From: an uncultured Nitrososphaerota archaeon
GTDB taxonomy: Archaea > Thermoproteota > Nitrososphaeria > Conexivisphaerales > DTJL01
Direction of reading: 5' to 3'
Length of the DNA: 64,000 nucleotides
NCBI GenBank assembly: GCA_963842885.1
Contig: CAWJIE010000005.1
Coordinates: 320,001 to 384,000, forward strand
Position 1 is the stretch's first letter. Each line of letters begins with the position of its first letter. This document shows, in pieces, positions 1 to 64,000 of the stretch. The notes under the pieces were generated by a model that worked only from the letters and a program-made list of their open reading frames with translations, had not been told where the DNA came from and ran no database searches. The position numbers and the translations under genes are program-made.

Positions 1-2
1 AC

Positions 3-1766
3 GGCACTTTCATTCCTATGAAAGTCTCAGGCACGGGCTCGGTCCAGGTTTATTTCAGTTCCAGCGACAACCTCACCGGGTCCGTCACCTCTGAAGTCAC
101 CATTCTTCCCGGCGGCAACTATGCGTCTGCCAGCTTCACGAGCACCCTGTACGTCGGGAGAACCACTCTGACCGCCGCCGCAAATGGTTACAGCGAGGAT
201 CAGAAGACCATGGCATCCTCTGCTCCGCCTCCAGCTAGTATTGTCGTTGGGGCTGCAACCCAGGTCCTCAGAGCCACTGGCGATTCCTACCCGGTCCTGT
301 ACGTGCAACTTCAGGATTCGGAGGGCAACCCAGCAAAGGCCCCCCAGCCCATCCAGGTCCTTCTTTCTGTGGACAACCCTACAGCGGGTGATGTCGACAC
401 CTTCGTGATCATACAAAAGGGCGCTTCGTACGCGGTGGCGACATTCCATTCTACCTCATCTCCTGGGTCGGTGAACATCACCGCTTCCGCCACAGGTTTC
501 TCTCCTGCATGGTACGTCGTCCAGACCGTGGAGCCGTTTCCCTCGGTCCTCGCCGTATATGCGCCTCCAGGTCAATTCTTCAATGACGGTGGCAGCTATC
601 AGGTGTTCGTCCAACTCCTGGACGCGCAGGGACGGCCTGCCAAACCTGAGCTCCCTGTACAGATCTTCCTCACGTCCGATAACCCGTCCGTGGCGAGCGT
701 AGCCGAGTCGCTCACGCTGGGGTCAGGTAGTTCCTTTGCGTCAACGGCGCTCTCCTTGGGTCAGGGGACAGGCGACGCGGTCATAACCGCCATCGCGCAG
801 GGCTTCACGGCAGGCACGGCGACGGTCGATCTTGTCACTGCGCCCGCCACCTTGAGCGTCTCCTTGGCTAGTTCGAGCGTGACAGTGGGGAACTCATATG
901 CCGTGTCGCTCTCGCTCTACAGTGGTCCAGCGCCGGTCAGCGGAGCGACCATCACAGGGTCAGCTGTGACCGGAAGGTTCTCTTCGGCCACGGGGACAAC
1001 TGGAAACGATGGCAAGCTGGGCATGCAGTATACCCCGCTGGTTCCTGGGATTGACAATCTGACCTTTGTAGCTACCAAGGTGGGCTTTGCCACGTCCACT
1101 TCCACCATAACCGTATCGGTCAACGCCTACTACACGGTGACCGTGAGCCTCATAGATGAATCCGGAGTGGGGTTGGCTGGTGCCAATGTCAGCTTAACTA
1201 ATTCAAAGGGCGTGTCGACTTCCCAGCTGACGGACGGCTCAGGGAACGCCGTCTTCACCGGGGTAACATGGGGCCAGACATCCGTGTCCGTGCCTGCACT
1301 GATACAGGGAGGCACGACACAGTATCACTTTGCGAGCCTAGTGAATTCCACATCCACTTCGGCTAGTTTCTACCTTGCGGCGGACACGACCCTGACGGGC
1401 TCATACCAGACCTACTTCTACGTGACCGGGATATCTCCGTACGGTTCCGTGACGGGTTCGGGCTGGTACCCCAAGGGCGGCACAGCCACCTTCACCGTCA
1501 GCCCAACGTCCGTCTCGTCTGGCTTCCTCATGAGCAAGAGGTTCTCCTCCTGGACAGGTGCGGCCACTGGTACACACCCCTCCATCTCCTTCGTGGTCAA
1601 CGGGCCTGGTTCCGTCACGGCGAATTGGGGCAGTGACTTCACTCTCCTCTACATATTTGTGGCCATCATAGCCGTGGTCGTGGTGGCTGCCGTTGGCGTC
1701 TTCTGGTTCATCCGGAAGCGCAGGGCTTCGACGACCGAGCCACAGAAGGAAGAGGAATTCACCTAG
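3..1766 (+). CDS. Ser/Thr-rich cell-surface protein with tandem Ig-like repeats and C-terminal membrane anchor (5' end probably outside window)
   Basis: Internal repeats VQLQDSEGNPAK...LSVDNP and VQLLDAQGRPAK...LTSDNP; C-terminal hydrophobic helix followed by RKRR; frame is open to the window edge. Confidence 0.75.
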   Translation, partial: GTFIPMKVSGTGSVQVYFSSSDNLTGSVTSEVTILPGGNYASASFTSTLYVGRTTLTAAANGYSEDQKTMASSAPPPASIVVGAATQVLRATGDSYPVLYVQLQDSEGNPAKAPQPIQVLLSVDNPTAGDVDTFVIIQKGASYAVATFHSTSSPGSVNITASATGFSPAWYVVQTVEPFPSVLAVYAPPGQFFNDGGSYQVFVQLLDAQGRPAKPELPVQIFLTSDNPSVASVAESLTLGSGSSFASTALSLGQGTGDAVITAIAQGFTAGTATVDLVTAPATLSVSLASSSVTVGNSYAVSLSLYSGPAPVSGATITGSAVTGRFSSATGTTGNDGKLGMQYTPLVPGIDNLTFVATKVGFATSTSTITVSVNAYYTVTVSLIDESGVGLAGANVSLTNSKGVSTSQLTDGSGNAVFTGVTWGQTSVSVPALIQGGTTQYHFASLVNSTSTSASFYLAADTTLTGSYQTYFYVTGISPYGSVTGSGWYPKGGTATFTVSPTSVSSGFLMSKRFSSWTGAATGTHPSISFVVNGPGSVTANWGSDFTLLYIFVAIIAVVVVAAVGVFWFIRKRRASTTEPQKEEEFT

Positions 1767-1846
1767 GATATCCTGACGTGCCCTGGACGCAAGGCGCGCC
1801 CACCATCTTTTAATACCATGAAGGGCCGCTCTAGCGAGAAACCTGG

Positions 1847-2539
1847 ATGAAAGTGAGCGCCTTCGCCGTCGACGTCGACGGCACGCTGACGGCTGAAGAG
1901 GGAGGGGTGGACCTCGAGGCCGCTTCGGTCCTCGCTAACGTGGAGCGGCTGGGCTATCCGGTCGTGCTCGTCAGCGGGCGGAGCGGCTGGGAGCTCCTGG
2001 CCCTCTCCATCAACCTCGGCCTTTCGCGGGTCGTAGTGGGCGAGAACGGCGGCGTGACGGTCTTCAAGAGCCCCCTCAGCATCCGTCTATGGGCCGACAA
2101 CACCCAGCCCACGCTCGCCTACGAATACCTGTCGAAGAGGATCGACGGACTGGTGCTCAGGGACACCTTCCCGCGCTTCACGGAGGTGGTGCTCGAGAGG
2201 ACCATGGACGTGGGCATACTGAGGAGGGAGCTGGCGGGGAGCGGCATCGGTGTGAAGGTGCTGGACAGCGGCTACGCCTTCCACATCACCAACGTCGGCG
2301 TGGACAAGTCACTGGGGCTCTCGAAGGTCCTCCAGCAGATGAAGGTCCCTCCCGAAGAGGTGGTGGCCATAGGCGACAGCGAAACCGACGTCCCCATGTT
2401 CAACCTCGTCGGCTACAGCGTGGCCGTGGGGAACAGCGACGCCGCCGCCCGCGCGGCATCCAAGCACTTCGTCAAGGGCAAGCAGGGCGAGGGCGTCATC
2501 GAGGGAGTTGGCTTTACCTTCGAAAGGTTGGTTCGATGA
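1847..2539 (+). CDS. HAD-family phosphoglycolate phosphatase (archaeal SPP-like)
   Basis: DVDGTLT motif I, SGR, GENGG, DKS, GDSETD motif IV; its stop codon lies in the left TIR of TnpB element 1. Confidence 0.85.
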   Translation: MKVSAFAVDVDGTLTAEEGGVDLEAASVLANVERLGYPVVLVSGRSGWELLALSINLGLSRVVVGENGGVTVFKSPLSIRLWADNTQPTLAYEYLSKRIDGLVLRDTFPRFTEVVLERTMDVGILRRELAGSGIGVKVLDSGYAFHITNVGVDKSLGLSKVLQQMKVPPEEVVAIGDSETDVPMFNLVGYSVAVGNSDAAARAASKHFVKGKQGEGVIEGVGFTFERLVR

Positions 2540-2597
2540 ATTCACCGGCTGATGTTGGTCCTTAAATAGAATCCAAGTCTGCTCCTTCGGCTCACCG

Positions 2598-3812
2598 TTG
2601 CAGGCCGTCAAATCTGTCAAACAGAGGTTCGTCCCTTCTAGAGAAGTGCTCACCCTAATGGAGACGTTCAGGAAGATGACCAACGTTTGCATCTCCATTG
2701 GGACGGAGGAAGAACGAAAAGGCGATCGGATCTTGACACTGATGAAGTTATGCAGGCTCTCATATCACTCGTTCGATAGATACGACATTGCCTCATATTA
2801 CAAGGTCTGCGCGATCTCCAGGGCAATGGGCATCCTTTCAGCACGGAAGAAGTCTATGAAGAGAGGCATCTCTACCAAGACACCCTACGCAGTCAAATCG
2901 ATCCTCTCTTCATGCTATGGATTCAAGGTGGAAGAAGGGAGGCTGAAGGTCCCGCTCGGTAGCAGGCGATTCGCTGAGATACCGTTGAACAGGCATACTC
3001 TGCAAGTGCTCTCGGAACCTGCCCTGAAGGTGCGCTCCTTCACGCTGAGTGCCAACAGCACCCTGAGTTTGTGCATCTCCAAAGAAGTGAAGGAGAGGGA
3101 GGTCACAGCGACGGCGGGAGTGGACAGGAACCTTAGGAACGTCACTTATGGAAACTGTAGAAGGGCGGTCCAGTACGACTTGAGCCAGGCCGTGAACATT
3201 GCCGAAAGGACGAGGTCCATCATATCATCGTTCAAGAGGAATGATGTCAGGATCAGGCGGAGAATAGCAATCAGGTACGGAAGGAGAAGGGCGACCAGGA
3301 TCCGGGAAATGCTCCATCGGTCAACCAAGCAAATGGTGAGGATGGCGATTGAATGCAGAGAAGCCATCATCTTGGAGGACATCAGGGGGATTAGGAAACT
3401 TTACCGGAAAGGGAACGGGCAGGGATCAAAATACAGAGGTATGATGAATTCGTGGTCTTTCTTCGAGGTGCAAAGACAGATAGAATACAAGGCCAGATGG
3501 GAGGGGATACCGACCGTACGGTTGACAGGGAACGAAACCAGAGGGACGTCGTCGCACTGTCCCAAATGCGGGGAGAGACTCCAATGGGCAGACAACGACG
3601 ATGGCCAGCATAGGAGGCAGCTCTGGTGCAGGACGTGTCAGAGGTGGTTGGATAGGGATGTAGCTGCCGTCATGAACCAATCTCTGAAGGGGTGGGTGAG
3701 GCTCGCCCATTCCAAAGGCGAAGCATGTGAAGCTATGAATGGGAACCAGACAACTCCTGTAATCCTTAGAGTGGATGCTTCGAAGTCAAGTTGTCAGCAG
3801 TCCAGCCGATGA
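2598..3812 (+). CDS. tnpB: TnpB RNA-guided endonuclease
   Basis: RuvC-I GVDRN, RuvC-II LEDI, Zn finger CPKC...CRTC, RuvC-III DRDVAAVMN. Confidence 0.92.
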   Translation: MQAVKSVKQRFVPSREVLTLMETFRKMTNVCISIGTEEERKGDRILTLMKLCRLSYHSFDRYDIASYYKVCAISRAMGILSARKKSMKRGISTKTPYAVKSILSSCYGFKVEEGRLKVPLGSRRFAEIPLNRHTLQVLSEPALKVRSFTLSANSTLSLCISKEVKEREVTATAGVDRNLRNVTYGNCRRAVQYDLSQAVNIAERTRSIISSFKRNDVRIRRRIAIRYGRRRATRIREMLHRSTKQMVRMAIECREAIILEDIRGIRKLYRKGNGQGSKYRGMMNSWSFFEVQRQIEYKARWEGIPTVRLTGNETRGTSSHCPKCGERLQWADNDDGQHRRQLWCRTCQRWLDRDVAAVMNQSLKGWVRLAHSKGEACEAMNGNQTTPVILRVDASKSSCQQSSR

Positions 3813-3824
3813 CTTGGCAGAGCC
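3685..3824 (+). ncRNA. Putative omega/reRNA scaffold of TnpB copy 1 (5' boundary approximate; guide would follow 3824)
   Basis: Conserved across three copies; stem CGAAGCAT/ATGCTTCG and loop GGCTC complementary to terminal GAGCC both covary with copies 2 and 3. Confidence 0.7.
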
Positions 3825-3876
3825 CGAAAGGTTAATCAAAGCAGGGTCGCATCGAAGATAGGGAATAGGTGAACAC

Positions 3877-5789
3877 CTGACGTTCAGAGAAGCCCAGGCC
3901 GAGGCCAGCCGCCTCATCGACGGCGCCCTGCACGAGATGGGGGTCGAGCCGATGCCATACGCATTCTCCGAACCTCCCCACCCGGACCTCGGCGAGCTAA
4001 CCTGCAACGTCGCTTTTTCGCTGGCCAAGGTCCTCGGCCTGTCGCCAAAGGACGCGGCGGCCAGGGCTGTCGAGAACATCAACTTCAGGGACTCACGGTA
4101 CGTCCTCAGCGCCCAGGCCCATCCCGCCGGCTACATCAACTTCAGGCTGAACCTCCCGGAGCTGGCGTTTGAGACCATCAACGCCGCCATAGGGGACCCG
4201 AACTTCGGCTCGCTGAAGTACGGAGCCGGCAAGAAGGTAATAGTCGAGCACACCAGCGTCAACCCGAACAAGGCCCTTCACATCGGCCACGCGAGGAACT
4301 CCGTCGTAGGCGACACCCTCGCCCGGATCTACAGGAAGGTCGGGTACAATGTCGAGGTCCTCAACTACATCGACGACACCGGCATCCAGGTGGCCGACGT
4401 CATCACCGGCATGCTCTACGGGGACCTGCCGAAGAAGGCCGCCTTCTGGAATCAAGTACGACCAGTACTGTGGAGACTACGTCTACGTCAAGGTAAACGA
4501 CCTTTACACGCTGCAGCCAGACCTCGTCGAGAAGAGGAAGGAGGTCAGCAGGGCCATAGAGGAGGGGGACAACAAGACGGCCAAGATGGCCCAGGAGGTG
4601 GTGGAGAAGGTGGTCAGGGCCCAGCTGGAGACGCTGGCGAGGATGAACATCCAGTACGACCTCCTGAACTTCGAGAGCCACATCCTCCGGACGGGTTACT
4701 GGGACGAGGCCTTCGACCTACTCAAGAAGAAGGGCGTGGTCAAGCTGGCGACGGAGGGGAAGCTCAAGGGCTGCTGGGTCCTGGAGTCGGACGAGGAGGG
4801 AGAGGAGAAGGTCCTCGTCCGCAGCGACGGCACCGCCGTCTACGCGGCGAAGGACATCCCCTACGCCGCTTGGAAGATGGGCATCCTCCCCGACCGCTTC
4901 GCCTATGTCAAGTTCCTGATACAGGCCGGGGGAAGGCAGCTCTGGGCCACCTCGCCGGAGCCCAGGAAGAAGGGGGGGAAGGGCCCCATCTTCGGTGGGA
5001 GCGACCTCTGCGTTTCGGTCATCGGCGCCAGCCAGAGCCGCGTCCAGCGGTTCGTGGCCTTCGCCCTGGAGAAGCTGGGCCTCGGCGACAGGACCTACCG
5101 TCACCTCGCATACGGAGAGGTCAGCCTCAGCAACGAGACCGCTAAGGACCTCGGCATGAAGGTCAAGGACGACAAGGAGTCCCTCAGGATGTCCGGCCGC
5201 TTCGGGATCTACGTCAACGTAGACGACGTGTTGGATTCCTTAGGTCAGAAGGCCAGAGAGCAGAGCGCCCACGGGAACCCTGGGGCCTCAGCTGAGTTGG
5301 CTGTCCTTCGTCAGCGAAAAGCTGGCCGTGGCCGCCCTTCGCTACGACATGGTCAAGCAGGACCTGGACAAGACCGTCACCTTCGACCTCAAGGAGTCGC
5401 TCAAGCTCGAAGGGGACACCGGCCCGTACGTCGTCTACAGCTACGCCCGCGCGTCCAGGCTCCTGGAGAAGATGGGATTCACCCCCGTCAAGCTCACAAG
5501 GCCGGTCGCGGCGCAGCTGAAGGGCGTCGACGAGAGGCGCCTCTTCCTGCTGATGTCTAAGTTCGACATGGAGCTGGAGAACGCGGAAAGGGCGATCGCA
5601 CCTCGCAAGATCGCCCAGTACGCCCACGACCTGGCCGTCGCATTCAACCAGTTCTACGAGACGTCGCCCGTGATCTCCGAGAAGGAAGTCGAAGTCAAGA
5701 AGGCGAGGGCCTACCTCGTCCTCGGGTACAAGATGGTCATGCTGGAGGTCCTCGCCCTCCTGGGCATCGAGCCGCTGACCGCAATATAG
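3877..5789 (+). CDS. argS: Arginine--tRNA ligase (split over three frames, probable sequence errors)
   Basis: VEHTSVNPNKALHIGHARN HIGH motif, RSDGTAVY, MSGRFG, EGDTGPYVVYSYAR; in-frame CTG start after AGGTGA. Confidence 0.9.
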
Positions 5790-5834
5790 AATCCTTTATT
5801 TCAGGGAGAAGGGCCTAGGTCTACTGTCATCCTT

Positions 5835-6458
5835 ATGGGCCTCAGAGAGATATTCATCCCACAGGATAAGATATTCTTCGAGCTTCTTGAAAGGGAGTCC
5901 CAGAACGTCCTCCAGGGCGCCCTGGCCTTGAAGGACTTCGTCAACGACTTCACCGACGTCCCCGTGAAGAGGGACAAGATCAAGGAGATAGAGCACAAGG
6001 GCGACGATATCGTCCACGAGATCTACCTCCGCCTGAACAAGAGCTTCATCACCCCCATCGACCATGAGGACATCGCCAAGCTCGCCTCCAGCTACGACGA
6101 CGTGATCGACTTCATCTACGCCACGGCCAACAGGCTCGCCCTCTACGAGGTGGGCCAGACCACGGTCGTCATGAAGCAGTTCGCCGAGATCATCCTCTCC
6201 AGCGTCCTAGAGCTGGACAGGGCCTTCGCCTCCATGCGCAAGCTCAGCAAGGACATAGACGAGCGCTGCAACGAAGTGGACAGGCTCGAGAACGTGGCCG
6301 ACGTCCTCCTCAACGAGTCCGTGGCCGACCTCTTCAAGAGCGGCGACCTCCTCCAGATAGTCAAGCTGAAGGAGATCTACGAGCACATGGAGGGGACCAC
6401 CGACAAGTGCGAAGACGTGGGATACGTCCTCCGCGACATAGTCATGAAGAACACCTGA
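5835..6458 (+). CDS. DUF47/PhoU-like phosphate transport regulator
   Basis: EHKGD...FITPIDHEDI, ENVAD, TDKCEDV motifs; lies upstream of Pit. Confidence 0.85.
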   Translation: MGLREIFIPQDKIFFELLERESQNVLQGALALKDFVNDFTDVPVKRDKIKEIEHKGDDIVHEIYLRLNKSFITPIDHEDIAKLASSYDDVIDFIYATANRLALYEVGQTTVVMKQFAEIILSSVLELDRAFASMRKLSKDIDERCNEVDRLENVADVLLNESVADLFKSGDLLQIVKLKEIYEHMEGTTDKCEDVGYVLRDIVMKNT

Positions 6459-6459
6459 G

Positions 6460-7472
6460 CTGATCGCCCTGACCGACTTCCTCTACGTAGCCGGCATCAT
6501 CTTCGTCGCCTATTCGTTCGACTTCTTCAACGGCTTCCATGACGCCGCCAACGCCATCTCGACGGTGGTCTCGACGAGGGTGCTCTCGCCACAGAGGGCA
6601 GTGCTCCTGGCCGCCTTCTTCAACTTCATCGCCTTCGTGGTGTTCGGCGTGGCCGTCGCCGGCTTCATAGGCTCAGGGATCGTCAACCCCCATTTCGTCG
6701 ACGCCAACGTCGTCCTCGGCGCGCTTAGTGGGCGCCATCTCCTGGGACATCATCACCTGGAGGCTGGGGCTGCCCACCAGCTCCTCTCACGCCCTGATAG
6801 GGGGTCTCGTCGGCGCCACCGTCACCAAGGTCAGGGTTCTCCGTCGTGGAGTGGGCGGGGCTGTCGAAGGTCGTCGCCTTCATGTTCATCTCCCCTCTCG
6901 TGGGTATGGCCGCCGCCTTCGGCCTCTCCATAGTCTTCATCAGGATCTTCTACAAGAGCACTTCAGCCACTATCAACCAGTACTTCCGCCGGCTTCAGCT
7001 GGTCTCCTCCAGCCTCCTCAGCCTGAGCCACGGTACCAACGACGCCCAGAAGACGATGGGGGTCGTGACGTTGCTGCTCTTCAGCGCGGGCTACGTCTCC
7101 TCCGCGGCTGTCCCCCCACTCTGGGTGGTCCTTGCCGCCCACTTCTCCATCGCCCTGGGCACGGCTCTCGGCGGCTGGAGGATCGTCAGGACCATGGGCA
7201 TGAGGATCACGAAGCTTCAGCCCTTCAACGGCTTCGCCGCAGAGACGGCCAGCGCAGCGACCATCATCACGGCCTCCTTCCTCGGCATACCCGTGAGCAC
7301 CACCCATGTGGTCTCCGGCGCGATAATGGGTGTAGGGGCGACCCGCAGGCTGTCCGCGGTGAGATGGGGCATCGCCAGGAGGATCGTCTTGGCTTGGTTC
7401 GTGACCATCCCGGCCTCAGCGGCGGTCGCATCCGTCTCCTATTTCGTGATCTCTTCCTTCGTCCACCTATGA
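6460..7472 (+). CDS. pit: Inorganic phosphate transporter, Pit family (frameshifted)
   Basis: NGFHDAANAIST, GLPTSSSHALIGG, HGTNDAQKTMG, PVSTTHVVSG across frames. Confidence 0.88.
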
Positions 7473-8136
7473 GCGTCTGAGATGCTCAAGGAGCTCCTCG
7501 AGGTTCTCAAGGTTGGGCATCCCCAGCTCCTCTGCCAGCTGACGGTTCCCCACGACGAAACCCCTCCCGGCGGCCCTGAGGAACGAGGAGTCGTACCTGC
7601 TGTCTCCCACACAGACCGTGTCCTGGAGCTTCACGCCCATCCTCTTGGCAAGGCCGGCCAGGACGAGGTCCTTTCGAAGGGGCTCGACTAGGGGGTAGAG
7701 CTTGCCGTTGAAGTTGCCTGCCCTGTCGAAACCTATCCTGTTGGCCATCACGTACTTGATCCTCAGCTTCCTCGCGACGGCCTTCGCCATGAGGTCCAGG
7801 GCCGAGGTTACGATGGCGATTTCGTAGCCGAGAAGCCGTAGGTCGTCCACCACGCCCGGGGCCTCAGGCCTCATGGTGTACCCTCCCAACACGTCGAGGA
7901 GCTCCTCCCTCTTCAACGGCCTGGGCCACGCCGAAAGGTCCCTTTTCATGAACTGGACGTAGCTGATAGTGTAGCCGGAGTAGTCCCTGTGAGCCTGCTC
8001 GGCCGCCCTCAGCGGTCCCGAAGTGCTCGTGGAGCATCTCCCAGCTGGGGGTCCCGGTCAGCAGGGTGCCGTCGAGGTCGAAGGCCACGAGCCTCCTGAC
8101 CTTGGTGAACCTTCCTTCACGCTCCTTGACCCGCAC
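7467..8136 (-). CDS. HAD-IB phosphoserine-phosphatase-like hydrolase (frameshift near 8010)
   Basis: AFDLDGTL in the first frame; VTSA, ANRI, K and VGDSRYD in the second. Confidence 0.8.
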
Positions 8137-8237
8137 GTCGAAGAAGTCCGATTACACGCATATATATTGTAGCCGGGGTGAGTTGGGGCAAGGACTTCGC
8201 GATGCAGGACGGAGACTTCCCGAGGGTGTAGCCTGAC

Positions 8238-9224
8238 TTGAAGGTGAGTTACGTCACGCTCGCTGCCATCGTCCTGAGCGTAATCATCCTCGTCATCATC
8301 ACTTCGGTCAGCGGCATCAACCCCGCCGTCATCCTCACCCTCGGGCCCCTGTTCCTGCTCGGGGCCATCGCCTCGGTCCTGCTGAGGCTCCTGTTCCAGG
8401 GGCTGCGCTTCAACTACATCCTCAGGTCCTTCAGCGAACGGAGGTACGGCTTCCTCGAGAGCGTGGCGGTGCGTATCGGAAGCGAGTTCGTGGCCCAGAC
8501 CAGCGCCGCCTACGTCGGGGGAGAGGTGGCCCGGGCGGCTTGGATGGCCAAGAACGGGGAGGCATCGGGGAAGGCCCTCTGGCTCCCCTACATCGAAATC
8601 GTCTTCGATGTGTTCGCCGGGAACTGCATCGGCGTTGTCGCCGGTGTGATTGCCATCCTATCCGGCGACTCCTTCCTGGGTGGCGTCGTCCTCGTCCTGT
8701 CGCTCTTCATACTCTCCTTAGTCACCTCCGTGGTGCTGCTTTCAAGGAAGAGGTTCATTCACATGCCCTCGTTAGCGATGACACCCCTAAGATGGGTGGT
8801 GGGGGAGCGCCGAGCCACAGGCCTGTTCGAGAAGGGGAACGCCTTCATGGCGGAGTTCTGTGAGGCGGCCACCCATACGTTCACACGCAGGAACTCGGTC
8901 AAACTCCTAGTCATCGGCGCGTGTACGGCCGTGATGGTGCTGCTGACCGTGTCGACTCTATGGTTGGTGGCGCTCGGACTGGGCCTGCCCCTGTCGTTCG
9001 TCGACTGCGCGCCGCTCGTCTACACCTCCATCGTCCTCGGCAACCTTCCGATAACGCTCGGCGGCTCCGGTGTGGCCGAGGCGGGCATCTACTTCTATGC
9101 TTCAGCGGTCTTCAACGTGAGCTCGTGGCCCATGGTCTTCGCCTGGCGCATCTTGAGCTACCATTTCGTGCTCCTCATCACGGGGATCCCGGCCTTCGTG
9201 ATACTCCGCAGGTACACCAAGTGA
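8238..9224 (+). CDS. Lysylphosphatidylglycerol-synthase TM domain / flippase-like membrane protein
   Basis: Multiple TM helices; GGEVAR, PITLGGSGVAE, WRILSY motifs. Confidence 0.75.
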   Translation: MKVSYVTLAAIVLSVIILVIITSVSGINPAVILTLGPLFLLGAIASVLLRLLFQGLRFNYILRSFSERRYGFLESVAVRIGSEFVAQTSAAYVGGEVARAAWMAKNGEASGKALWLPYIEIVFDVFAGNCIGVVAGVIAILSGDSFLGGVVLVLSLFILSLVTSVVLLSRKRFIHMPSLAMTPLRWVVGERRATGLFEKGNAFMAEFCEAATHTFTRRNSVKLLVIGACTAVMVLLTVSTLWLVALGLGLPLSFVDCAPLVYTSIVLGNLPITLGGSGVAEAGIYFYASAVFNVSSWPMVFAWRILSYHFVLLITGIPAFVILRRYTK

Positions 9225-9228
9225 GCTT

Positions 9229-9537
9229 CTAGGCTCCCGGCACTGCACCCTCTTTCCGCTTGGGCAGATTGATGAGGTAGAGGGCGCCATATGCTAGGCA
9301 GACCCACACGAGGAAGTCCACGATCAGGTAGAAGGCGTTGACCTTGAAGAAGCTCGAGGGGCCCACCGGCGACGCCACCTCGAAGAGGACGAACTGAAGG
9401 GGAAGGCCTGCCCCCTTCTCCGAGTAGGTGATGGGGCCCCGAGAGTTGGAGGTGACCCATTGATAGCTGAACGAAACGCTCAGGCTCAGAAGCAGGATGA
9501 CTGCCCCCGCGGCAATCGCGATAGTGCTTCTCTGCAT
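9229..9537 (-). CDS. Small membrane protein, unknown function
   Basis: N-terminal signal/TM and second TM; host-like codon usage. Confidence 0.55.
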   Translation of the reverse strand: MQRSTIAIAAGAVILLLSLSVSFSYQWVTSNSRGPITYSEKGAGLPLQFVLFEVASPVGPSSFFKVNAFYLIVDFLVWVCLAYGALYLINLPKRKEGAVPGA

Positions 9538-9565
9538 CCCAAGGTCTCTCCTGGAGGGGCTCCCG

Positions 9566-10246
9566 TCAGGAGACCACGCGGAAGCCGGGTTCTTTAATAT
9601 TGTTTCTCACAGATATATTCAGCAGCAGCGGGGTCAGAGCCTCAAGTGAGGCCGACACGGTCAACGGACCTGCGAAGAGCGGGCGGAGGCCGTCCACTCC
9701 CTCTAGCACCTGTGCCGCCGTGGCAACCGAATCCTTCGGCCCAGCGAGGGGCACGTCGAAGCCGAGGGGATCGCCCAGGTCGGCCAGCCTCCCAGCTGGA
9801 ACGCAGTGAAGTCCTGACACGACACGGGCCCCTGCGCCGAGGGTCTCCTGGACGAGCTCCGCGGCCGAAGCCGTCCGCCCTCCCACCAGAAACGGCCTGT
9901 AGGTGAAAGCCCCTCCCTCCCTGACGAACCTCGTCACCGGCGAGAGGACAAGCTGTCCCTTCCAGGCGTAGCCCTTGGCGGTTTCGAGGAAGCCTTCGAG
10001 GGTGTCGGCAGGGACGGCCAGCACGACTAAATCGGACTGTCCGACCGTCTCGGAGTTGGACGCCCCAGATACGCTCCCGGCGGCCATGCCCCCGAACCGT
10101 GCCTGGACCATCTGCTCCAGTTCCTTCGCCACCGACTTCGCCCTTTCTTCGTCCCTGGAGCCGACGATCACTTCATTGCGACGGGCCAGGCGTAAGGCCA
10201 GACCGCCGCCCAGGCCACCGCTTCCACCGATGATCCCGACCTTCAA
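9566..10246 (-). CDS. npdG: NADPH-dependent F420 reductase (Fno-like)
   Basis: KVGIIGGSGGLGGGLA Rossmann fold, GSRDEERA, SAAE, LEALTPLL; start set to TTG 10246. Confidence 0.8.
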   Translation of the reverse strand: MKVGIIGGSGGLGGGLALRLARRNEVIVGSRDEERAKSVAKELEQMVQARFGGMAAGSVSGASNSETVGQSDLVVLAVPADTLEGFLETAKGYAWKGQLVLSPVTRFVREGGAFTYRPFLVGGRTASAAELVQETLGAGARVVSGLHCVPAGRLADLGDPLGFDVPLAGPKDSVATAAQVLEGVDGLRPLFAGPLTVSASLEALTPLLLNISVRNNIKEPGFRVVS

Positions 10247-10355
10247 CGCGTCTTCCCTCAGGCTGGCTGGCGATTTAAGCCTTGGACGATTTCTCCTCTG
10301 GAAAGTTGTCGGTTGATGTAGGCCCTTAATAGTGATTCCGAACTGCATCCTTGAT

Positions 10356-11426
10356 TTGCTGGCCAGGAAGGCGGTGAGGCAGTCGTATTCTCCGTCTGCG
10401 GAGGTCCTAGGCCTTATGTGGTCGTTCAAGGAGATGACGAACGAATGCATCCGCATAGGTTTGGCCAGCCATGCTTCGACTCTCAGGCGCCTGGACTTCC
10501 TCTGTTATCGCAACCTCGCAAGGTTTCGCGTCCCATCATACTACAAGCTTTGCGCAATCTCAAAGGCCGCAGGCATACTGGCATCAAGGAAGAAGTCCAT
10601 CAGGAGGGGATACCCGACAAAAACGCTATACCTGAAAGAGCCGATGTTGACTTCTTGCTATGGCTTCAAGGTCACCGTTGCCGCTCTCAGCATACCCATT
10701 GGGGTTCGCCAGCACGAGGAGATACCACTGAACAGACACACATTGGGTGTACTGTCCGACTCGACGCTGAAAGCGAACTCCTTCACGCTGACTGAGACGT
10801 CTCTGTCAGTCTCTTACTCAAAAGAGGTGGAGAAGGTTGAGGGCCTAGCTGGAGCCGTCGGGGTGGATAGGAACCTGCGCAACCTTACGGTAGGCGACGA
10901 AAGGAAGGTGACCTATTATGGCATGGCGAAGGTCGTGGACATTGGGGAAACCACGAAGAGCGTGGTCAGGTCGTTCAAGAGGGACGATGTTAGGATACGA
11001 AAGAGAATCGCTTCGAAGTACGGGAGGAGGAGGCACTACCGCATCGAGAGCTTCCTTCACAAAGTCTCCAAGATGGTCGTAGCCGATGCTGTGAAGGAAA
11101 GGCAAGCCATAGCCTTAGAAGACATCGGACACATCAGGAGGCTATACCAGAAGGGGAACTGGCAAGGAAAAAGCTACAGGGGGATGATGAACAGCTGGCC
11201 CTACGCCGAGATCAAGAGGCAAATCGAGTACAAGGCGACATGGGCTGGCATACCGGTGATTCATCTGACTAAAGCCGAGACCAGAGGGACGTCGTCGAGC
11301 TGCTACCGATGCGGGGAGAGACTCCAAGGGGCAGCGAAGGAGGGCGTCCAGCATACAAGGCAGCTCTGGTGTCCGAAGTGCGGGATGTGGTTCGACCGCG
11401 ACTTGGTCGCCGTATTGAACATCTAG
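10356..11426 (+). CDS. tnpB: TnpB RNA-guided endonuclease (early TAG just after RuvC-III)
   Basis: GVDRN, LEDI, CYRC...CPKC, DRDLVAVLN; homologous tail continues after the stop. Confidence 0.9.
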   Translation: MLARKAVRQSYSPSAEVLGLMWSFKEMTNECIRIGLASHASTLRRLDFLCYRNLARFRVPSYYKLCAISKAAGILASRKKSIRRGYPTKTLYLKEPMLTSCYGFKVTVAALSIPIGVRQHEEIPLNRHTLGVLSDSTLKANSFTLTETSLSVSYSKEVEKVEGLAGAVGVDRNLRNLTVGDERKVTYYGMAKVVDIGETTKSVVRSFKRDDVRIRKRIASKYGRRRHYRIESFLHKVSKMVVADAVKERQAIALEDIGHIRRLYQKGNWQGKSYRGMMNSWPYAEIKRQIEYKATWAGIPVIHLTKAETRGTSSSCYRCGERLQGAAKEGVQHTRQLWCPKCGMWFDRDLVAVLNI

Positions 11427-11429
11427 TAT

Positions 11430-11558
11430 AAAGGGCGGGTGAGGTTCGCCCATTCAAAAGGCGAGGCAGCTGAAGCGATGAGGGGGAACCAGACGATGCC
11501 TGCAATCCTCAGAGTCGATGCCTCGAAGGGAAGCGCCAGACGATAACGTCCCAGAACC
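11430..11558 (+). ncRNA. Putative omega/reRNA scaffold of TnpB copy 2
   Basis: GGTTC (11443-11447) complementary to terminal GAACC; stem CGAGGCA/TGCCTCG. Confidence 0.7.
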
Positions 11559-11604
11559 CGGAAACCTATTATAGCGAGAGGGCTCGTCCATTTCGTGCTG
11601 ACCC

Positions 11605-12459
11605 TTGCCAAGAGATGAGCTCACGGTGGGCGTGCACGTCAGTGCCAGCGGCTCCCTCGACCTGGCCGTCGACAGGGCGGTCCAGCTGGGCTGCGGCGCC
11701 TTCCAGATGTTCACAAGGAACCCCCAGGGCTGGAAGTTCGGCCCCATCAAGGAAGACGTCGCCGCGTCGTTCAAGGAGAAGATGAAGAGGTCAGGGATCA
11801 AGGAGGCCGTATCCCACATGCCCTACCTCCCCAACCTTGCCACGCCCGACCCCCTGACATTCGGGAAGTCCCAGGAGGCCCTGAATGAGGAGCTGCGCAG
11901 GGCTTCGCTCCTCGGCCTGTCGGCCGTGGTGATGCACCTCGGCAGCCATCTGGGGAAGGGGAAGACCTACGGCCAGGGAAGGGTGGCTTTGGCCATCATC
12001 CATTCCTATTCGGAGACGGGGGCCAAGGTTCCGATACTGCTTGAGAACACCGCGGGCCAGAAGAACAGCGTTGGCTCTGGCTTCGACGACCTGAGGAGGA
12101 TACTCGAGCTCGTCGGGGACTCGAAGGGCGTCGGTGTGTGCCTGGACACGTGCCATCTGTACGCGGCCGGCTACGACTTGACTTCCCCCAGCTCGGTGGA
12201 GGACACCCTCTCGAAGTTCGATGAAACGGTGGGGCTCCAGGCCCTTAAGCTGATCCACCTCAACGACTCCAAGGGCGGGCTGGGCTGTCATCTCGATCGG
12301 CATGAGAACATCGGAAAGGGCCAAATCGGGTCGGCCGGCTTCAGGGCGTTCCTTCACAACGAGAAAGTCCGCCATCTCCCCATGATTCTCGAGACGCCCG
12401 TGGCTGAGGATGGAGACTGGGGGAAGGACCTGGTCGTCGTCAGGAAGCTCTTCAAGTGA
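11605..12459 (+). CDS. nfo: Endonuclease IV (AP endonuclease)
   Basis: GVHVS, HMPYLPNL, HLGSH, ENTAG, DTCHLYAAGY, HLNDSK, DRHENIG, ETP. Confidence 0.93.
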   Translation: MPRDELTVGVHVSASGSLDLAVDRAVQLGCGAFQMFTRNPQGWKFGPIKEDVAASFKEKMKRSGIKEAVSHMPYLPNLATPDPLTFGKSQEALNEELRRASLLGLSAVVMHLGSHLGKGKTYGQGRVALAIIHSYSETGAKVPILLENTAGQKNSVGSGFDDLRRILELVGDSKGVGVCLDTCHLYAAGYDLTSPSSVEDTLSKFDETVGLQALKLIHLNDSKGGLGCHLDRHENIGKGQIGSAGFRAFLHNEKVRHLPMILETPVAEDGDWGKDLVVVRKLFK

Positions 12460-12633
12460 CCCATAGGACTTCCTCCTGATCGGATATTATAGGAAAGGGC
12501 TGTGCCGGGCTTATGAGCTTTCATCGATTCGCGATGAGGGGCTTCATGCGCAACGATTCTAGCTTACGACCGTAGCCCCAACCTATTTGCCGAAGTCCGG
12601 AGCAGATGTGCTGCCCTCAGAGCGGCTTCTCGA

Positions 12634-13485
12634 CTACCTTTCGGGAACGAGCTCTCTGATCTGGACCACGTTGACGGCCGGCCTCTTCTTCTTCAGCGTC
12701 CCAGCCTTCCATATGGCCAGCGCCTTGAGCTGCTGTATGGCGAAGGCGGGGTCCACCCCCTTCGGGCAGACGTCGCTGCAGCTGCCGGCGAAGTGGCAGT
12801 TCCAGAGGCCATGGCTGCTGTCCAGTACCTCCATCCTCTTTGCATGAGCTCCGTCCCTGGTGTCCGCGATGTACCTGTACGCCTGCCCCATGGCCATGGG
12901 GCCCAGGAAGGACTTGTCCATGGCGTTGGTGGGACACGCGGAGTAGCAGAGGCCGCATTTGATGCAGTTGGAGAACATGAGGAAGTCGATCACCTGGTCG
13001 GGCGTCTGCATGTACTCCCTGTTCAGGTTCAGGTCGACGTCCTCCCTGACGATGTAGGGAAGTATCGAACGGTGCTTGTCGAAGAAGACGGAGAAGTCGG
13101 GGACGAGGTCCCTAGTGACGGGCATGTTGTTCATGGGCCTCACCACGATAGTGTCCTTCTCCAGGTTCTCCACCTGGGTCTTGCAGGCAAGCATCTCCTT
13201 GCCGTTGATCACCATGCCGCAGGAGCCGCAGACGGCCATCCTGCAGGAATAGCGTATGGAGAGCGACGGGTCCAGCTTCTCCTTGATGTAGAGGAGGGAG
13301 TCGAGCACGGTCGTTCCCTTGAACACGGGGACCTCGTACATGGAGTACCTTACACCTTCGCCCTTCGCTGGGTCGTATCTGAAGACGCGGAAGTTCACCT
13401 TCTTGATGGGCTTGCCCAGGCCCTCCATGACCTTGGGGTCGAAGTGAAGGGGAACTATGGGGACATTGGACTTGTCTTGGGACAT
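12634..13485 (-). CDS. sdhB: Succinate dehydrogenase iron-sulfur subunit
   Basis: SCRMAVCGSC, CIKCGLCYSACP, CHFAGSCSDVCP clusters. Confidence 0.93.
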   Translation of the reverse strand: MSQDKSNVPIVPLHFDPKVMEGLGKPIKKVNFRVFRYDPAKGEGVRYSMYEVPVFKGTTVLDSLLYIKEKLDPSLSIRYSCRMAVCGSCGMVINGKEMLACKTQVENLEKDTIVVRPMNNMPVTRDLVPDFSVFFDKHRSILPYIVREDVDLNLNREYMQTPDQVIDFLMFSNCIKCGLCYSACPTNAMDKSFLGPMAMGQAYRYIADTRDGAHAKRMEVLDSSHGLWNCHFAGSCSDVCPKGVDPAFAIQQLKALAIWKAGTLKKKRPAVNVVQIRELVPER

Positions 13486-13835
13486 CAGTGGAGCCACTCC
13501 AGGAAGATCAGTATGGTGCGTGTGCCCCAGACGAAGGTCGCCGCGCCTCCGAGCAGCATGAGCCAGGAGACGGCGGTCTCGTAGGTCTTCCCCTGGTACA
13601 GCTCAATGAGCACCTTCCTGAAGCCGTTGAAGACGTGGAAGGAGAGGAGCACGAGGAAGAGCTCGAAGAACAGTGCGCCCGCAAGGTAAGCGGACTTGAC
13701 GGTGTTGAACTCCAAGGCGGTGGGTAGGCCTCCCGCAGACAGCGTAAGGCCCGCAAAGTGCAACGCCCCAAGGACGAGGATGCATGCGCCCGTTATGTAC
13801 TGCAGGAGCATGAACGTTGATTCTCTCAAGCTCAC
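13485..13835 (-). CDS. sdhD: Succinate dehydrogenase membrane anchor subunit
   Basis: QYITG...LH, HVFNGFR heme-ligand motifs; three TM helices; operon context. Confidence 0.8.
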   Translation of the reverse strand: MSLRESTFMLLQYITGACILVLGALHFAGLTLSAGGLPTALEFNTVKSAYLAGALFFELFLVLLSFHVFNGFRKVLIELYQGKTYETAVSWLMLLGGAATFVWGTRTILIFLEWLH

Positions 13836-14332
13836 ACCCCCAAGGCGACCACGAAGAGCTGATAGAAGGCGAAGGCCATCAGCACGAAGGAGGCGATGAC
13901 GATAGCTATCCCTATCTGCTTCTGGCTACCTCTGAGGCTGCTGGGCAGGAAGGGATACGTAGGCCTCTCCACCTTGCCGATGAGCCAGCCCTGCTCGGAC
14001 ATTACCAGCCGTACACCGTTCATACTGTGAAAGACGGCCGCCGCGGCCACCAGGAGGAGGCCGGTGTGGAAGGCGTAGTTGGTGAGGAAGCTCATCAGGC
14101 TGGTCCAGACTACCGGCTTGAGCCCCTGCTCCACGTCCAGGAAGGCCTGGGCGGCATTGCTCGTCTCCCAGATATGCATCACGAAATAGATCCCCACGCC
14201 CACGCCCGTGATCCTGTGCATGGCGTAGAGCCACCTCTCGAAGTTGCGGTTCCAGAACTTTATCCATCCACGGTATAATCCGGCGTTGTTCTTCTTCTCC
14301 ATCACGGAGTCCTGCTCCATCATCCTCACCAT
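13832..14332 (-). CDS. sdhC: Succinate dehydrogenase cytochrome b subunit
   Basis: HRITG, FHSMNGVR motifs; operon context. Confidence 0.85.
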   Translation of the reverse strand: MVRMMEQDSVMEKKNNAGLYRGWIKFWNRNFERWLYAMHRITGVGVGIYFVMHIWETSNAAQAFLDVEQGLKPVVWTSLMSFLTNYAFHTGLLLVAAAAVFHSMNGVRLVMSEQGWLIGKVERPTYPFLPSSLRGSQKQIGIAIVIASFVLMAFAFYQLFVVALGV

Positions 14333-14333
14333 C

Positions 14334-16050
14334 TCAATACTTCCTCTCCATGGGAGCCCACTTAGTGATCACCACGGGCTTGTACTCGACCCTGGGGCCT
14401 TCTGGCGTGTAGTAGACCATCGAATGCTTGAGGAAGTTCACGTCGTCTCTCTTCGGGTAGTCCTTCCTCGCATGGCCTCCCCTCGACTCCTTCCTCAGGA
14501 GGGCGGAGGTGACCAGGGCGTCCGCGACGTCCAGGAGGTTCCCCACCTCCAGGGTGCCCGTGAGGTTGGTGTTGAAGTTCTTCGACTTGTCCTCAACCCT
14601 CACCCTGGCGTACCTTCCGCGAAGCTCCTTGACCTTCTTCAGCGCCTCGGTCAGGCCCTGCTCGGTCCTGTAGACGTAGACGTTGTTGTCCATGGCGGCC
14701 CAAAGCTCCTTCTTGATGGCGTAGGGGTCCTCGCCCTGCTCCCTTCCGAGGAGATCGACGAAGATGCGGTTCTCCTCGGCCTCCATTCTGGAGGCCGGCA
14801 GGCCGGGCGCCGACGCCCCCTCCATGATGTACTTTGCGGCCTTCTCGCCGGTCAGCCTGCCATACACGAGGCAGGCAGTGGTGGAGTTCGCGCCCAGGCG
14901 GTTCGCACCGTGGACGCTGACGCAGGCGCATTCGCCGGCGGCCCAGAGCCCCTTCGCTGTGGTCTCGCCGTTGATGTCCACGTCTATGCCTCCCATGCTG
15001 TAGTGCGCGACCGGCCGGATAGGGAGTGGCGCCTCGAGCGGGTCGATGCCGACGAAGTTGTGCCCGAGCTCGATCATCATGGGGAGCTTCTCCTTGACCT
15101 TCTCCGCCCCTATGGGGCTGAAGTCCAGGAGGACGTAGTCCAGGCCGTTGGGGCCCTTGAAGCCCCTCCCCTGCTCGATCTCCGTGACGATCGACCTCGA
15201 AATCAGGTCGCGGGGTGCCAGCTCCAGCTTCTCTGGGGCGTACCTCTTCATGAAACGCTCGCCCTTGCTGTTGACCAGGATTCCCCCTTCTCCCCTGACG
15301 GCCTCGGTGATCAGTATCCCGGAGGGGACGAGCCCCGTGGGATGGAACTGGACGAACTCGACGTCCTTCAGGGCGATGCCGGCCCGGTAAAGCGCGCCCG
15401 CGCCGTCGCCCGTGACGCTGTGGCTGTACGTAGTGAAGCCGAAGAGGCGCCCCAGCCCACCCGTGGCTACTATCACCGCCTTGGCGGCGAAGCCCACCAG
15501 CTCCCCCGACTTCATGTTGATGGCCGTGATGCCCCTGCAGACCCCGCCCTCCAGGACGAGGGAGGTGAGGAACCACTCCTCGTAGAAGTGGACGGAGGTG
15601 TACTTGAGAAGCGTGTCGTAGAGGGTCTGCATCTCATAGAAGCCGGTCTTGTCCGCGGCATACGTGGCCCTGGGGAAGCTGTGCCCTCCGAAGGGCCTCT
15701 GGGCGATCCTGCCGTCGGGCCTCCTGCTCCAGGGCATCCCCCAGTGCTCAAGCCTCAGTATCTCCTCGGGGGCGAGCTTGACGAATGACTCCACTACGTC
15801 CTGGTCGGCCAGGTAATCCGCGCCCTTGACCGTGTCGAATGCGTGAAGCTCGACGCTGTCATTCTCGTCTGTGTAGAGGACGGCGGCCGTCCCTCCCTCG
15901 GCGGCGACGCTGTGCGCCCTCATGAGATGGACCTTGGAAACTATGGCGATGTCGAGCTTGCCGTTGCTGACGATGGCCGCCTGGATCGCCGCCCTCAGGC
16001 CCGCCAGCCCGGCGCCCACGATAACCAGATCATGGCTGACAGTGTGCGTC
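14334..16050 (-). CDS. sdhA: Succinate dehydrogenase flavoprotein subunit (start approximate)
   Basis: GAGLAGLRAA, RAHSVAAEGG covalent-FAD His, QFHPTG, HGANRLGANS, RKESRGGH. Confidence 0.95.
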
Positions 16051-16266
16051 TAGATCACCGTTACGGGAATTTGGAGGTTCTTGAGGTATAAAAAAGTTGG
16101 CGTCGGACGATTCTTGCCTCAGACGAGTCGTTTCCTACTTTTATTTCATGCACTGCCCCCTCCGGCTGATGGTTCGGCAGGAAAGCCAGGCTTCTACTCG
16201 CAGAAACGCCCCTATCTTGTGCTAGGTGAAAGAGACAGACAAAACGAAAGGGCTCTTAGAAGCCGC

Positions 16267-16425
16267 TCAGCCGATGATGTAGACAACAGTGACCTGTGCT
16301 GTTTCCGTCGCTGGGCCTGCATTGAACTGCGGCGTCTTGGTTCCGCCCGACATTACGGCCAGGGACGCCGTGATGGCGAGGGCTATCACGAGAAGAGACA
16401 GCACCTTGTACCTTTCCTGCGGCAT
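16267..16425 (-). CDS. Small putative exported peptide (52 aa, below ORF-track cutoff)
   Basis: MPQERYKVLSLLVIALAITASLAVMSGGTK...VTVVYIIG*; AGGTGA Shine-Dalgarno upstream. Confidence 0.5.
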   Translation of the reverse strand: MPQERYKVLSLLVIALAITASLAVMSGGTKTPQFNAGPATETAQVTVVYIIG

Positions 16426-16566
16426 TACACTTCTTCACCTACCACCACTGCCGGGAGGAGGGAGTTAGCGCTAACCAATGAAACGGAACCTTCCACCCCG
16501 TTCTACCCTCCCGAACGCCCCCCGGCGGCAAAGCTTTAATCGCCATCTGGCCTCAACAGGCTCGTC

Positions 16567-16984
16567 TTGAAGCGCGACGACCGGCTCTCCGCCTCCACCG
16601 TGAAGGTCTACGTCTTCCTTCTCAGGAAGGGGGAGAGCGCGGGCGTCCGCGAGGTGCAGAGGGCCATGGGTTTCAAGAGCCCCAGCGTGGCCTATTATCA
16701 CCTGAACAAGCTCATCGAGATGGAGCTGGTGAAGCAGGACCAGTACGGCGCCTACGTGGCTGAGAGGAAGGTGGACGCCAGCGCCCTCGGCCCCTTCCTG
16801 CTCCTCGGCTCGGTCATCGTGCCCCGCTTCGTCTTCTACGCCGCCTTCTTCTCGACGTTCCTCGCGCGGCTACCTCCTGGTGTACCGCCTCAATTCCAGC
16901 GTCGAGCTGATCGCCGTGGCGGCCCTGGCTGCCGCCTTCTTCTGGGTCGAGGCGCTGCTTGCTTGGCGGAGGAGGTCCTTCTAG
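16567..16984 (+). CDS. Membrane-anchored winged-HTH regulator (frameshift near 16868)
   Basis: GVREVQRAMGFKSPSVAYYHLNKLIEMELV wHTH then VPRFVFYAAFF TM; paralog of 56147-56593. Confidence 0.75.
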
Positions 16985-17244
16985 CGGTAGGTGGCGGAGC
17001 CCTTCTCCTTGTCCTTCTTCATCAGGTCCTTCGGGATGCTCACCATCCTGATGAGGTTCGTGTTCTGTATGGCGTAGACGGGAAGCCCCGTGTTGGGGTC
17101 GTTGCCCATCCTGAAGACGGCGGTCACACTGCTCCTGAACTTGAGGACGCTGCCGTCCTTGAGCTTCAGAGTGACCCAGCTGTCCTCCCCCTCCGCTTCG
17201 AACTCCACCAGCTCGCCTCCCTGAATGGGCATGGGCATGCTCAA
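16981..17244 (-). CDS. Small hypothetical protein
   Basis: Host-like codon usage; LKDGSVLK...DPNTGLPVY. Confidence 0.6.
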   Translation of the reverse strand: MSMPMPIQGGELVEFEAEGEDSWVTLKLKDGSVLKFRSSVTAVFRMGNDPNTGLPVYAIQNTNLIRMVSIPKDLMKKDKEKGSATYR

Positions 17245-17369
17245 AACTTGCTTACCTTGTGCTTCGGGGTGGCAGGTCTCTATAAGCCTTCTGCATCGCC
17301 GAGCCCGCCCTCCCTGTTCTATTGATTAGAGCTTAATCAACTGGCTTTGATACTCAAGGCAGACAAGCG

Positions 17370-17864
17370 ATGCAGACCGCCAGCGCTCCTTCCCCCGTCC
17401 GCGGCCTAGCCATCGCCCTTCTCCTTGGGGTGGTGCTTGCCGCCGCAGCCGTGGGGTTCCTGGCCAGCGTCCCCTCTTCCTTGGAGCTCACCGGCGCCTC
17501 TCAGAGCTCCCCGTCGACGAACCAGACCAAAACAACCCAAGGAGGCCAGGCTGGTGCTTCGGTCCCGACCTCCAGCAACAACACTACCTCCTGGTCCAGC
17601 GTATTTGCAGTCGTCAACTCCACCTCCCCCAGCATCATGAGCGTGGGTGACATCGCCGCTGCCATCTCGGGCGGGAAGGGGGTGGGCGCATCGAATTCCA
17701 GCATCTCCGGGAGCACCTCTGAGAACGCCTCGAATGCAGCCCTGACCTACGGCCAGGAGAGGTCCGCTACCGTGGCGACGGCCTGGAGGGATCTGGCCAT
17801 CTTCGCCGCCGCCGGAGCACTCGCGTCGGCGGTCTTCCTCCTCTCAAGGCGCCGGGTGTCCTAG
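17370..17864 (+). CDS. Ser/Thr-rich membrane-anchored surface protein
   Basis: N-terminal TM, low-complexity S/T linker with NxS/T sequons, C-terminal TM plus RRR. Confidence 0.6.
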   Translation: MQTASAPSPVRGLAIALLLGVVLAAAAVGFLASVPSSLELTGASQSSPSTNQTKTTQGGQAGASVPTSSNNTTSWSSVFAVVNSTSPSIMSVGDIAAAISGGKGVGASNSSISGSTSENASNAALTYGQERSATVATAWRDLAIFAAAGALASAVFLLSRRRVS

Positions 17865-17926
17865 CGGCTGGCGACTAATGCGAAACGTTCTTTAGAAGTC
17901 AAGGGCCCACATGGGCTAGATCTGAA

Positions 17927-18724
17927 ATGGCAAAACCCACCATATTGGTAAGCAACGACGATGGGCCCACCAGCAGAGGTCTTCACGCGCTGGTGCGAGC
18001 CCTCCTCGACGTGGGCGAAGTGGTCCCGGTGGTCCCGGAAGGCCCCCGAAGCGGCACCTCCATGAGCCTGACCTGGCACAAGCCCCTCAGGATCCGCGAG
18101 GTCCAGATCGCCGGGGTGAAGGGATTCGTCGTGTCGGGCAGCCCGGCCGACGCCGTCATGATGGCGCTCAACAAGGTGCTCGAAGAGAAGCCTGATGCCA
18201 TGGCGTCCGGCATCAACATCGGAGACAACACGGGCCTGCAGGACGTCTACGCCAGCGGCACGGTTTCGGCCGCCCTCCAGGCGGCCCTCTCGGGAATCCC
18301 CTCTGTGGCCTTTTCCATGCAAATCTCCGAGGACGTTGTCTTCTCGCCTGCGGAGGCCAGGGCAGATTTTGGGACGGCCGCCTTCCACGCCAGGAGGGTC
18401 ATGCACTGGCTGGCCAAGAACCGCCTCCCCGAAGGAGTGAACTTCCTTAACGTGAACATCCCATCCAATGCGGCCCTGAACACGAAGGCCGTCATCACCA
18501 AGCTGGCCCTCCACAAGTACGACAACTTCATCGTGGAACGCCTTGATCCTCGAGGAAAGCCCTACTACTGGGTCTGGGGGAACAGGAAGAAGAATTACGA
18601 GGATGGAAGCGACGCCAAGGCCATCATAGAGGATGGCCTGGTCTCTGTGACGCCTCTCCACATGGATCCCACCTGGCCCGCCAAGGGCATCGAAGGGCTC
18701 CTGAGCAGCCTCAATGGGCAATGA
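17927..18724 (+). CDS. surE: 5'/3'-nucleotidase SurE
   Basis: ILVSNDDG, SGSPADAV, SGINIGDN, SGTVSAA, DPRGKPYYW, SVTPL. Confidence 0.93.
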   Translation: MAKPTILVSNDDGPTSRGLHALVRALLDVGEVVPVVPEGPRSGTSMSLTWHKPLRIREVQIAGVKGFVVSGSPADAVMMALNKVLEEKPDAMASGINIGDNTGLQDVYASGTVSAALQAALSGIPSVAFSMQISEDVVFSPAEARADFGTAAFHARRVMHWLAKNRLPEGVNFLNVNIPSNAALNTKAVITKLALHKYDNFIVERLDPRGKPYYWVWGNRKKNYEDGSDAKAIIEDGLVSVTPLHMDPTWPAKGIEGLLSSLNGQ

Positions 18725-19312
18725 CGGGAAAGCGTTTATCCCCCCACCTTCGCCCGGACCTTGACTTGACCGAAACGAAGCCCAAGATCCTCGATTCTGC
18801 AGTGGTATTCCGGGGGGAGAAGCTGGAGATCGTCCGGGACACGCTGTCGTGGGGGAGGGACAGGGAGGCTGCCGTCGAGACGATACTTCATCCCGGTGCT
18901 GTGGCCATCCTCGCCGCCACGGCGGACGGCAGAGTCATCCTCGAAAGACAGTACCGTCACTCCGTCAACAGCTTCCTCTACGAAGTGCCGGCCGGCACCC
19001 TGGAGCCCGGCGAGGAACCCGCGGAGTGCGCGTCAAGGGAGCTGCTCGAGGAGACCGGATATCGGGCCGCCTCCTTGAAGAAGCTGGGAGCCATCTACAC
19101 CGCGCCGGGATACAGCTCCGAAATCCTCCACCTGTTCATGGCCAGGGCCGTCAGGGCTGGGGGCCAGAGGCTCGAGGACGACGAGGCGATACTCGGTGTC
19201 CCTTCATAGTCCGAAGGAGGCCCTGAGGCTGGTCATGAGTGGCGAGACTTCAGACGCCAAGTCGATGATCCTCTTGAAGATGGCGGTTGCCGACCCGGGC
19301 CTTCTGTCCTAG
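18721..19312 (+). CDS. Nudix hydrolase, ADP-ribose pyrophosphatase-like (frameshift near 19195)
   Basis: HPGAV, PAGTLEPGEEPAECASRELLEETGY Nudix box, DAK motif in shifted frame. Confidence 0.85.
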
Positions 19313-20334
19313 GAGGCGCCCGCCGGGGAGCCCGTCGGTTCCTTCAACGTGCTGTGCTCGAAAGCGGCGGCTCCAGGCGTGAGGACCTTCTTGATCCTGT
19401 TGACGCACGTCGTCCCCTGGGCGAAGCCCACTACGAGGAGGTTCTGCTTCAAGGTGTCCTTGGGCGATGCCACGTCGCCGGCGGCATATATCCCGGGGAC
19501 GCTCGTCTCGAAGTTCGAGTCCACGGATATGCCCCTCGGGTCCATCGATATCCCCCACTGCTTCACGATGCTCAGGTCGGCCTTGTAGCCGACGAGGACG
19601 AGGAGGGCGTCGCATTCCAGCGTCTCCGTGGCATCAGTCTGAGAGTTCTTGATGACGACCTCCCTGACCCAGTCGTCCCCCTTCACCTCGACCATCTCCG
19701 ACCAGAGCCTGATGTCGATGTTGGATGTCTTGAGAGCCTCTACCGATTTTTCATGGGCCCTGAAGACGTCCCGTCGGTGGACCAGGTATATCTTCGCCGC
19801 GATGTCCTTAAGGTGGAGCGCCCAGTCCACCGCGGTGTCTCCTCCCCCTATGATGACGATCCTCTTGTCCTTGAAATCTAGGGGCTCCCTGACGTAGTAG
19901 TAGATGCCCCTTCCATCGAGCTCGTTCACGCCGGGCACGATGAGCTTGTTAGGCGAAAAGGCTCCGATGCCCGTCGCTATGATGACCGCCCTGCCCAGAT
20001 GCCTCCCCCTGTCCGTGACTATCTCGAACTCCTGCGAGCTCATCCTCTCGATGTGGAGGACGCGCTCAGCGAGACAGATGGTGGGATTGAATTGGGAAGC
20101 CTGGGCGACGAGGTTGCCGATCATCTCCTTACCGTTGACTGACCTGAACCCGGGCATGTCGTAGATGAACTTGTCAGGGTAGAGGAGCGAGACCTGCCCG
20201 CCGAGGGCCTCCGTGGCTTCCAAGAGCTTCACCTTGAGGTCCCTGAACCCAGCATAGTACACCGCGAAGAGGCCGATGGGGCCCCCTCCGATGACGATCA
20301 CATCGAAGAGTTCGTCTTCGGGGGCTTCGGACAT
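19309..20334 (-). CDS. Ferredoxin--NADP reductase, thioredoxin-reductase-like (YumC type)
   Basis: GGGPIG, LYPDKFIYD, GIGAF, GGGDTAVDWA, HRR, AAGD; no CXXC. Confidence 0.85.
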   Translation of the reverse strand: MSEAPEDELFDVIVIGGGPIGLFAVYYAGFRDLKVKLLEATEALGGQVSLLYPDKFIYDMPGFRSVNGKEMIGNLVAQASQFNPTICLAERVLHIERMSSQEFEIVTDRGRHLGRAVIIATGIGAFSPNKLIVPGVNELDGRGIYYYVREPLDFKDKRIVIIGGGDTAVDWALHLKDIAAKIYLVHRRDVFRAHEKSVEALKTSNIDIRLWSEMVEVKGDDWVREVVIKNSQTDATETLECDALLVLVGYKADLSIVKQWGISMDPRGISVDSNFETSVPGIYAAGDVASPKDTLKQNLLVVGFAQGTTCVNRIKKVLTPGAAAFEHSTLKEPTGSPAGAS

Positions 20335-20383
20335 GGTTGCTTCGGTGCCGCGTATGGCTTTAGAGCACTAATATGCCTATCTA

Positions 20384-21655
20384 CGTAGTGGTGCGTCTTA
20401 GGTTGATGGTTGCCGTTAATAGTGTCCCACTGATGCATTTATGACGTGCAGGCCCTGAAGTCGGTCAGGCAGGGATTCATTCCATCAGGCGAGATTCTAT
20501 TATTGATGGAGGCCTTCAGGAGGATGGCCAACGAGTGTATCTCCATAGGGCTCGCCGACGGCGCGTCGTCCTTGAAGCGCCTCTCGAAACTCTCATATGG
20601 CAAGCTTGCAGGCTATGACGTTCCTTCTTATTACAGGCTCTGCGCGATCTCCAGGGCGGCAGGCATCCTCTCCTCAAGGAAGAAATCCATCATGAGAGGG
20701 TTCCCGACCAGGAGTCCGTACACCGTGAAGCCTGTCCTCACTTCATGCTACGGATTCAAAATCGAGGAAGGGAAACTGAAGGTCCCGCTGGGCGGGCGCA
20801 GATATGCAGAGATACAATTGAACCGTCATACCCTCGAAGTCCTGTCCGACCCAGCCCTGAAAGTGCGCTCCTTCACGCTCAGCGCCTGCACAACGTTGAG
20901 CCTGTGCATCTCGAAAGATGTGACGGAGAAGGAGTGCATCAGAACGGCTGGTGTGGACAGGAATTTGAGGAATTTGACCTATGGCAATCATGAACGCGTT
21001 GTGCAGTATGATTTGAGTGACGCCGTCAAGGTATCCGAGCGAACGAAGAGCATCGTTGCTTCGCTTAAGAGGAACGATGTCAAAATACGGAGGAAGGTAG
21101 CCTCAAAGTATGGCAAGAGAAGGGCTAACCGGATCGGCCAGATGATTCATCGTGCGATCAAGGACATGATGAAGCGTTCTCTCATCGACAAGGAGGCCAT
21201 CGTTCTGGAGGATATCAGAGGGATCAGGTTGATGTATCGGAGGGGAAACGGGCAAGGAGCTGGGTATCGTGGAATGATGAACTCTTGGCCATTCTTCGAA
21301 GCACAGAGACAGATTGAGTATAAGGCCAAGTGGGAAGGGATACCTATCATCCGTTTGACGATCAACGAAACCAGAGCGACATCTTCTCTCTGTCCTCAAT
21401 GCGGGGAGAGTCTCCAAGAGGCTGTAAGAGACGATGTCCAGCACAAAAGGCAACTCTGGTGTGAAAAGTGTCAGAGATGGCCAGACAGGGATGTCGTCCC
21501 CGTCATCAACCAGTCTCTGAAGGGGTGGGTGAGGTTCGCACATTCCAAAGGCGAGGCAGCTGAAGCGATGAGGGGGAACCAGACGATGCCTGTAATCCTC
21601 AGGGTGGATGCCTCGAAGGTCTGTCTTCGGCAACAACCGAAGACGCACCAGAACC
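20384..21655 (+). mobile_element. TIR-bounded TnpB-only element, copy 3 (8 bp TSD CCTATCTA at 20376-20383 and 21656-21663)
   Basis: Left CGTAGTGGTGCGTCTTAGGTTGATG vs reverse complement of right end GGTTCTGGTGCGTCTTCGGTTGTTG, 20/25; exact 8 bp flanking direct repeat. Confidence 0.85.
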
Positions 21656-21672
21656 CCTATCTAGATTCCTGA
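20446..21672 (+). CDS. tnpB: TnpB RNA-guided endonuclease
   Basis: GVDRN, LEDI, CPQC...CEKC, DRDVV; frame reads through the right end into the flank. Confidence 0.92.
   Translation: MQALKSVRQGFIPSGEILLLMEAFRRMANECISIGLADGASSLKRLSKLSYGKLAGYDVPSYYRLCAISRAAGILSSRKKSIMRGFPTRSPYTVKPVLTSCYGFKIEEGKLKVPLGGRRYAEIQLNRHTLEVLSDPALKVRSFTLSACTTLSLCISKDVTEKECIRTAGVDRNLRNLTYGNHERVVQYDLSDAVKVSERTKSIVASLKRNDVKIRRKVASKYGKRRANRIGQMIHRAIKDMMKRSLIDKEAIVLEDIRGIRLMYRRGNGQGAGYRGMMNSWPFFEAQRQIEYKAKWEGIPIIRLTINETRATSSLCPQCGESLQEAVRDDVQHKRQLWCEKCQRWPDRDVVPVINQSLKGWVRFAHSKGEAAEAMRGNQTMPVILRVDASKVCLRQQPKTHQNPYLDS
21518..21655 (+). ncRNA. Putative omega/reRNA scaffold of TnpB copy 3
   Basis: GGTTC (21533-21537) complementary to terminal GAACC; stems CGAGGCA/TGCCTCG and GTCTTCGG/CCGAAGAC. 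Confidence 0.7.
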
Positions 21673-21722
21673 TTACTGAAAGGCATGATTCTAAGAAAAC
21701 ATGAGCTTCCCCACACAGGAGT

Positions 21723-22119
21723 CTAGGGTAGGGAGGTGAACTTGTATCCGTAGTAGATGGTGCCCTTCTTCGAGTCCTCCGTGAGCTTCCTCAGCGTCAG
21801 CCTCACCGGGGACCCGTCCTGCACGCTGGTGATGTCGACGTCCACGATCTGGGCCAGCAGCCTCTGGCCGTTGTCCAGCTCCACGAGGCCCAATTATGTA
21901 AGGTGCGAAACGCTTGAACTCGTCGGAGGGCTCCCTCAGCACCGTATGGGCCACGATCTTGCCCGTGTGGGGCATCTCGCTGTCCGCCACGTCCTGGGAG
22001 CCGCACTTCCTGCAGACCTTGACGGGCGGGAACCACTCCGCTCCGCACTTCTTGCACTTCGAGCCGACCAGGTTGAAGTAGCGGTCCTTGAGCCTCCAGT
22101 ATGAAACAGGGTTCACCAA
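21723..22119 (-). CDS. DUF35 Zn-ribbon/OB-fold scaffold protein (frameshift near 21890)
   Basis: GSKCKKCG...PP...CRKCGS; GTIYYGYKF in shifted frame; next to thiolase and HMGCS. Confidence 0.85.
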
Positions 22120-22121
22120 CT

Positions 22122-23279
22122 TCAGGCCGCCCTCCTAAGGATGTGCACGCTCGTAGTCGTGTCCACGCCTCCCATGTTCTGGGTGAGGCCCAGCTTGGCG
22201 CCCTTGACTTGGTTCCTCTCGGCCTTCTCTGACAGCTGCAGGTATGCCTCGGCCACCTGGTAGACGCCGGTGGCGCCGACGGGGTGCCCTCTGCCCTTCA
22301 GCCCTCCGAACGTGTTCATGGGGAGCGCCCCGGTCAGGTCGAACCTGCCCGAGCTCACGTCATGGGGGGCCTTCCCCGGCTTGCTTATGCCGAGCGACTC
22401 CAGCGTCAGCGCCGCGGTGACGGAGAAGGCGTCATGGGTCTCCATGAAGTCCATCTGCTCCAGCTTCAGCCCAGTCCTGTCGAGGGCCCGCTTGGCGGCG
22501 GTCCTGGTGGCCAGGTAGTCCAGGGGATCAGGCCTTTCGTAGATCGAGAAGATGTTGGCCGCCACTTCGCTGGCGACCAGCTCCACGACCCCCGCGTCAA
22601 GCTCCCTGGCCTTCCTCTCGCTCAGCAGGATGAGCGCAGCCGCGCCGTCGCAGACGGGTGAGCTGTCCATGAGCCTGATGGGGTCGGAGATGAGAGGTGA
22701 CCGCAGGACGTCTTCGACGGTTATGGCCTTCCTGAACATGGCGTGCTTTGAAAGAGCCGCGTTCTTGTGGCCCAGGACGGGGAAGCCCGCCATCTCCTCC
22801 CTGGAGACGTTGTACTTCTTGAGGTAGAGCGAGTGGGTCAGCGCGTTGAGGGAGATGAACGTCGCCCCCGGGAACTGTGTGTATTCGGCGCTGTCCGCCA
22901 TCGCGAGGGCGGCTGTTATGCGGCCCACGTCGATGTCCTTCATCTTCTCCACGCCGCATACCAGGACCACGTCGCTTTCGCCGGCCTTGATGGAAAGGAA
23001 TCCGTTGTGCACGGCGACCCCTCCCGAGCCGCAGGAAGCCTCGACCTTGTATGCGGGCACGCCGATGAGATTGACCTGGCTGGCCAGAAGGGCGCCGAGA
23101 TGCTCCTGGCTCGAGCCGACGCCGCTGAACATGTTGCCGACGATGACCCTTTCGGGCTTCGCGTCTGGCATTGCGTTCATTGCGGACAGGGAGGCCTCCG
23201 CCATCAGGTCCAGTATGGACTTCCTCCAGTGCTCTCCCACCGGGACGAGGCCGGCCGAAGCCACGAATACCTTGCTCAT
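22122..23279 (-). CDS. Acetoacetyl-CoA thiolase (archaeal SCP2-type)
   Basis: EASCGSG, GVEKM, DGAAA, HDAF, GGLKGRGHPVGATG, QNMGG. Confidence 0.9.
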   Translation of the reverse strand: MSKVFVASAGLVPVGEHWRKSILDLMAEASLSAMNAMPDAKPERVIVGNMFSGVGSSQEHLGALLASQVNLIGVPAYKVEASCGSGGVAVHNGFLSIKAGESDVVLVCGVEKMKDIDVGRITAALAMADSAEYTQFPGATFISLNALTHSLYLKKYNVSREEMAGFPVLGHKNAALSKHAMFRKAITVEDVLRSPLISDPIRLMDSSPVCDGAAALILLSERKARELDAGVVELVASEVAANIFSIYERPDPLDYLATRTAAKRALDRTGLKLEQMDFMETHDAFSVTAALTLESLGISKPGKAPHDVSSGRFDLTGALPMNTFGGLKGRGHPVGATGVYQVAEAYLQLSEKAERNQVKGAKLGLTQNMGGVDTTTSVHILRRAA

Positions 23280-24307
23280 TCCTGGAGCTTCCCCCTGAAC
23301 CTCGTGTAGACGGCGTAGTCCACCTTGACGGACCTCTCCACCATGCTCCTCACGGAGACGCCCAGCTTCCTCCTCTCAACTATGCTGTCCGTCACGTCGA
23401 GCGTGAAGGCGTCGCTGCCAGCTCCGCTGCCGAAGCTGCACATCAGGATCCTGTCGCCCGGCTTGGCCACGTCCAGCGTCGCCGCCAGCCCGATAAGGGA
23501 GCTCCCCGCGTAGGTGTTCCCGATCAGTGGGTTGAGGAGGCCGGGCTCCATCTGTTCCATCTTGAAGCCGAGCCTCAGGCCCACTTCGACGGGGAAGCGG
23601 GGGTTGGGCTGGTGGAAGACCGCCCAGTTGTAGTCCGATGGCTTGTGCCCCGTCTCCTCCAGGTGCGCCTTCATGCAGCTTTCCACGTGGTGGAAATAGG
23701 CGGGCTCGCCCGTGAACCTCCCCAGGTGGCTGGGGTACTTCTCGCCCGGCCTACGCCAGAAGTCGCCGGTGTCGCTCACGTACGACGTGCTGGCCTCGAA
23801 CGTCGCCAGCGCGTCCTTGCCCTTCCCTATCACGAAGGCCGCTCCGCCACTGCCGGCGGTGTATTCCAGTTCGTCCCCCGGCCTTCCCTGGGCGGTGTCC
23901 ACCCCGACGGCTAGGCCGGCCGGTATCATCCCCGAAGCGACTAGGGCGATGTTGAACTGCATGGCCTCGGTCCCCGCCTTGCACGCGAACTCCAGGTCGG
24001 CGGCGAGAGCGAAGTGTTGCCTGAGCGCCTGGGCAAGTATGGTGGAGGTCGGCTTCACGACGTACGGCTTGGACTCGGTGCCGACAAGCACAGCTCCCAG
24101 CTTGTCGATGCCTGCCATCCTGACCGCCCTCCGGGCCATCTCGCAGGCCATCGTGAAGGTGTCTTCGTCGTCATGTGCCACGGCCTTCTCCTTGTTGGGA
24201 CCCGCCCCTTCGCCGCGCCAAACGCGGGCCACTTCCGTCGTGGGGAGACGATAGATCGGCACGTAGGCGCCGTAGCCGATAATACCCACAGAGCTAACTG
24301 GCTTCAA
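23276..24307 (-). CDS. Hydroxymethylglutaryl-CoA synthase
   Basis: GTESKPY, EFACKAGT, FHQPN, GNTYAGS, SFGSGAGSD. Confidence 0.93.
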   Translation of the reverse strand: MKPVSSVGIIGYGAYVPIYRLPTTEVARVWRGEGAGPNKEKAVAHDDEDTFTMACEMARRAVRMAGIDKLGAVLVGTESKPYVVKPTSTILAQALRQHFALAADLEFACKAGTEAMQFNIALVASGMIPAGLAVGVDTAQGRPGDELEYTAGSGGAAFVIGKGKDALATFEASTSYVSDTGDFWRRPGEKYPSHLGRFTGEPAYFHHVESCMKAHLEETGHKPSDYNWAVFHQPNPRFPVEVGLRLGFKMEQMEPGLLNPLIGNTYAGSSLIGLAATLDVAKPGDRILMCSFGSGAGSDAFTLDVTDSIVERRKLGVSVRSMVERSVKVDYAVYTRFRGKLQE

Positions 24308-24393
24308 CGAAATTCTTTGAAGGACTCAGGCGTGGGCGTTAAAAACCTTTACATCACTGTGGTAGGGCCGTTCGTTGAAAGACGTAGAAGCTC

Positions 24394-24573
24394 TCAGTAG
24401 GATTTCAGCTGCTTCACGACGGGTGGCCGGCTCTTCTTGAAGACCCTGTACCCGCAGATGCACTTTATCTCGGGCAGCGACGCCAGGTCCTCGCTGCTGA
24501 CCTTGGTGCCGCACCTGATACATTCGTACATTATGGCGCCGGACTTCGTTTCGGCGACTGGTTCTTCTGTCAT
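24394..24573 (-). CDS. rpoP: DNA-directed RNA polymerase subunit Rpo12 (P)
   Basis: YECIRCG...IKCICGYRVFKKSRPPVVK. Confidence 0.88.
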   Translation of the reverse strand: MTEEPVAETKSGAIMYECIRCGTKVSSEDLASLPEIKCICGYRVFKKSRPPVVKQLKSY

Positions 24574-24605
24574 CTTCTTCCGGACTCTCCCCCGAACAGC
24601 CGCCT

Positions 24606-25716
24606 TTAAGGTTTCTCGTCGGTCTTGATGAGCGTAACCATCTCGTCGATGTCGCTCTCGGTGACGAAGGGATGGACGGGGATGGAGAGGACATGGGCCG
24701 CAGCGTCGTCGGTGTTCGGCAGAGGCCCGTTCACCATCTTCGCGTAAAAGGGGGTCCGGTGGACCGGCGGATCGTAGTACACGGTGGCCCCGAAACCCCT
24801 CTCCCGCAGCCTCTTCATGAGCTTGTCGCGGCCGCCCTTGACATATATGGTGTAGAGGTACCAATTGAACCGCTGGCCGGGCATCTCCCTGACAACCCTG
24901 ACGCTTCCCAGCGAGCCGAGACCCTTGGTTAAGGCTTCAGCGTTCCTCCTCCTCGAGGCAATGAAACCTTCGAGGCGCCTGAGCTGCCCTACCCCCAGGG
25001 CGGCCTCAATCTCGGGCATCCTCAGGTTCAGGCCCAGTATGGTCGTGTCGTATCCCTTGACCATCCCATGATTCCTGATCATCCTGAGCTTCGTCGCCTT
25101 CTCGGCGTCGTTGGTGGCGATGGCTCCCCCTTCGCCGGTGCTGATGACCTTGCTGGGATAGAAGCTGAAGCATCCCATCTCTCCTAAGGTCCCCGAGTAG
25201 ACTCCCCCCTGCATGCTTCCGAGGCTCTGGGCGGCGTCCTCGATCACGGGTATGGAATCGCGGTCTAGGAACTCCCTCAGAGCGGCGATGTCGGCGATGC
25301 CACCATAGAGGTTCACGGGGATGACGGCCCGCGTTTTCTTGGAGAGCTTCCTCCTGACGTCGGCGACGTCCATGGTATAATCGGATAGCCTGATGTCTGA
25401 GAATACAGGAACAGCGCCCGAGGAACTTCACGGCGTTAGCCGTCGCGACGAACGTGAAGGACGGGATTATCACCTCGTCGCCGACTCTGACGTCGGCCGC
25501 CATGAGGGCGGCCACCAGGGCTGAGGTGCCGGAGTTCACCATGACGACGTCCTTGCACCGAAGGTACTTGGCGAGGCTGGCTTCGAACTCCCTCACCTTG
25601 TTCCCTCCTTCGTTCGCCGAGCTCGTCAGCGCGCCGGCGATGACAAGCCTGTAGGCCTCCTTCGCCTCCTCCTCGCCGAAGAACGGCTTGTTGATTGGGA
25701 CCCTGATCGTCTCCAC
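24606..25716 (-). CDS. DegT/DnrJ/EryC1/StrS PLP aminotransferase (frameshift near 25410)
   Basis: NSGTSAL, FTFVATANA, EDAAQSLG, SFYPSKVISTGEGG. Confidence 0.88.
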
Positions 25717-25805
25717 GCGTAGCTCCACTGATGCAGGGTTATTTGTGGTTTTTATCGAAGCCAAGCCATCGGCTCGTCCGATGTTCCTCTCCATGACTGG
25801 ACTGG

Positions 25806-26483
25806 TCAGCGAAGCTCGTCTGCGGGGTTGGACCGCAGCTCGTTCAGGACCTGGACCACTTGCCAGGCGGCGGCCTTGCACGCCTCATCGGTCACGCCCA
25901 AGACTCTGCAGCCAAGGATGAGCACCTCCTTGGTTCCTGAGGTGATCTTCGTCCTATCGCAGTCCCTATGGGGGAAAAGGTGGATCACCCCCGCCCCGTC
26001 CTTTAGGACCACCTCCTCTGTCGTCTTCCCCTCCTTTCCCGAAATGTCGACGAAAGGCTCGCCGGCCCTGGACATGGCCAGCCGCAGCGGTCCCTTGACC
26101 TTGGCGTAGTCGTAGAGCCCAATGGGGATGTGCGTCCTGATCGATGCGATGTTGCCCGCGTCCACGACATAGTTGATTGAAGGTATCACGTTCCCCTGGA
26201 GAATCCTCCTTAGAAGTGCTTCGCTGGCGGGCCTCTGCTTGGTCGGGTCTATCCCTATGCGCCAGTAGAAGCTCCTGAACGCGGCTATGATGGGGTCGTC
26301 CTTCAGTTCGTTGAGCGGCACCCGGATTTTCGTCTTCTCATTTTCGATGATGCGGTTGAAGTCGTAGAGGCCGGGGCGCCCCGGCTCGCACAGGATGCCG
26401 TACACGCCTGTGGCGGGGTACTTCCTGATGACTTCGCTCTCGACCTTGACATTGAAGTCGTCCTGGATGATGGATGTCATCAA
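25806..26483 (-). CDS. Stand-alone B3/B4 (PheRS beta editing-like) domain protein
   Basis: GIDPTKQRPASEALLRR, INYVVD, PIGLYD, RDCDRTKIT. Confidence 0.85.
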   Translation of the reverse strand: MMTSIIQDDFNVKVESEVIRKYPATGVYGILCEPGRPGLYDFNRIIENEKTKIRVPLNELKDDPIIAAFRSFYWRIGIDPTKQRPASEALLRRILQGNVIPSINYVVDAGNIASIRTHIPIGLYDYAKVKGPLRLAMSRAGEPFVDISGKEGKTTEEVVLKDGAGVIHLFPHRDCDRTKITSGTKEVLILGCRVLGVTDEACKAAAWQVVQVLNELRSNPADELR

Positions 26484-27546
26484 CTAATCACGCAGGATCT
26501 CTTCAAGCCTGCGCTTGTGCCCTTCGAACTTCTTCCTGAGGTCTGCAACGACCTTGTCGACATAGTCCGCCGTCGAGCGCTTGAGGTCGGCAGGGTGGAG
26601 CTCCCTCCTTACGTAGGCCCCCTCGACCTCCTCATACGAATAGTACGTGACGGGGCCACCGAACTTGGATGGTCTCTCAACGTGGAACTCCCTGAAGTCG
26701 TGAAAAACGATGTACTTGACCAGCTCAAGGACGGGGTTCAGCTCGGCGGAACCTTCGGGGCACCAGGCGCGAGCGAGCTTGTCCTGTATCGTCCGGGCGT
26801 CGTCGTGGATGAAGATGGCCGTCCTCGGCTTCGACTTGCTCATCTTGGCGCTTATCATGGTGTCCACCTTCGCGTCTTCGTCGAGGCCCGTTGCCTGAGG
26901 CTTCTGGAGACCCAGAAGGATATGGTGGTGCAGGGCCACAGGCGGCTTCCAGCCCAGGGCCGGGTAGACCTCCCTTGCCAGCATGTGGACCTTTCGCTGG
27001 TCGATCCCCGCATGGGCGATGTCGGCGTCAAGGTAGTGGATGTCGACGGCCTGCATGGAGGGGTAGAGGTACGATGCGATGTCCAGCGTGTCCTTCATGG
27101 ACCTCCCCATGATGGTGAGGGTCCTGCTGGCCCTGTTCAGGGTCACGTGCTTGCCGAACCTAATGATGTCCTTCCAGTAGTCGTCGTTGTCGTGGTAGAG
27201 GTCGCTTCCTGCGACCACCTCCACGCCCGGGGCGTACGCCTTGAAGGCCTCTCTGTAGTAGTCGGACGCGGCCTTTATCCTGTCCCAGTCTCCTCCGAGC
27301 TTGTTGTTGATGACGCTGTGCCAGTCCGCCAGGAAGACCTTCGTCCGGACGCCGGCGTTTATCAGATCGCGAATCTTATTACCGGACACAATCAAAGTGC
27401 CTAGATGGAGGAAGCCTGAGATTTCAAATCCCACATAGTGGGTGGGATGCATCCTTGCTTTCGAAGAGCTCCCTGAGCTCGCCAGCCGTCACTACCTCTT
27501 CGGTGGGAGGTCGAAGGACAAGGCCGAGCTTCTGTTCCACATCCAT
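26484..27546 (-). CDS. tyrS: Tyrosine--tRNA ligase (frameshift near 27452)
   Basis: YVGFEISGFLHLG, ADWH, YPSMQAVDI, GIDQRKVH, KMSKS, LHPADLK. Confidence 0.93.
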
Positions 27547-27555
27547 CTCGTCGCT

Positions 27556-27919
27556 TCACTTCTGGTCCTTGCCGTAGCTCTGGATTACGATGATCATGAA
27601 GAGGAAGGCCATGGCAACCAACGCGAAGACCAGGGTCAGAGCCGAGCGCCGGGACGTAGCCCAGCGAGGAGTAGGTCCCCCACATTGCAGAGGCCCAGCC
27701 GGAGAATGCGGCGAAAAGCATGAAAGATGCGACCCCAGTGCAAAACCTGAACCTATCGCCTGACGTCCAGAAGAATGAGGCAGCCGAAAGGGCAATCCCG
27801 ATGACGCCTGGGAAGGCGGTGTACAGCCCCACGCCGCCGACGAGAGGGACGGCTATCAGCGCGGCGCTGCCGACTAGGTCGACGATTGAGAGCAATCGCC
27901 TTACGGCAGCTTTCTGCAT
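27556..27919 (-). CDS. Membrane protein, unknown function (frameshifted)
   Basis: Several hydrophobic helices across two frames. Confidence 0.45.
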
Positions 27920-28407
27920 GAGCCAAGCACCGATGAAACGACAATATAAGATTTTATGTCCCGTCCTCAGCCGAAAGCCCCGGGAACATCGCGAAGTGCC
28001 GTGGCCATGCCCGCGATGGAGTCCGCCATTTCGTCGGCGGTCCACCGCTCCGTAGGGACGCCCAGCCTACGGGCGAGGTCGATGAGAGAGCCCGTCTGGC
28101 CTCTCCGGCTCCGGTCTGGGCACCTCGAGAGCAGCAGGCTCTCCTGACTGCTTCTGGAGGTTTCGCACAGCCCTGTCGAATGCGTCTTTCGCCTGGGCGC
28201 TGAGCTGATCGAACTGCTCCTTAGCCTTGGCTATCGACCGCATCGTGCTGGGGAGCTTCTTGGGGTCGCCGCTGAAGCTGCTCGAAATTCATAACCCCTC
28301 TGCCTAGAGCCTTGCTCCGGCGCTCTTCCACTTGTGTGAGCGGCCCAGAGGCCTCTCCAAACGTTAATAGCCATAACGACGGCGTATCCATGCGGAGGTT
28401 TAGACGC

Positions 28408-31400
28408 ATGCCAACGTCTGGCGACATAGCCGCCAGTCTCAAGGAATTGGAGATGGGGAATGACGACATACCCACTTCCATACTCCTGGGCGCCGGCTAC
28501 GACGGAGAGAAACGGTTAGCCTTCCTTGAGTTCTACGAACCCTCCTCCCAGAGGATCTTCCATTACTACGACAAGTCAGGCCATATGCCATATTGCTTCA
28601 CGAAGGAGCCCCTTGAGGAGCTGGCCTTCCTGAAGCAGCGCAAGGATGTCGTAGACGTGCACACGGAGGAGAAGATGGACCTCATCAACGACAAGAGGAT
28701 ACTTGTCTCAAAGATCGTCACTTCCGACCCTCTCGCCATCGGCGGCGCCACCAACGAGCGGAGCATCAGGAACACAATAACGGCGTACGAGGCTGACATC
28801 AAGTACTACGAGAACTACCTCTACGACAACCAGCTTCAGGTCGGCTCCTTTTATTCAGTCAGGGAGGGCAAGGTCATCCCGGAGGTGATGGAGACCGCGG
28901 CAGGCGTCGAAGACGCGCTCCACAAGAGCCTTGAGGGCTCGACTCCGCCCCTCTCAGACTACATCCGCAACTGGGCGCTCCTCCTCACCCAGCCGCAGCC
29001 CGAGATCAAGAGGGCGGCCATCGACATCGAAGTCTACTCACCCGTCGAGAGCCGTATCCCCGACCCCGAGAAGGCCGAGTACCAGATCATCAGCGTCGCG
29101 CTGGCGGGCAGCGACGGCAAGAAGGTGGTCTACGTGTTGGAGCGTCCCGGCCTCGAGCTGGGCCCCGACAGGGTCCCCCCGGACGTCGAGAAGCGGTTCT
29201 TCAAGACGGAGCCCGAGCTCCTTCTCTCCATGTACGAAGACCTCCTGACGTACCCGGTCGTAATCACCTTCAACGGCGACGAGTTCGACCTCCCCTACCT
29301 ATACCAGAGGTCCCTAAACATGAACATCCCCAAGGAGAGCATCCCCATAACCCGGGGGAACCAGATGGCGTCAATCCGCCACGGCATACACATAGACCTC
29401 TACAGGGCGTTCAACAACCGAAGCATCCAGATTTACGCTTTCTCGAACAAGTACTCCGAGCACACCTTGAACGGAGTCGCCTCCGGCCTCTTAGGGAGGG
29501 AGAAGGTCGAGATCGACGTCCCCATCGGTGAGCTCCTGCTGAACGAGCTGGCGTACTACAACTACGTTGACTCCGAGCTCACCCTGGACCTCACTCGCTT
29601 CGACAACGACGTCTTCATGAAGCTCTTCATTACCATCTGCAGGATCTCCAAGATGCCGCTGGAGGACGCTTCGAGGCTCAACGTCTCCAACTGGATTCGT
29701 AGCCTCATGATATTCGAGCACCGCCGCTGGAACGCCCTCGTCCCGCGGAGGGAGGACCTGGAGGGAAAGGGCGGGGCGTCGTCCGAGGCCATCATTAAGG
29801 GGAAGAAGTACAAGGGAGGCTTCGTCGTCGACCCCAAGCCGGGCGTCCACTTCAACGTCGTCGTCCTCGACTTCGCGTCGCTGTATCCGTCGCTCATCAA
29901 GGTCTACAACCTCAGCTATGAAACCGTCCGCTGCGTCCACCCCGAATGCAGGGACAACCTCATCCCGGAGACGGACCACTGGGTCTGCACCAAGCGGAAG
30001 GGGATGACGTCGCTCCTCATCGGCAGCCTCCGCGACGTGAGGGTCGGATACTTCAAGAGCCTGTCTAAGAGGCCCGGCCTGACAAAGGCCGACAAGGAGT
30101 TCTTCAACGTCATCTCTCAAGCGCTCAAAGTCTTCCTTAACGCATGTTTCACGGGAGACACCGACATCGTTACGCCCGATGGCATCAAGAACATCAGAGA
30201 GATGAAGGTCGGGGACCGGGTGGTGAACGTCAACCCCGAGACGATGGAAATCGATATAGACAGGGTCATCGAGGTGCAGGAGTTCCCATACAGGGGTGAG
30301 ATGTACCACTTCAATGACCGGCGTTTCGTTGATCTTATGGTCACCCCGAACCATCGCTTCCTGACCACGAACGGGAAGGGCAAGAAACCCGTCTTCCGCG
30401 CGGCAGAAGAGATCTTCAAGGCCACGGACATTGCGATCCCCAAGATCAAGCCAAGGATTGATACAGAGCCGCCAACACGCCTGTCATTTCTCCAGACCGC
30501 CAAGAACATAGGCGCCATGGCGGCGTTCTACCCTGGAGCAGAGCGCCCCCACTTCTGGTTCGCCAAGCTGCCTGAAGACTTCAAGCTCAAATTGAGGAAG
30601 AACAAGGTCCCCGACGAGAAAGGCAGCAAGCTCGTTGGAGGAGCCCGCCCATTCTTCAGGGTTCCCGCGAGGGAGCTTACCGAGAACGACATCGACCGTG
30701 CCGAGGCCATAGGCGGTTCGGTCTTCTTCTCGCAGCCCAAGTGCTTTAAAGTCCCCGCGCGCCTGGAGACGGAAGACTTCGCTGCATTGTGCGGGTGGTT
30801 CGTCTCCGAGGGCAGCTTGTTCTCAAACACCCCGAAGCTTTACGCCGACGGAGGGCATAGGGGGAGCAGTCAGGGGATAACGGTTTCCCAGAGCTACGGC
30901 AGGGGTAACCCGAACGGCGACTCCTACCGGAACGAAATAGGGAGACTGCTGGATAGGCTCGGGTTGAAGCACGACGCGGATCCAGGCGGGAAGAGGTATT
31001 TCAGAATCGCGAGCAGCGTACTCCACGAATGGATGCTCTCCAACTGCTACATGGCTGGCACTCTTCATCACACATCCATTTCCAAGAGGGTGCCCAGATT
31101 CGTCTTTGAATCCGAGAGGAACATGAAAGCTTTCCTTGATGCTGCCTACATGGGCGACGGCTCCGCGAAGCAGTGCTGCTACACGACCAACAGCAGGCGT
31201 CTGGCCGAAGACATGGTGGTACTCACCAGCCTGCTCGGTGCCAAATCCAAGATAAAGCGCGACGGAAACGTATACCGCGTGGTCTTCAAGAACGTCAGCT
31301 CAAAGCTGACCTACGCGGGAGCTGAGACGCGCAAGTATGTGAGGAAGGTGCCCTTCGATGGCACGGTTTACTGCGTCACGACGGAAAAGAACCACACCGT

Positions 31401-33405
31401 CATCGCTGGCAGGAACGGGAGGTTCGTGCACGTCGGCCAGTCATACGGCGTCATGGGATACGACAACTTCGCCCTCTACTGCCTCCCCGTCGCGGAAGCT
31501 ACGGCTGCCCTGGGGCGATACTCCATCGGGAAGACCATAGATAAGGCGAAGGAGCTGGGCGTGGAGGTCCTCTACGGCGACTCTGTCGCCGGCGATTCCG
31601 TCGTCTGGGTCAAGGAGCCGGCCGGGGTCCACGCGACGCGGATTGAGAACCTGTTCGGCTGGCCTTTGGGCACGACGATTGACGGAAAGGAGTATTTCAT
31701 GCCTCGCGAACTGAGCGTCCTGACGTTGGACGATGCCGGCAGGGCGGTCTTCAAGCCGGTCAAGCACGTGATGAGGCACCTGACCAAGAAGAGACTCTAC
31801 CGATTGAGCCTCACCAACAGGCTGGCCCTCACGGTCACAGAGGACCATAGCCTGATTAGCCTCCCACCCCGCCGCGGCAAGGAGAGCCACGCGAAATCGC
31901 TCAAGTTCGTCGAGATCAAGCCCACTGAGGTAGGGCGGCGGGTCAAGGAGCTGATTGCTCTCACGCGAGTCCCGCTCGAGAAGGTCGCCGTGCGGGGTTA
32001 TCCCAGGGAGGTCTACGAATTTCTGGGCTCCTTCGTCGGTTCTGGGAGGTTCCAGTGGACCGAGGGACGCGTGGGATCGAAGCTCGACGGATACGTCATC
32101 CCGGCCGGGTCGGACGCGAAGGCCCTCCTCTCCCTGGTCGCCAAGCTAAAGGAGGGGGGGTGGGTCGAGGATTACGCCCTTCAGGGCAGTCCCGGGGAGA
32201 TCGCGATCCGAGGAGGGAAGCTTACCATACTTCTCATGGAGCTGGCCGAGGCTTTCGGCCAGACCAAGGTCCCCTTTTTCATCTTCAACGAATCGGAGGA
32301 GAACGTTGCCTCGTTCCTCAGGGGCATCTTCGGCCTCGAAGGTTCGCTCTTGCTGGTGAAAGGCGGTCGCGTGGCGAGGCTCTCCAGCCCGAGGGCCTGT
32401 ATCCCCGACGGAATCAGGGAGCTTCTCTGGCGCCTGGGGATGCCCTCCTCCACTTACTATACCGTCATCGTGAAGAAGGACGGCACTTCTGGGTCGCCTC
32501 TGTTCTGGCTGGAGATGGAGGATGCACAGGCCCTATTCGAGAAGGTCGGCTTTCTCGACTCCAAGGCCAAGAGGAGGCTGCAGAAAGCTTCGCTTCGCGG
32601 CGCCCGGGCGGAGCGCGAAGGCGACTTCGTGCGCGTCGGCGTCATGGACGTCACGGAGGTCAAGGGGGATAGCTACGTCTACGATCTGGAGGTCGAAGGG
32701 AGTCACCGCTTCTTCGCCAACGGGATCCTCTGCCACAATACAGACTCGGTCTTCCTGAGGGCCCCTAGCCCAGAGCAGCTGGACCTGATCTTGGCCTGGG
32801 CCAGGAAGGAGCTGGGGATAGACCTGGAGGTGGACAAGGTCTACAGGTATGCCGCGTTCAGCAGCCGGAAGAAGAACTACGCGGCCGTCTACCCTGATGG
32901 CTCTCTTGAAGTGAAGGGTTTGACCGGCAAGAAGAGCAATGTGCCCCAGTTCATCAAGCGCACGTTCAAGGACGTCCTCAAGGTGCTGTCGGACGTCAAG
33001 AACCCCGACGAGTTCACAGCTGCTAGGGAGAACATCCGCCAGATGCTCCGAGACACATACCTCAGGCTGAAGAGGAGGGAGATCCCGATGGAGGACCTCG
33101 CCTTCCATGTCATGATGAGCAAGGCGGTGGACCGATACACGGAGAACACACCGCAGCACGTCAAGGCGGCTCAGCTACTCTTGGGAAGAGGGAGGGAGAT
33201 GAAGCCCGGCGACGTCATCTCTTTCGTCAAGACCACCAACGGCGTGGGAGTCAAGCCCGTGGAACTGGCCAAGCCTGAGGACATAGACGTGGACAAGTAC
33301 GTGGAGTACATGAGGGGCACCTTCGACCAGCTCCTGGACAGCCTAGGCTACGACTTCGACGAGATCTTGGGCGCCACGAAACTGGAAGACTTCTTCGGCT
33401 TCTGA
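28408..33405 (+). CDS. polB: Family B DNA polymerase (PolB1 type) with two inteins
   Basis: DIEV exonuclease I, FNGDEFD, DFASLYPS, KVFLNA/SYG, YGD/TDS, KKNY; GGAGG Shine-Dalgarno before ATG 28408. Confidence 0.95.
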   Translation: MPTSGDIAASLKELEMGNDDIPTSILLGAGYDGEKRLAFLEFYEPSSQRIFHYYDKSGHMPYCFTKEPLEELAFLKQRKDVVDVHTEEKMDLINDKRILVSKIVTSDPLAIGGATNERSIRNTITAYEADIKYYENYLYDNQLQVGSFYSVREGKVIPEVMETAAGVEDALHKSLEGSTPPLSDYIRNWALLLTQPQPEIKRAAIDIEVYSPVESRIPDPEKAEYQIISVALAGSDGKKVVYVLERPGLELGPDRVPPDVEKRFFKTEPELLLSMYEDLLTYPVVITFNGDEFDLPYLYQRSLNMNIPKESIPITRGNQMASIRHGIHIDLYRAFNNRSIQIYAFSNKYSEHTLNGVASGLLGREKVEIDVPIGELLLNELAYYNYVDSELTLDLTRFDNDVFMKLFITICRISKMPLEDASRLNVSNWIRSLMIFEHRRWNALVPRREDLEGKGGASSEAIIKGKKYKGGFVVDPKPGVHFNVVVLDFASLYPSLIKVYNLSYETVRCVHPECRDNLIPETDHWVCTKRKGMTSLLIGSLRDVRVGYFKSLSKRPGLTKADKEFFNVISQALKVFLNACFTGDTDIVTPDGIKNIREMKVGDRVVNVNPETMEIDIDRVIEVQEFPYRGEMYHFNDRRFVDLMVTPNHRFLTTNGKGKKPVFRAAEEIFKATDIAIPKIKPRIDTEPPTRLSFLQTAKNIGAMAAFYPGAERPHFWFAKLPEDFKLKLRKNKVPDEKGSKLVGGARPFFRVPARELTENDIDRAEAIGGSVFFSQPKCFKVPARLETEDFAALCGWFVSEGSLFSNTPKLYADGGHRGSSQGITVSQSYGRGNPNGDSYRNEIGRLLDRLGLKHDADPGGKRYFRIASSVLHEWMLSNCYMAGTLHHTSISKRVPRFVFESERNMKAFLDAAYMGDGSAKQCCYTTNSRRLAEDMVVLTSLLGAKSKIKRDGNVYRVVFKNVSSKLTYAGAETRKYVRKVPFDGTVYCVTTEKNHTVIAGRNGRFVHVGQSYGVMGYDNFALYCLPVAEATAALGRYSIGKTIDKAKELGVEVLYGDSVAGDSVVWVKEPAGVHATRIENLFGWPLGTTIDGKEYFMPRELSVLTLDDAGRAVFKPVKHVMRHLTKKRLYRLSLTNRLALTVTEDHSLISLPPRRGKESHAKSLKFVEIKPTEVGRRVKELIALTRVPLEKVAVRGYPREVYEFLGSFVGSGRFQWTEGRVGSKLDGYVIPAGSDAKALLSLVAKLKEGGWVEDYALQGSPGEIAIRGGKLTILLMELAEAFGQTKVPFFIFNESEENVASFLRGIFGLEGSLLLVKGGRVARLSSPRACIPDGIRELLWRLGMPSSTYYTVIVKKDGTSGSPLFWLEMEDAQALFEKVGFLDSKAKRRLQKASLRGARAEREGDFVRVGVMDVTEVKGDSYVYDLEVEGSHRFFANGILCHNTDSVFLRAPSPEQLDLILAWARKELGIDLEVDKVYRYAAFSSRKKNYAAVYPDGSLEVKGLTGKKSNVPQFIKRTFKDVLKVLSDVKNPDEFTAARENIRQMLRDTYLRLKRREIPMEDLAFHVMMSKAVDRYTENTPQHVKAAQLLLGRGREMKPGDVISFVKTTNGVGVKPVELAKPEDIDVDKYVEYMRGTFDQLLDSLGYDFDEILGATKLEDFFGF
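30145..31440 (+). mobile_element. Intein 1 in PolB (432 aa), LAGLIDADG-type, C-terminal Gln
   Basis: Starts CFTGDT, block B VTPNH, GWFVSEG and FLDAAYMGDG, ends HVGQ before Ser. Confidence 0.9.
31582..32739 (+). mobile_element. Intein 2 in PolB (386 aa) at the YGD/TDS catalytic motif
   Basis: Starts SVAGDS, VTEDHS, VYDLEV...FFANGILCHN before Thr. Confidence 0.92.
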
Positions 33406-33652
33406 GAACTGTCCCTTCTAGCCGCCATCTCCAGAATGCTGTTCGTCCGCCCCTTGCACCGGCAGCTATCGCGATGCCCCTTCCGTCGCCCGGCCTTTCT
33501 CCGCCAGCCCGTCTAATGCCCTGTCTAGGTCACAAGCGGCAGAGATCAGCCCCAGTTGGGTGAAGGCCTGGAGGAGGTTGCCGAGGGCCTCTCCAGTCTG
33601 TCCGGACAGAGCTTCAAGGATTCCGCTTAAATAACAATGGAGATGAAGGCGC

Positions 33653-34552
33653 ATGCCTAGAGGAGTTGCATCAACCTTGAGCTATTCCGACCTGTTCTTG
33701 AACCCCGAGCCCAACGTGTCGTACAGGGTCGAAGGCAAGAAGCCCATCAGCAAGGTCTTCGGCGTGCCCTATGACGCCACCAGCAGTTTCAAGCCGGGCT
33801 CCCGGTTCGGGCCCAACGCCCTGAGGGAGGCCTTCACAAAGATCGAGGTCTACGATCCCGGGCTGGACGTGGACGCCGAGAAGCTCCCCGTGGAGGACCT
33901 GGGCAACCTCCAGATGACCTCCACGCCGCAGGAGATGGTGGACGCCGTATCGAAGGTCACCGAGGAGATAGTCTCCGAAGGATTCGTGCCTGGCGTCATA
34001 GGAGGGGAGCACACTCTCACCTACGGGACCTTCAGCGCCATGCCGCCCAACACGCACCTTCTGATCTTCGATGCCCACTTCGACCTGCGATCGAACCTCT
34101 ACGGCTGGGAGCTGGGCCATGGCACATTTCTCAGGCGGCTGACCGAGAGGATAGGATACGACAAAGTCATCCACATCGGGGGAAGGTCCGCCTCCAAGGA
34201 GGAGTGGAGCTTGGTGAAATCAGAGAAGATGAAGACTATCTCGAGCGCCGAAATCGGCAGGCCGAAGTACCTCGACAAGTTCAGGTACCTCATGACCACG
34301 CCCAGGAAGCTCTACGTGTCCGTGGACCTCGACATCTTGGACCCGGCTTTCATGCCTGGGACGGGGACCCCAGAGCCCGGGGGCATAACCAGCAGGGAGC
34401 TCCTGAGCATGCTGGAGATCTTGAAGGGGATGGACATCGTCGGGTTCGACGTCGTCGAGCTGAACCCCATGGTGGACCCCTATGGCATATCCTCCGCGAC
34501 CGCGGCGAAGATATTCAGCCTCCTGCTTTCTCTTGTGAGCCTGATGAAGTAG
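33653..34552 (+). CDS. speB: Agmatinase
   Basis: GSRFGP, GGEHT, DAHFD, DLDILDP, PEPGG. Confidence 0.9.
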   Translation: MPRGVASTLSYSDLFLNPEPNVSYRVEGKKPISKVFGVPYDATSSFKPGSRFGPNALREAFTKIEVYDPGLDVDAEKLPVEDLGNLQMTSTPQEMVDAVSKVTEEIVSEGFVPGVIGGEHTLTYGTFSAMPPNTHLLIFDAHFDLRSNLYGWELGHGTFLRRLTERIGYDKVIHIGGRSASKEEWSLVKSEKMKTISSAEIGRPKYLDKFRYLMTTPRKLYVSVDLDILDPAFMPGTGTPEPGGITSRELLSMLEILKGMDIVGFDVVELNPMVDPYGISSATAAKIFSLLLSLVSLMK

Positions 34553-34556
34553 CCTA

Positions 34557-36435
34557 TCATGAGCCTTCCTTCGGCGAGAAGGCGGGCCTAAGGGACACGA
34601 GCCTGGGCAGGGGCACCGGCTTGAACGGCTTCCCGGCGACCTGACCCTGGACCTCGGCGACCAGTTCTTCGAGCGTCATTTCGCGCATCTTGCCAATCCG
34701 CCTGTCCCTGACGTTGAGTTTCCCTCCCGATGCCTCCCTCGAGCCCAGGACCAGGATGTAGCGCACCCATTCCCTCTCGGCGTCGCGGATCTTCCTGCCG
34801 ACCGTCTCATCCCTGTCGTCGATGTCGACCCTGATCGAAGAGGCCTCGAGCCTTTCCGCGGTGGAGGCTGCGAACGCAGCGAACTCCTTGTTCAGCGGTA
34901 TGACCCTCACCTGCGTCGGCGTGAGCCACAACGGGAAGTCGGGGACCTCTCCCCTGGCCTGCGCCGTGGCCGCCTTCTCTAGCAACACGTACACGATGCG
35001 TTCGATGGCACCGCTGGGGGAGCAGTGGAGTATCACGGGATGTTTCTTGGTCCCGTCCTCGTCCACATATTCGATTCCGTACCGCTCGCCGTTCTCCACA
35101 TCAATCTGGTCGGTGGAGAGCGCCGATGCCTTGTTCAGGTTGTCGATGAAGTTGAGCTCGTACTTCAGGACGAAGTAGAAGAACCGCTCCTCCCACATCT
35201 CGGCTAGGACGGGCTTCCCGAACTTCTTCACTAGCGACACCACGAACTCCCTGTTCTGCTCGAAGAACTCCCTCGTGAAGCGGATGGCCATCTCCACGTC
35301 GCCCGATGGAGATCCCTGCGCCCCCAAGCGTGTCAAGGCACAGGTCCAGCCGGATGCTCATCTCACTCTTCGCCATATCGAAGTCCTTGACGAGGGCGTG
35401 GCAGTCGGGCATCGTGAAGGCCCTGAGCCTCCGGAGTCCGACGACCTCTCCGCTCTTCTCCCTCCTGAAGCTGTACCGCGTGAGCTCGTAGAGCTTGAGC
35501 GGGAGGTGCTTGTAGGAGATCCGGGCGTCCTTGGCCATGAGGAATTGCCCGAAGCAGGCGGCGAACCGAAGGAAGAGCTCCTTGTCCTCCGACTTGACCA
35601 GGTACTGCCTCGCAGGGAACCTGTTGAGGTAGGATTCGAGCGCCGGGTGGTGCATGTCGTACATTATGGGGGTCTCCACCTCGACGCCTCCGTAGGCCTG
35701 GACCTTGCCCGTGACATAGCTCTCGAGGAGTGACTTCATCATGCGCCCCTTCGGGTACCACCGCAGGTTGCCCACGTCCGACCCTTCTTCGTAGTCGGCA
35801 ATGGCCAGCCTCTGCATCAGGAGCACATGAGGAGGGACTTGAGTGACAGCGCGCGACTTGGCCATCTCGTAGTCTGCGAGCTTCTTCAGCTTCTCCCTCC
35901 CTGCGAAGTCGTAGTCCTTTGCGGGGACGAGGTCACCCTCAGGGGTGAGGATGTACCAGAACGAACGAAGCTTCTCCTCCGCCGCGACCGCCTTGGGGAC
36001 GAGCTGCTTCTCTTCGCCGGCCTCGGCCTTGATGAGCTTGAACTGCTCTGCCATGGCATGGCCCTTGACCTTGATGTCGAAGCCCTTGGTCCAGCCGAAC
36101 GGCGACTCATAGACCTCGAAGCCCTTAGATCCGAGACCCTCGGCGACCGAGCTAAGCAGCGGAATGGCGTCGGCGGGCGAGGCCAGGTCCCCGCTCAAAT
36201 GGGCATAGGGATAAACAAGGATTCTATTCGCCTTCAGGTTGGCGGCTGAGTCGGCCAAGGCATCGACAGCCTTCGAGACCTCGGCTTCGCCGTCGGCCTT
36301 CTCGACCGAGACGAAGGCGACAACCAGATCTTCGAGATGGACCTTCTCTTTCCCTTCGACTTGCTGGGCGGCTCCGATCTCCTTCTTCACAGGCTCGTAG
36401 TCGAACCAGTCAGCGTGAAGCTGAAGTATCCTCAA
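34557..36435 (-). CDS. thrS: Threonine--tRNA ligase with archaeal N-terminal editing domain (frameshift near 35305)
   Basis: MRILQLH, YPYAHLS, PFGW, LRFAACFGQF, RAFTMPDCH, HCSPSGAIER. Confidence 0.93.
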
Positions 36436-36683
36436 ATCGCGTTCACCCGGGAATCCTTGCCGGATGCTCGCGCACCACTGAACGGCCTGAACCTGGCCTT
36501 CTCTATCTCCCTGTCCTGCTTTGTCTCCTTCTTGAACTGCTTGTAATGGTCCTTGCAGAGGTTCGCCCTGTGCGAGGAGGTCCTGACCTTGAGCGTTGTT
36601 CCACCGAGATTCTTGGCGCTAATCGATCTCTTGGCTGGCTCGTTACAGCCTTCGATGCCGCATGTCTCGACTTTCGGGCTCAT
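36432..36683 (-). CDS. Small Zn-binding hypothetical protein
   Basis: CGIEGC...LCKDHYK; overlaps thrS start. Confidence 0.65.
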   Translation of the reverse strand: MSPKVETCGIEGCNEPAKRSISAKNLGGTTLKVRTSSHRANLCKDHYKQFKKETKQDREIEKARFRPFSGARASGKDSRVNAI

Positions 36684-36814
36684 CGGATTATTCGCCTCTT
36701 CGTTTCCTTCTCCTCACTGATAAAGTTAAGTCCTTTCCATGATGATGGCAGGCCATCAACAAGGTTAATAGCGCCCTTTCGTGGCGCTATCATTGAAGCA
36801 CGAGGGAGTTAAGT

Positions 36815-37375
36815 GTGGTCCTTACCAGGCTGAGACAGTCGATCAAGCCCGCCGTGGACTCAGTCGGTCGTGCCTGCGCCTCCGTCCTTCCATACCCGAA
36901 CGCCTGGACGACGATGGGTGCGGTTTTCGCCCTGTTCTCCGGTCTCTCCTTCTACTACGGGAGGCTCCAGCTGGGCGGCGTCTTCATCCTCCTCTCCGGC
37001 CTGACGGACGTGCTGGACGGCGCGGTCGCGCGTGCGACCGGGAAGGTTAGCGGGAAGGGCGGGTTCCTGGACAGCAACCTCGACCGGCTGGCCGAGGTCT
37101 TCATCTACGCCGGGATAGTTGGCTCGGCCGTCGTCGACCCACTTCTCTCATTCTTGGCCCTTTCCTTCTCACTCCTCGTGAGCTACAGCCGCTCAAAGGC
37201 AGAGGGCCTGGGGGTGAAAGCCGAAGGCGTAGGAGTGGGAGAAAGGGCGGAACGGCTCCTGGTGCTGGCGGTGGCCAGCCTCTTCGGGTTCATGCTCTAC
37301 GGAGTGGCCATCGTGTTGGCCTTGGCCTCCATAACGTTCGTGCAGAGGGTCTACGTCTACTCTTCAAGGCTTTAG
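36815..37375 (+). CDS. pgsA: CDP-alcohol phosphatidyltransferase (archaetidylinositol phosphate synthase-like)
   Basis: PNAWT, DVLDGAVAR...GGFLDSNLDR, SYSRSKAE, ERAER. Confidence 0.88.
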   Translation: MVLTRLRQSIKPAVDSVGRACASVLPYPNAWTTMGAVFALFSGLSFYYGRLQLGGVFILLSGLTDVLDGAVARATGKVSGKGGFLDSNLDRLAEVFIYAGIVGSAVVDPLLSFLALSFSLLVSYSRSKAEGLGVKAEGVGVGERAERLLVLAVASLFGFMLYGVAIVLALASITFVQRVYVYSSRL

Positions 37376-37378
37376 CTT
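37364..37378 (+). repeat. attL core, 15 bp direct repeat TCAAGGCTTTAGCTT
   Basis: Identical to 48547-48561; lies 48 bp before the integrase start. Confidence 0.85.
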
Positions 37379-37426
37379 AAGACCGCGAGGACTCTTGCAA
37401 ACGATTTACAGATGCGGTGAGAGAGG

Positions 37427-38485
37427 ATGGACAAGGTAGACGAAGCGCTCCAATACGTCCGGGCCAAGGCCACGAGGGACGCCTACAGGAGGAGCATCGA
37501 GGTCTTCCTGGAGGAGGAGGGCATGAACCAGGAAGCGTTCCTGGAGCTGGCGGGGAAGGACCCCAGGGCGGCGTCGGCCAGGATAGTGGCCTCCGTCAGG
37601 GCCATGTCGGCCAGGGGGGTCGGGGCCTCGGGCGTGGCGGGCCGCTTCTGCGCCATCAGGGCCTTCCTGGACTACAGCGACGTCGACGGGCTCAACTGGA
37701 AGAAGCTCAGGAAGGTCCTCCCGGCCAGGCCCGGGCATGGGGACGACAGGGCGCCGACCCTGGAGGAGATCAGGAGGATCCTCAAGGTGTGCGGCCTCCG
37801 GATGAGGGCCTGCATCCTGATCATGGCCTCGAGCGGGGTGAGGATCGGCTCCTTCGACTACTTCCTCCTCCGGGACTTCGAAGCCGTCAGGGAAGGGGGG
37901 AGGGTCCTGGCCGGCAGGCTGACGGTCTACAGGGGAGAGCACGAAGAGTATTCGACGTACGTCTCCGCCGAGGCCGTGGAGGCCATCGAGGACTACCAGG
38001 AGCTCCGGAGGAGGGGAGGGGAGACGCTGGGCCCGAACTCCCCCCTGGTCAGGGACGAGTGGGACTGGAGGGACGGCGACGTCCTCAAGCCAAAGAGGTT
38101 GAACACGATCGCGTTGAACAAGGGCCTCCAGGTCGTCCTGGAGAAGGCCGGCCTCAAGCAGAGGGAGTTCAAGCAGGCCCACGGCTTCAGGAAGTTCTTC
38201 AAGACCAGGGCGGAGCAGGCCATGAAGAGCGCCTACGTCGAGATCCTGATGGGCCACTCCCTGGGCGTGACGGACTCCTATCTCAAGCCCACGGAGAAGG
38301 AGCTCCTGGGCGAGTACCTCAAGGCCGCGCCCCTCCTCACCATCACGGAGGCGGACGAGCTCAAGAGGGAGCTTTCGAAGAAGGACGAAGAGGTCTCGAC
38401 CCTGAGGAGGGAAGTCTCGAGCATAGCGACGACCCTGCAGCTGATGCAGCTGGAGCTCCAGGAGCTCCGAAGGCGGAAGGGTTGA
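37427..38485 (+). CDS. Tyrosine recombinase/integrase with C-terminal coiled coil
   Basis: SSGVRIG (R), HGFRKFF (HxxR), LMGH...SYL (H, Y). Confidence 0.92.
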   Translation: MDKVDEALQYVRAKATRDAYRRSIEVFLEEEGMNQEAFLELAGKDPRAASARIVASVRAMSARGVGASGVAGRFCAIRAFLDYSDVDGLNWKKLRKVLPARPGHGDDRAPTLEEIRRILKVCGLRMRACILIMASSGVRIGSFDYFLLRDFEAVREGGRVLAGRLTVYRGEHEEYSTYVSAEAVEAIEDYQELRRRGGETLGPNSPLVRDEWDWRDGDVLKPKRLNTIALNKGLQVVLEKAGLKQREFKQAHGFRKFFKTRAEQAMKSAYVEILMGHSLGVTDSYLKPTEKELLGEYLKAAPLLTITEADELKRELSKKDEEVSTLRREVSSIATTLQLMQLELQELRRRKG

Positions 38486-38573
38486 CACTCGTTAGCTAAC
38501 AACCCTCCCGGCCCTGCCGAAGTTAACTAACGAAGATCTCCCCCCTATGTAGGGAGAGTCAGGGGAGGCTTTG

Positions 38574-38602
38574 GGGGAGAGTTCGCTTCGTCAACTCTCC
38601 CC
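38574..38602. terminator. GC-rich hairpin between convergent units
   Basis: Perfect 10 bp stem GGGGAGAGTT/AACTCTCCCC with 9 nt loop. Confidence 0.4.
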
Positions 38603-38662
38603 AGTTAGGTCCCGTCGTCGGCCCTGGGGCCCAGGAGGAGGTCGTAGATGTCGGTCTTGAAC

Positions 38663-38803
38663 TTAGGCAAGCTTCACAGGTTCACCGAGGCCATTCAGTA
38701 TCCAATCGAGGGCGTCGGCCTTCCGTTGCTTCTCTTCAGCGACACTGATCTCTTCCCAGGACATCTCCCGTTCGGGGTTGCGGCCCGTTTTGCGCTTCGC
38801 CAT
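38663..38803 (-). CDS. Small hypothetical protein (46 aa)
   Basis: MAKRKTGRNPEREMSWEE...; starts 6 bp after the upstream stop. Confidence 0.4.
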   Translation of the reverse strand: MAKRKTGRNPEREMSWEEISVAEEKQRKADALDWILNGLGEPVKLA

Positions 38804-38809
38804 CCCAAC

Positions 38810-39058
38810 TCACTTCTGCTCCTCTGCCTTGGCTTTAATGATGAGGCGCTGAACATCGGCGGCATCCATCCACTTGTAGTTGTTCCCTCTCCTCACTTTG
38901 ACCTTCTTGTGCACCTCTTTGATGTGTTTCTCCAGCTTCGTGTCACGGTCCGCCCAGCGGTATATTTCATGGACTAGGAGGGCATCGCAGAAAGGGCACT
39001 GATCGTACTCGACCTGCCCGCCCGGATCCGCGGCTTCCTTCTTTCCGTCTTTGCTCAT
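38810..39058 (-). CDS. C2H2-type zinc-finger protein
   Basis: QCPFCD...LEKHIKEVH; TATA-like motif upstream on minus strand. Confidence 0.65.
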   Translation of the reverse strand: MSKDGKKEAADPGGQVEYDQCPFCDALLVHEIYRWADRDTKLEKHIKEVHKKVKVRRGNNYKWMDAADVQRLIIKAKAEEQK

Positions 39059-39133
39059 GTGCTATCGCAATAAGATAAGATAAGAGAGGATATAAAGATG
39101 TCGCAATTGATTAGTGAAAGCTCCGGGTCATCC

Positions 39134-39310
39134 TCAGTCGACCTTGCGGACGACGAGGACCTTTCGGCCCTCCAGGAAGGAGATCTCCCAATCGAGCCGG
39201 TCCCCCTCCTTCAGGCCGAACTGGCTGATGACCCCAATCGGGACCGTGGTCCTCAGAGACTTCGAGTTGGGGTTGGTCGACGCCTTGACCAAGGAAGTGA
39301 TCTCTCCCAA
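39134..39310 (-). CDS. AbrB/SpoVT/MazE-like regulator (58 aa, missing from ORF track)
   Basis: MGEITSLVKASTNPNSKSLRTTVPIGVISQFGLKEGDRLDWEI, AbrB-type signature. Confidence 0.75.
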   Translation of the reverse strand: MGEITSLVKASTNPNSKSLRTTVPIGVISQFGLKEGDRLDWEISFLEGRKVLVVRKVD

Positions 39311-39383
39311 GATTGTTCGAAGGAAGGTCTGTCGATGGGTCTACTTAAGGGTGCGTCCGTGGGTATACCCTTAAATCTACCCT

Positions 39384-39734
39384 TTGTTATACCCCCTGAT
39401 AGGTGTATCAGAAGGTGTATCAAGGGTGGTAAGAGGAAAGCAGACGCGCGAGCTGCCTACGAAGGACCCCCTGGTTTTCTCCAGGAAGTTCAACGTGTGG
39501 CTGACGAACCAAAACGAGCTCGAGTTGGCGCTGGTCAAGAAGGACATCGGCTCGCTGAGCGATGCCATGGCCCTGAGGTATGCCCTGGGGGAGACTGCCT
39601 TCAGGATCGCGGTGGGGCACTTTGAAAGCGAAAGGCTGGCCAAGGCTCCCCATGACGACTGGATGAAGTTCTACCAGGAGGCCCTCAAGCTGGAGGAAGG
39701 CCTCCACAAGGACCCCACGGTGGCCAGGACATGA
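39384..39734 (+). CDS. Possible ribbon-helix-helix protein (true start probably later)
   Basis: RKFNVWLT strand then helices ELALVKKDIG-SLSDAMALRYAL. Confidence 0.45.
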   Translation: MLYPLIGVSEGVSRVVRGKQTRELPTKDPLVFSRKFNVWLTNQNELELALVKKDIGSLSDAMALRYALGETAFRIAVGHFESERLAKAPHDDWMKFYQEALKLEEGLHKDPTVART

Positions 39735-39898
39735 GGAGACTGACCCGGAAGGGATACGCCCTCCTAGCTCTCCCTGGCCTGATATGGATGGCGGCCTGGT
39801 ACAACGGCCTGGGCCTAGGGACCTCCGCCATGATCGTGATGCTCTCGACAGCCTCAGGGTGGGCGCTTCACAAGGAGTCCAAGGCGGCCAATCCTTGA
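39731..39898 (+). CDS. Small membrane protein (55 aa)
   Basis: MRRLTRKGYALLALPGLIWMAAW...; ATGA and TTGA overlaps with both neighbours. Confidence 0.55.
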   Translation: MRRLTRKGYALLALPGLIWMAAWYNGLGLGTSAMIVMLSTASGWALHKESKAANP

Positions 39899-40167
39899 AG
39901 GTCAAGCTGAACAGGGGCAGTGATGACGAGTTCGAAGTCGGAATCACCCCCCAGGAGAGCGACCTATTGATGGGGCTCAACGAGCGCCTCGCCTCTCTGG
40001 TCAGGTACAAGGAAAAGGCGACGGGGAGAGATCTCACCTCTTCCGAAGTGGACAAGATGGCGGAGGAGGCTTCGGCCAAGGGCCTTAAGGAGGAGGACTT
40101 CGTGAAGGCCCTAGTGAGCGAGGAACAGGATCCTCCAGCTGGCCAGGTCCATCGAAGAGGACTGTGA
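39895..40167 (+). CDS. Hypothetical protein
   Basis: MKVKLNRGSDDEFEVGITP...; coupled to upstream stop. Confidence 0.5.
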   Translation: MKVKLNRGSDDEFEVGITPQESDLLMGLNERLASLVRYKEKATGRDLTSSEVDKMAEEASAKGLKEEDFVKALVSEEQDPPAGQVHRRGL

Positions 40168-40236
40168 CCGGGCCCTCAGACTGATCGATAGGCTCGAGGC
40201 AAAAGAAACGACAAACGAGCCACCGGGGTGAGGGGG

Positions 40237-40548
40237 ATGGGACACGTTCGTCGCACCTGGAGGACGGGAACGAACCCCCTGAGGATCTACGAACTCCTCT
40301 CCTGGGACCTCAAGGACAGGATCTCCGATTGCAAGCAGAAGCGCCGGAAGGCCCTGGAGGTGCTCGTCGACCCGGACTCTCCCCAGCTGGCCAGGCTCAG
40401 GGCGGAGATGGTGGTCCAGGAGGAGACGACGACCATAGCGCAGCTGAAAGGCCAGAGGGCCCAGCTCAGGGTCGAGTACCTGGCCAAGAGGGACCACTTC
40501 CAGCCGAGCGTCGAAGTCCTGCAGCTCCCCGGGGGAGGCTGGCTCTGA
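40237..40548 (+). CDS. Hypothetical coiled-coil protein
   Basis: GAGGGG before ATG; helical heptads. Confidence 0.5.
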   Translation: MGHVRRTWRTGTNPLRIYELLSWDLKDRISDCKQKRRKALEVLVDPDSPQLARLRAEMVVQEETTTIAQLKGQRAQLRVEYLAKRDHFQPSVEVLQLPGGGWL

Positions 40549-40907
40549 TGGGGAGAGTCCCTTTCGTGGGGAGACATGGGGAGAGTTGGGCGCCCCTTGG
40601 TCAGGCGGGGAGAGGAGCCGGTCTCTCCCTGCCTGACGTCTTCTATCCTTCCTTGCCTTTGATCACCATCCCCATGGACGCATGCCACCCCTACCCACCA
40701 ACACCCACCACCATGCGCATGGTGATGAAACGAACAGACCATTCCGATTTCTTTTGGATATAACGCACCATGGCACCCACCATTTTCCGTTCCTACGTTA
40801 GGTTCGGAAATCAAGGCCGACAGCTGGGTACCCCCCCAACCTATAGTCAGTCCATGCTGTTGCTGTTGTTGTAGTCGGAGGCCCCTCATGGCGGACCCTC
40901 TCGTTGA

Positions 40908-41669
40908 TCAGGACTCTGGCCGCTTATGCATCGGAGGATTGAAGCCCCTAGCCTGAGGCGTCACCCCGGCGGCTTCCCAGGCCTCGAGGACCCTGGGCCG
41001 GACCTTGACAACGGCCTCCACGGTCCGTGGATTCATCCCCAAGTCCCTGGAGATTCGAGTGACCCCAAGGTGGGGGGGCCAGTAGGCCCTCAGCCAGATG
41101 GCCGTGACCCTCTGGTCGACGATGGCCAGGATCCCGTCCTCGGCTATCTTGAAGCCCCAGGGCGGACGGCCGAGATGCTTCCCTCTCCCCTTCAGGACGC
41201 CCATGCTCATCTTCGTCTTCTGGGCGATGTCCCGCCTGTAGAACTCGGCCCCAGCGGCCAGGTTGGTGAGGAGGAACCTCCCCTCCGGCGTGGCCAGATC
41301 GACGTTGGAGATGATCCCGAACTTCACAGGGACCCCTACTTTGGCGAGCTCATCCAGGATGGAGAGGGTGTCCTTGACGTCCCTGGAGAGGCGATTGTTG
41401 TTGTAGACCTGGACCATGTCAAACTTCGTCTTGGTCGTGTCCCTGGTCTTCGCCACAGGGTCCCAGCCAATCAGGGCGTCCCCCATCATCTTCTTCAGCA
41501 ACGGCCTTTCGCGATCCTTGCCGGAGCACCCGCGGTCAGCATAGAACCAAGTCCTCGTCCACCCCATCCGGTCCGCCCAGGCCTTGCAGTATTCCTTCTG
41601 TGCTTCGATGGAGATGCCCTCCTGGGCCTGTTCTTCGGTCGACACTCTCGCATAGCAGCATACCTTGAT
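40908..41669 (-). CDS. Serine recombinase, resolvase/invertase family (start uncertain)
   Basis: In-frame CYARVSTEEQ catalytic motif upstream of the tracked start; DRGCSGKDRERP, RLSR, GKHLGRPPWG, C-terminal HTH. Confidence 0.88.
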   Translation of the reverse strand: MKVCCYARVSTEEQAQEGISIEAQKEYCKAWADRMGWTRTWFYADRGCSGKDRERPLLKKMMGDALIGWDPVAKTRDTTKTKFDMVQVYNNNRLSRDVKDTLSILDELAKVGVPVKFGIISNVDLATPEGRFLLTNLAAGAEFYRRDIAQKTKMSMGVLKGRGKHLGRPPWGFKIAEDGILAIVDQRVTAIWLRAYWPPHLGVTRISRDLGMNPRTVEAVVKVRPRVLEAWEAAGVTPQARGFNPPMHKRPES

Positions 41670-41706
41670 CCGGTGGTCCTCGGTCGGGGGAGGCTGGGCC
41701 GGCGAC

Positions 41707-41991
41707 TCAGAACGCCTCTCTGCTCCGCCCGTCCGGGAACCGAATCACGTAGGCGTTCGTGATCTTCTTCAGCTGAGCCAGGTACTCCTCGACGGCCTTC
41801 TTCTCCGCTTCCTTGATGTCCTTGGCTTCGACCGCGACCTCCCTCAGCATCAGGACGCCACACTCATCTGGCCTGGTCTGCCCCCAGGGGACTTGGCGGA
41901 TATCCATGCCAACCCCCACCCTCCACGTTCCTATCGTTTCCTTCTTGGTGCTCATCACTTCCTGTAAATGAAGCAGAACCTTCTCGGTCAA
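41707..41991 (-). CDS. Hypothetical protein
   Basis: ORF directly upstream of the resolvase with plausible codon usage. Confidence 0.5.
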   Translation of the reverse strand: MTEKVLLHLQEVMSTKKETIGTWRVGVGMDIRQVPWGQTRPDECGVLMLREVAVEAKDIKEAEKKAVEEYLAQLKKITNAYVIRFPDGRSREAF

Positions 41992-42191
41992 TGAAGCAGT
42001 CAGTGGTCCCGGCCCCCTTTCTTTATTCCGCCATGTAGGGGCCGGAAAAAAAACGCGGAAGGGGGCCCTTGTTGTGCACCGAAGATGATTTCCTGGCCTT
42101 AGGGCGAGCGGCCGGACTCCCTGATACTTAATGAAAGAAGAAGTAAAGAGAGGATTATATCAAGCTCGACGATTTCAACGAATGAGAAGCC

Positions 42192-42437
42192 ATGACGAAG
42201 CCAAAGAAGGAGAAGAAGGCTGGCAGCACCCAGGAAGACAGCCTCCTCTATTCGATCGTCGCTGCGGCCGTTTCCTTCCTGGCCTACACGATGACCTCCT
42301 TCCTGTCCGTCCTGAAGCCGACTCTCGATCTCGTCTCCCCCTACCTGAACACCGTAGGGCTCCAGGGGGCGCCTGCCGAGGGCGTGGTCCTGGCTGCGGT
42401 CGTCGGGGTCGTCGTGTATCTCGTCCTGAGCTCCTAG
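42192..42437 (+). CDS. Small two-helix hydrophobic protein (81 aa)
   Basis: Basic N-terminus then two hydrophobic helices. Confidence 0.6.
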   Translation: MTKPKKEKKAGSTQEDSLLYSIVAAAVSFLAYTMTSFLSVLKPTLDLVSPYLNTVGLQGAPAEGVVLAAVVGVVVYLVLSS

Positions 42438-42448
42438 AGGTCTTTCTT

Positions 42449-42625
42449 TTGAGGACGCTCCTGGAGGATCACCCGGTCCGAGGGGCGGTCCTGTTCGTAG
42501 CTGTAGGCACTTCTCTGACCATGGGAACCTTGGCCCTGGCCGCATCGGCCGGCCCGGCTGGCGTCTGCCTCCTCGCTCTCGCGGTACTCTGTGGCGCCGG
42601 CTGCTCCCTCGGCTGGAGATGCTAG
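42449..42625 (+). CDS. Small two-TM protein (58 aa)
   Basis: GAGG then TTG; MRTLLEDHPVRGAVLFVAVG...CLLALAVLCGAGCSLGWRC. Confidence 0.5.
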   Translation: MRTLLEDHPVRGAVLFVAVGTSLTMGTLALAASAGPAGVCLLALAVLCGAGCSLGWRC

Positions 42626-42819
42626 TCGTCCCTGAAGCGGATATCCTCAGCCTTGGAGTTCAGGGCCCTGGCGTGGAAGGCCAAGACCAGGCAGAAGACG
42701 AGAGCGCCGGGGGCCGCGAGCGTCCCCCTAACGAAAGGTGGAAGGACCATCACCAAGCCCAAGAGGTTCTCCGCCAAGCCCTGCAGCTTCAGCTTCCTAA
42801 TCATGTGTTCCCTATTCAA
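42622..42819 (-). CDS. Small two-TM protein (65 aa)
   Basis: LLGLVMVLPPF...LVFCLVLAF; overlaps upstream stop. Confidence 0.5.
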   Translation of the reverse strand: MNREHMIRKLKLQGLAENLLGLVMVLPPFVRGTLAAPGALVFCLVLAFHARALNSKAEDIRFRDD

Positions 42820-43390
42820 GGGCCAGGACCTCCTCGGCGGCCGTCAGTCCAAAGTCCTTAGCACAGAGGATCCTTCCCCCTCGGCCGAAGAAGGTCTCAG
42901 ACTCCTGCAGGGGGCGGCCGCAGGCTTCACACTTCTTGGAAGGTGGAGCTGGTAGTACTGCGGCGGTCCCCTCTGGCTGGCGGGTAGGCGAGTCGCCATG
43001 TGGGAAGTCCTCCGTTTCAGGGCCCCGCTCTGGCGCGGACAATACGGAAGGCGGCGCATCGACCGTCTCATGGCTTTCCGGGGGAGGCTCTTGCGATATG
43101 GCGATGTCCTCCCCCAGGGCGCCCGTCATCCTTTGGTACCAGGTCGCGCTTCGCTCCTCCTTGGCTATGGCTTCCTTGAGGAGACTGGCATCGAAGACGA
43201 TGACCATCGTCCCGTGGGCCTTCCTCTTCTTGAGACCGGCCCGCTTCAGGACGAAGCCGGCGTTCTGGGCCGTCAGGACCGGGCTTCCTTTCTTGCCGGC
43301 CCTGTTGAAGCGGTCCACGATGGAGGAGATCCGGACGTCGACCTCTCCCTCCTCCTTCAGGACCTCCAGATAGGCCTCGAGGACGTTCAG
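42812..43390 (-). CDS. Winged-helix protein with C-terminal Zn-binding-like motif
   Basis: RISSIVDRFN...AGFVLKRAGLKKRK; KKCEACG...ILC; CTG start overlapping upstream TGA. Confidence 0.55.
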   Translation of the reverse strand: MNVLEAYLEVLKEEGEVDVRISSIVDRFNRAGKKGSPVLTAQNAGFVLKRAGLKKRKAHGTMVIVFDASLLKEAIAKEERSATWYQRMTGALGEDIAISQEPPPESHETVDAPPSVLSAPERGPETEDFPHGDSPTRQPEGTAAVLPAPPSKKCEACGRPLQESETFFGRGGRILCAKDFGLTAAEEVLALE

Positions 43391-44181
43391 GGCTCCTCGA
43401 CCTCCTTGGCCCTGTTGAGAGCCGCCAGGGCCATGTTGCCTCCTGCGACGCTCCCGATGGCGTCCTTGATCACCTCGTCGACCATGGTCCCTAGGCAGAC
43501 CGAGCTCTGCTCCCTCTTGAGGCGCAGCCGCAGCTCGTCGACCATCCACTCGAAGCCGTCCGATATGACCTCGTCGGCCATCTTGGAGAGGTGCTCTGGC
43601 CCCTCGAGGCAGCGCACGCATCGGCGGACCTCCTTCCCGAGCCTTGACGTCCAGAGGTAGGACGGCTGGGGAAGCGGGACATACCTGATCTTGCTGGAGA
43701 GAACCCTCAGCGCCTTCTTCGTATATTCGTCGTCTCCTCCCGTTCCTCCAAGCTTGGCGTAGTGCGTGTGACCAAGCGCCTCAAGGTACGGCCTGCTCTG
43801 CTCCTCTCTGGCCGCGAACCCCTGTTCAGGGTCGTCCTCTCGACCGGAGATCTTCACGCTGCATCTGTACCTCAGCTCGACGATCGTTCGGTTAGGGTCA
43901 GTCCCGAGGTTGTAGTCGATGATCGAGGGGAGGGCGTACTCCTGGCCGCCTCCAGGGATCGAGCGGCTGAAGGGGCTTCCCAGCCTCCCGTCCGCGAAGG
44001 GGGAGACCTCGAGCTCGACCCCGCACCGCGTGCAGGTGAAGCGGTTCGTGCTGGGGTCCAGGATCACGCCCGGGCGGAAGCAGCGGGGGCAGAACTTGTC
44101 GAGGGTGAGTTTTGATATTCCGTCACGCTTTTGGCCGTCCCCGTTCTGTTCCTGAGCGTGGCGCGAGCGGAGCCTGGCCAT
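43387..44181 (-). CDS. Divergent TFB/TFIIB-like protein
   Basis: CPRC-x16-CTRCG Zn ribbon, IIDYNLGTD linker-like motif, helical C-terminal region. Confidence 0.55.
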   Translation of the reverse strand: MARLRSRHAQEQNGDGQKRDGISKLTLDKFCPRCFRPGVILDPSTNRFTCTRCGVELEVSPFADGRLGSPFSRSIPGGGQEYALPSIIDYNLGTDPNRTIVELRYRCSVKISGREDDPEQGFAAREEQSRPYLEALGHTHYAKLGGTGGDDEYTKKALRVLSSKIRYVPLPQPSYLWTSRLGKEVRRCVRCLEGPEHLSKMADEVISDGFEWMVDELRLRLKREQSSVCLGTMVDEVIKDAIGSVAGGNMALAALNRAKEVEEP

Positions 44182-44584
44182 GGCCTGCCTTGATGGCGCC
44201 GGGGGATATCCCCAGGGCCTCCGCGTAGTCCTTGTTTGATAGCCCCGGGCATTCTCGCATCTTCCAGAAGAGCTTGATTAAAGTCGTCGGCGGCCTTCCC
44301 TTGGCCGTCAATACACCCATTGAAACGGCCTCGGGCTCAGCGGTCGGACGGAAATCCCCGCGTAGAGATTTCGTCATTTCGTGACTTTCCGTCGCCCGTG
44401 AAAGTGGAAGGGGCGCTGGACCTGGCAGCGCCATTTGACCGCCCTCGAGAGAGACCTTCGGGGCCTGGGGGAGCATGGTTTCGCGGCCCTCAACCTTGGG
44501 TTCTGAGACCGACTCGGGGCCATCCGGCTCCTCCGTCGGCAGGGGGAAGTCGGAGATCGGGGGCTTAGGCTGGACGACGCACAA
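44123..44584 (-). CDS. Pro-rich protein with HTH domain (probably frameshifted near 44190)
   Basis: PGLSNKDYAEALGISPGAIK(Q)AMARL HTH. Confidence 0.55.
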   Translation of the reverse strand: MCVVQPKPPISDFPLPTEEPDGPESVSEPKVEGRETMLPQAPKVSLEGGQMALPGPAPLPLSRATESHEMTKSLRGDFRPTAEPEAVSMGVLTAKGRPPTTLIKLFWKMRECPGLSNKDYAEALGISPGAIKAGHGQAPLAPRSGTERGRPKA

Positions 44585-44626
44585 GTCAGAGGACCCCCTC
44601 CTCGGTCCGCCATCCCGATGAGAGCT

Positions 44627-44812
44627 TCAAAGTCTCCCATCCTCGAAGAGCCTGGCCGTGATTGCCATGATGGTCAGGCAGAGGGCGAACGAAAGGACGA
44701 CCCAGCCAGACACGTCTCCCATCTTCAGGGCCCCGAAGGCTATGGCGAAGACGGGAAGGCTGAGAAGGCCCAGCATGTTGGAGTCCCTAAGCAGGAACCT
44801 CTCCAGCTTCAA
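44627..44812 (-). CDS. Small two-TM protein (61 aa)
   Basis: TTG overlapping upstream TGA; MLGLLSLPVFAIAFG...VVLSFALCLTIMAI. Confidence 0.5.
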   Translation of the reverse strand: MKLERFLLRDSNMLGLLSLPVFAIAFGALKMGDVSGWVVLSFALCLTIMAITARLFEDGRL

Positions 44813-45129
44813 GCCGAGCCCTCCTTGGTCAGCGGAACTTCGCGCTCCACCCCCGGGAAGCACCTCAGGTAGAAGTCCCGCTCCTTGGCCCTGAACTGAA
44901 GATAGAGCCAGTGGTAAAATCTCCTGGCCATCCAGAGGCAGTAGGCCACGTTCCAAGCCTGGGCGTACAGGAGGTCCTCGCAGTTGCCAAGGACGGCCCG
45001 GGTTTGCTGCCTCTCGTCTCCACTCGTCATGAGGAGGTAGGCGAAGTGTTCGGCGTCCTTGTCCAGGAGCCGGCAGGTCCTCGCGCGGTTGACGGCCCTG
45101 GCCTCCCACCTGATTCTGTCGAACTCCAT
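44809..45129 (-). CDS. Hypothetical protein
   Basis: GGGGAG upstream; part of coupled minus-strand operon. Confidence 0.5.
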   Translation of the reverse strand: MEFDRIRWEARAVNRARTCRLLDKDAEHFAYLLMTSGDERQQTRAVLGNCEDLLYAQAWNVAYCLWMARRFYHWLYLQFRAKERDFYLRCFPGVEREVPLTKEGSA

Positions 45130-45243
45130 CAGGCTCCCCCCATGGCGAGCTCGGCCTCACTGGCCAGCCCCAGGACGAACTTCTGAAGCTTCACCGCGTC
45201 GGGGTCCGGGGCGATCAAGGTGGAGAGCCCCCTCCCTCAGTCA

Positions 45244-45383
45244 GAGGCGATAGTGGCTTAGGTGGCGAATGTGGCGCAAAACTATAGACATGCAGTGACA
45301 TTGTCAAGTGGCCCCCCTGTCGTCGATATGCTTCTGTCCGTCCCGTTTTTCGCCACTTGCGCCACCTTCGCCTTCATCGCCAC
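45244..45383. repeat. Inverted arrays of 9-bp iterons (4+4), putative replication origin
   Basis: Plus: GAGGCGATA GTGGCTTAG GTGGCGAAT GTGGCGCAA; minus: GTGGCGAAA GTGGCGCAA AAGGCGAAG GTGGCGATG; central palindrome TGACATTGTCA. Confidence 0.7.
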
Positions 45384-46770
45384 CTCTCTGCTCTATGCTG
45401 ACCCCTAGTCGTCCTGCCAAGTCTTCAATGCCAGCCTTGGACACGGCGAAGAACCTGAACCCCAGCGGTGCCCTTCTTTCGCTTGTCAATCCCCATTCGA
45501 GTCAGGATGGAAGAGATCGCCTTTCCCCTGTAGTCGTGGGCGTACCTGGCGTTGACGGCGTCCGTAAGGGCCTTGATGGAGGCCCACTTCTCGCACGCTG
45601 GGTCCTCTCCCTCCTTGTAGAGGGGCGGAACCGTCTCCTGAAGGGCCTCGACGAGCTCAGCCTCTTCCGTGATGTTGACGCTCTCGACCCTCATGGTGCT
45701 CTCGTAGCCCTGGACATAAGCCTGGAGAATCTCGAGCTCCTCCTTGGTGCCAAAGATCTTGGTGAGGGCGAAGAGGGGACGGAAGATTTCCGAGAACCTT
45801 CCTGTGGCGAACCCCCTAATGTTGGTCCTCTCATACTCCGCCTGGACATCGAAGGCCAGCCTGAGCCTGAGGAGGTACATCGAGTCCCTGATCCCCTTGA
45901 AAGTGGCCGGATGAGGCTCGGGGTAGTCTTCCTTCACCTTTCGAGTGATGATTCGACCGCTCGCGAAAGCGTTATGCCCCCTATCTGCCGGGTGCTGTCG
46001 AGGAAGAGAGGGCCGTAGAGGTTGAAGTTACGGCGCACCTTCTTGCCCTGGCCATCGGAGTCGTAACGCGGGACTGAGACGTATTTCGAATAGGAGGCGT
46101 TCAGGAGGGTCATGAGCATGTGGTAAGCCGGGTGCTTCGGGTTCGCGAACTGCTCCGCCTCATCGATGAACATCGAACAGCGCTCCTCCTCCTTGATCCG
46201 GTAGATGCTGGCCTCGGTGGGGTCGGTCATAAGGTACCCGTGATACGAAGCGAAGAGAATCACCTTCAGGAGGCGCGTCTTGCCTGACTCGCTCACCCCG
46301 TAGATGAACACCAGGGGGAAGTGGTCGAAGACATCGTAGAAATACGTCCCCTCGATCAGGCGCTTGATCAGCACCAGGACGGCCGGGTCCTTGATGGCAT
46401 GGTGAACCTTGACCGCGGCCTCTATGGCTTGGTCGACTTCGCGAGGGTTGACCACGGCGCCCTCCTGCAGCATCTCAATGGTCCGCTTGTCCATGAGGAT
46501 CGTAGTAGTGTCCAGGCTGGGAAAGAGGCCGACCGTGCGGTACTTCCCAATCCTGTCAGTCTTGAGCCAGTCGACGACTTCGAACTTGGTTTCGTTGCCT
46601 TCCTTCATGACGGCCACAACGTAGGGCCTGTACTCAGGGCCCTCCTTCCCCTTGGCAGGCAGCCACACGCCTTCGGTGAGGGCTGTTCCGCAGAACCCGA
46701 AGGGCCCCAGCTTGGGCGGGACTTCAGCGGTCAGATCGACATCCGCAGGCAGGGAGAGGGCTTTACTCAA
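45304..46770 (-). CDS. Rep-like P-loop ATPase/helicase with C-terminal winged helix (two frameshifts)
   Basis: Walker A GVSESGKT, Walker B MFIDEAE, LLNASY, arginine-finger-like TLSRA; frames 45934-46770, 45425-45937 and 45304-45489 join. Confidence 0.75.
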
Positions 46771-47084
46771 GAGAGGACACCCCTTGTACGAAAGTGCTCA
46801 TCGGCCACGGCCCTGGTTTCGAAGCAAGTACGGGAGATGTCGCGCTCACGCCTCTCGGGAGTTGTGACCTTCAAGACGCTCTCTGTCCTGCGGTACATGC
46901 CTAGGATGGACGGCATCTGGAGCCTGGCCAGCTGGACGGCCCTGAAAGTGACTCCGAGCTCCTTCGCGACGATGTCAGGCTCAGGCTCCTCTGAGGAGAC
47001 CTCCGTCCTGCGGCCGTTGGACTTGAACCACCAACCTGCTTCCGTGTGGTACTCCTGGACAGCTCTCTCCGAAAGGGAACTCAT
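46767..47084 (-). CDS. Hypothetical protein
   Basis: ATGA/TTGA coupling to neighbours. Confidence 0.5.
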   Translation of the reverse strand: MSSLSERAVQEYHTEAGWWFKSNGRRTEVSSEEPEPDIVAKELGVTFRAVQLARLQMPSILGMYRRTESVLKVTTPERRERDISRTCFETRAVADEHFRTRGVLS

Positions 47085-47263
47085 GAGTCGATCTCCACGG
47101 TCAAATAGACGCGAAACGATGTGTCCTCTCTGTCCTTCATTACCCGAGAGGAGATCGCCCTGCCATCGAAGGCGCGGATGATGGTTTCCTTGGCGGCCTC
47201 GAGGACCTCCAGCGATGGCGAAGTGACCTTAACATTGGCGAGCTGTTTCATGATTACCACCAC
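47081..47263 (-). CDS. Small hypothetical protein
   Basis: Coupled ORF in element operon. Confidence 0.5.
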   Translation of the reverse strand: MVVIMKQLANVKVTSPSLEVLEAAKETIIRAFDGRAISSRVMKDREDTSFRVYLTVEIDS

Positions 47264-47371
47264 TGCCGCCGAGGGCGGCTTCTAACGCGTCGAGATCTCT
47301 AAGGGCCGTCGCCATCTGTGAGCTCAAGAGGTCCAGGAGCTCCGCCTCCGAAAGCTGCTCAAGGGGCTTCG

Positions 47372-47574
47372 TCAGCATCCGCCCCCTTGGCCGTTGAGGC
47401 CCAGGGCCTTCATGCGGTCCGCGTCCAGGTAGCCGAGGCGGGCCAGCTCGATCATCACGGCCCGCCTAAGGAAGAGCTCACCCCTTCCTTTCGAAGGTCG
47501 GCTACCTTCCTGATCAGGGCCGCATCTTCCTTGTTGAACCGGGCCCCGATTGATTCTTCCTGCTCGTCTTGCAT
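47372..47574 (-). CDS. Ribbon-helix-helix (CopG-like) regulator (frameshift near 47470)
   Basis: SIGARFNKEDAALIRKVADLRKEGVSS then RRAVMIELARLGYL in shifted frame. Confidence 0.7.
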
Positions 47575-47629
47575 ACTTCCAACTGGGTTGGAAAGACTAA
47601 TATACAAAGCGTATAGTAAATGACACCAG

Positions 47630-48481
47630 ATGTCACTAACCGACGGCGACGCCTTGGTTCTAAGCGAGATAATGAAATCGGGCAAGGAAGGCCGTACTTG
47701 GACTCAGCTGCTATCGCTGCGTTCTCCCCGAGCGTTGGCGCGGGCACTCTCTCACCTCCAGAAGCGAAGCCTAATTCATCGGGGTGCTGAGCGAAGGTAT
47801 TTCAGCGATGCCGGGTCTCCCGACGCCCTTCTTATGAACAGGGTCCGCGAATTCATCCCAACCGCCGGAGTCGAGTGGATTCACACGGCGCTGCTCCTGG
47901 CCGCCCCCAGCCTGCTCATGACCCCGCAGGGTAAACAAGCGCTGGAGTCCCTTAGAAGCAATCTCAAATTCTTCGAAGAGCTGGGGAGCGTCCGCCTGCA
48001 GCTCAGAGACCTGTATCTTGAAGCTAGGCTTTCACAATATTCAAAGGCGGACCACGCAGCGGTCGAAGGTTACATGAGAAAGCTGAACGAGTACTTCCTT
48101 CTGTCGACAATGCCGATTCCGAATCAGAAGGTCGCTACAATGCTGGCTTCGCGAACGCCATCCATGTTCGTCACCCTCGAAGACGAGGAATTCGGCATTG
48201 AGGACCTCATCAAGAACGCGCCCCCTCAGGATTGGGAGCGTCCCGAGTGGAAGATCAAGAGGATTGACGAACTGAAAAGAGAGCTCCATAGGAACAGCAG
48301 AGCCCGAAGGCTCTTCGCGAGAGGGCCCATCCTGGACGCAAAAGGAAGCACACCTGGCATGCTCCTTGTAATCCCAATCGAGGGGTTTGGAGGAGGGCTG
48401 CGCCTCCTCAGCCTCATAAACCAGAAACTGCCCCTTACTGTCACCAAAGGACAGCCGGCTGGAGCTCCAGCCGAGGCCTAA
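47630..48481 (+). CDS. Protein with N-terminal winged HTH, divergent from the RHH gene (putative repressor)
   Basis: GRTWTQLLSLRSPRALARALSHLQKRSLIHR...RRYF. Confidence 0.6.
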   Translation: MSLTDGDALVLSEIMKSGKEGRTWTQLLSLRSPRALARALSHLQKRSLIHRGAERRYFSDAGSPDALLMNRVREFIPTAGVEWIHTALLLAAPSLLMTPQGKQALESLRSNLKFFEELGSVRLQLRDLYLEARLSQYSKADHAAVEGYMRKLNEYFLLSTMPIPNQKVATMLASRTPSMFVTLEDEEFGIEDLIKNAPPQDWERPEWKIKRIDELKRELHRNSRARRLFARGPILDAKGSTPGMLLVIPIEGFGGGLRLLSLINQKLPLTVTKGQPAGAPAEA

Positions 48482-48546
48482 CATCTTAGGTTCATATCCC
48501 AATCCGAGCCCTTGAGCTCTCAATGGTTTCTAAGAGTTTAAGAACC

Positions 48547-48561
48547 TCAAGGCTTTAGCTT
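48547..48561 (+). repeat. attR core, 15 bp direct repeat TCAAGGCTTTAGCTT
   Basis: Identical to 37364-37378; contains the PadR stop codon. Confidence 0.85.
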
Positions 48562-48849
48562 CTCGGACGTGCTTTCTAGGTACGCGACGGCCATTCTCAG
48601 AGCCTCCGCGCCCTTCTCGGTGCAGAGGTAGATGGTCCGCCCCCCTTCGCTCCGGGACGTCACGAGCCCCTCATTCTTCAACCTGTACAGCACGGTGTAG
48701 AAGGTAATCCCTGCGGGCTCAAAGATGAACTTCTCTCTGAACCGCCTCTTCAGCCCGAGCGGATAGTCCGGCCTCTCCAGCAGCATCCTCAGGATGTAGA
48801 GCCAGAGGTTCTCCCTGGTGAGTTTGCGGACTAGGCGCTCGTAGGCCAA
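48547..48849 (-). CDS. PadR-family transcriptional regulator
   Basis: ENLWLYILRML, ITFYTVLYRLKNEGLV, YLCTEKG. Confidence 0.85.
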   Translation of the reverse strand: MAYERLVRKLTRENLWLYILRMLLERPDYPLGLKRRFREKFIFEPAGITFYTVLYRLKNEGLVTSRSEGGRTIYLCTEKGAEALRMAVAYLESTSEKLKP

Positions 48850-48860
48850 AGCGAGCCCCC

Positions 48861-49139
48861 CTAATACGGCCTGTTTCTCTCGGCTTTTGCCCTGACGTTG
48901 ACAATTCCGAAGTGGATGGCGCAAGATACGCAGTAGTTCTTCTGGGTGGTTCCATATGGGATGTATGTGCCGGCCGCCCTGAGCTCTCTTGCCAGACTGG
49001 GCTCTACGAGGGTGATCCTCTGTGTGACCTTCTTGGCCTTGTCTCGCGGAACGGGGCGACCGCACTGGCTGCATTGCACGAAGCCGCTCGCTCCCTTGCC
49101 GCCTTTGCTTCTTCCTCGACTCTTCCTCTTCTGAGTCAA
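48861..49139 (-). CDS. rps26e: 30S ribosomal protein S26e
   Basis: KRKSRGR, VQCSQCGRPVPRDKAKK, YCVSCAIH. Confidence 0.95.
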   Translation of the reverse strand: MTQKRKSRGRSKGGKGASGFVQCSQCGRPVPRDKAKKVTQRITLVEPSLARELRAAGTYIPYGTTQKNYCVSCAIHFGIVNVRAKAERNRPY

Positions 49140-49343
49140 ATGGCTTGCACCTTACCTCCTAAGATAGCGCCTTAAAACTCTTTTATGGTCATAAACTCAC
49201 CTACCAGACCTTCGTGCTTCGGTCACTTGGAGGCAGGGGCCCCGTCGGGCAAATTGCCTTATCTCCGATCATGGAGCCCTCTACATGCTCTCCAGATGCC
49301 TCCACGGCCTAGGTTTTATAGAAGGGACTCTGAAGCGAGACCG

Positions 49344-50243
49344 TTGAAGGCCCTCGTAGCAGGCCACATTGTGCTCGACACCATCACGACCGAGGGCTAT
49401 TCCGCGGAGAGCCTTGGTGGGCCTCCCACGTACATGGGGTTCCTCCTGAGGCGGCTGGGCTTCGACGTCACGGTCGCCACCTCGATAGGGTATGACTTCG
49501 GAGACGAACGCCTTCGGCAGCTCCTTTCGACCGGCATACACTTCCTTAATCCCCCGCTGACGGAGTCCCCTACTACACGCTTCGACATCACATTCCTCTG
49601 GGATCGGCGGGCCCTTCGCCTTCTGAGCCGGTGCGAAGACATCCCTCCGCCGAGGAGCGGCATCCCCGACTACGACATCGTCCTCGTGAACCCCGTCGCC
49701 GGCGAGATCGCCGTGGAATCCCTTCCGAAATATCGGGCCATATCCAAGTTCACCTATCTCGACCCTCAAGGCTTCCTCAGGAGGTTTGAGGGCGATCAGG
49801 TGACCCTCGAAGACAGCCCCGAGCTCAGGGAGAGGCTACGGAGCGTCAGCGCGATCAAGGTGGACATCGAGGAGGGCAAGGTCCTCACGGGTAGCGAGGA
49901 CCCCATTGAGATCGGCTCCGGCTTGGCGAAGTTCGGCGTGAGGGAGTCCCTAGTCACAATGGGCGGAGATGGGACATATCTCAGGGCGGGGAACGACCTA
50001 TACTTCCTGAAGCCTCCTGTCGTGAAGCCTTTCGACGCGGTGGGAGCAGGTGACCTCCTCGGGGCCGGTTACGCCGCGGCCCGGACGGGGAAGGACCTTC
50101 CGAATTCGCTGGCATTCGCCGTGGCCTGCGCATCGGCCAGAATAGACCAGCCGGCGCTGGGTAAGATCCCTGAAGCCAGGGAGGTCGAAAGGCTGGCGGC
50201 CGACCTGGCGCCCAAGGTGGAGATCCTAGAAGGCCTTGGCTAG
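49344..50243 (+). CDS. PfkB-family carbohydrate kinase
   Basis: GHIVLD, LGGPP, DPQG, VTMG, DAVGAGD. Confidence 0.85.
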   Translation: MKALVAGHIVLDTITTEGYSAESLGGPPTYMGFLLRRLGFDVTVATSIGYDFGDERLRQLLSTGIHFLNPPLTESPTTRFDITFLWDRRALRLLSRCEDIPPPRSGIPDYDIVLVNPVAGEIAVESLPKYRAISKFTYLDPQGFLRRFEGDQVTLEDSPELRERLRSVSAIKVDIEEGKVLTGSEDPIEIGSGLAKFGVRESLVTMGGDGTYLRAGNDLYFLKPPVVKPFDAVGAGDLLGAGYAAARTGKDLPNSLAFAVACASARIDQPALGKIPEAREVERLAADLAPKVEILEGLG

Positions 50244-51664
50244 GTACACGGTGCGAGAAGCCGGCCTTCTGCACCAGACGCACCCTCCGTCGGGCTTAGC
50301 TTCGTCGGCGATGTCTCTTCCGCGCACTTCATAACCACCCGTCGCATCCTTGATGGAGTCGGCGCATTCCCGTGCCCCGCAGAACGGGGCCTTCATGATT
50401 ATCAGAGAGGCCGAGCTGGCGATCATGGAGTCCCTGTCCTTGACCGTGACCAACCTCTCCTTGAGAGTGCTCCAGGCCCTCGTCTTCAGCTCCTCCAAGA
50501 TGTCCTTCCTGAGATGTTCTATGGACGCCTCGACGTCGCCCTCCTTCACCAAGGTGCGCGCCTTCGTGTCTCGGCGGAAGAGGGTCACGTTTCCCTGTTC
50601 GACCTCTCTTTGACCGATCTCGAGACGCACGGGGACGCCCTTCGTCTCCCAGCGGAAGTACTTCTTCCCGGGCGTCAAGTCGGAGTCGTCCAGGAACACG
50701 GAGTACCCCTTCCTGGAGAGCGAACCCGCTATCTCCTTGGCTTTGGCCGATACCTTCTCTTCGACCCCCTTGTAGAGGATCGGAACGACTACAACGTCGT
50801 ACTCCGACAGGCCGAAGGGTAGCACCAGGCCATTGTTGTCGCCATGGGTGGCAACCACCGCCGCCAAGATGCGTGAAACGCCGGGCCCGAAGCATGTGGA
50901 ATATGGAATCTGCTTTACACCGCCGGCGTCGAGAATAGGAGACGTCGTACGTCCCGGTGAAATGCTGACCGAGGAAGTGGGTCGTCCCTATCTGGAGCAC
51001 GTGGCCATCAGGGAGGAGGGCGTCATAGGCGCAGGAGCTGTCGGCCCCCGGGAACCGGTCGAACTCCTCTCTCTCGGCCACGAGAAAGGCGAGGCCGAGC
51101 TGGTCGAAGACCCTCTTACATATCTCCAGGTCCTCCTTGACCTGGGTCTTCGCGGCCTTCGGCCGTGGCGAAGACGTCGTGGGTCTCAATCCAGAGGAAT
51201 TCCCTTCCTCGGAGGAGAGGCCTCGTCGCCCTTGTCTCGCGCCTATAGACGGCTACGGATTGATAGAACTTGAAGGGCAGGTCCTGGTAGCTCCTCAGCC
51301 ATAGAGAATACATCGGATATATCGCCGTCTCCGAGGTGGGGCGGAGCACCAACTTCTCGTCCAGCTCCTCGCCTCCTGCCTCCCCTATGATGAAGACCTG
51401 GTCTTCGAAGCCCTTTATGTGCTCGGTCTCCTTCTTGAACGAGGAGAACGGTATGAGGAGAGGGAAAAGGACCTGCTGGTGGCCGTTCGCCTCCAGCTGA
51501 TATTCGAGCATTTCATAGATGCGCCTGCAGATGCGCATCGCGTTGGCCCTGTAGACGACGAAGCCCTTCACCCCGTATCGAGAATCGATGAGCTGGGCCT
51601 GCTCCAACACCGAATCGAACCACTGGCTGAAGTCCTTGGCCTTGTCTGCCTTCCTTTCACTCAT
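50226..51664 (-). CDS. proS: Proline--tRNA ligase (split over three frames)
   Basis: FSQWF, LRPTSETAIY, PLLRGREFLW, LQIGTTHFLGQHF, HGDNNGLVLP, GVPVRLEIG. Confidence 0.92.
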
Positions 51665-51695
51665 TTTTGACAGACTACACTATTGCGATGCTTTC

Positions 51696-52133
51696 TTAAA
51701 CCTTTTCCCCCTCGAAAGGAGGACCGTCGCGGCGATGATGGGGAGGCAGATGGCAAGGAGTTGGAGCCACTGGAGGAGGGTCAGCGTGTCCACTTGAAAC
51801 AGGCCAGCGACAGGCGGCACTCCGGTGACGATTAGCTGCAGCACGAACGCGAGGAGGAGTGAGGCGAAGAGCCACTGGTTGACCTGTCATGCCCGGTCGC
51901 TGCACGCACTGGACATCAGCACCATCAAGAGCTCCGCCACCACGACCAGCGAAAAGGCGAGCCCTCGGGCTGACTTGATCCCCATCTTCAGCTCGAGGTC
52001 GAAGAGTGCGATGGAGAATGCAGAGAAGTAGATGGCCGTGAGCGCATGCCAGGGCTTTGCATCTAAGTAGGCTTCGCCTCCAAGGGCTTCCGGCCCGGCC
52101 AAATCCTTCGGCGGTCAGGCTCCACCGTTTCAT
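51696..52133 (-). CDS. Membrane protein, unknown function (frameshifted)
   Basis: Hydrophobic segments across frames; coupled to trmI. Confidence 0.35.
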   Translation of the reverse strand: MKRWSLTAEGFGRAGSPWRRSLLRCKALACAHGHLLLCILHRTLRPRAEDGDQVSPRARLFAGRGGGALDGADVQCVQRPGMTGQPVALRLTPPRVRAAANRHRSAACRWPVSSGHADPPPVAPTPCHLPPHHRRDGPPFEGEKV

Positions 52134-52963
52134 TGTTCCGCTTCGTCGTCTTCTTCGGCTTCCGGCTCGGGCTCGGGCGGCGGGGCCTCCTCCTTCTCCA
52201 GTAGCCTAGTCGCCGTGACGATGTAAGCCGTGTGGCCTATCATCCGCGTCGAAGGTCTGGTCATGCCAATCCTCGCCTCCATCTTCCTGAAGAGAATCTC
52301 GAAACACTCGGTCCGGGTGAAGCCGTTCTTCTTCAGCTTGTCCACCAGCAGCTCGGCTTGGTTCGTCGTCGGCGTGATGCCGGCGAAGCCTCCCGAAGGC
52401 TTGAGGGCCTTCCAAGCGATGTCGACGAAGTTCCACGGGTCACCCAGGTCGATTATGGCTGCGTCGGCGTCCGTCTCCTCGAAGCCTTTCGACGCGTCGG
52501 CTAGCTTCAGGTCGACGAACTCCGAAAGACCGGCCTTGGCGAGGTTCTTGGTGGCCATCCGGTGGAAGTCCTCCCGGATTTCATAGCTGTACACCCTTCC
52601 GCCAGGCCTCACCAAGCTGGCCACGTATGTCGTGAGCGCGCCACTCCCCGTCCCCGTCTCCACTACCCTGGCCCCCGGGCCAATCCCGGTCTTCAAGGCG
52701 ATAAGCCCCAAGTCCTTGGGGTAAACGATCTGGGTCTGTCGCTCACATTTCATTAGAAAGTCCTCGACGGTAGGCTTGAGCGCGTAGAAGCTCTGGCCGG
52801 TGTCGGAAAGCACCGAACAGCCGAAGTCGTTGCCGACGATCCCTCCGAAGGGGACCCTCCCGAGATGTGTGTGAAAGTCGCCCTTCGCAGAGACCTTAAG
52901 GAGCCAGTTCTTCCCCTTCCTCGAGTAGAGCAGGACGTAGTCTCCATCCTTGATGGCGGTCAT
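52130..52963 (-). CDS. trmI: tRNA (adenine57/58-N1)-methyltransferase
   Basis: TQIVYPKD, ETGTGSGALT, YEIREDF, DLGDPW, RPSTRMIGHT. Confidence 0.92.
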   Translation of the reverse strand: MTAIKDGDYVLLYSRKGKNWLLKVSAKGDFHTHLGRVPFGGIVGNDFGCSVLSDTGQSFYALKPTVEDFLMKCERQTQIVYPKDLGLIALKTGIGPGARVVETGTGSGALTTYVASLVRPGGRVYSYEIREDFHRMATKNLAKAGLSEFVDLKLADASKGFEETDADAAIIDLGDPWNFVDIAWKALKPSGGFAGITPTTNQAELLVDKLKKNGFTRTECFEILFRKMEARIGMTRPSTRMIGHTAYIVTATRLLEKEEAPPPEPEPEAEEDDEAEQ

Positions 52964-53097
52964 GCTTTGACGGTGGTGAAGTCAGGTAACAAGCTTAAAG
53001 GCATATTGCCCGCCCTTCACCTTGCCGAAAGGATAGGCTCACACTTCAAGTTTAAATAACCGACGAAAGGAGCTAATTAACAAGGTATCGTTTCGAC

Positions 53098-53358
53098 ATG
53101 GACGAAGCGCCAACAAGCCCAGCAGAACAGCCGCAGGAGAGGAGGCTTCCGAGGTCCTACTTCAAGCCGAAGCCCGTTAAGGTGGGCGATGAGCTGGAGG
53201 TCGAGATTTCGGAGATTAGCCGCCGCGGCGACGGCCTTGCGAGAGTTCAAGGTTACGTTATCTTCGTGCCGAACACAAAGCAGGGAGATAAGGTCAAGGT
53301 CAAGATCTCTCAGATAAGGCCCAGTTTTGCGATGGGTGAGATCGTAAAACCGCAGTAG
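53098..53358 (+). CDS. Single TRAM-domain RNA-binding protein
   Basis: PVKVGDELEVEI...RRGDGLARVQGYVIFVP...GDKVKVKI. Confidence 0.9.
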   Translation: MDEAPTSPAEQPQERRLPRSYFKPKPVKVGDELEVEISEISRRGDGLARVQGYVIFVPNTKQGDKVKVKISQIRPSFAMGEIVKPQ

Positions 53359-53586
53359 CCCGTCTTCGGTTCGCCAAACGAGCTGAAGCCGAAGCTATTG
53401 AAGACCACTTTTTTGTTTGCTGCCCCTGCCACTTTGGGCCCTGGAGCTAGCAACCGGGCCCGCACTAATGCCTCGGGTTGACTCCATGGCGCGCTGAGCC
53501 CCCGGGGATGCCGGCGCTGCGTCGACGTGGAGAGGGCATCGGGATGTCGCAAACGCTTTTCTACTTCCCGAACACAGTTTGTCTCG

Positions 53587-54541
53587 TTGCCTCAGAATAC
53601 GGTTGAACGGACCTACGAAGCCATCCGTTCCATGGAGATCCGCGGCGCGGGTCGCATAGCGAGGGCCGCCGCGGAGGCGCTCAAGGAGACTGCGATCTCC
53701 AGCAAGGCCAAGACGCCGACCCAGTTCATGGAAGAGCTGTCCAAGAATGGACGAAAGCTGAAGGAAGCTCGCCCCACCGCCGTGTCCCTGCCGAACAGCA
53801 TCAACTTCATCCTCGGCGGCGCTTCCAAGGGCCTTACGAAGGGGATGAAGATGGAGACCCTGAAGAAGATCGTCGTCCGACTTTCCGACGACTTCATCTC
53901 GCGCAGCACCAACGCCGTGGGCATCATCGGAGAGATCGGCGCCAAGAGGATCGTCTCGGGCGACCTAATCCTGACCCACTGCAACAGCGAAGCCGTCACT
54001 CAGATCCTCCTCGACCGCGAAGTCTCAGAACAAGGAGTTCCAGGTCCTGGTCACCGAAACGAGGCCTCGCTACCAGGGCAGATTGACGGCCGCCATCCTG
54101 GCAAGGAACGGGGTGGACGTCTCGCTCATCCCCGACTCGGCCTGTAGGCTGTATATGCATGAGGTGGACCGTGTGCTGGTGGGGGCCGATGCCATCGCTT
54201 CAAACGGGGCGGTGGTCAACAAGATAGGCACTTCCACGATCGCGGTTGTGGCCCACGAGACCCGGACGCGGTTCTTCGTTGCGGCGGAGACGTACAAGCT
54301 CAGCCCGCGGACCCTCCTGGGAGACCTGGTCGAGATCGAGGAGAGGAGCCCCCTCGAGGTGGTCAGCGGGAAGTGGATGGAGGAGAACCCTGGCGTGAAG
54401 GTCAAGAACCCCTCCTTCGACATCACCCCTCCGGAGTACATCGACCTGATCATCACTGAGCAAGGGGTCTTCCCGCCGCAGGGGATCGTGTTTCTGATGA
54501 AAGAGTTATACCCGGAACCTCTCTCGCTCACTCTCGAATGA
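53587..54541 (+). CDS. Ribose-1,5-bisphosphate isomerase (eIF2B-like; frameshift near 54015)
   Basis: MEIRGAGRIAR, ARPTAVSLPN, LTHCNS, GADAI...NKIGT, NPSFDITP. Confidence 0.85.
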
Positions 54542-54915
54542 TAGAGAGAGTCTTCTCCGAGAAAGCGCCGAAACCGATCGGGCCCTACAGCCAGGCCATC
54601 AAGGCAGGAGGCTTCGTGTTTGCCTCTGCGCAGCTGGGCATGGACCCTTCGACGGGGGCCCTGGCCCAGGGCATTGATGAGCAGGCCAGGCTTGCCATCA
54701 GGAATGTCGGTTTGGTTCTGGCCGAGGCCCGGGCCGACTGGGGGTCAGTTGTAAAGGTCACCCTCTATCTGACCGACATGTCATTCTTCAGCAAGGTGGA
54801 CGAACTGTATGCGGCCTCCTTGGGGGATGCGGCTCCGGCCAGGTCCACCATCGGGGTGTCTTCTCTGCCCAAGGGTGCGCTGGTCGCAATCGACGCGCTG
54901 GCCTTCCTCGGCTAG
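54538..54915 (+). CDS. ridA: RidA/YjgF enamine deaminase
   Basis: APKPIGPYSQA, VKVTLYL, PARSTIGV..LPKG. Confidence 0.88.
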   Translation: MIERVFSEKAPKPIGPYSQAIKAGGFVFASAQLGMDPSTGALAQGIDEQARLAIRNVGLVLAEARADWGSVVKVTLYLTDMSFFSKVDELYAASLGDAAPARSTIGVSSLPKGALVAIDALAFLG

Positions 54916-55994
54916 GGCTCGACGGAGACCAGGGGGCCTTCCAGCTCCAGGCTCCTGTTCATGGCCACTTCGGAGATCGTCCCTATGAAGTTGACAGTCT
55001 GCACAAGACCAAGGAGTATGGAGCGAAGGGCGAAGGCGAAGGAGACCCTCTTGGCCGGCTCGCCGTAGTTGGGGTCGGATATGTACGCCTGGGACAGGCG
55101 GAAGCTGGCTTCGTTGAGCTCCTTCTCCAGGCGATTCGAGCGCTCGATGGCCTTGTTGGACTGCACCGTGTCTCTGTTGAGGAGGGCGTTGAACGACTGC
55201 GCGTAGAGCTCCACGACTTCGCGGAAGAGGCGGCCGATCTCCTCGTTGTGGCTCGCCTTGAGCTCGTAGCCGGAATCGAGGATGGAGACCGTGTTGACGG
55301 ATATCTGCTCCGCGTAGTCGCCTATCTTCTCGGCCAGCTTGGCCACGAGCCTGTTGCCGGCGATGTTCAGCACGTTGTCGATCCCGATCTTCTTCGCGGC
55401 GTCGAGCCTCTTGGAGGCGTAGAGGAGCTGCCTCACCGTCATCCAGTATATCTTGTCCATCTCCTCTTCGACCAGGACAACTTCCTGGGCAGACTCCTTC
55501 TTGCGCTCGAGTAGACCCTTGAACGACGCCTCCAGCATGTAGGTGGTTACGGTGTGAAGTCGCCGAAGGAGGCCGTCGATGGGGAACTTCGTCGGGTCGA
55601 GGAAGCTCTGTATCGTGATCGTGCCGGCCGTCTGTTCGACGATGCCGAAGCCGTTCAGCCTCTGCACGGCAGACTTGACCTCTTCGAGCTGCGACGCGTT
55701 CATGCCGTTCTTCCCGAGCACTACGATTGTCTCGGCTCCGATGATGTAGAGTCCAATGATAGTCCGTCTGAGAAGTCCAGGGTCGGCTATCTTGTCTACG
55801 TTCACCACCCTCTTGGGAAGCTTCTCGTCCTTCGCCAGCCCGGGATGGAGCCGTAGGGAGCCATCTTCAAGGCGGATGATGGAGATGACGTCGCCCGCCT
55901 TGACTCCTACCTCCTTGACCCAGTCCTTGGGGAGAGAGACAGAAAGAGTGGAATAGCCCACCATCTGTACTTTCCTTACATCTATATTGGACAT
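54912..55994 (-). CDS. phoU: Phosphate uptake regulator, AbrB plus PhoU domains
   Basis: RKVQMVGYSTLSVSLPKDW AbrB domain; EEEMDKIYW, EKIGDYA. Confidence 0.85.
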   Translation of the reverse strand: MSNIDVRKVQMVGYSTLSVSLPKDWVKEVGVKAGDVISIIRLEDGSLRLHPGLAKDEKLPKRVVNVDKIADPGLLRRTIIGLYIIGAETIVVLGKNGMNASQLEEVKSAVQRLNGFGIVEQTAGTITIQSFLDPTKFPIDGLLRRLHTVTTYMLEASFKGLLERKKESAQEVVLVEEEMDKIYWMTVRQLLYASKRLDAAKKIGIDNVLNIAGNRLVAKLAEKIGDYAEQISVNTVSILDSGYELKASHNEEIGRLFREVVELYAQSFNALLNRDTVQSNKAIERSNRLEKELNEASFRLSQAYISDPNYGEPAKRVSFAFALRSILLGLVQTVNFIGTISEVAMNRSLELEGPLVSVEP

Positions 55995-56146
55995 ATACCT
56001 CGAGTCTTGCGTTCAGAGGGTTATATATTTTCTTGATTATTCTTTCAAGACTATATTCTCTGTACTTAGTGAGCAACGAGGCCTTCCGCCCGGGTGGGAG
56101 GGCGACGTCTCTTGATGGCCCGGGCATCATCCCGGATGGACATTCC

Positions 56147-56593
56147 CTAATCTGCGGGCGCCGACTTCCATGCCTTGACGGCCTCGAGCCAGAAGGCCGC
56201 CGAGGCCAGCCCGAGCAGGGCCGCGGGCCACATCGCCAGCGGTTCGGACGCGATAACTCCGATTCCCTGAACGATGAAATACACCGCAAAGACCGTGAAG
56301 AAGGCCGCATAGAAGACGAAGCGGGGCACAAGGAGCGTGCCTAGGCGCAGGAAGTCTCGCATCAGATCGACCTTGACCTCCTTCATTATCTCATACTCGC
56401 CGCCCTCTTCCCTCAGGAGGCCCATCTCCACCAGCTTGGAGAGGTGGTACTGGGCGAGGGATGGATTGGATAGACGGAGGGCTCTCTGGACCTGTCGCAC
56501 TCCCACCTTCCTCTGACGGAGGACGTAAAGGTACACCCTTAGCGTATTGCCCTTCAGCTGAGCCTGCACGTCCTCGCTGGCCAAGGCGCTCAC
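56147..56593 (-). CDS. Membrane-anchored winged-HTH regulator
   Basis: GVRQVQRALRLSNPSLAQYHLSKL plus VPRFVFYAAFF TM. Confidence 0.75.
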   Translation of the reverse strand: MSALASEDVQAQLKGNTLRVYLYVLRQRKVGVRQVQRALRLSNPSLAQYHLSKLVEMGLLREEGGEYEIMKEVKVDLMRDFLRLGTLLVPRFVFYAAFFTVFAVYFIVQGIGVIASEPLAMWPAALLGLASAAFWLEAVKAWKSAPAD

Positions 56594-56676
56594 GCACCAT
56601 TAAAAGACGACCCATTAAAAACCTAACGTGTGTTAACGCCCATTTCAAAACGAGCCCTGGCTGCCCTCAGCTCTGA

Positions 56677-57549
56677 TCAAGTCTCTGCGACCACGTGATT
56701 CTCGATATATCCCAGGCCTTCGATCTCGACCTTCACCAGATCGCCGGGCTTAAGGAGCCTCGGCTCAGGCTTCCAGTGATAGCCTACGCCCGCCGGGGTG
56801 CCGGTCGCTATGACGTCGCCGGCCTCCAGGGTCATCGCTTGGCTCAGAGTCGAAATGACTTCGGGCACCTTCTTTATCATGCCTCTCGTGCTGGCATCCT
56901 GCCTGAGCTCGCCGTTCACCCAGGTCCTCAGACGGAGGGCGGAGGCATCGGCGACCTCTTCCTTCGTCGTGATCCACGGGCCTAGGGGTGCGAACGAATC
57001 GCAGCTCTTCCCTCTGGTCCACTGGCCGTCGCCGAACTGGATGTCGCGTGCTGAGACGTCATCGAACACCAGGAAGCCTAGGACGAAGCCCGAGGCCTCC
57101 GACGGGCTCACCTTCTTGCACCGCTTCCCAATCACCACGCCGAGCTCTCCCTCATAGTCCAGCTGACGAGTCACAGAGGGGTAGACGATGTCTTCGTAGG
57201 GGCCGGCGACCGCCGTGGCTGGCTTCATGAAGATCATCAGCTCCTTGGGTGGCTTGGTGTCAGCTTCGGAAACGTGCTCCATGTAGTTCCGACCGAGGCA
57301 CACTATCTTGCCGGGCCTCGGGATTGGAGCTAGCAGCTTCGCCACATCAAGGGTAAGGCGGGTCTCCGAGGAGGACGCTAGCTCCGCCAGCGACTTCTGG
57401 AACGAACTGCCCATCAGGACTTCCGAGGAGACGAGCTCGAAAAGGCAGTGAGGGAGGTCCTCCCCGACAGAGGATGCAGGCACTAGGGATTCCCCAATGA
57501 CGAAGCCGTAGTCCTGCCTGCCCATGGACTCGAAGCGCGCTATCTTCAT
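56677..57549 (-). CDS. Fumarylacetoacetate hydrolase family protein
   Basis: KIVCLGRNY, DYEGELGVVIG, DVSARD, GKSCDSF, TGTPAGVG. Confidence 0.9.
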   Translation of the reverse strand: MKIARFESMGRQDYGFVIGESLVPASSVGEDLPHCLFELVSSEVLMGSSFQKSLAELASSSETRLTLDVAKLLAPIPRPGKIVCLGRNYMEHVSEADTKPPKELMIFMKPATAVAGPYEDIVYPSVTRQLDYEGELGVVIGKRCKKVSPSEASGFVLGFLVFDDVSARDIQFGDGQWTRGKSCDSFAPLGPWITTKEEVADASALRLRTWVNGELRQDASTRGMIKKVPEVISTLSQAMTLEAGDVIATGTPAGVGYHWKPEPRLLKPGDLVKVEIEGLGYIENHVVAET

Positions 57550-57700
57550 GTGACGGTCGTTCGAAGTCGAAGCTTCCTCCCTAAATAAGGGAGTCGGGGG
57601 CAGCCCCGAATGTAGCTCCTTCGAGCGGCCTCCTTGTTTGGCTACGTTTTTATCATGGAGGCAGGAGCCTTATCCTTCAGTTGTTCGGAGGCTCTTGAGG

Positions 57701-59837
57701 TTGTCGGTTTCAAAGGAGCAGATCCTTCAGGCGCTTTCCAAGGTGAAAGACCCTGAGCTTGGGAAGGACATAGTCTCGTTGGGATTCGTGAGAGAGATTA
57801 GCATCCTGGGCAAGGAAGTTTACATCAGGCTGGTGCTCACCACACCTGCCTGTCCGGCCCGGAATCAGCTCCTCAGCGACGCGAACGCCCGCGTCGCCGC
57901 CATCCCAGGGGTCGAGAAGGTCCACATAGACCTCCCGGCGGAGGTGTCCTCCTCGAGCCCCGTCGGCAGGTCTGGCATCTCCCAGATCAAGAACGTGATA
58001 GCCGTCGCGAGCGGGAAGGGTGGCGTGGGCAAGTCGACGGTTGCTGTCAACTTGGCCGTCGCGCTCGGCAAGATGGGCGCAAAGGTGGGCATCTTGGACG
58101 CCGACATATATGGCGCTAGCATCCCTGCGATGCTGGGGGCGTCGGGCCTACCGGGTGTCCATGACAACAAGATCACCCCGCTAGTCGCCCAGGGGGTGGA
58201 AGTGGTCTCCATGGGCTTCTTCAGCAGCACCCAGACCCCCGTCATATGGAGAGGCCCCCTCATAGGCAAGGCCGTCAAGGACTTCCTCGAGCTGGTCGAA
58301 TGGAGCCCACTGGATTATCTTATCGTCGACCTTCCGCCGGGCTGCCTGCCTGCCGGGACAATGGTTATCAGCCGCCAACAGCGTGCCAGTTCCAATCGAG
58401 AAGGTAAAGGTCGGAGAGTTTGTTCTCAGTTACGATGGCTCGCACCTGGTGCCGCGGAGAGTTGCGGGGGTCCTTCCAGAAGGTATGCAGGAGGTCTACG
58501 AGTTGAGGACACCCAACCGCACAATCGTTGCTTCTGCGAACCACCCGTTCATGAAGTACCATTGGTCCGACAAATACGCTTGGCGACGGCTTGACCAGCT
58601 TAAGGCAGGAGACAGGATACTGGCAGCTAATTGCATTGAAGGAGGTCGACCGATGGCCCTGCCTGACCTCGATCGGAGCTCAAAGGTGAGCTTGCCAAAG
58701 GAGACAACAGCGGAGTTCATGCAAATACTCGGTCATTTCGTCGGCGATGGTTTCATAAAAAGAACAAAGCGAAAGTCCCTGGCCGAGCTCCGTATCTGCG
58801 AACCTAGAGGCAGCAAATACAGGGACAAGTACGAATCGCTTTACCGAGAAGTCCTTGGGTGCCGCACGTTTGAGGATAACGACGGCCAGAAGTTCGCGGT
58901 AAGCTCAGTTTCTGTGGCGAACCTGTTCATTGCGCTCGACCTGGACCACAAAGCGCGGAAGAAGTGCATCCCAGATTGGATCTTCTCACTTCCACTAGAC
59001 CAACGGGTTGCATTCATCAGGGGATATGCTGAGGCGGACGGTAGCATCCGACACAGAGAATTGGCTAAGCAGCTGCCAGATTCGAGGGGTGTGATACGCA
59101 CCGTTGTCATCAGTCAAGACGTAGTCGGAATTGCTAGCACCAATGAAAGGCTCGTCGGACAGCTTCGTCAGCTCTGCATGATCAGCGGGTATCGCGTGAC
59201 CAACGTGCGAGAACGGCAGAGGAAAGGAAACATGCTCAAGAGCGGAAGGAGGATCCCAGGCGCCAAGCATTTTGAGTTCGAATTCTCTCTCAAGACGGAC
59301 GCGAGACCCTTCAAGCTCACGAGGATTAGATCGATCAAACCCTTGGGTATACGCCCTACATATGACCTTCACGTGGAAGGATCCCAGAGCTTCGTCGCGG
59401 ACGGCGTGATCGTCCATAACACGGGGGACGCCGCGCTTTCACTCGCGCAGTCCATCAGGATCACCGGCGTGGTCGTCGTGACGACCCCGCAGGAGGCAGC
59501 GCTCCAGGTGGCAAGCAAGGCCCTCTACATGTTCAGGAAGCTGGACATACCCATCCTCGGGATCATCGAGAACATGAGCTACTTCGTGTGCCCGCATTGC
59601 GGCGAGCGGGCCGAGATCTTCAGCCACGGCGGCGGTAAGAGCGCCGCGAAGGAGGCGAGCGTGCCGTTCCTTGGCGAGATACCGCTCGACACGCAGGTCC
59701 GCGTAGCCGGCGACGTTGGCATACCTCTGAGCACGAAGGAGAGCCCGGTCGCGGAGAGCTTCGCCGAAGTGGCACGGACCCTCGCCGGCCAGATAAGCAT
59801 ACTCAACTACACCAAGAAGGAACAGCACGCCCAGTGA
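57701..59837 (+). CDS. mrp: Mrp/ApbC/NBP35 Fe-S carrier ATPase with intein (frameshift near 58370)
   Basis: DUF59 DPEL...TTPACP, SGKGGVGKST, DADIYG, WRGP, DLPPG/TGD, ENMS..CPHC. Confidence 0.9.
58343..59420 (+). mobile_element. Intein with LAGLIDADG endonuclease in Mrp
   Basis: CLPAGT start, ASANHPF, LGHFVGDG, FIRGYAEADG, TYDLHV...VIVHN before Thr. Confidence 0.88.
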
Positions 59838-59891
59838 GATACCGCAGTCCTCTCTACGCTTATATATGAATCAGGGGCGGTATCCACGGAA

Positions 59892-60665
59892 TTGAAGCCG
59901 AGTGAAGGCTCCGGCAGCTCCGAACTGAAGCTCATGGGGCTTCGGGGGATAGGGGAGGTGTCTCCGGGCGACGACGTCGGCAGGCTAATCTACGATTCGC
60001 AGAGGATGTCGCGCATACCTTTCGCTGACGGTGACATCTACGTCGTGGCCCAGAAGGTCGTGTCGAAGGCCGAGGGCAGGTACGTCCGGCTGGACGACGT
60101 GAAACCCTCTCCGTTTGCGGAGAGCCTTGGAGGCTTCCTGAAGAAGGACCCCAAGGAGGTTGAAGTCGTCTTGCGGGAGAGCCGGAGCATAGTGAGGGCG
60201 CGGCTGGGCATACTCATCACGGAGAACAAGCAGGGGATTATCTGCGCCAACGCCGGCGTGGATAGGTCCAACGTCAGCGAAGAGGGAAGCCTCCTTCTCC
60301 TTCCCGAAAGCCCAGACCGCTCGGCGGCGAATATCCGGAAGAGCATAGAGTCGCTTTCTGGGAAGAGGGTGGCTGTGGTGGTTTCGGATACCTATGGCAG
60401 GCCATGGAGGGAAGGACAGGTGGACTTCGCCATCGGCGTCGCAGGCATCACATGCTTCAGGGACTACAGGGGGAGGCCCGACATGTACGGAAGGACATTG
60501 AAAGTCACCAGCATGGCCCAGGTGGACGAATTGGCGGCTGCCGCCGAGCTCGTGATGGGCAAGAGCAGGGGAATACCTGCCGTGGTCGTCAAGGGCTACC
60601 TCTACGAAGGAGGAGAAGGCTCGAAGCCTCTCCAGCGCAAGATCGCACGCGACCTGTTCAGGTAG
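59892..60665 (+). CDS. cofE: Coenzyme F420-0:L-glutamate ligase
   Basis: QKVVSKAEG, ANAGVDRSN, DTYGRPWREG, DELAAAAELVMG, DLFR. Confidence 0.92.
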   Translation: MKPSEGSGSSELKLMGLRGIGEVSPGDDVGRLIYDSQRMSRIPFADGDIYVVAQKVVSKAEGRYVRLDDVKPSPFAESLGGFLKKDPKEVEVVLRESRSIVRARLGILITENKQGIICANAGVDRSNVSEEGSLLLLPESPDRSAANIRKSIESLSGKRVAVVVSDTYGRPWREGQVDFAIGVAGITCFRDYRGRPDMYGRTLKVTSMAQVDELAAAAELVMGKSRGIPAVVVKGYLYEGGEGSKPLQRKIARDLFR

Positions 60666-61593
60666 ACGTCTTCGCTTTCAGAACGGATTCGCCCAGGCGG
60701 ACCTTCGCTGCGACATCGGGCATCATGATGTCGTCCACTATGGCCTTGACGCCCGTAGAAGACACGTCACCCTTGAGCATCTGATCGGCTCTGTCGAGGA
60801 GGAGGCAGTCTATCAGGCCGTCGTAGAATTCGGCCACACCCACAGGCGAAGCGTCGTAGCCCAGGGACCGCATCATCTTGTCCGCCGGACCCTTGACGGC
60901 CCTCCCGGCGATTATCGGTGAGACGGCCACTTTGAACGCCGTGCTCCGCAGGACGGAGGTCCAGACCTTCCTCACGCTCAGGATAGGCTGGATGGAGGCG
61001 ACCGGGTTGCTGGGGGCGAAAACGATGATGTCGGCGTCCTCGATGGCCTCGATGACCCCAGGGGCCGGCTCAGCGAACCCGCTGCCGGAGTAAGCCACGC
61101 CGTCGATGGCGGGCATCTGGCCCTCTTTCACGAAGTACCTCTCGAACGTCATGGGGCCTGCGTCCGTGTAGAGCATGGTCGTCAGGCGGCTGTCCGTAAC
61201 GGGGATGATCCTGTGTCGTGCCCCCAAAGCTTCCGCGATCCTCCTCGTCACTTCGCTGAGCCTCGCTCCCTGCTTGAGGAGGTTCGTTCTGGCTATGTTC
61301 ACGGCGAGGTCCTTGTCACCGAGCAGCAGCCAGGGCCTCTCCCCCAGCAGCCTGAGGAAGCCGTCACAGCTGAACGTGTCACCCGCGACACCCCAGCCCT
61401 TCGCTTCGTCCACCAGCCCCACCAGCGCGTATGTCACGATGTCGATGTCAGGGGATACATGGAGGCCGAACACCTCTTCGTCGTCGCCCACATTGGAGAC
61501 GATCGTCAGCTTGCCGGGCGGGACCAGTCGGTCGAGCCCGACTGCCAGTTTGGATGCTCCTACCCCTCCGGCCAGAAGCACTACGTTCTCCAA
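60658..61593 (-). CDS. cofD: 2-phospho-L-lactate/EPPG:FO transferase
   Basis: LAGGVGASK, NVGDD...SPDID, LGDKD, PSNPVASI, KGPADKMM. Confidence 0.92.
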   Translation of the reverse strand: MENVVLLAGGVGASKLAVGLDRLVPPGKLTIVSNVGDDEEVFGLHVSPDIDIVTYALVGLVDEAKGWGVAGDTFSCDGFLRLLGERPWLLLGDKDLAVNIARTNLLKQGARLSEVTRRIAEALGARHRIIPVTDSRLTTMLYTDAGPMTFERYFVKEGQMPAIDGVAYSGSGFAEPAPGVIEAIEDADIIVFAPSNPVASIQPILSVRKVWTSVLRSTAFKVAVSPIIAGRAVKGPADKMMRSLGYDASPVGVAEFYDGLIDCLLLDRADQMLKGDVSSTGVKAIVDDIMMPDVAAKVRLGESVLKAKTST

Positions 61594-61599
61594 TTCAGC

Positions 61600-62214
61600 C
61601 TAGCTCCTCGGGAGGCCGTTGCGCAAGACCTCATCTCTAGCCTTGAGCTTCTTCCTCTTGGGCTTCTCGGCAGGATAGCCCAATTCGAGAAGGACCTGCG
61701 GCTCTAGATTGGCCGGGAGCCCGAACGCCCGTCGGATGGCGGGAGCGCAGAATATGGGCGTTCCCCTCCAGCAGCCTCCGAGGCCGTTGGCGTGGGCCGC
61801 GAGGAGCATATTCTCCGCAGCGGCGGCGACGCCCTGGGTGCCCATGAGCCACTCCCCTCGGCGGCGGGCCCGGGTGGGCTGGGTCTTTAACTCGGAGACG
61901 TCAAGACAAAGCAGCAACAGCAGAGGCACCGAGGCCGTGCGCAGATATGCCCTTTCTGCCTTCTCGAGGGCGGACCCGTCAGCCTGCGATTGGAGATGTC
62001 TGAAGTAGGCGCTCTTCATGGAGCCCGCGAGCTTCCGCCTCCCCTCGCCGGAGATCACGACGAAGACCCAGGGCTGGGTATTGTGTGGACTCGGTGCCCT
62101 CCTCCCGGCGTCAATCACGGAATCGAGGATTGTGGGAGGAATAGCCTTGGCTGAGAAGGCCCTTATGCTCCTGCGCGAGCCGATGACGTCCAGTGCCTCT
62201 CTTGCACCTCTCAT
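61600..62214 (-). CDS. Nitroreductase-family protein (FbiB C-terminal-like)
   Basis: RRSIRAF, APSPHNTQPW, AAAENMLLAAHANGLGGCW, LGYP. Confidence 0.8.
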   Translation of the reverse strand: MRGAREALDVIGSRRSIRAFSAKAIPPTILDSVIDAGRRAPSPHNTQPWVFVVISGEGRRKLAGSMKSAYFRHLQSQADGSALEKAERAYLRTASVPLLLLLCLDVSELKTQPTRARRRGEWLMGTQGVAAAAENMLLAAHANGLGGCWRGTPIFCAPAIRRAFGLPANLEPQVLLELGYPAEKPKRKKLKARDEVLRNGLPRS

Positions 62215-62310
62215 TCGTAAAGGAGTGAGACCTCCTCGTAATAAGCTTCGCCTTCGACGCATGCGAAGTCAACGAATTCTTAAATCGAGGAGGGGGGAAT
62301 CGTCCTTGGG

Positions 62311-64000
62311 ATGCCAAAGAAAGCCCTCCTCTATGCCAAGCTCGTCGAAGCGTACGACGCCATGGAGGAGACGACTAAGAGGCTGGAGCTCACCGACATC
62401 CTTGTCGGTCTCTACGAACAGACCAGCCCAGAGGACGTGGTCAAGGTGACGTACCTGAACCAGGGGAAGCTCTACCCCGACTACCTAGGCGTGGAGATGG
62501 GCCTGGGTGACAAGTTAGTGGTGCGGGCCATAGCCAGCGCCACCGGCCTTCCGGAATCTCAGATAGAAGAGCTCTACCGGGAGAAGGGGGACTTGGGTAC
62601 GGCCGCCGAGGAGGCGTCTGGCGGGCGCCTACAATCTACACTCTTCCAGGAGCCTCTCACCGTTTCTGACGTTTACTCCGAACTGGATTCCCTTGCGCAC
62701 CTCTCCGGCTCCGGTTCCCAGGAGGCCAAGCTCAGGTCGCTGGCCAGCCTCCTCAACCGGGCTTCGCCGAGGGAGGCGCGGTACCTGATCAGGACGACCC
62801 TGGGGCAGCTCCGTCTCGGTATTGCGGATTTCACGATACTGGACGCTCTGGCCCAAGCCTTCACGGGCGACAAGGGGAACCGGCCTGCCCTTGAGAGGGC
62901 CTACAACATATCATCGGACTTGGGGGCCGTGGCCAAGGCTGTGGCGGAGGGCGGCTTGAAGGCCCTATCCGAGTTCACCGTCGCCATGGGCAGGCCGATC
63001 CGCCCCATGCTGGCCGAGAGGCTCTCCTCGGCCCAGGAGATCATCGAGAAGCTGAGGGGGAAGTGCGCTGCCGAATTCAAGTATGACGGGGAAAGGATGC
63101 AGATTCACAAGCACGGCGGCGAGGTGACCCTTTTCTCCAGGAGGCTGGAGGTCATCACTCACCACTACCCGGACACGGTCAGGCTGGCCGCCGAGCACGT
63201 TAAGGCCAAGGAGGCGATACTGGAGTGCGAAGGTGTGGCGGTTGACGTGGATTCCGGCGAGCTCCTTCCGTTCCAGCAGCTCATGCACCGGCGGAGGAAG
63301 CATGGGGTGCAGGAGATGATGGAGAAGTTCCCAATCTCCCTCTTCTTCTTCGACGTGATGTACGCCAACGGGACCAGCTACCTCGACAGGCCTTATGAAG
63401 AAAGGAGGGAGGAGCTGGAGGGCCTCGTAGAGACATCGGAGAGGACTTCCTTGGCCCCCCGGATTGTGACGGACAGTCCCTCCAGGATAGAGTCGTTCAT
63501 GGAGGAGGCCATTCAGCAGGGGTGCGAAGGCCTGGTGGTGAAGGACTTGGAAAGCCCCTACAGGGCCGGCGCGAGGGCTTTTGCATGGATCAAGCTGAAG
63601 CGGGAGTACAGGAGCGAGCTCTCCGACACGCTGGATCTCGTGGTGGTGGGGGCCTTCCACGGTCACGGCAGAAGGGCCGGCACCTATGGGGCCTACCTGC
63701 TGGCCGCCTACGATAAGGAGGACGACACTTTCAAGACCGTGTGCAAGATAGGCACCGGATTCACCGACGTTAGCTTGGAAGAGATACCCAAACGGCTGGA
63801 GCCGCTTCTGCTACCCCATGTGCATCCCAGGGTGGTTTCTAAGATGGAGGCCGACGTCTGGTTCGTTCCGCAGCTGGTCTTCGAGGTCATCGCTTCAGAG
63901 ATCACCCTCTCACCCATTCACGTCGCAGCCATGGGGAAGATAAGGCCCGACGCTGGACTCGCCCTCAGGTTCCCCAAGTTCACCGGCAAGATTCGGGATG
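62311..64000 (+). CDS. lig: ATP-dependent DNA ligase (runs off window end)
   Basis: Translated directly: TKRLELT, RPMLAERL, EFKYDGERMQIH adenylation motif, EGLVVK, WIKLKREY, LRFPKF. Confidence 0.95.
   Translation, partial: MPKKALLYAKLVEAYDAMEETTKRLELTDILVGLYEQTSPEDVVKVTYLNQGKLYPDYLGVEMGLGDKLVVRAIASATGLPESQIEELYREKGDLGTAAEEASGGRLQSTLFQEPLTVSDVYSELDSLAHLSGSGSQEAKLRSLASLLNRASPREARYLIRTTLGQLRLGIADFTILDALAQAFTGDKGNRPALERAYNISSDLGAVAKAVAEGGLKALSEFTVAMGRPIRPMLAERLSSAQEIIEKLRGKCAAEFKYDGERMQIHKHGGEVTLFSRRLEVITHHYPDTVRLAAEHVKAKEAILECEGVAVDVDSGELLPFQQLMHRRRKHGVQEMMEKFPISLFFFDVMYANGTSYLDRPYEERREELEGLVETSERTSLAPRIVTDSPSRIESFMEEAIQQGCEGLVVKDLESPYRAGARAFAWIKLKREYRSELSDTLDLVVVGAFHGHGRRAGTYGAYLLAAYDKEDDTFKTVCKIGTGFTDVSLEEIPKRLEPLLLPHVHPRVVSKMEADVWFVPQLVFEVIASEITLSPIHVAAMGKIRPDAGLALRFPKFTGKIRD

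What the first reader, a model, noticed from the sequence alone, without database searches (positions are those of the whole stretch)
2521..21663. TnpB carried in DDE-style transposons: terminal inverted repeats plus target-site duplications, with no transposase
Seen: three diverged tnpB elements (2530-3824, 10294-11558, 20384-21655; 1265-1295 bp). Each left end is an imperfect inverted repeat of its own right end in the same register (15/22, 14/22, 20/25). The TIR middles differ between copies but agree within a copy. Copies 1 and 3 are flanked by exact direct repeats (CGAAAGGTT, 9 bp; CCTATCTA, 8 bp). Established: IS200/IS605 (HUH TnpA) and IS607 (serine TnpA) elements, the usual TnpB hosts, have neither TIRs nor such TSDs. 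GG-initiated TIRs with about 8 bp TSDs are typical of DDE families such as IS6 (IS257/IS1216 ends begin GGTTCTG) and ISL3. Inference: a non-autonomous, MITE-like archaeal family mobilised in trans by a DDE transposase and carrying an apparently intact RNA-guided nuclease. This would be a prokaryotic parallel to Fanzors in TIR transposons.
Basis: partly seen in the sequence, partly recalled or inferred. Interest (0 to 1): 0.9.

Follow-up and report, generated by a model that had tools for sequence, protein, structure and literature searches.

The report
TnpB cargo in IS6-type transposons
Solo genes for the RNA-guided nuclease TnpB in this archaeon sit in small transposons with the inverted ends and 8-bp target duplications of IS6-family jumping genes, and a one-sided T beside each insertion site looks like the nuclease's own recognition motif.

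Summary
The three window elements, and two more in the genome, are tnpB-only units of about 1.27 kb with imperfect terminal inverted repeats (TIRs). Three of five have exact target-site duplications (TSDs), one has 7/8 and c2 has none.

The DDE reading holds. A 2.92-kb element elsewhere in the genome has 64-nt TIRs with the same tip and carries an IS6-family transposase. Sister species, a paralogous site and metagenome contigs show empty sites with one TSD copy. The family is widespread in Nitrososphaeria. No transposase lay beside any tnpB examined.

Two points are new here. A covarying omega-RNA-like scaffold runs to the right tip, and its last helix uses the TIR. All 25 exact-TSD sites, and 4 of 4 with 7/8, have T two bases upstream of the left TSD copy. 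IS6-transposase elements show this at 13/37. This looks like a TAM, but is inferred.

DDE-linked TnpBs with inverted ends are already published (PMC10691335), and this scan met IS6-ended TnpBs before on other DNA. I rate it a new variant of a known kind.

The parts
2530..3824 (+). Element c1: tnpB-only IS6-ended element, 1295 bp
   Evidence: TIR 15/22. Aligned with the four other copies. The site is filled in sister species G002 and empty in G001 and G004.
2521..2529 (.). Left copy of the c1 target-site duplication (CGAAAGGTT, 9 bp); T at 2519 is the -2 position
   Evidence: Exact repeat of 3825-3833. Empty alleles in G001 and G004 hold one copy.
3825..3833 (.). Right copy of the c1 TSD; start of the putative guide template
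   Evidence: unique in the genome.
2598..3812 (+). c1 tnpB ORF, 404 aa, intact
   Evidence: PF07282 at 4.1e-12. NF040570 guided_TnpB at 86 bits, below the 100-bit cut-off. Catalytic D/E/D and zinc-finger Cys columns are invariant across the family. dN/dS is 0.137 against the G002 orthologue.
10294..11558 (+). Element c2: tnpB-only element, 1265 bp, decayed
   Evidence: TIR 14/22 and no TSD. The site is empty in G001, G002 and G004, and G004 shows no duplicated 8-mer.
10332..11426 (+). c2 tnpB ORF, cut short by an in-frame TAG at 11424-11426
20384..21655 (+). Element c3: tnpB-only IS6-ended element, 1272 bp
   Evidence: TIR 18/22 and 20/25. The site is empty in G001 and G002. Metagenome contigs join across it.
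20376..20383 (.). Left copy of the c3 TSD (CCTATCTA); T at 20374 and G at 20375 are the TAM-like -2/-1 positions
21656..21663 (.). Right copy of the c3 TSD; first 8 nt of the putative guide template (about 21656-21675)
20446..21672 (+). c3 tnpB ORF, 408 aa, intact; reads through the right TIR into the flank
21520..21655 (+). Omega-RNA-like structured scaffold of c3 (approximate start); equivalents lie at about 3690-3824 in c1 and 11425-11558 in c2
   Evidence: Three helices and 21 pairs, 92.1% of cells paired against 65.3% in shuffles (0/500). The 3' arm of helix 3 is TIR positions 7-12 from the right tip.

Best explanation
These are non-autonomous members of an archaeal IS6-like transposon group whose only cargo is an OMEGA module, that is tnpB plus its omega-RNA.

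Shown here: each unit has IS6-type terminal inverted repeats (tip GGYTCTG) and usually an 8-bp duplication of the target. A transposase-bearing element with the same ends lies in the same genome. Empty alleles hold one copy of the duplicated 8-mer. A conserved RNA structure overlaps the 3' end of tnpB and runs through the right TIR to the element's last bases.

Inferred: an IS6-family DDE transposase supplied in trans bound the two TIRs and inserted the unit with an 8-bp staggered cut. By analogy with IS26 this would be by replicative cointegrate formation. Read-through of the right end then gives an omega-RNA whose guide is the right flank, meaning the 8-bp TSD copy plus the next bases. In an uninserted allele that protospacer is preceded by the bases upstream of the TSD, where every informative site has T at -2 and never C at -1, which I read as the TAM. 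TnpB would therefore cut empty alleles and be copied in by recombination (homing). The filled allele would be spared because the right tip puts C at -2 and the left junction matches the guide for only 8 nt.

In this genome the copies are old. c1 and c3 (and c5 outside the window) look functional, while c2 and c4 are decaying.
For: Anatomy. There are five copies plus one 33-aa fragment in the 2.03-Mb genome. TSDs are exact in c1 (9 bp), c3 and c5 (8 bp), and 7/8 in c4.

Transposase partner. G000:C5:414111-417030 has 64-nt TIRs, 92% complementary, beginning GGTTCTGG/GGCTCTGG and sharing the block GTTGTCGGTTGA with the c2 and c4 left ends. Its 376-420-aa ORF hits DDE_Tnp_IS240 (5.7e-16), SWIM, and NCBIfam transpos_IS6 as best hit. 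In sister species G003 an IS6 element (L045, exact TSD) has TIRs close to the c5 right end. Such transposases occur in 152 of 401 genomes sampled in the class. Of 70 loci, 37 have same-type ends plus an exact 8-bp TSD.

Family breadth. TnpB relatives occur in 37 of 401 genomes at E<=1e-90 and at 422 stretches in genome contigs, titled Nitrososphaera, Nitrosotalea, Nitrosotenuis, Conexivisphaerales and others. Of 125 distinct loci, 82 have ends scoring at least 15/22. Of those 82, 24 have 8/8 TSDs and 4 have 7/8.

Empty sites. The c3 site is empty in G001 and G002 and the c1 site in G001 and G004, each with one TSD-like copy. A paralogue of the c5 site at C4:16711-17421 aligns to both flanks with exactly 8 bp of overlap. 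Contigs of two peat-metagenome runs join 20382 to 21708, with the filled form present in one of those runs.

No rival transposase. No IS6 transposase lies within the flanks of 74 plus 79 tnpB loci, and no tnpB lies in the 70 IS6 loci. The single Y1 TnpA and the single resolvase are elsewhere, with no such ends.

RNA. The scaffold has 21 pairs, 16 with compensatory changes, and a covariation score of 0.731 against 0.238 in shuffles. Slid controls give 35-47% paired cells.

Nuclease. D171, E255, D349 and three zinc-finger Cys are invariant in 15 proteins. dN/dS is 0.137 over dS 0.47 for c1 against its orthologue.

TAM-like signal. T at -2 is seen in 22/22 sites, in 3/3 new sites and in 4/4 sites with 7/8 TSDs. 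IS6-transposase elements show 13/37, and 13/37 at the mirror position. Fisher p is 2.0e-7. Position -1 is G10/A9/T3/C0, against T18/C9/A8/G2 in the IS6 elements. The mirror A at +2 is only 10/22. The right tip was CAGA(A/G)CC in 23 of the 25 elements tallied (one TAGAGCC, one CAGAACT), so all 25 put C at -2.
Against: Nothing here shows transposition or cleavage.

No two copies are close (55-82% protein identity), so there is no sign of recent movement in this genome.

Left tips are degenerate. GG starts 15/25 left ends against 24/25 right ends, while IS6 elements have 34/37 and 33/37. Many units may no longer be mobilisable.

c2 has no duplication, and the G004 empty site confirms that.

Among the 82 candidates with ends of at least 15/22, 50 show five or fewer of 8 TSD matches in the chosen register. 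Some of these are register slips, and some have clear ends and no TSD.

The resident IS6 element's TIR is not identical to any tnpB element's TIR, and that element itself lacks a TSD.

The transposase scores 106 bits against NCBIfam's IS6 cut-off of 125.

The TAM reading rests on one strong position. It could instead reflect a target preference of an unsampled transposase subgroup. The c3 upstream TAATATG may also be the neighbour gene's TATA box.

A paralogous site in G000 has TG at -2/-1 and 15/16 guide matches, yet is neither filled nor visibly damaged.
Confidence: 0.85

Rival explanations
1. The one-sided T at -2 is not a TAM. It reflects where the insertion machinery lands, for example AT-rich archaeal promoters or a target preference of the particular IS6 transposase subgroup that moves tnpB units. 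TnpB plays no part in which insertions are seen.
For: The earlier scan note e1-5476211 concluded this on another genome. IS6-transposase elements also sit in A/T-rich DNA, as shown by the upstream 8-mers. The c3 site lies about 45 nt upstream of the divergent neighbour's start codon, and its TAATATG could be that gene's TATA box. Only one position is invariant, whereas characterised TAMs are 4-5 nt (TTGAT, TTAC: passages of PMC13565253).
Against: 37 IS6-transposase insertions with the same end type show T at -2 in 13, and the mirror base in 13, against 25/25 for tnpB units. The signal is strongly one-sided (22/22 against 10/22), which is unusual for a transposase that engages both ends alike. 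It sits exactly where a TAM must lie relative to a guide that starts at the right tip. The right tip itself carries C at that position. In c2, which has no TSD, T at -2 still precedes the protospacer in the G004 empty allele.
Confidence: 0.3
2. The units are now immobile fossils, and TnpB is kept for a host or self-maintenance function unrelated to transposition (domestication). The IS6 ends only record an ancient capture.
For: c1 has stayed at one locus since G000 and G002 diverged (dS 0.47) under purifying selection (dN/dS 0.137). Left tips are decayed. There are no near-identical copies. PMC10691335 describes many exapted TnpBs (passages).
Against: Each of the 25 exact-TSD sites is a different locus, including two sites in one genome with near-identical elements (L081 and L083). 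The c3 site is polymorphic among about 97%-alike metagenome contigs. The catalytic triad is invariant. This rival does not contradict the anatomy; it only disputes present activity.
Confidence: 0.2
3. Another DDE family that also makes 8-bp duplications, such as IS1595 or ISL3, mobilises these units rather than IS6.
For: The transposase has an N-terminal IS1/IS1595-type zinc-binding domain (28.4 bits) and falls below NCBIfam's IS6 cut-off.
Against: The transposase actually bounded by these ends scores best as IS6 (106 bits, against IS1595 at 22.5 and ISL3 at 20.1) and passes Pfam DDE_Tnp_IS240. 34 of the 37 exact-TSD elements carrying this transposase pass a loose end-pattern filter of the GGYTCTG / CAGARCC type.
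Confidence: 0.05
4. These are ordinary IS1341-group IS200/IS605 elements moved by a Y1 TnpA. The end complementarity would be a by-product of subterminal hairpins and the flanking repeats would be chance.
For: TnpB-only elements are usually of this kind. The right end does contain a hairpin. One Y1 TnpA exists in the genome.
Against: There are 25 exact TSDs at distinct sites, each with a chance of 1.5e-5 at a fixed register. The empty sites show a duplication, not a scarless insertion 3' of a fixed motif next to the left end. The ends match those of IS6 transposase elements. The Y1 TnpA lies beside an unrelated TnpB without these ends.
Confidence: 0.02

Closest known systems
DDE-transposase-associated TnpB branches (DDE-1 to DDE-6) and solo TnpBs with like ends, Altae-Tran et al. 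2023, PNAS (PMC10691335; passages read)
   Same: Prokaryotic TnpB inside transposons with inverted terminal repeats. The TnpB 3' end lies close to a transposon end. Solo TnpBs are proposed to be mobilised in trans.
   Different: The main text names only IS630 among the DDE families. A 2026 review lists ISL2, IS630 and IS1031 (PMC13565253). IS6 is not named in what I could read, and the SI is a PDF I could not open. The passages I read mention neither TSDs nor a TAM displaced from the left end by the length of the TSD. The phrase 'target site dupl' occurs 0 times in the main text.
IS6/IS26 family insertion sequences (review PMC7986276; passages read)
   Same: DDE_Tnp_IS240 transposase, short TIRs beginning GG, 8-bp target duplications, and tandem arrays of copies separated by 8 bp.
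   Different: Classical members are 700-890 bp with one gene, and only ISDsp3 is listed with a passenger. The review never mentions TnpB (0 occurrences). Here the transposase elements are 2.3-4.5 kb with variable cargo. The tnpB units have no transposase.
IS1341 group of IS200/IS605 (tnpB-only elements; PMC3119063 and PMC13565253, passages read)
   Same: One gene (tnpB), about 1.3 kb, with the omega-RNA overlapping the gene's 3' end and reaching the right end.
   Different: That family has no TIRs and no TSDs, and inserts directly 3' of a 4-5-nt TAM by a Y1 transposase. These units have TIRs and TSDs, and the TAM-like base lies 8 bp away from the left end.
Fanzor in eukaryotic TIR/DDE transposons (PMC3627910, search listing only; PMC13565253, passages read)
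   Same: A TnpB-family nuclease carried by DDE transposons that make TSDs.
   Different: In Fanzors the review states that the 5' TSD is read as part of the TAM and the 3' TSD lies in the RNA scaffold. Here the 8-bp TSD is variable. Its 3' copy would be the start of the guide, and the TAM-like base lies upstream of the 5' copy.

Membership tests
TnpB / OMEGA RNA-guided nuclease | RuvC-like catalytic D, E, D and a C-terminal zinc-finger/TNB domain | tested here: met
   PF07282 passes its cut-off in c1, c2 and c3. D171, E255, D349, C319, C339 and C342 are invariant in 15 family proteins. NCBIfam guided_TnpB scores 82-86 bits, below its 100-bit cut-off. PDB sequence hits to TnpB/Cas12f-type chains are weak.
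TnpB / OMEGA RNA-guided nuclease | Structured omega-RNA overlapping the 3' end of tnpB and ending at the element's right boundary | tested here: met
   Three helices with compensatory changes and controls. No Rfam family matches. The RNA itself was not observed, because no RNA run was listed.
TnpB / OMEGA RNA-guided nuclease | Guide taken from the right flank, and a TAM 5' of the target | tested here: inconclusive
   T at -2 in 25/25 exact-TSD sites against 13/37 in controls. This fits a TAM but is indirect.
IS6 family (as a non-autonomous derivative) | TIRs shared with elements that encode a DDE_Tnp_IS240 transposase | tested here: met
IS6 family (as a non-autonomous derivative) | 8-bp target-site duplication | tested here: met
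   24 of the 82 candidates with ends of at least 15/22 are exact and 4 are 7/8, plus c1 at 9 bp. Empty sites are. c2 and many others lack one.
IS6 family (as a non-autonomous derivative) | Transposase meets the curated family threshold | tested here: inconclusive
   It passes Pfam (59.3 bits against 27). It is the best NCBIfam hit but below the cut-off (106 bits against 125).
IS6 family (as a non-autonomous derivative) | Replicative cointegrate mechanism | not testable with these tools
   Only a hint: tandem IS6 copies separated by exactly 8 bp (L058, L139, L143, L171).
IS200/IS605 (IS1341 group) | No TIRs, no TSDs, insertion directly 3' of the TAM, linkage to a Y1 TnpA | tested here: not met
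   TIRs and TSDs are present. The Y1 TnpA is elsewhere, with a different TnpB and different ends.
IS607 | Serine-recombinase TnpA linked to tnpB; no TIRs or TSDs | tested here: not met
   The only resolvase hit lies at window 41178-41660 with no TnpB beside it.

The most novel reading that the evidence does not exclude
In this archaeal lineage an OMEGA module has been rebuilt to serve a replicative DDE (IS6-type) transposon. The last helix of the omega-RNA is made from the transposase-binding TIR. This explains why the right TIR, the left TIR and an upstream RNA arm change together. The guide begins with the target-site duplication, and the TAM lies upstream of the duplication in the empty allele. 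Because the transposase does not choose TAM-flanked sites, the invariant T at -2 would mean that only insertions that happen to land beside a TAM are carried to fixation by TnpB homing. TnpB would then act as a gene-drive module for a transposon that never excises.
Probability: 0.4. Interest if true: 0.8.

Novelty: new variant of a known kind. Interest (0 to 1): 0.6.

Why it matters
TnpB's accepted role is to restore IS200/IS605 and IS607 copies lost by scarless excision. The 2026 review I read asks why OMEGA modules are so rarely tied to DDE transposons (PMC13565253).

Here a large natural family, with 422 relatives in one scan, ties TnpB to IS6-type ends. It offers a clean comparison: the same ends with and without tnpB differ in a one-sided flanking base.

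If that base is the TAM, the family gives a direct test of whether TnpB homing can drive a transposon that does not excise. It would also show how an omega-RNA scaffold and a transposase binding site can share the same nucleotides. In addition it supplies compact nucleases of about 400 aa with a possibly very short TAM.

If the base is not a TAM, the finding is still a well-documented non-autonomous IS6 derivative of a kind not named in the IS6 review.

Tried and rejected
- **Rfam.** A scan of the whole window found no family at gathering score. There are no tRNAs.
- **Expression.** No RNA holder was listed for the c3 stretch, so transcription and omega-RNA ends could not be examined.
- **Cis-linked transposase.** None was found in 70 IS6 loci, 74 tnpB loci or 79 further tnpB loci with 2.5-kb flanks.
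- **Second targets of the putative guides.** Only the c5 paralogous site came close (15/16). Every other match had 2 or 3 mismatches in 16.
- **TIR as guide.** I considered that the right TIR itself is the guide. I dropped this because the paired scaffold runs to within 6 nt of the tip.
- **Same-genome TIR match.** I tested whether tnpB-unit TIRs match the IS6 TIR of the same genome more closely than others. With one IS6 element sampled per genome the table was not decisive beyond the shared tip.
- **IS6 cargo.** The cargo ORFs of the resident IS6 element have no Pfam or NCBIfam family. Two of them recur in none of the 69 other IS6 loci, and the third has only weak hits in 3.
- **Supplements.** The PNAS 2023 supplement, which may list the DDE families, could not be read.
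- **Literature.** Searches for TnpB with IS6 found no paper on the association by title or abstract. Earlier searches are.
- **Not attempted.** Structure prediction, complex prediction and large protein-database searches, because the family assignment did not need them. No TnpB phylogeny was built.

Full report
**Where and what.** The window is G000:C5:320001-384000 of a 2.03-Mb, 58% G+C, 11-contig archaeal assembly. Record titles of the nearest relatives point to Nitrososphaeria, with the best match a Conexivisphaerales MAG.

TIR matches are 15/22, 14/22 and 20/25. The flanking repeats are the 9-bp CGAAAGGTT around c1 and the 8-bp CCTATCTA around c3. c2 has none. All three ORFs carry the Cas12f1-like TNB domain, and guided_TnpB is their best NCBIfam model, although below its cut-off.

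**All copies in the genome.** tblastn finds five full copies and one 33-aa remnant. In a flank-inclusive alignment all five share one register. The left tip lies 32 nt before a TTAA(A)TAG box, and the right tip is CAGA(A/G)CC.

- c5 (C2:271368-272632) has an exact 8-bp TSD, CCGAGCTA.
- c4 (C5:128850-130115, minus strand) has a 7/8 TSD.
- c1, c3 and c5 have open frames.
- c2 has a premature TAG.
- c4 has a frame break near codon 28.

**The transposase partner.** A scan for the tip motif, followed by a weight matrix built from the ends, picked out G000:C5:414111 and 417030. These are the arms of a 64-nt, 92% complementary inverted repeat enclosing 2.92 kb.

Inside it is an ORF with Pfam DDE_Tnp_IS240 (5.7e-16) and SWIM, whose best NCBIfam model is transpos_IS6. 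Its TIR tips (GGTTCTGG/GGCTCTGG) and an internal block are those of the tnpB units. The same scan found about 70-bp mini-elements with these ends and a right-end remnant on C1.

The genome's one Y1 TnpA lies beside an unrelated TnpB. Its one resolvase has no TnpB beside it. Neither region scored 13 or more in the ends scan.

**Relatives.** TnpB relatives at E<=1e-90 occur in 37 of 401 sampled genomes of the class. The IS6-type transposase occurs in 152 of 401 at E<=1e-40.

I examined 74 tnpB loci (36 fetched) and 79 more from genome contigs. At each locus a script took the best 22-nt inverted pair around the gene and scored the 8 bases outside it. The results over 125 distinct loci with a candidate pair were:

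- 82 loci had ends of at least 15/22.
- Among those, TSD matches were 8/8 in 24, 7/8 in 4, 6/8 in 4, and five or fewer in 50.
- c1, with its 9-bp TSD, is counted in the low class by that 8-bp register.
- Some low scorers are register slips. Others have clear ends and no duplication, for example L090.

Of 70 IS6-transposase loci, 69 gave a candidate pair and 37 had exact 8-bp TSDs. Element lengths were 2.3-4.5 kb. No tnpB lies in those 70 loci, and no IS6 transposase lies in the tnpB loci.

**Empty sites.**

- In sister species the c3 site is empty in G001 and G002. It reads TAATATG, then one 8-mer resembling the TSD, then the right flank.
- The c1 site is empty in G001 and G004 and filled in G002.
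- The c2 site is empty in G001, G002 and G004. The G004 sequence shows that c2 sits between the two flanks without any duplication.
- Inside G000, a paralogue of the c5 site (C4:16711-17421) aligns to the left flank up to 17106 and to the right flank from 17099. That is an 8-bp overlap equal to the TSD.
- Contigs of two peat-metagenome runs join 20382 to 21708 with 44 letters between. The 44 equals the length of 21664-21707. These contigs are about 97% like the window, and one of the same runs also holds the filled form. Contigs show presence only.

**The RNA.** Right-end-anchored alignments show a conserved block from the last part of the tnpB coding region to the very tip.

RNAalifold on 24 elements predicts three helices with 21 pairs, 16 of which have compensatory changes. 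For that structure 92.1% of cells pair, against 65.3% in shuffles (0 of 500). The covariation score is 0.731 against 0.238, and slid registers give 35-47%. The structure was derived from this same alignment, so the slid control is somewhat generous.

The 3' arm of helix 3 is positions 7-12 from the right tip, which lies inside the TIR.

Left tips are much more decayed than right tips (GG at 15/25 against 24/25). This is what one expects if the right tip is also held in place by the RNA.

**The flanking T.** In every site with an exact TSD, the base two positions upstream of the left TSD copy is T.

| Set | T at -2 |
|---|---|
| tnpB units, first set, exact TSD | 22/22 |
| tnpB units, new sites in the second set | 3/3 |
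| tnpB units, 7/8 TSDs | 4/4 |
| IS6-transposase elements | 13/37 |
| IS6-transposase elements, mirror position | 13/37 |

In the first set, position -1 is G10/A9/T3/C0 and position -3 is T in 14. The mirror position downstream of the right TSD copy is A in only 10/22. In IS6-transposase elements with the same end type, position -1 is T18/C9/A8/G2. Fisher p for 22/22 against 13/37 is 2.0e-7.

The position is exactly where a TAM must lie if the guide starts at the right tip. All 25 elements tallied have C at that position in their own right tip. In c2, which lacks a TSD, the protospacer in the G004 empty allele is still preceded by T at -2.

I read this as a TAM and as a sign that TnpB acts on empty alleles. 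That step is inference. My control argues against that here, but it cannot exclude an unsampled transposase subgroup with a one-sided preference.

**State of the genes.** The catalytic D, E, D and three zinc-finger cysteines are invariant in 15 family proteins. c1 and its orthologous insertion in G002 are 87.6% identical, with dS 0.47 and dN/dS 0.137. The gene has therefore been kept working at one locus since the species split.

**What is known.** IS200/IS605 and IS607 have neither TIRs nor TSDs (passages of PMC13565253 and PMC3119063).

PMC10691335 (passages) reports six DDE-associated TnpB branches with inverted terminal repeats, names IS630, and notes solo TnpBs with ends like those of transposase-bearing relatives. 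The review PMC13565253 lists ISL2, IS630 and IS1031. It states that in Fanzors the 5' TSD is read as part of the TAM and the 3' TSD lies in the scaffold.

The IS6 review PMC7986276 never mentions TnpB and lists one member with a passenger gene. Full-text searches for TnpB with 'IS6 family' or 'IS6' returned 7 and 15 papers, none on this association by title or abstract. The PNAS supplement could not be read, so IS6 may be among its branches.

This scan has already reported IS6-ended tnpB units and cargo-carrying IS6-type elements in other archaeal genomes.

**Unpublished genomes.** G131, G282, G326, G230 and G364 are marked unpublished.

- They enter the tallies.
- Through L019, L021, L027 and L049 they enter the denominators of 74, 70 and 125 loci.
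- L021 appears in the list of clear ends without a TSD, and L019, L021 and L027 among the rows printed.
- No TSD count, T(-2) count, RNA alignment or protein alignment uses them.

**Verdict.** The element is a non-autonomous IS6-type transposon carrying an OMEGA module. The general idea is in print, while the IS6 link, the TIR-embedded RNA helix and the TSD-displaced TAM-like base are, as far as I could read, not. I rate it a new variant of a known kind, with interest 0.6.

Noticed in passing
window 2530-21655: Three diverged tnpB units (55-67% protein identity) lie in the same orientation within 19 kb of core, syntenic DNA. The genome holds only five in 2.03 Mb. The c2 and c3 sites are empty in sister species, so these were separate insertions into one neighbourhood. 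I have no explanation.
   Followed up: partly
G000:C4:16711-17421: This is a paralogue of the c5 insertion site. It has TG at the -2/-1 positions (upstream CTGTG) and matches the putative c5 guide at 15 of 16 bases, yet it is neither filled nor disrupted. It is a natural test case for whether c5 TnpB is active.
   Followed up: partly
L058, L139, L143, L171 (IS6 loci of other genomes): IS6-type elements stand in tandem, with the end of one copy separated from the start of the next by exactly the 8-bp TSD. This resembles the arrays formed by IS26-like elements.
   Followed up: no
L052, L055, L133, L143, L151, L153, L058: Seven of 37 IS6-transposase insertions, in different genomes, share a similar 8-mer target. 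Six read TGTT(T/C)(T/G/C)(A/G)(G/A) and one reads GGATTGAA, and several are preceded by A(A/G)AGATAT or AAGAGTAT. This is either a preferred target or an inherited site.
   Followed up: no
G000:C2:16105-16174, C3:171283-171351, C3:382305-382373; also C2:22864 and C3:50570: Mini-elements of about 70 bp consist of little more than two IS6-type ends of this family. No TSD was seen by eye.
   Followed up: partly
G000:C5:414111-417030: The resident IS6-type element carries two or three extra ORFs (164 aa and 118 aa on the minus strand, 213 aa on the plus strand). None has a Pfam or NCBIfam family, and they are almost unconserved in 69 other IS6 loci. The cargo of these elements is therefore variable.
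   Followed up: partly
window 41178-41660 (-): A serine-recombinase (Resolvase, PF00239, 94 bits) gene lies within a 278-aa open frame, with no tnpB beside it.
   Followed up: no
G000:C5:212311-213695: An ordinary IS605-type pair: a Y1 TnpA next to a sixth, unrelated TnpB (478-aa frame).
   Followed up: no
window 21480-21647: In four metagenome runs the summed contig depth over the omega-RNA scaffold region is 3-9 times that of the rest of c3. Loose ends there read like c4-type right ends. The scaffold is thus the most conserved part of the family and collapses many copies.
   Followed up: no
window 2537-2539: The c1 insertion sits in the last codons of the upstream 230-aa ORF (1847-2539). That ORF now ends on a stop codon inside the element's left end.
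   Followed up: no
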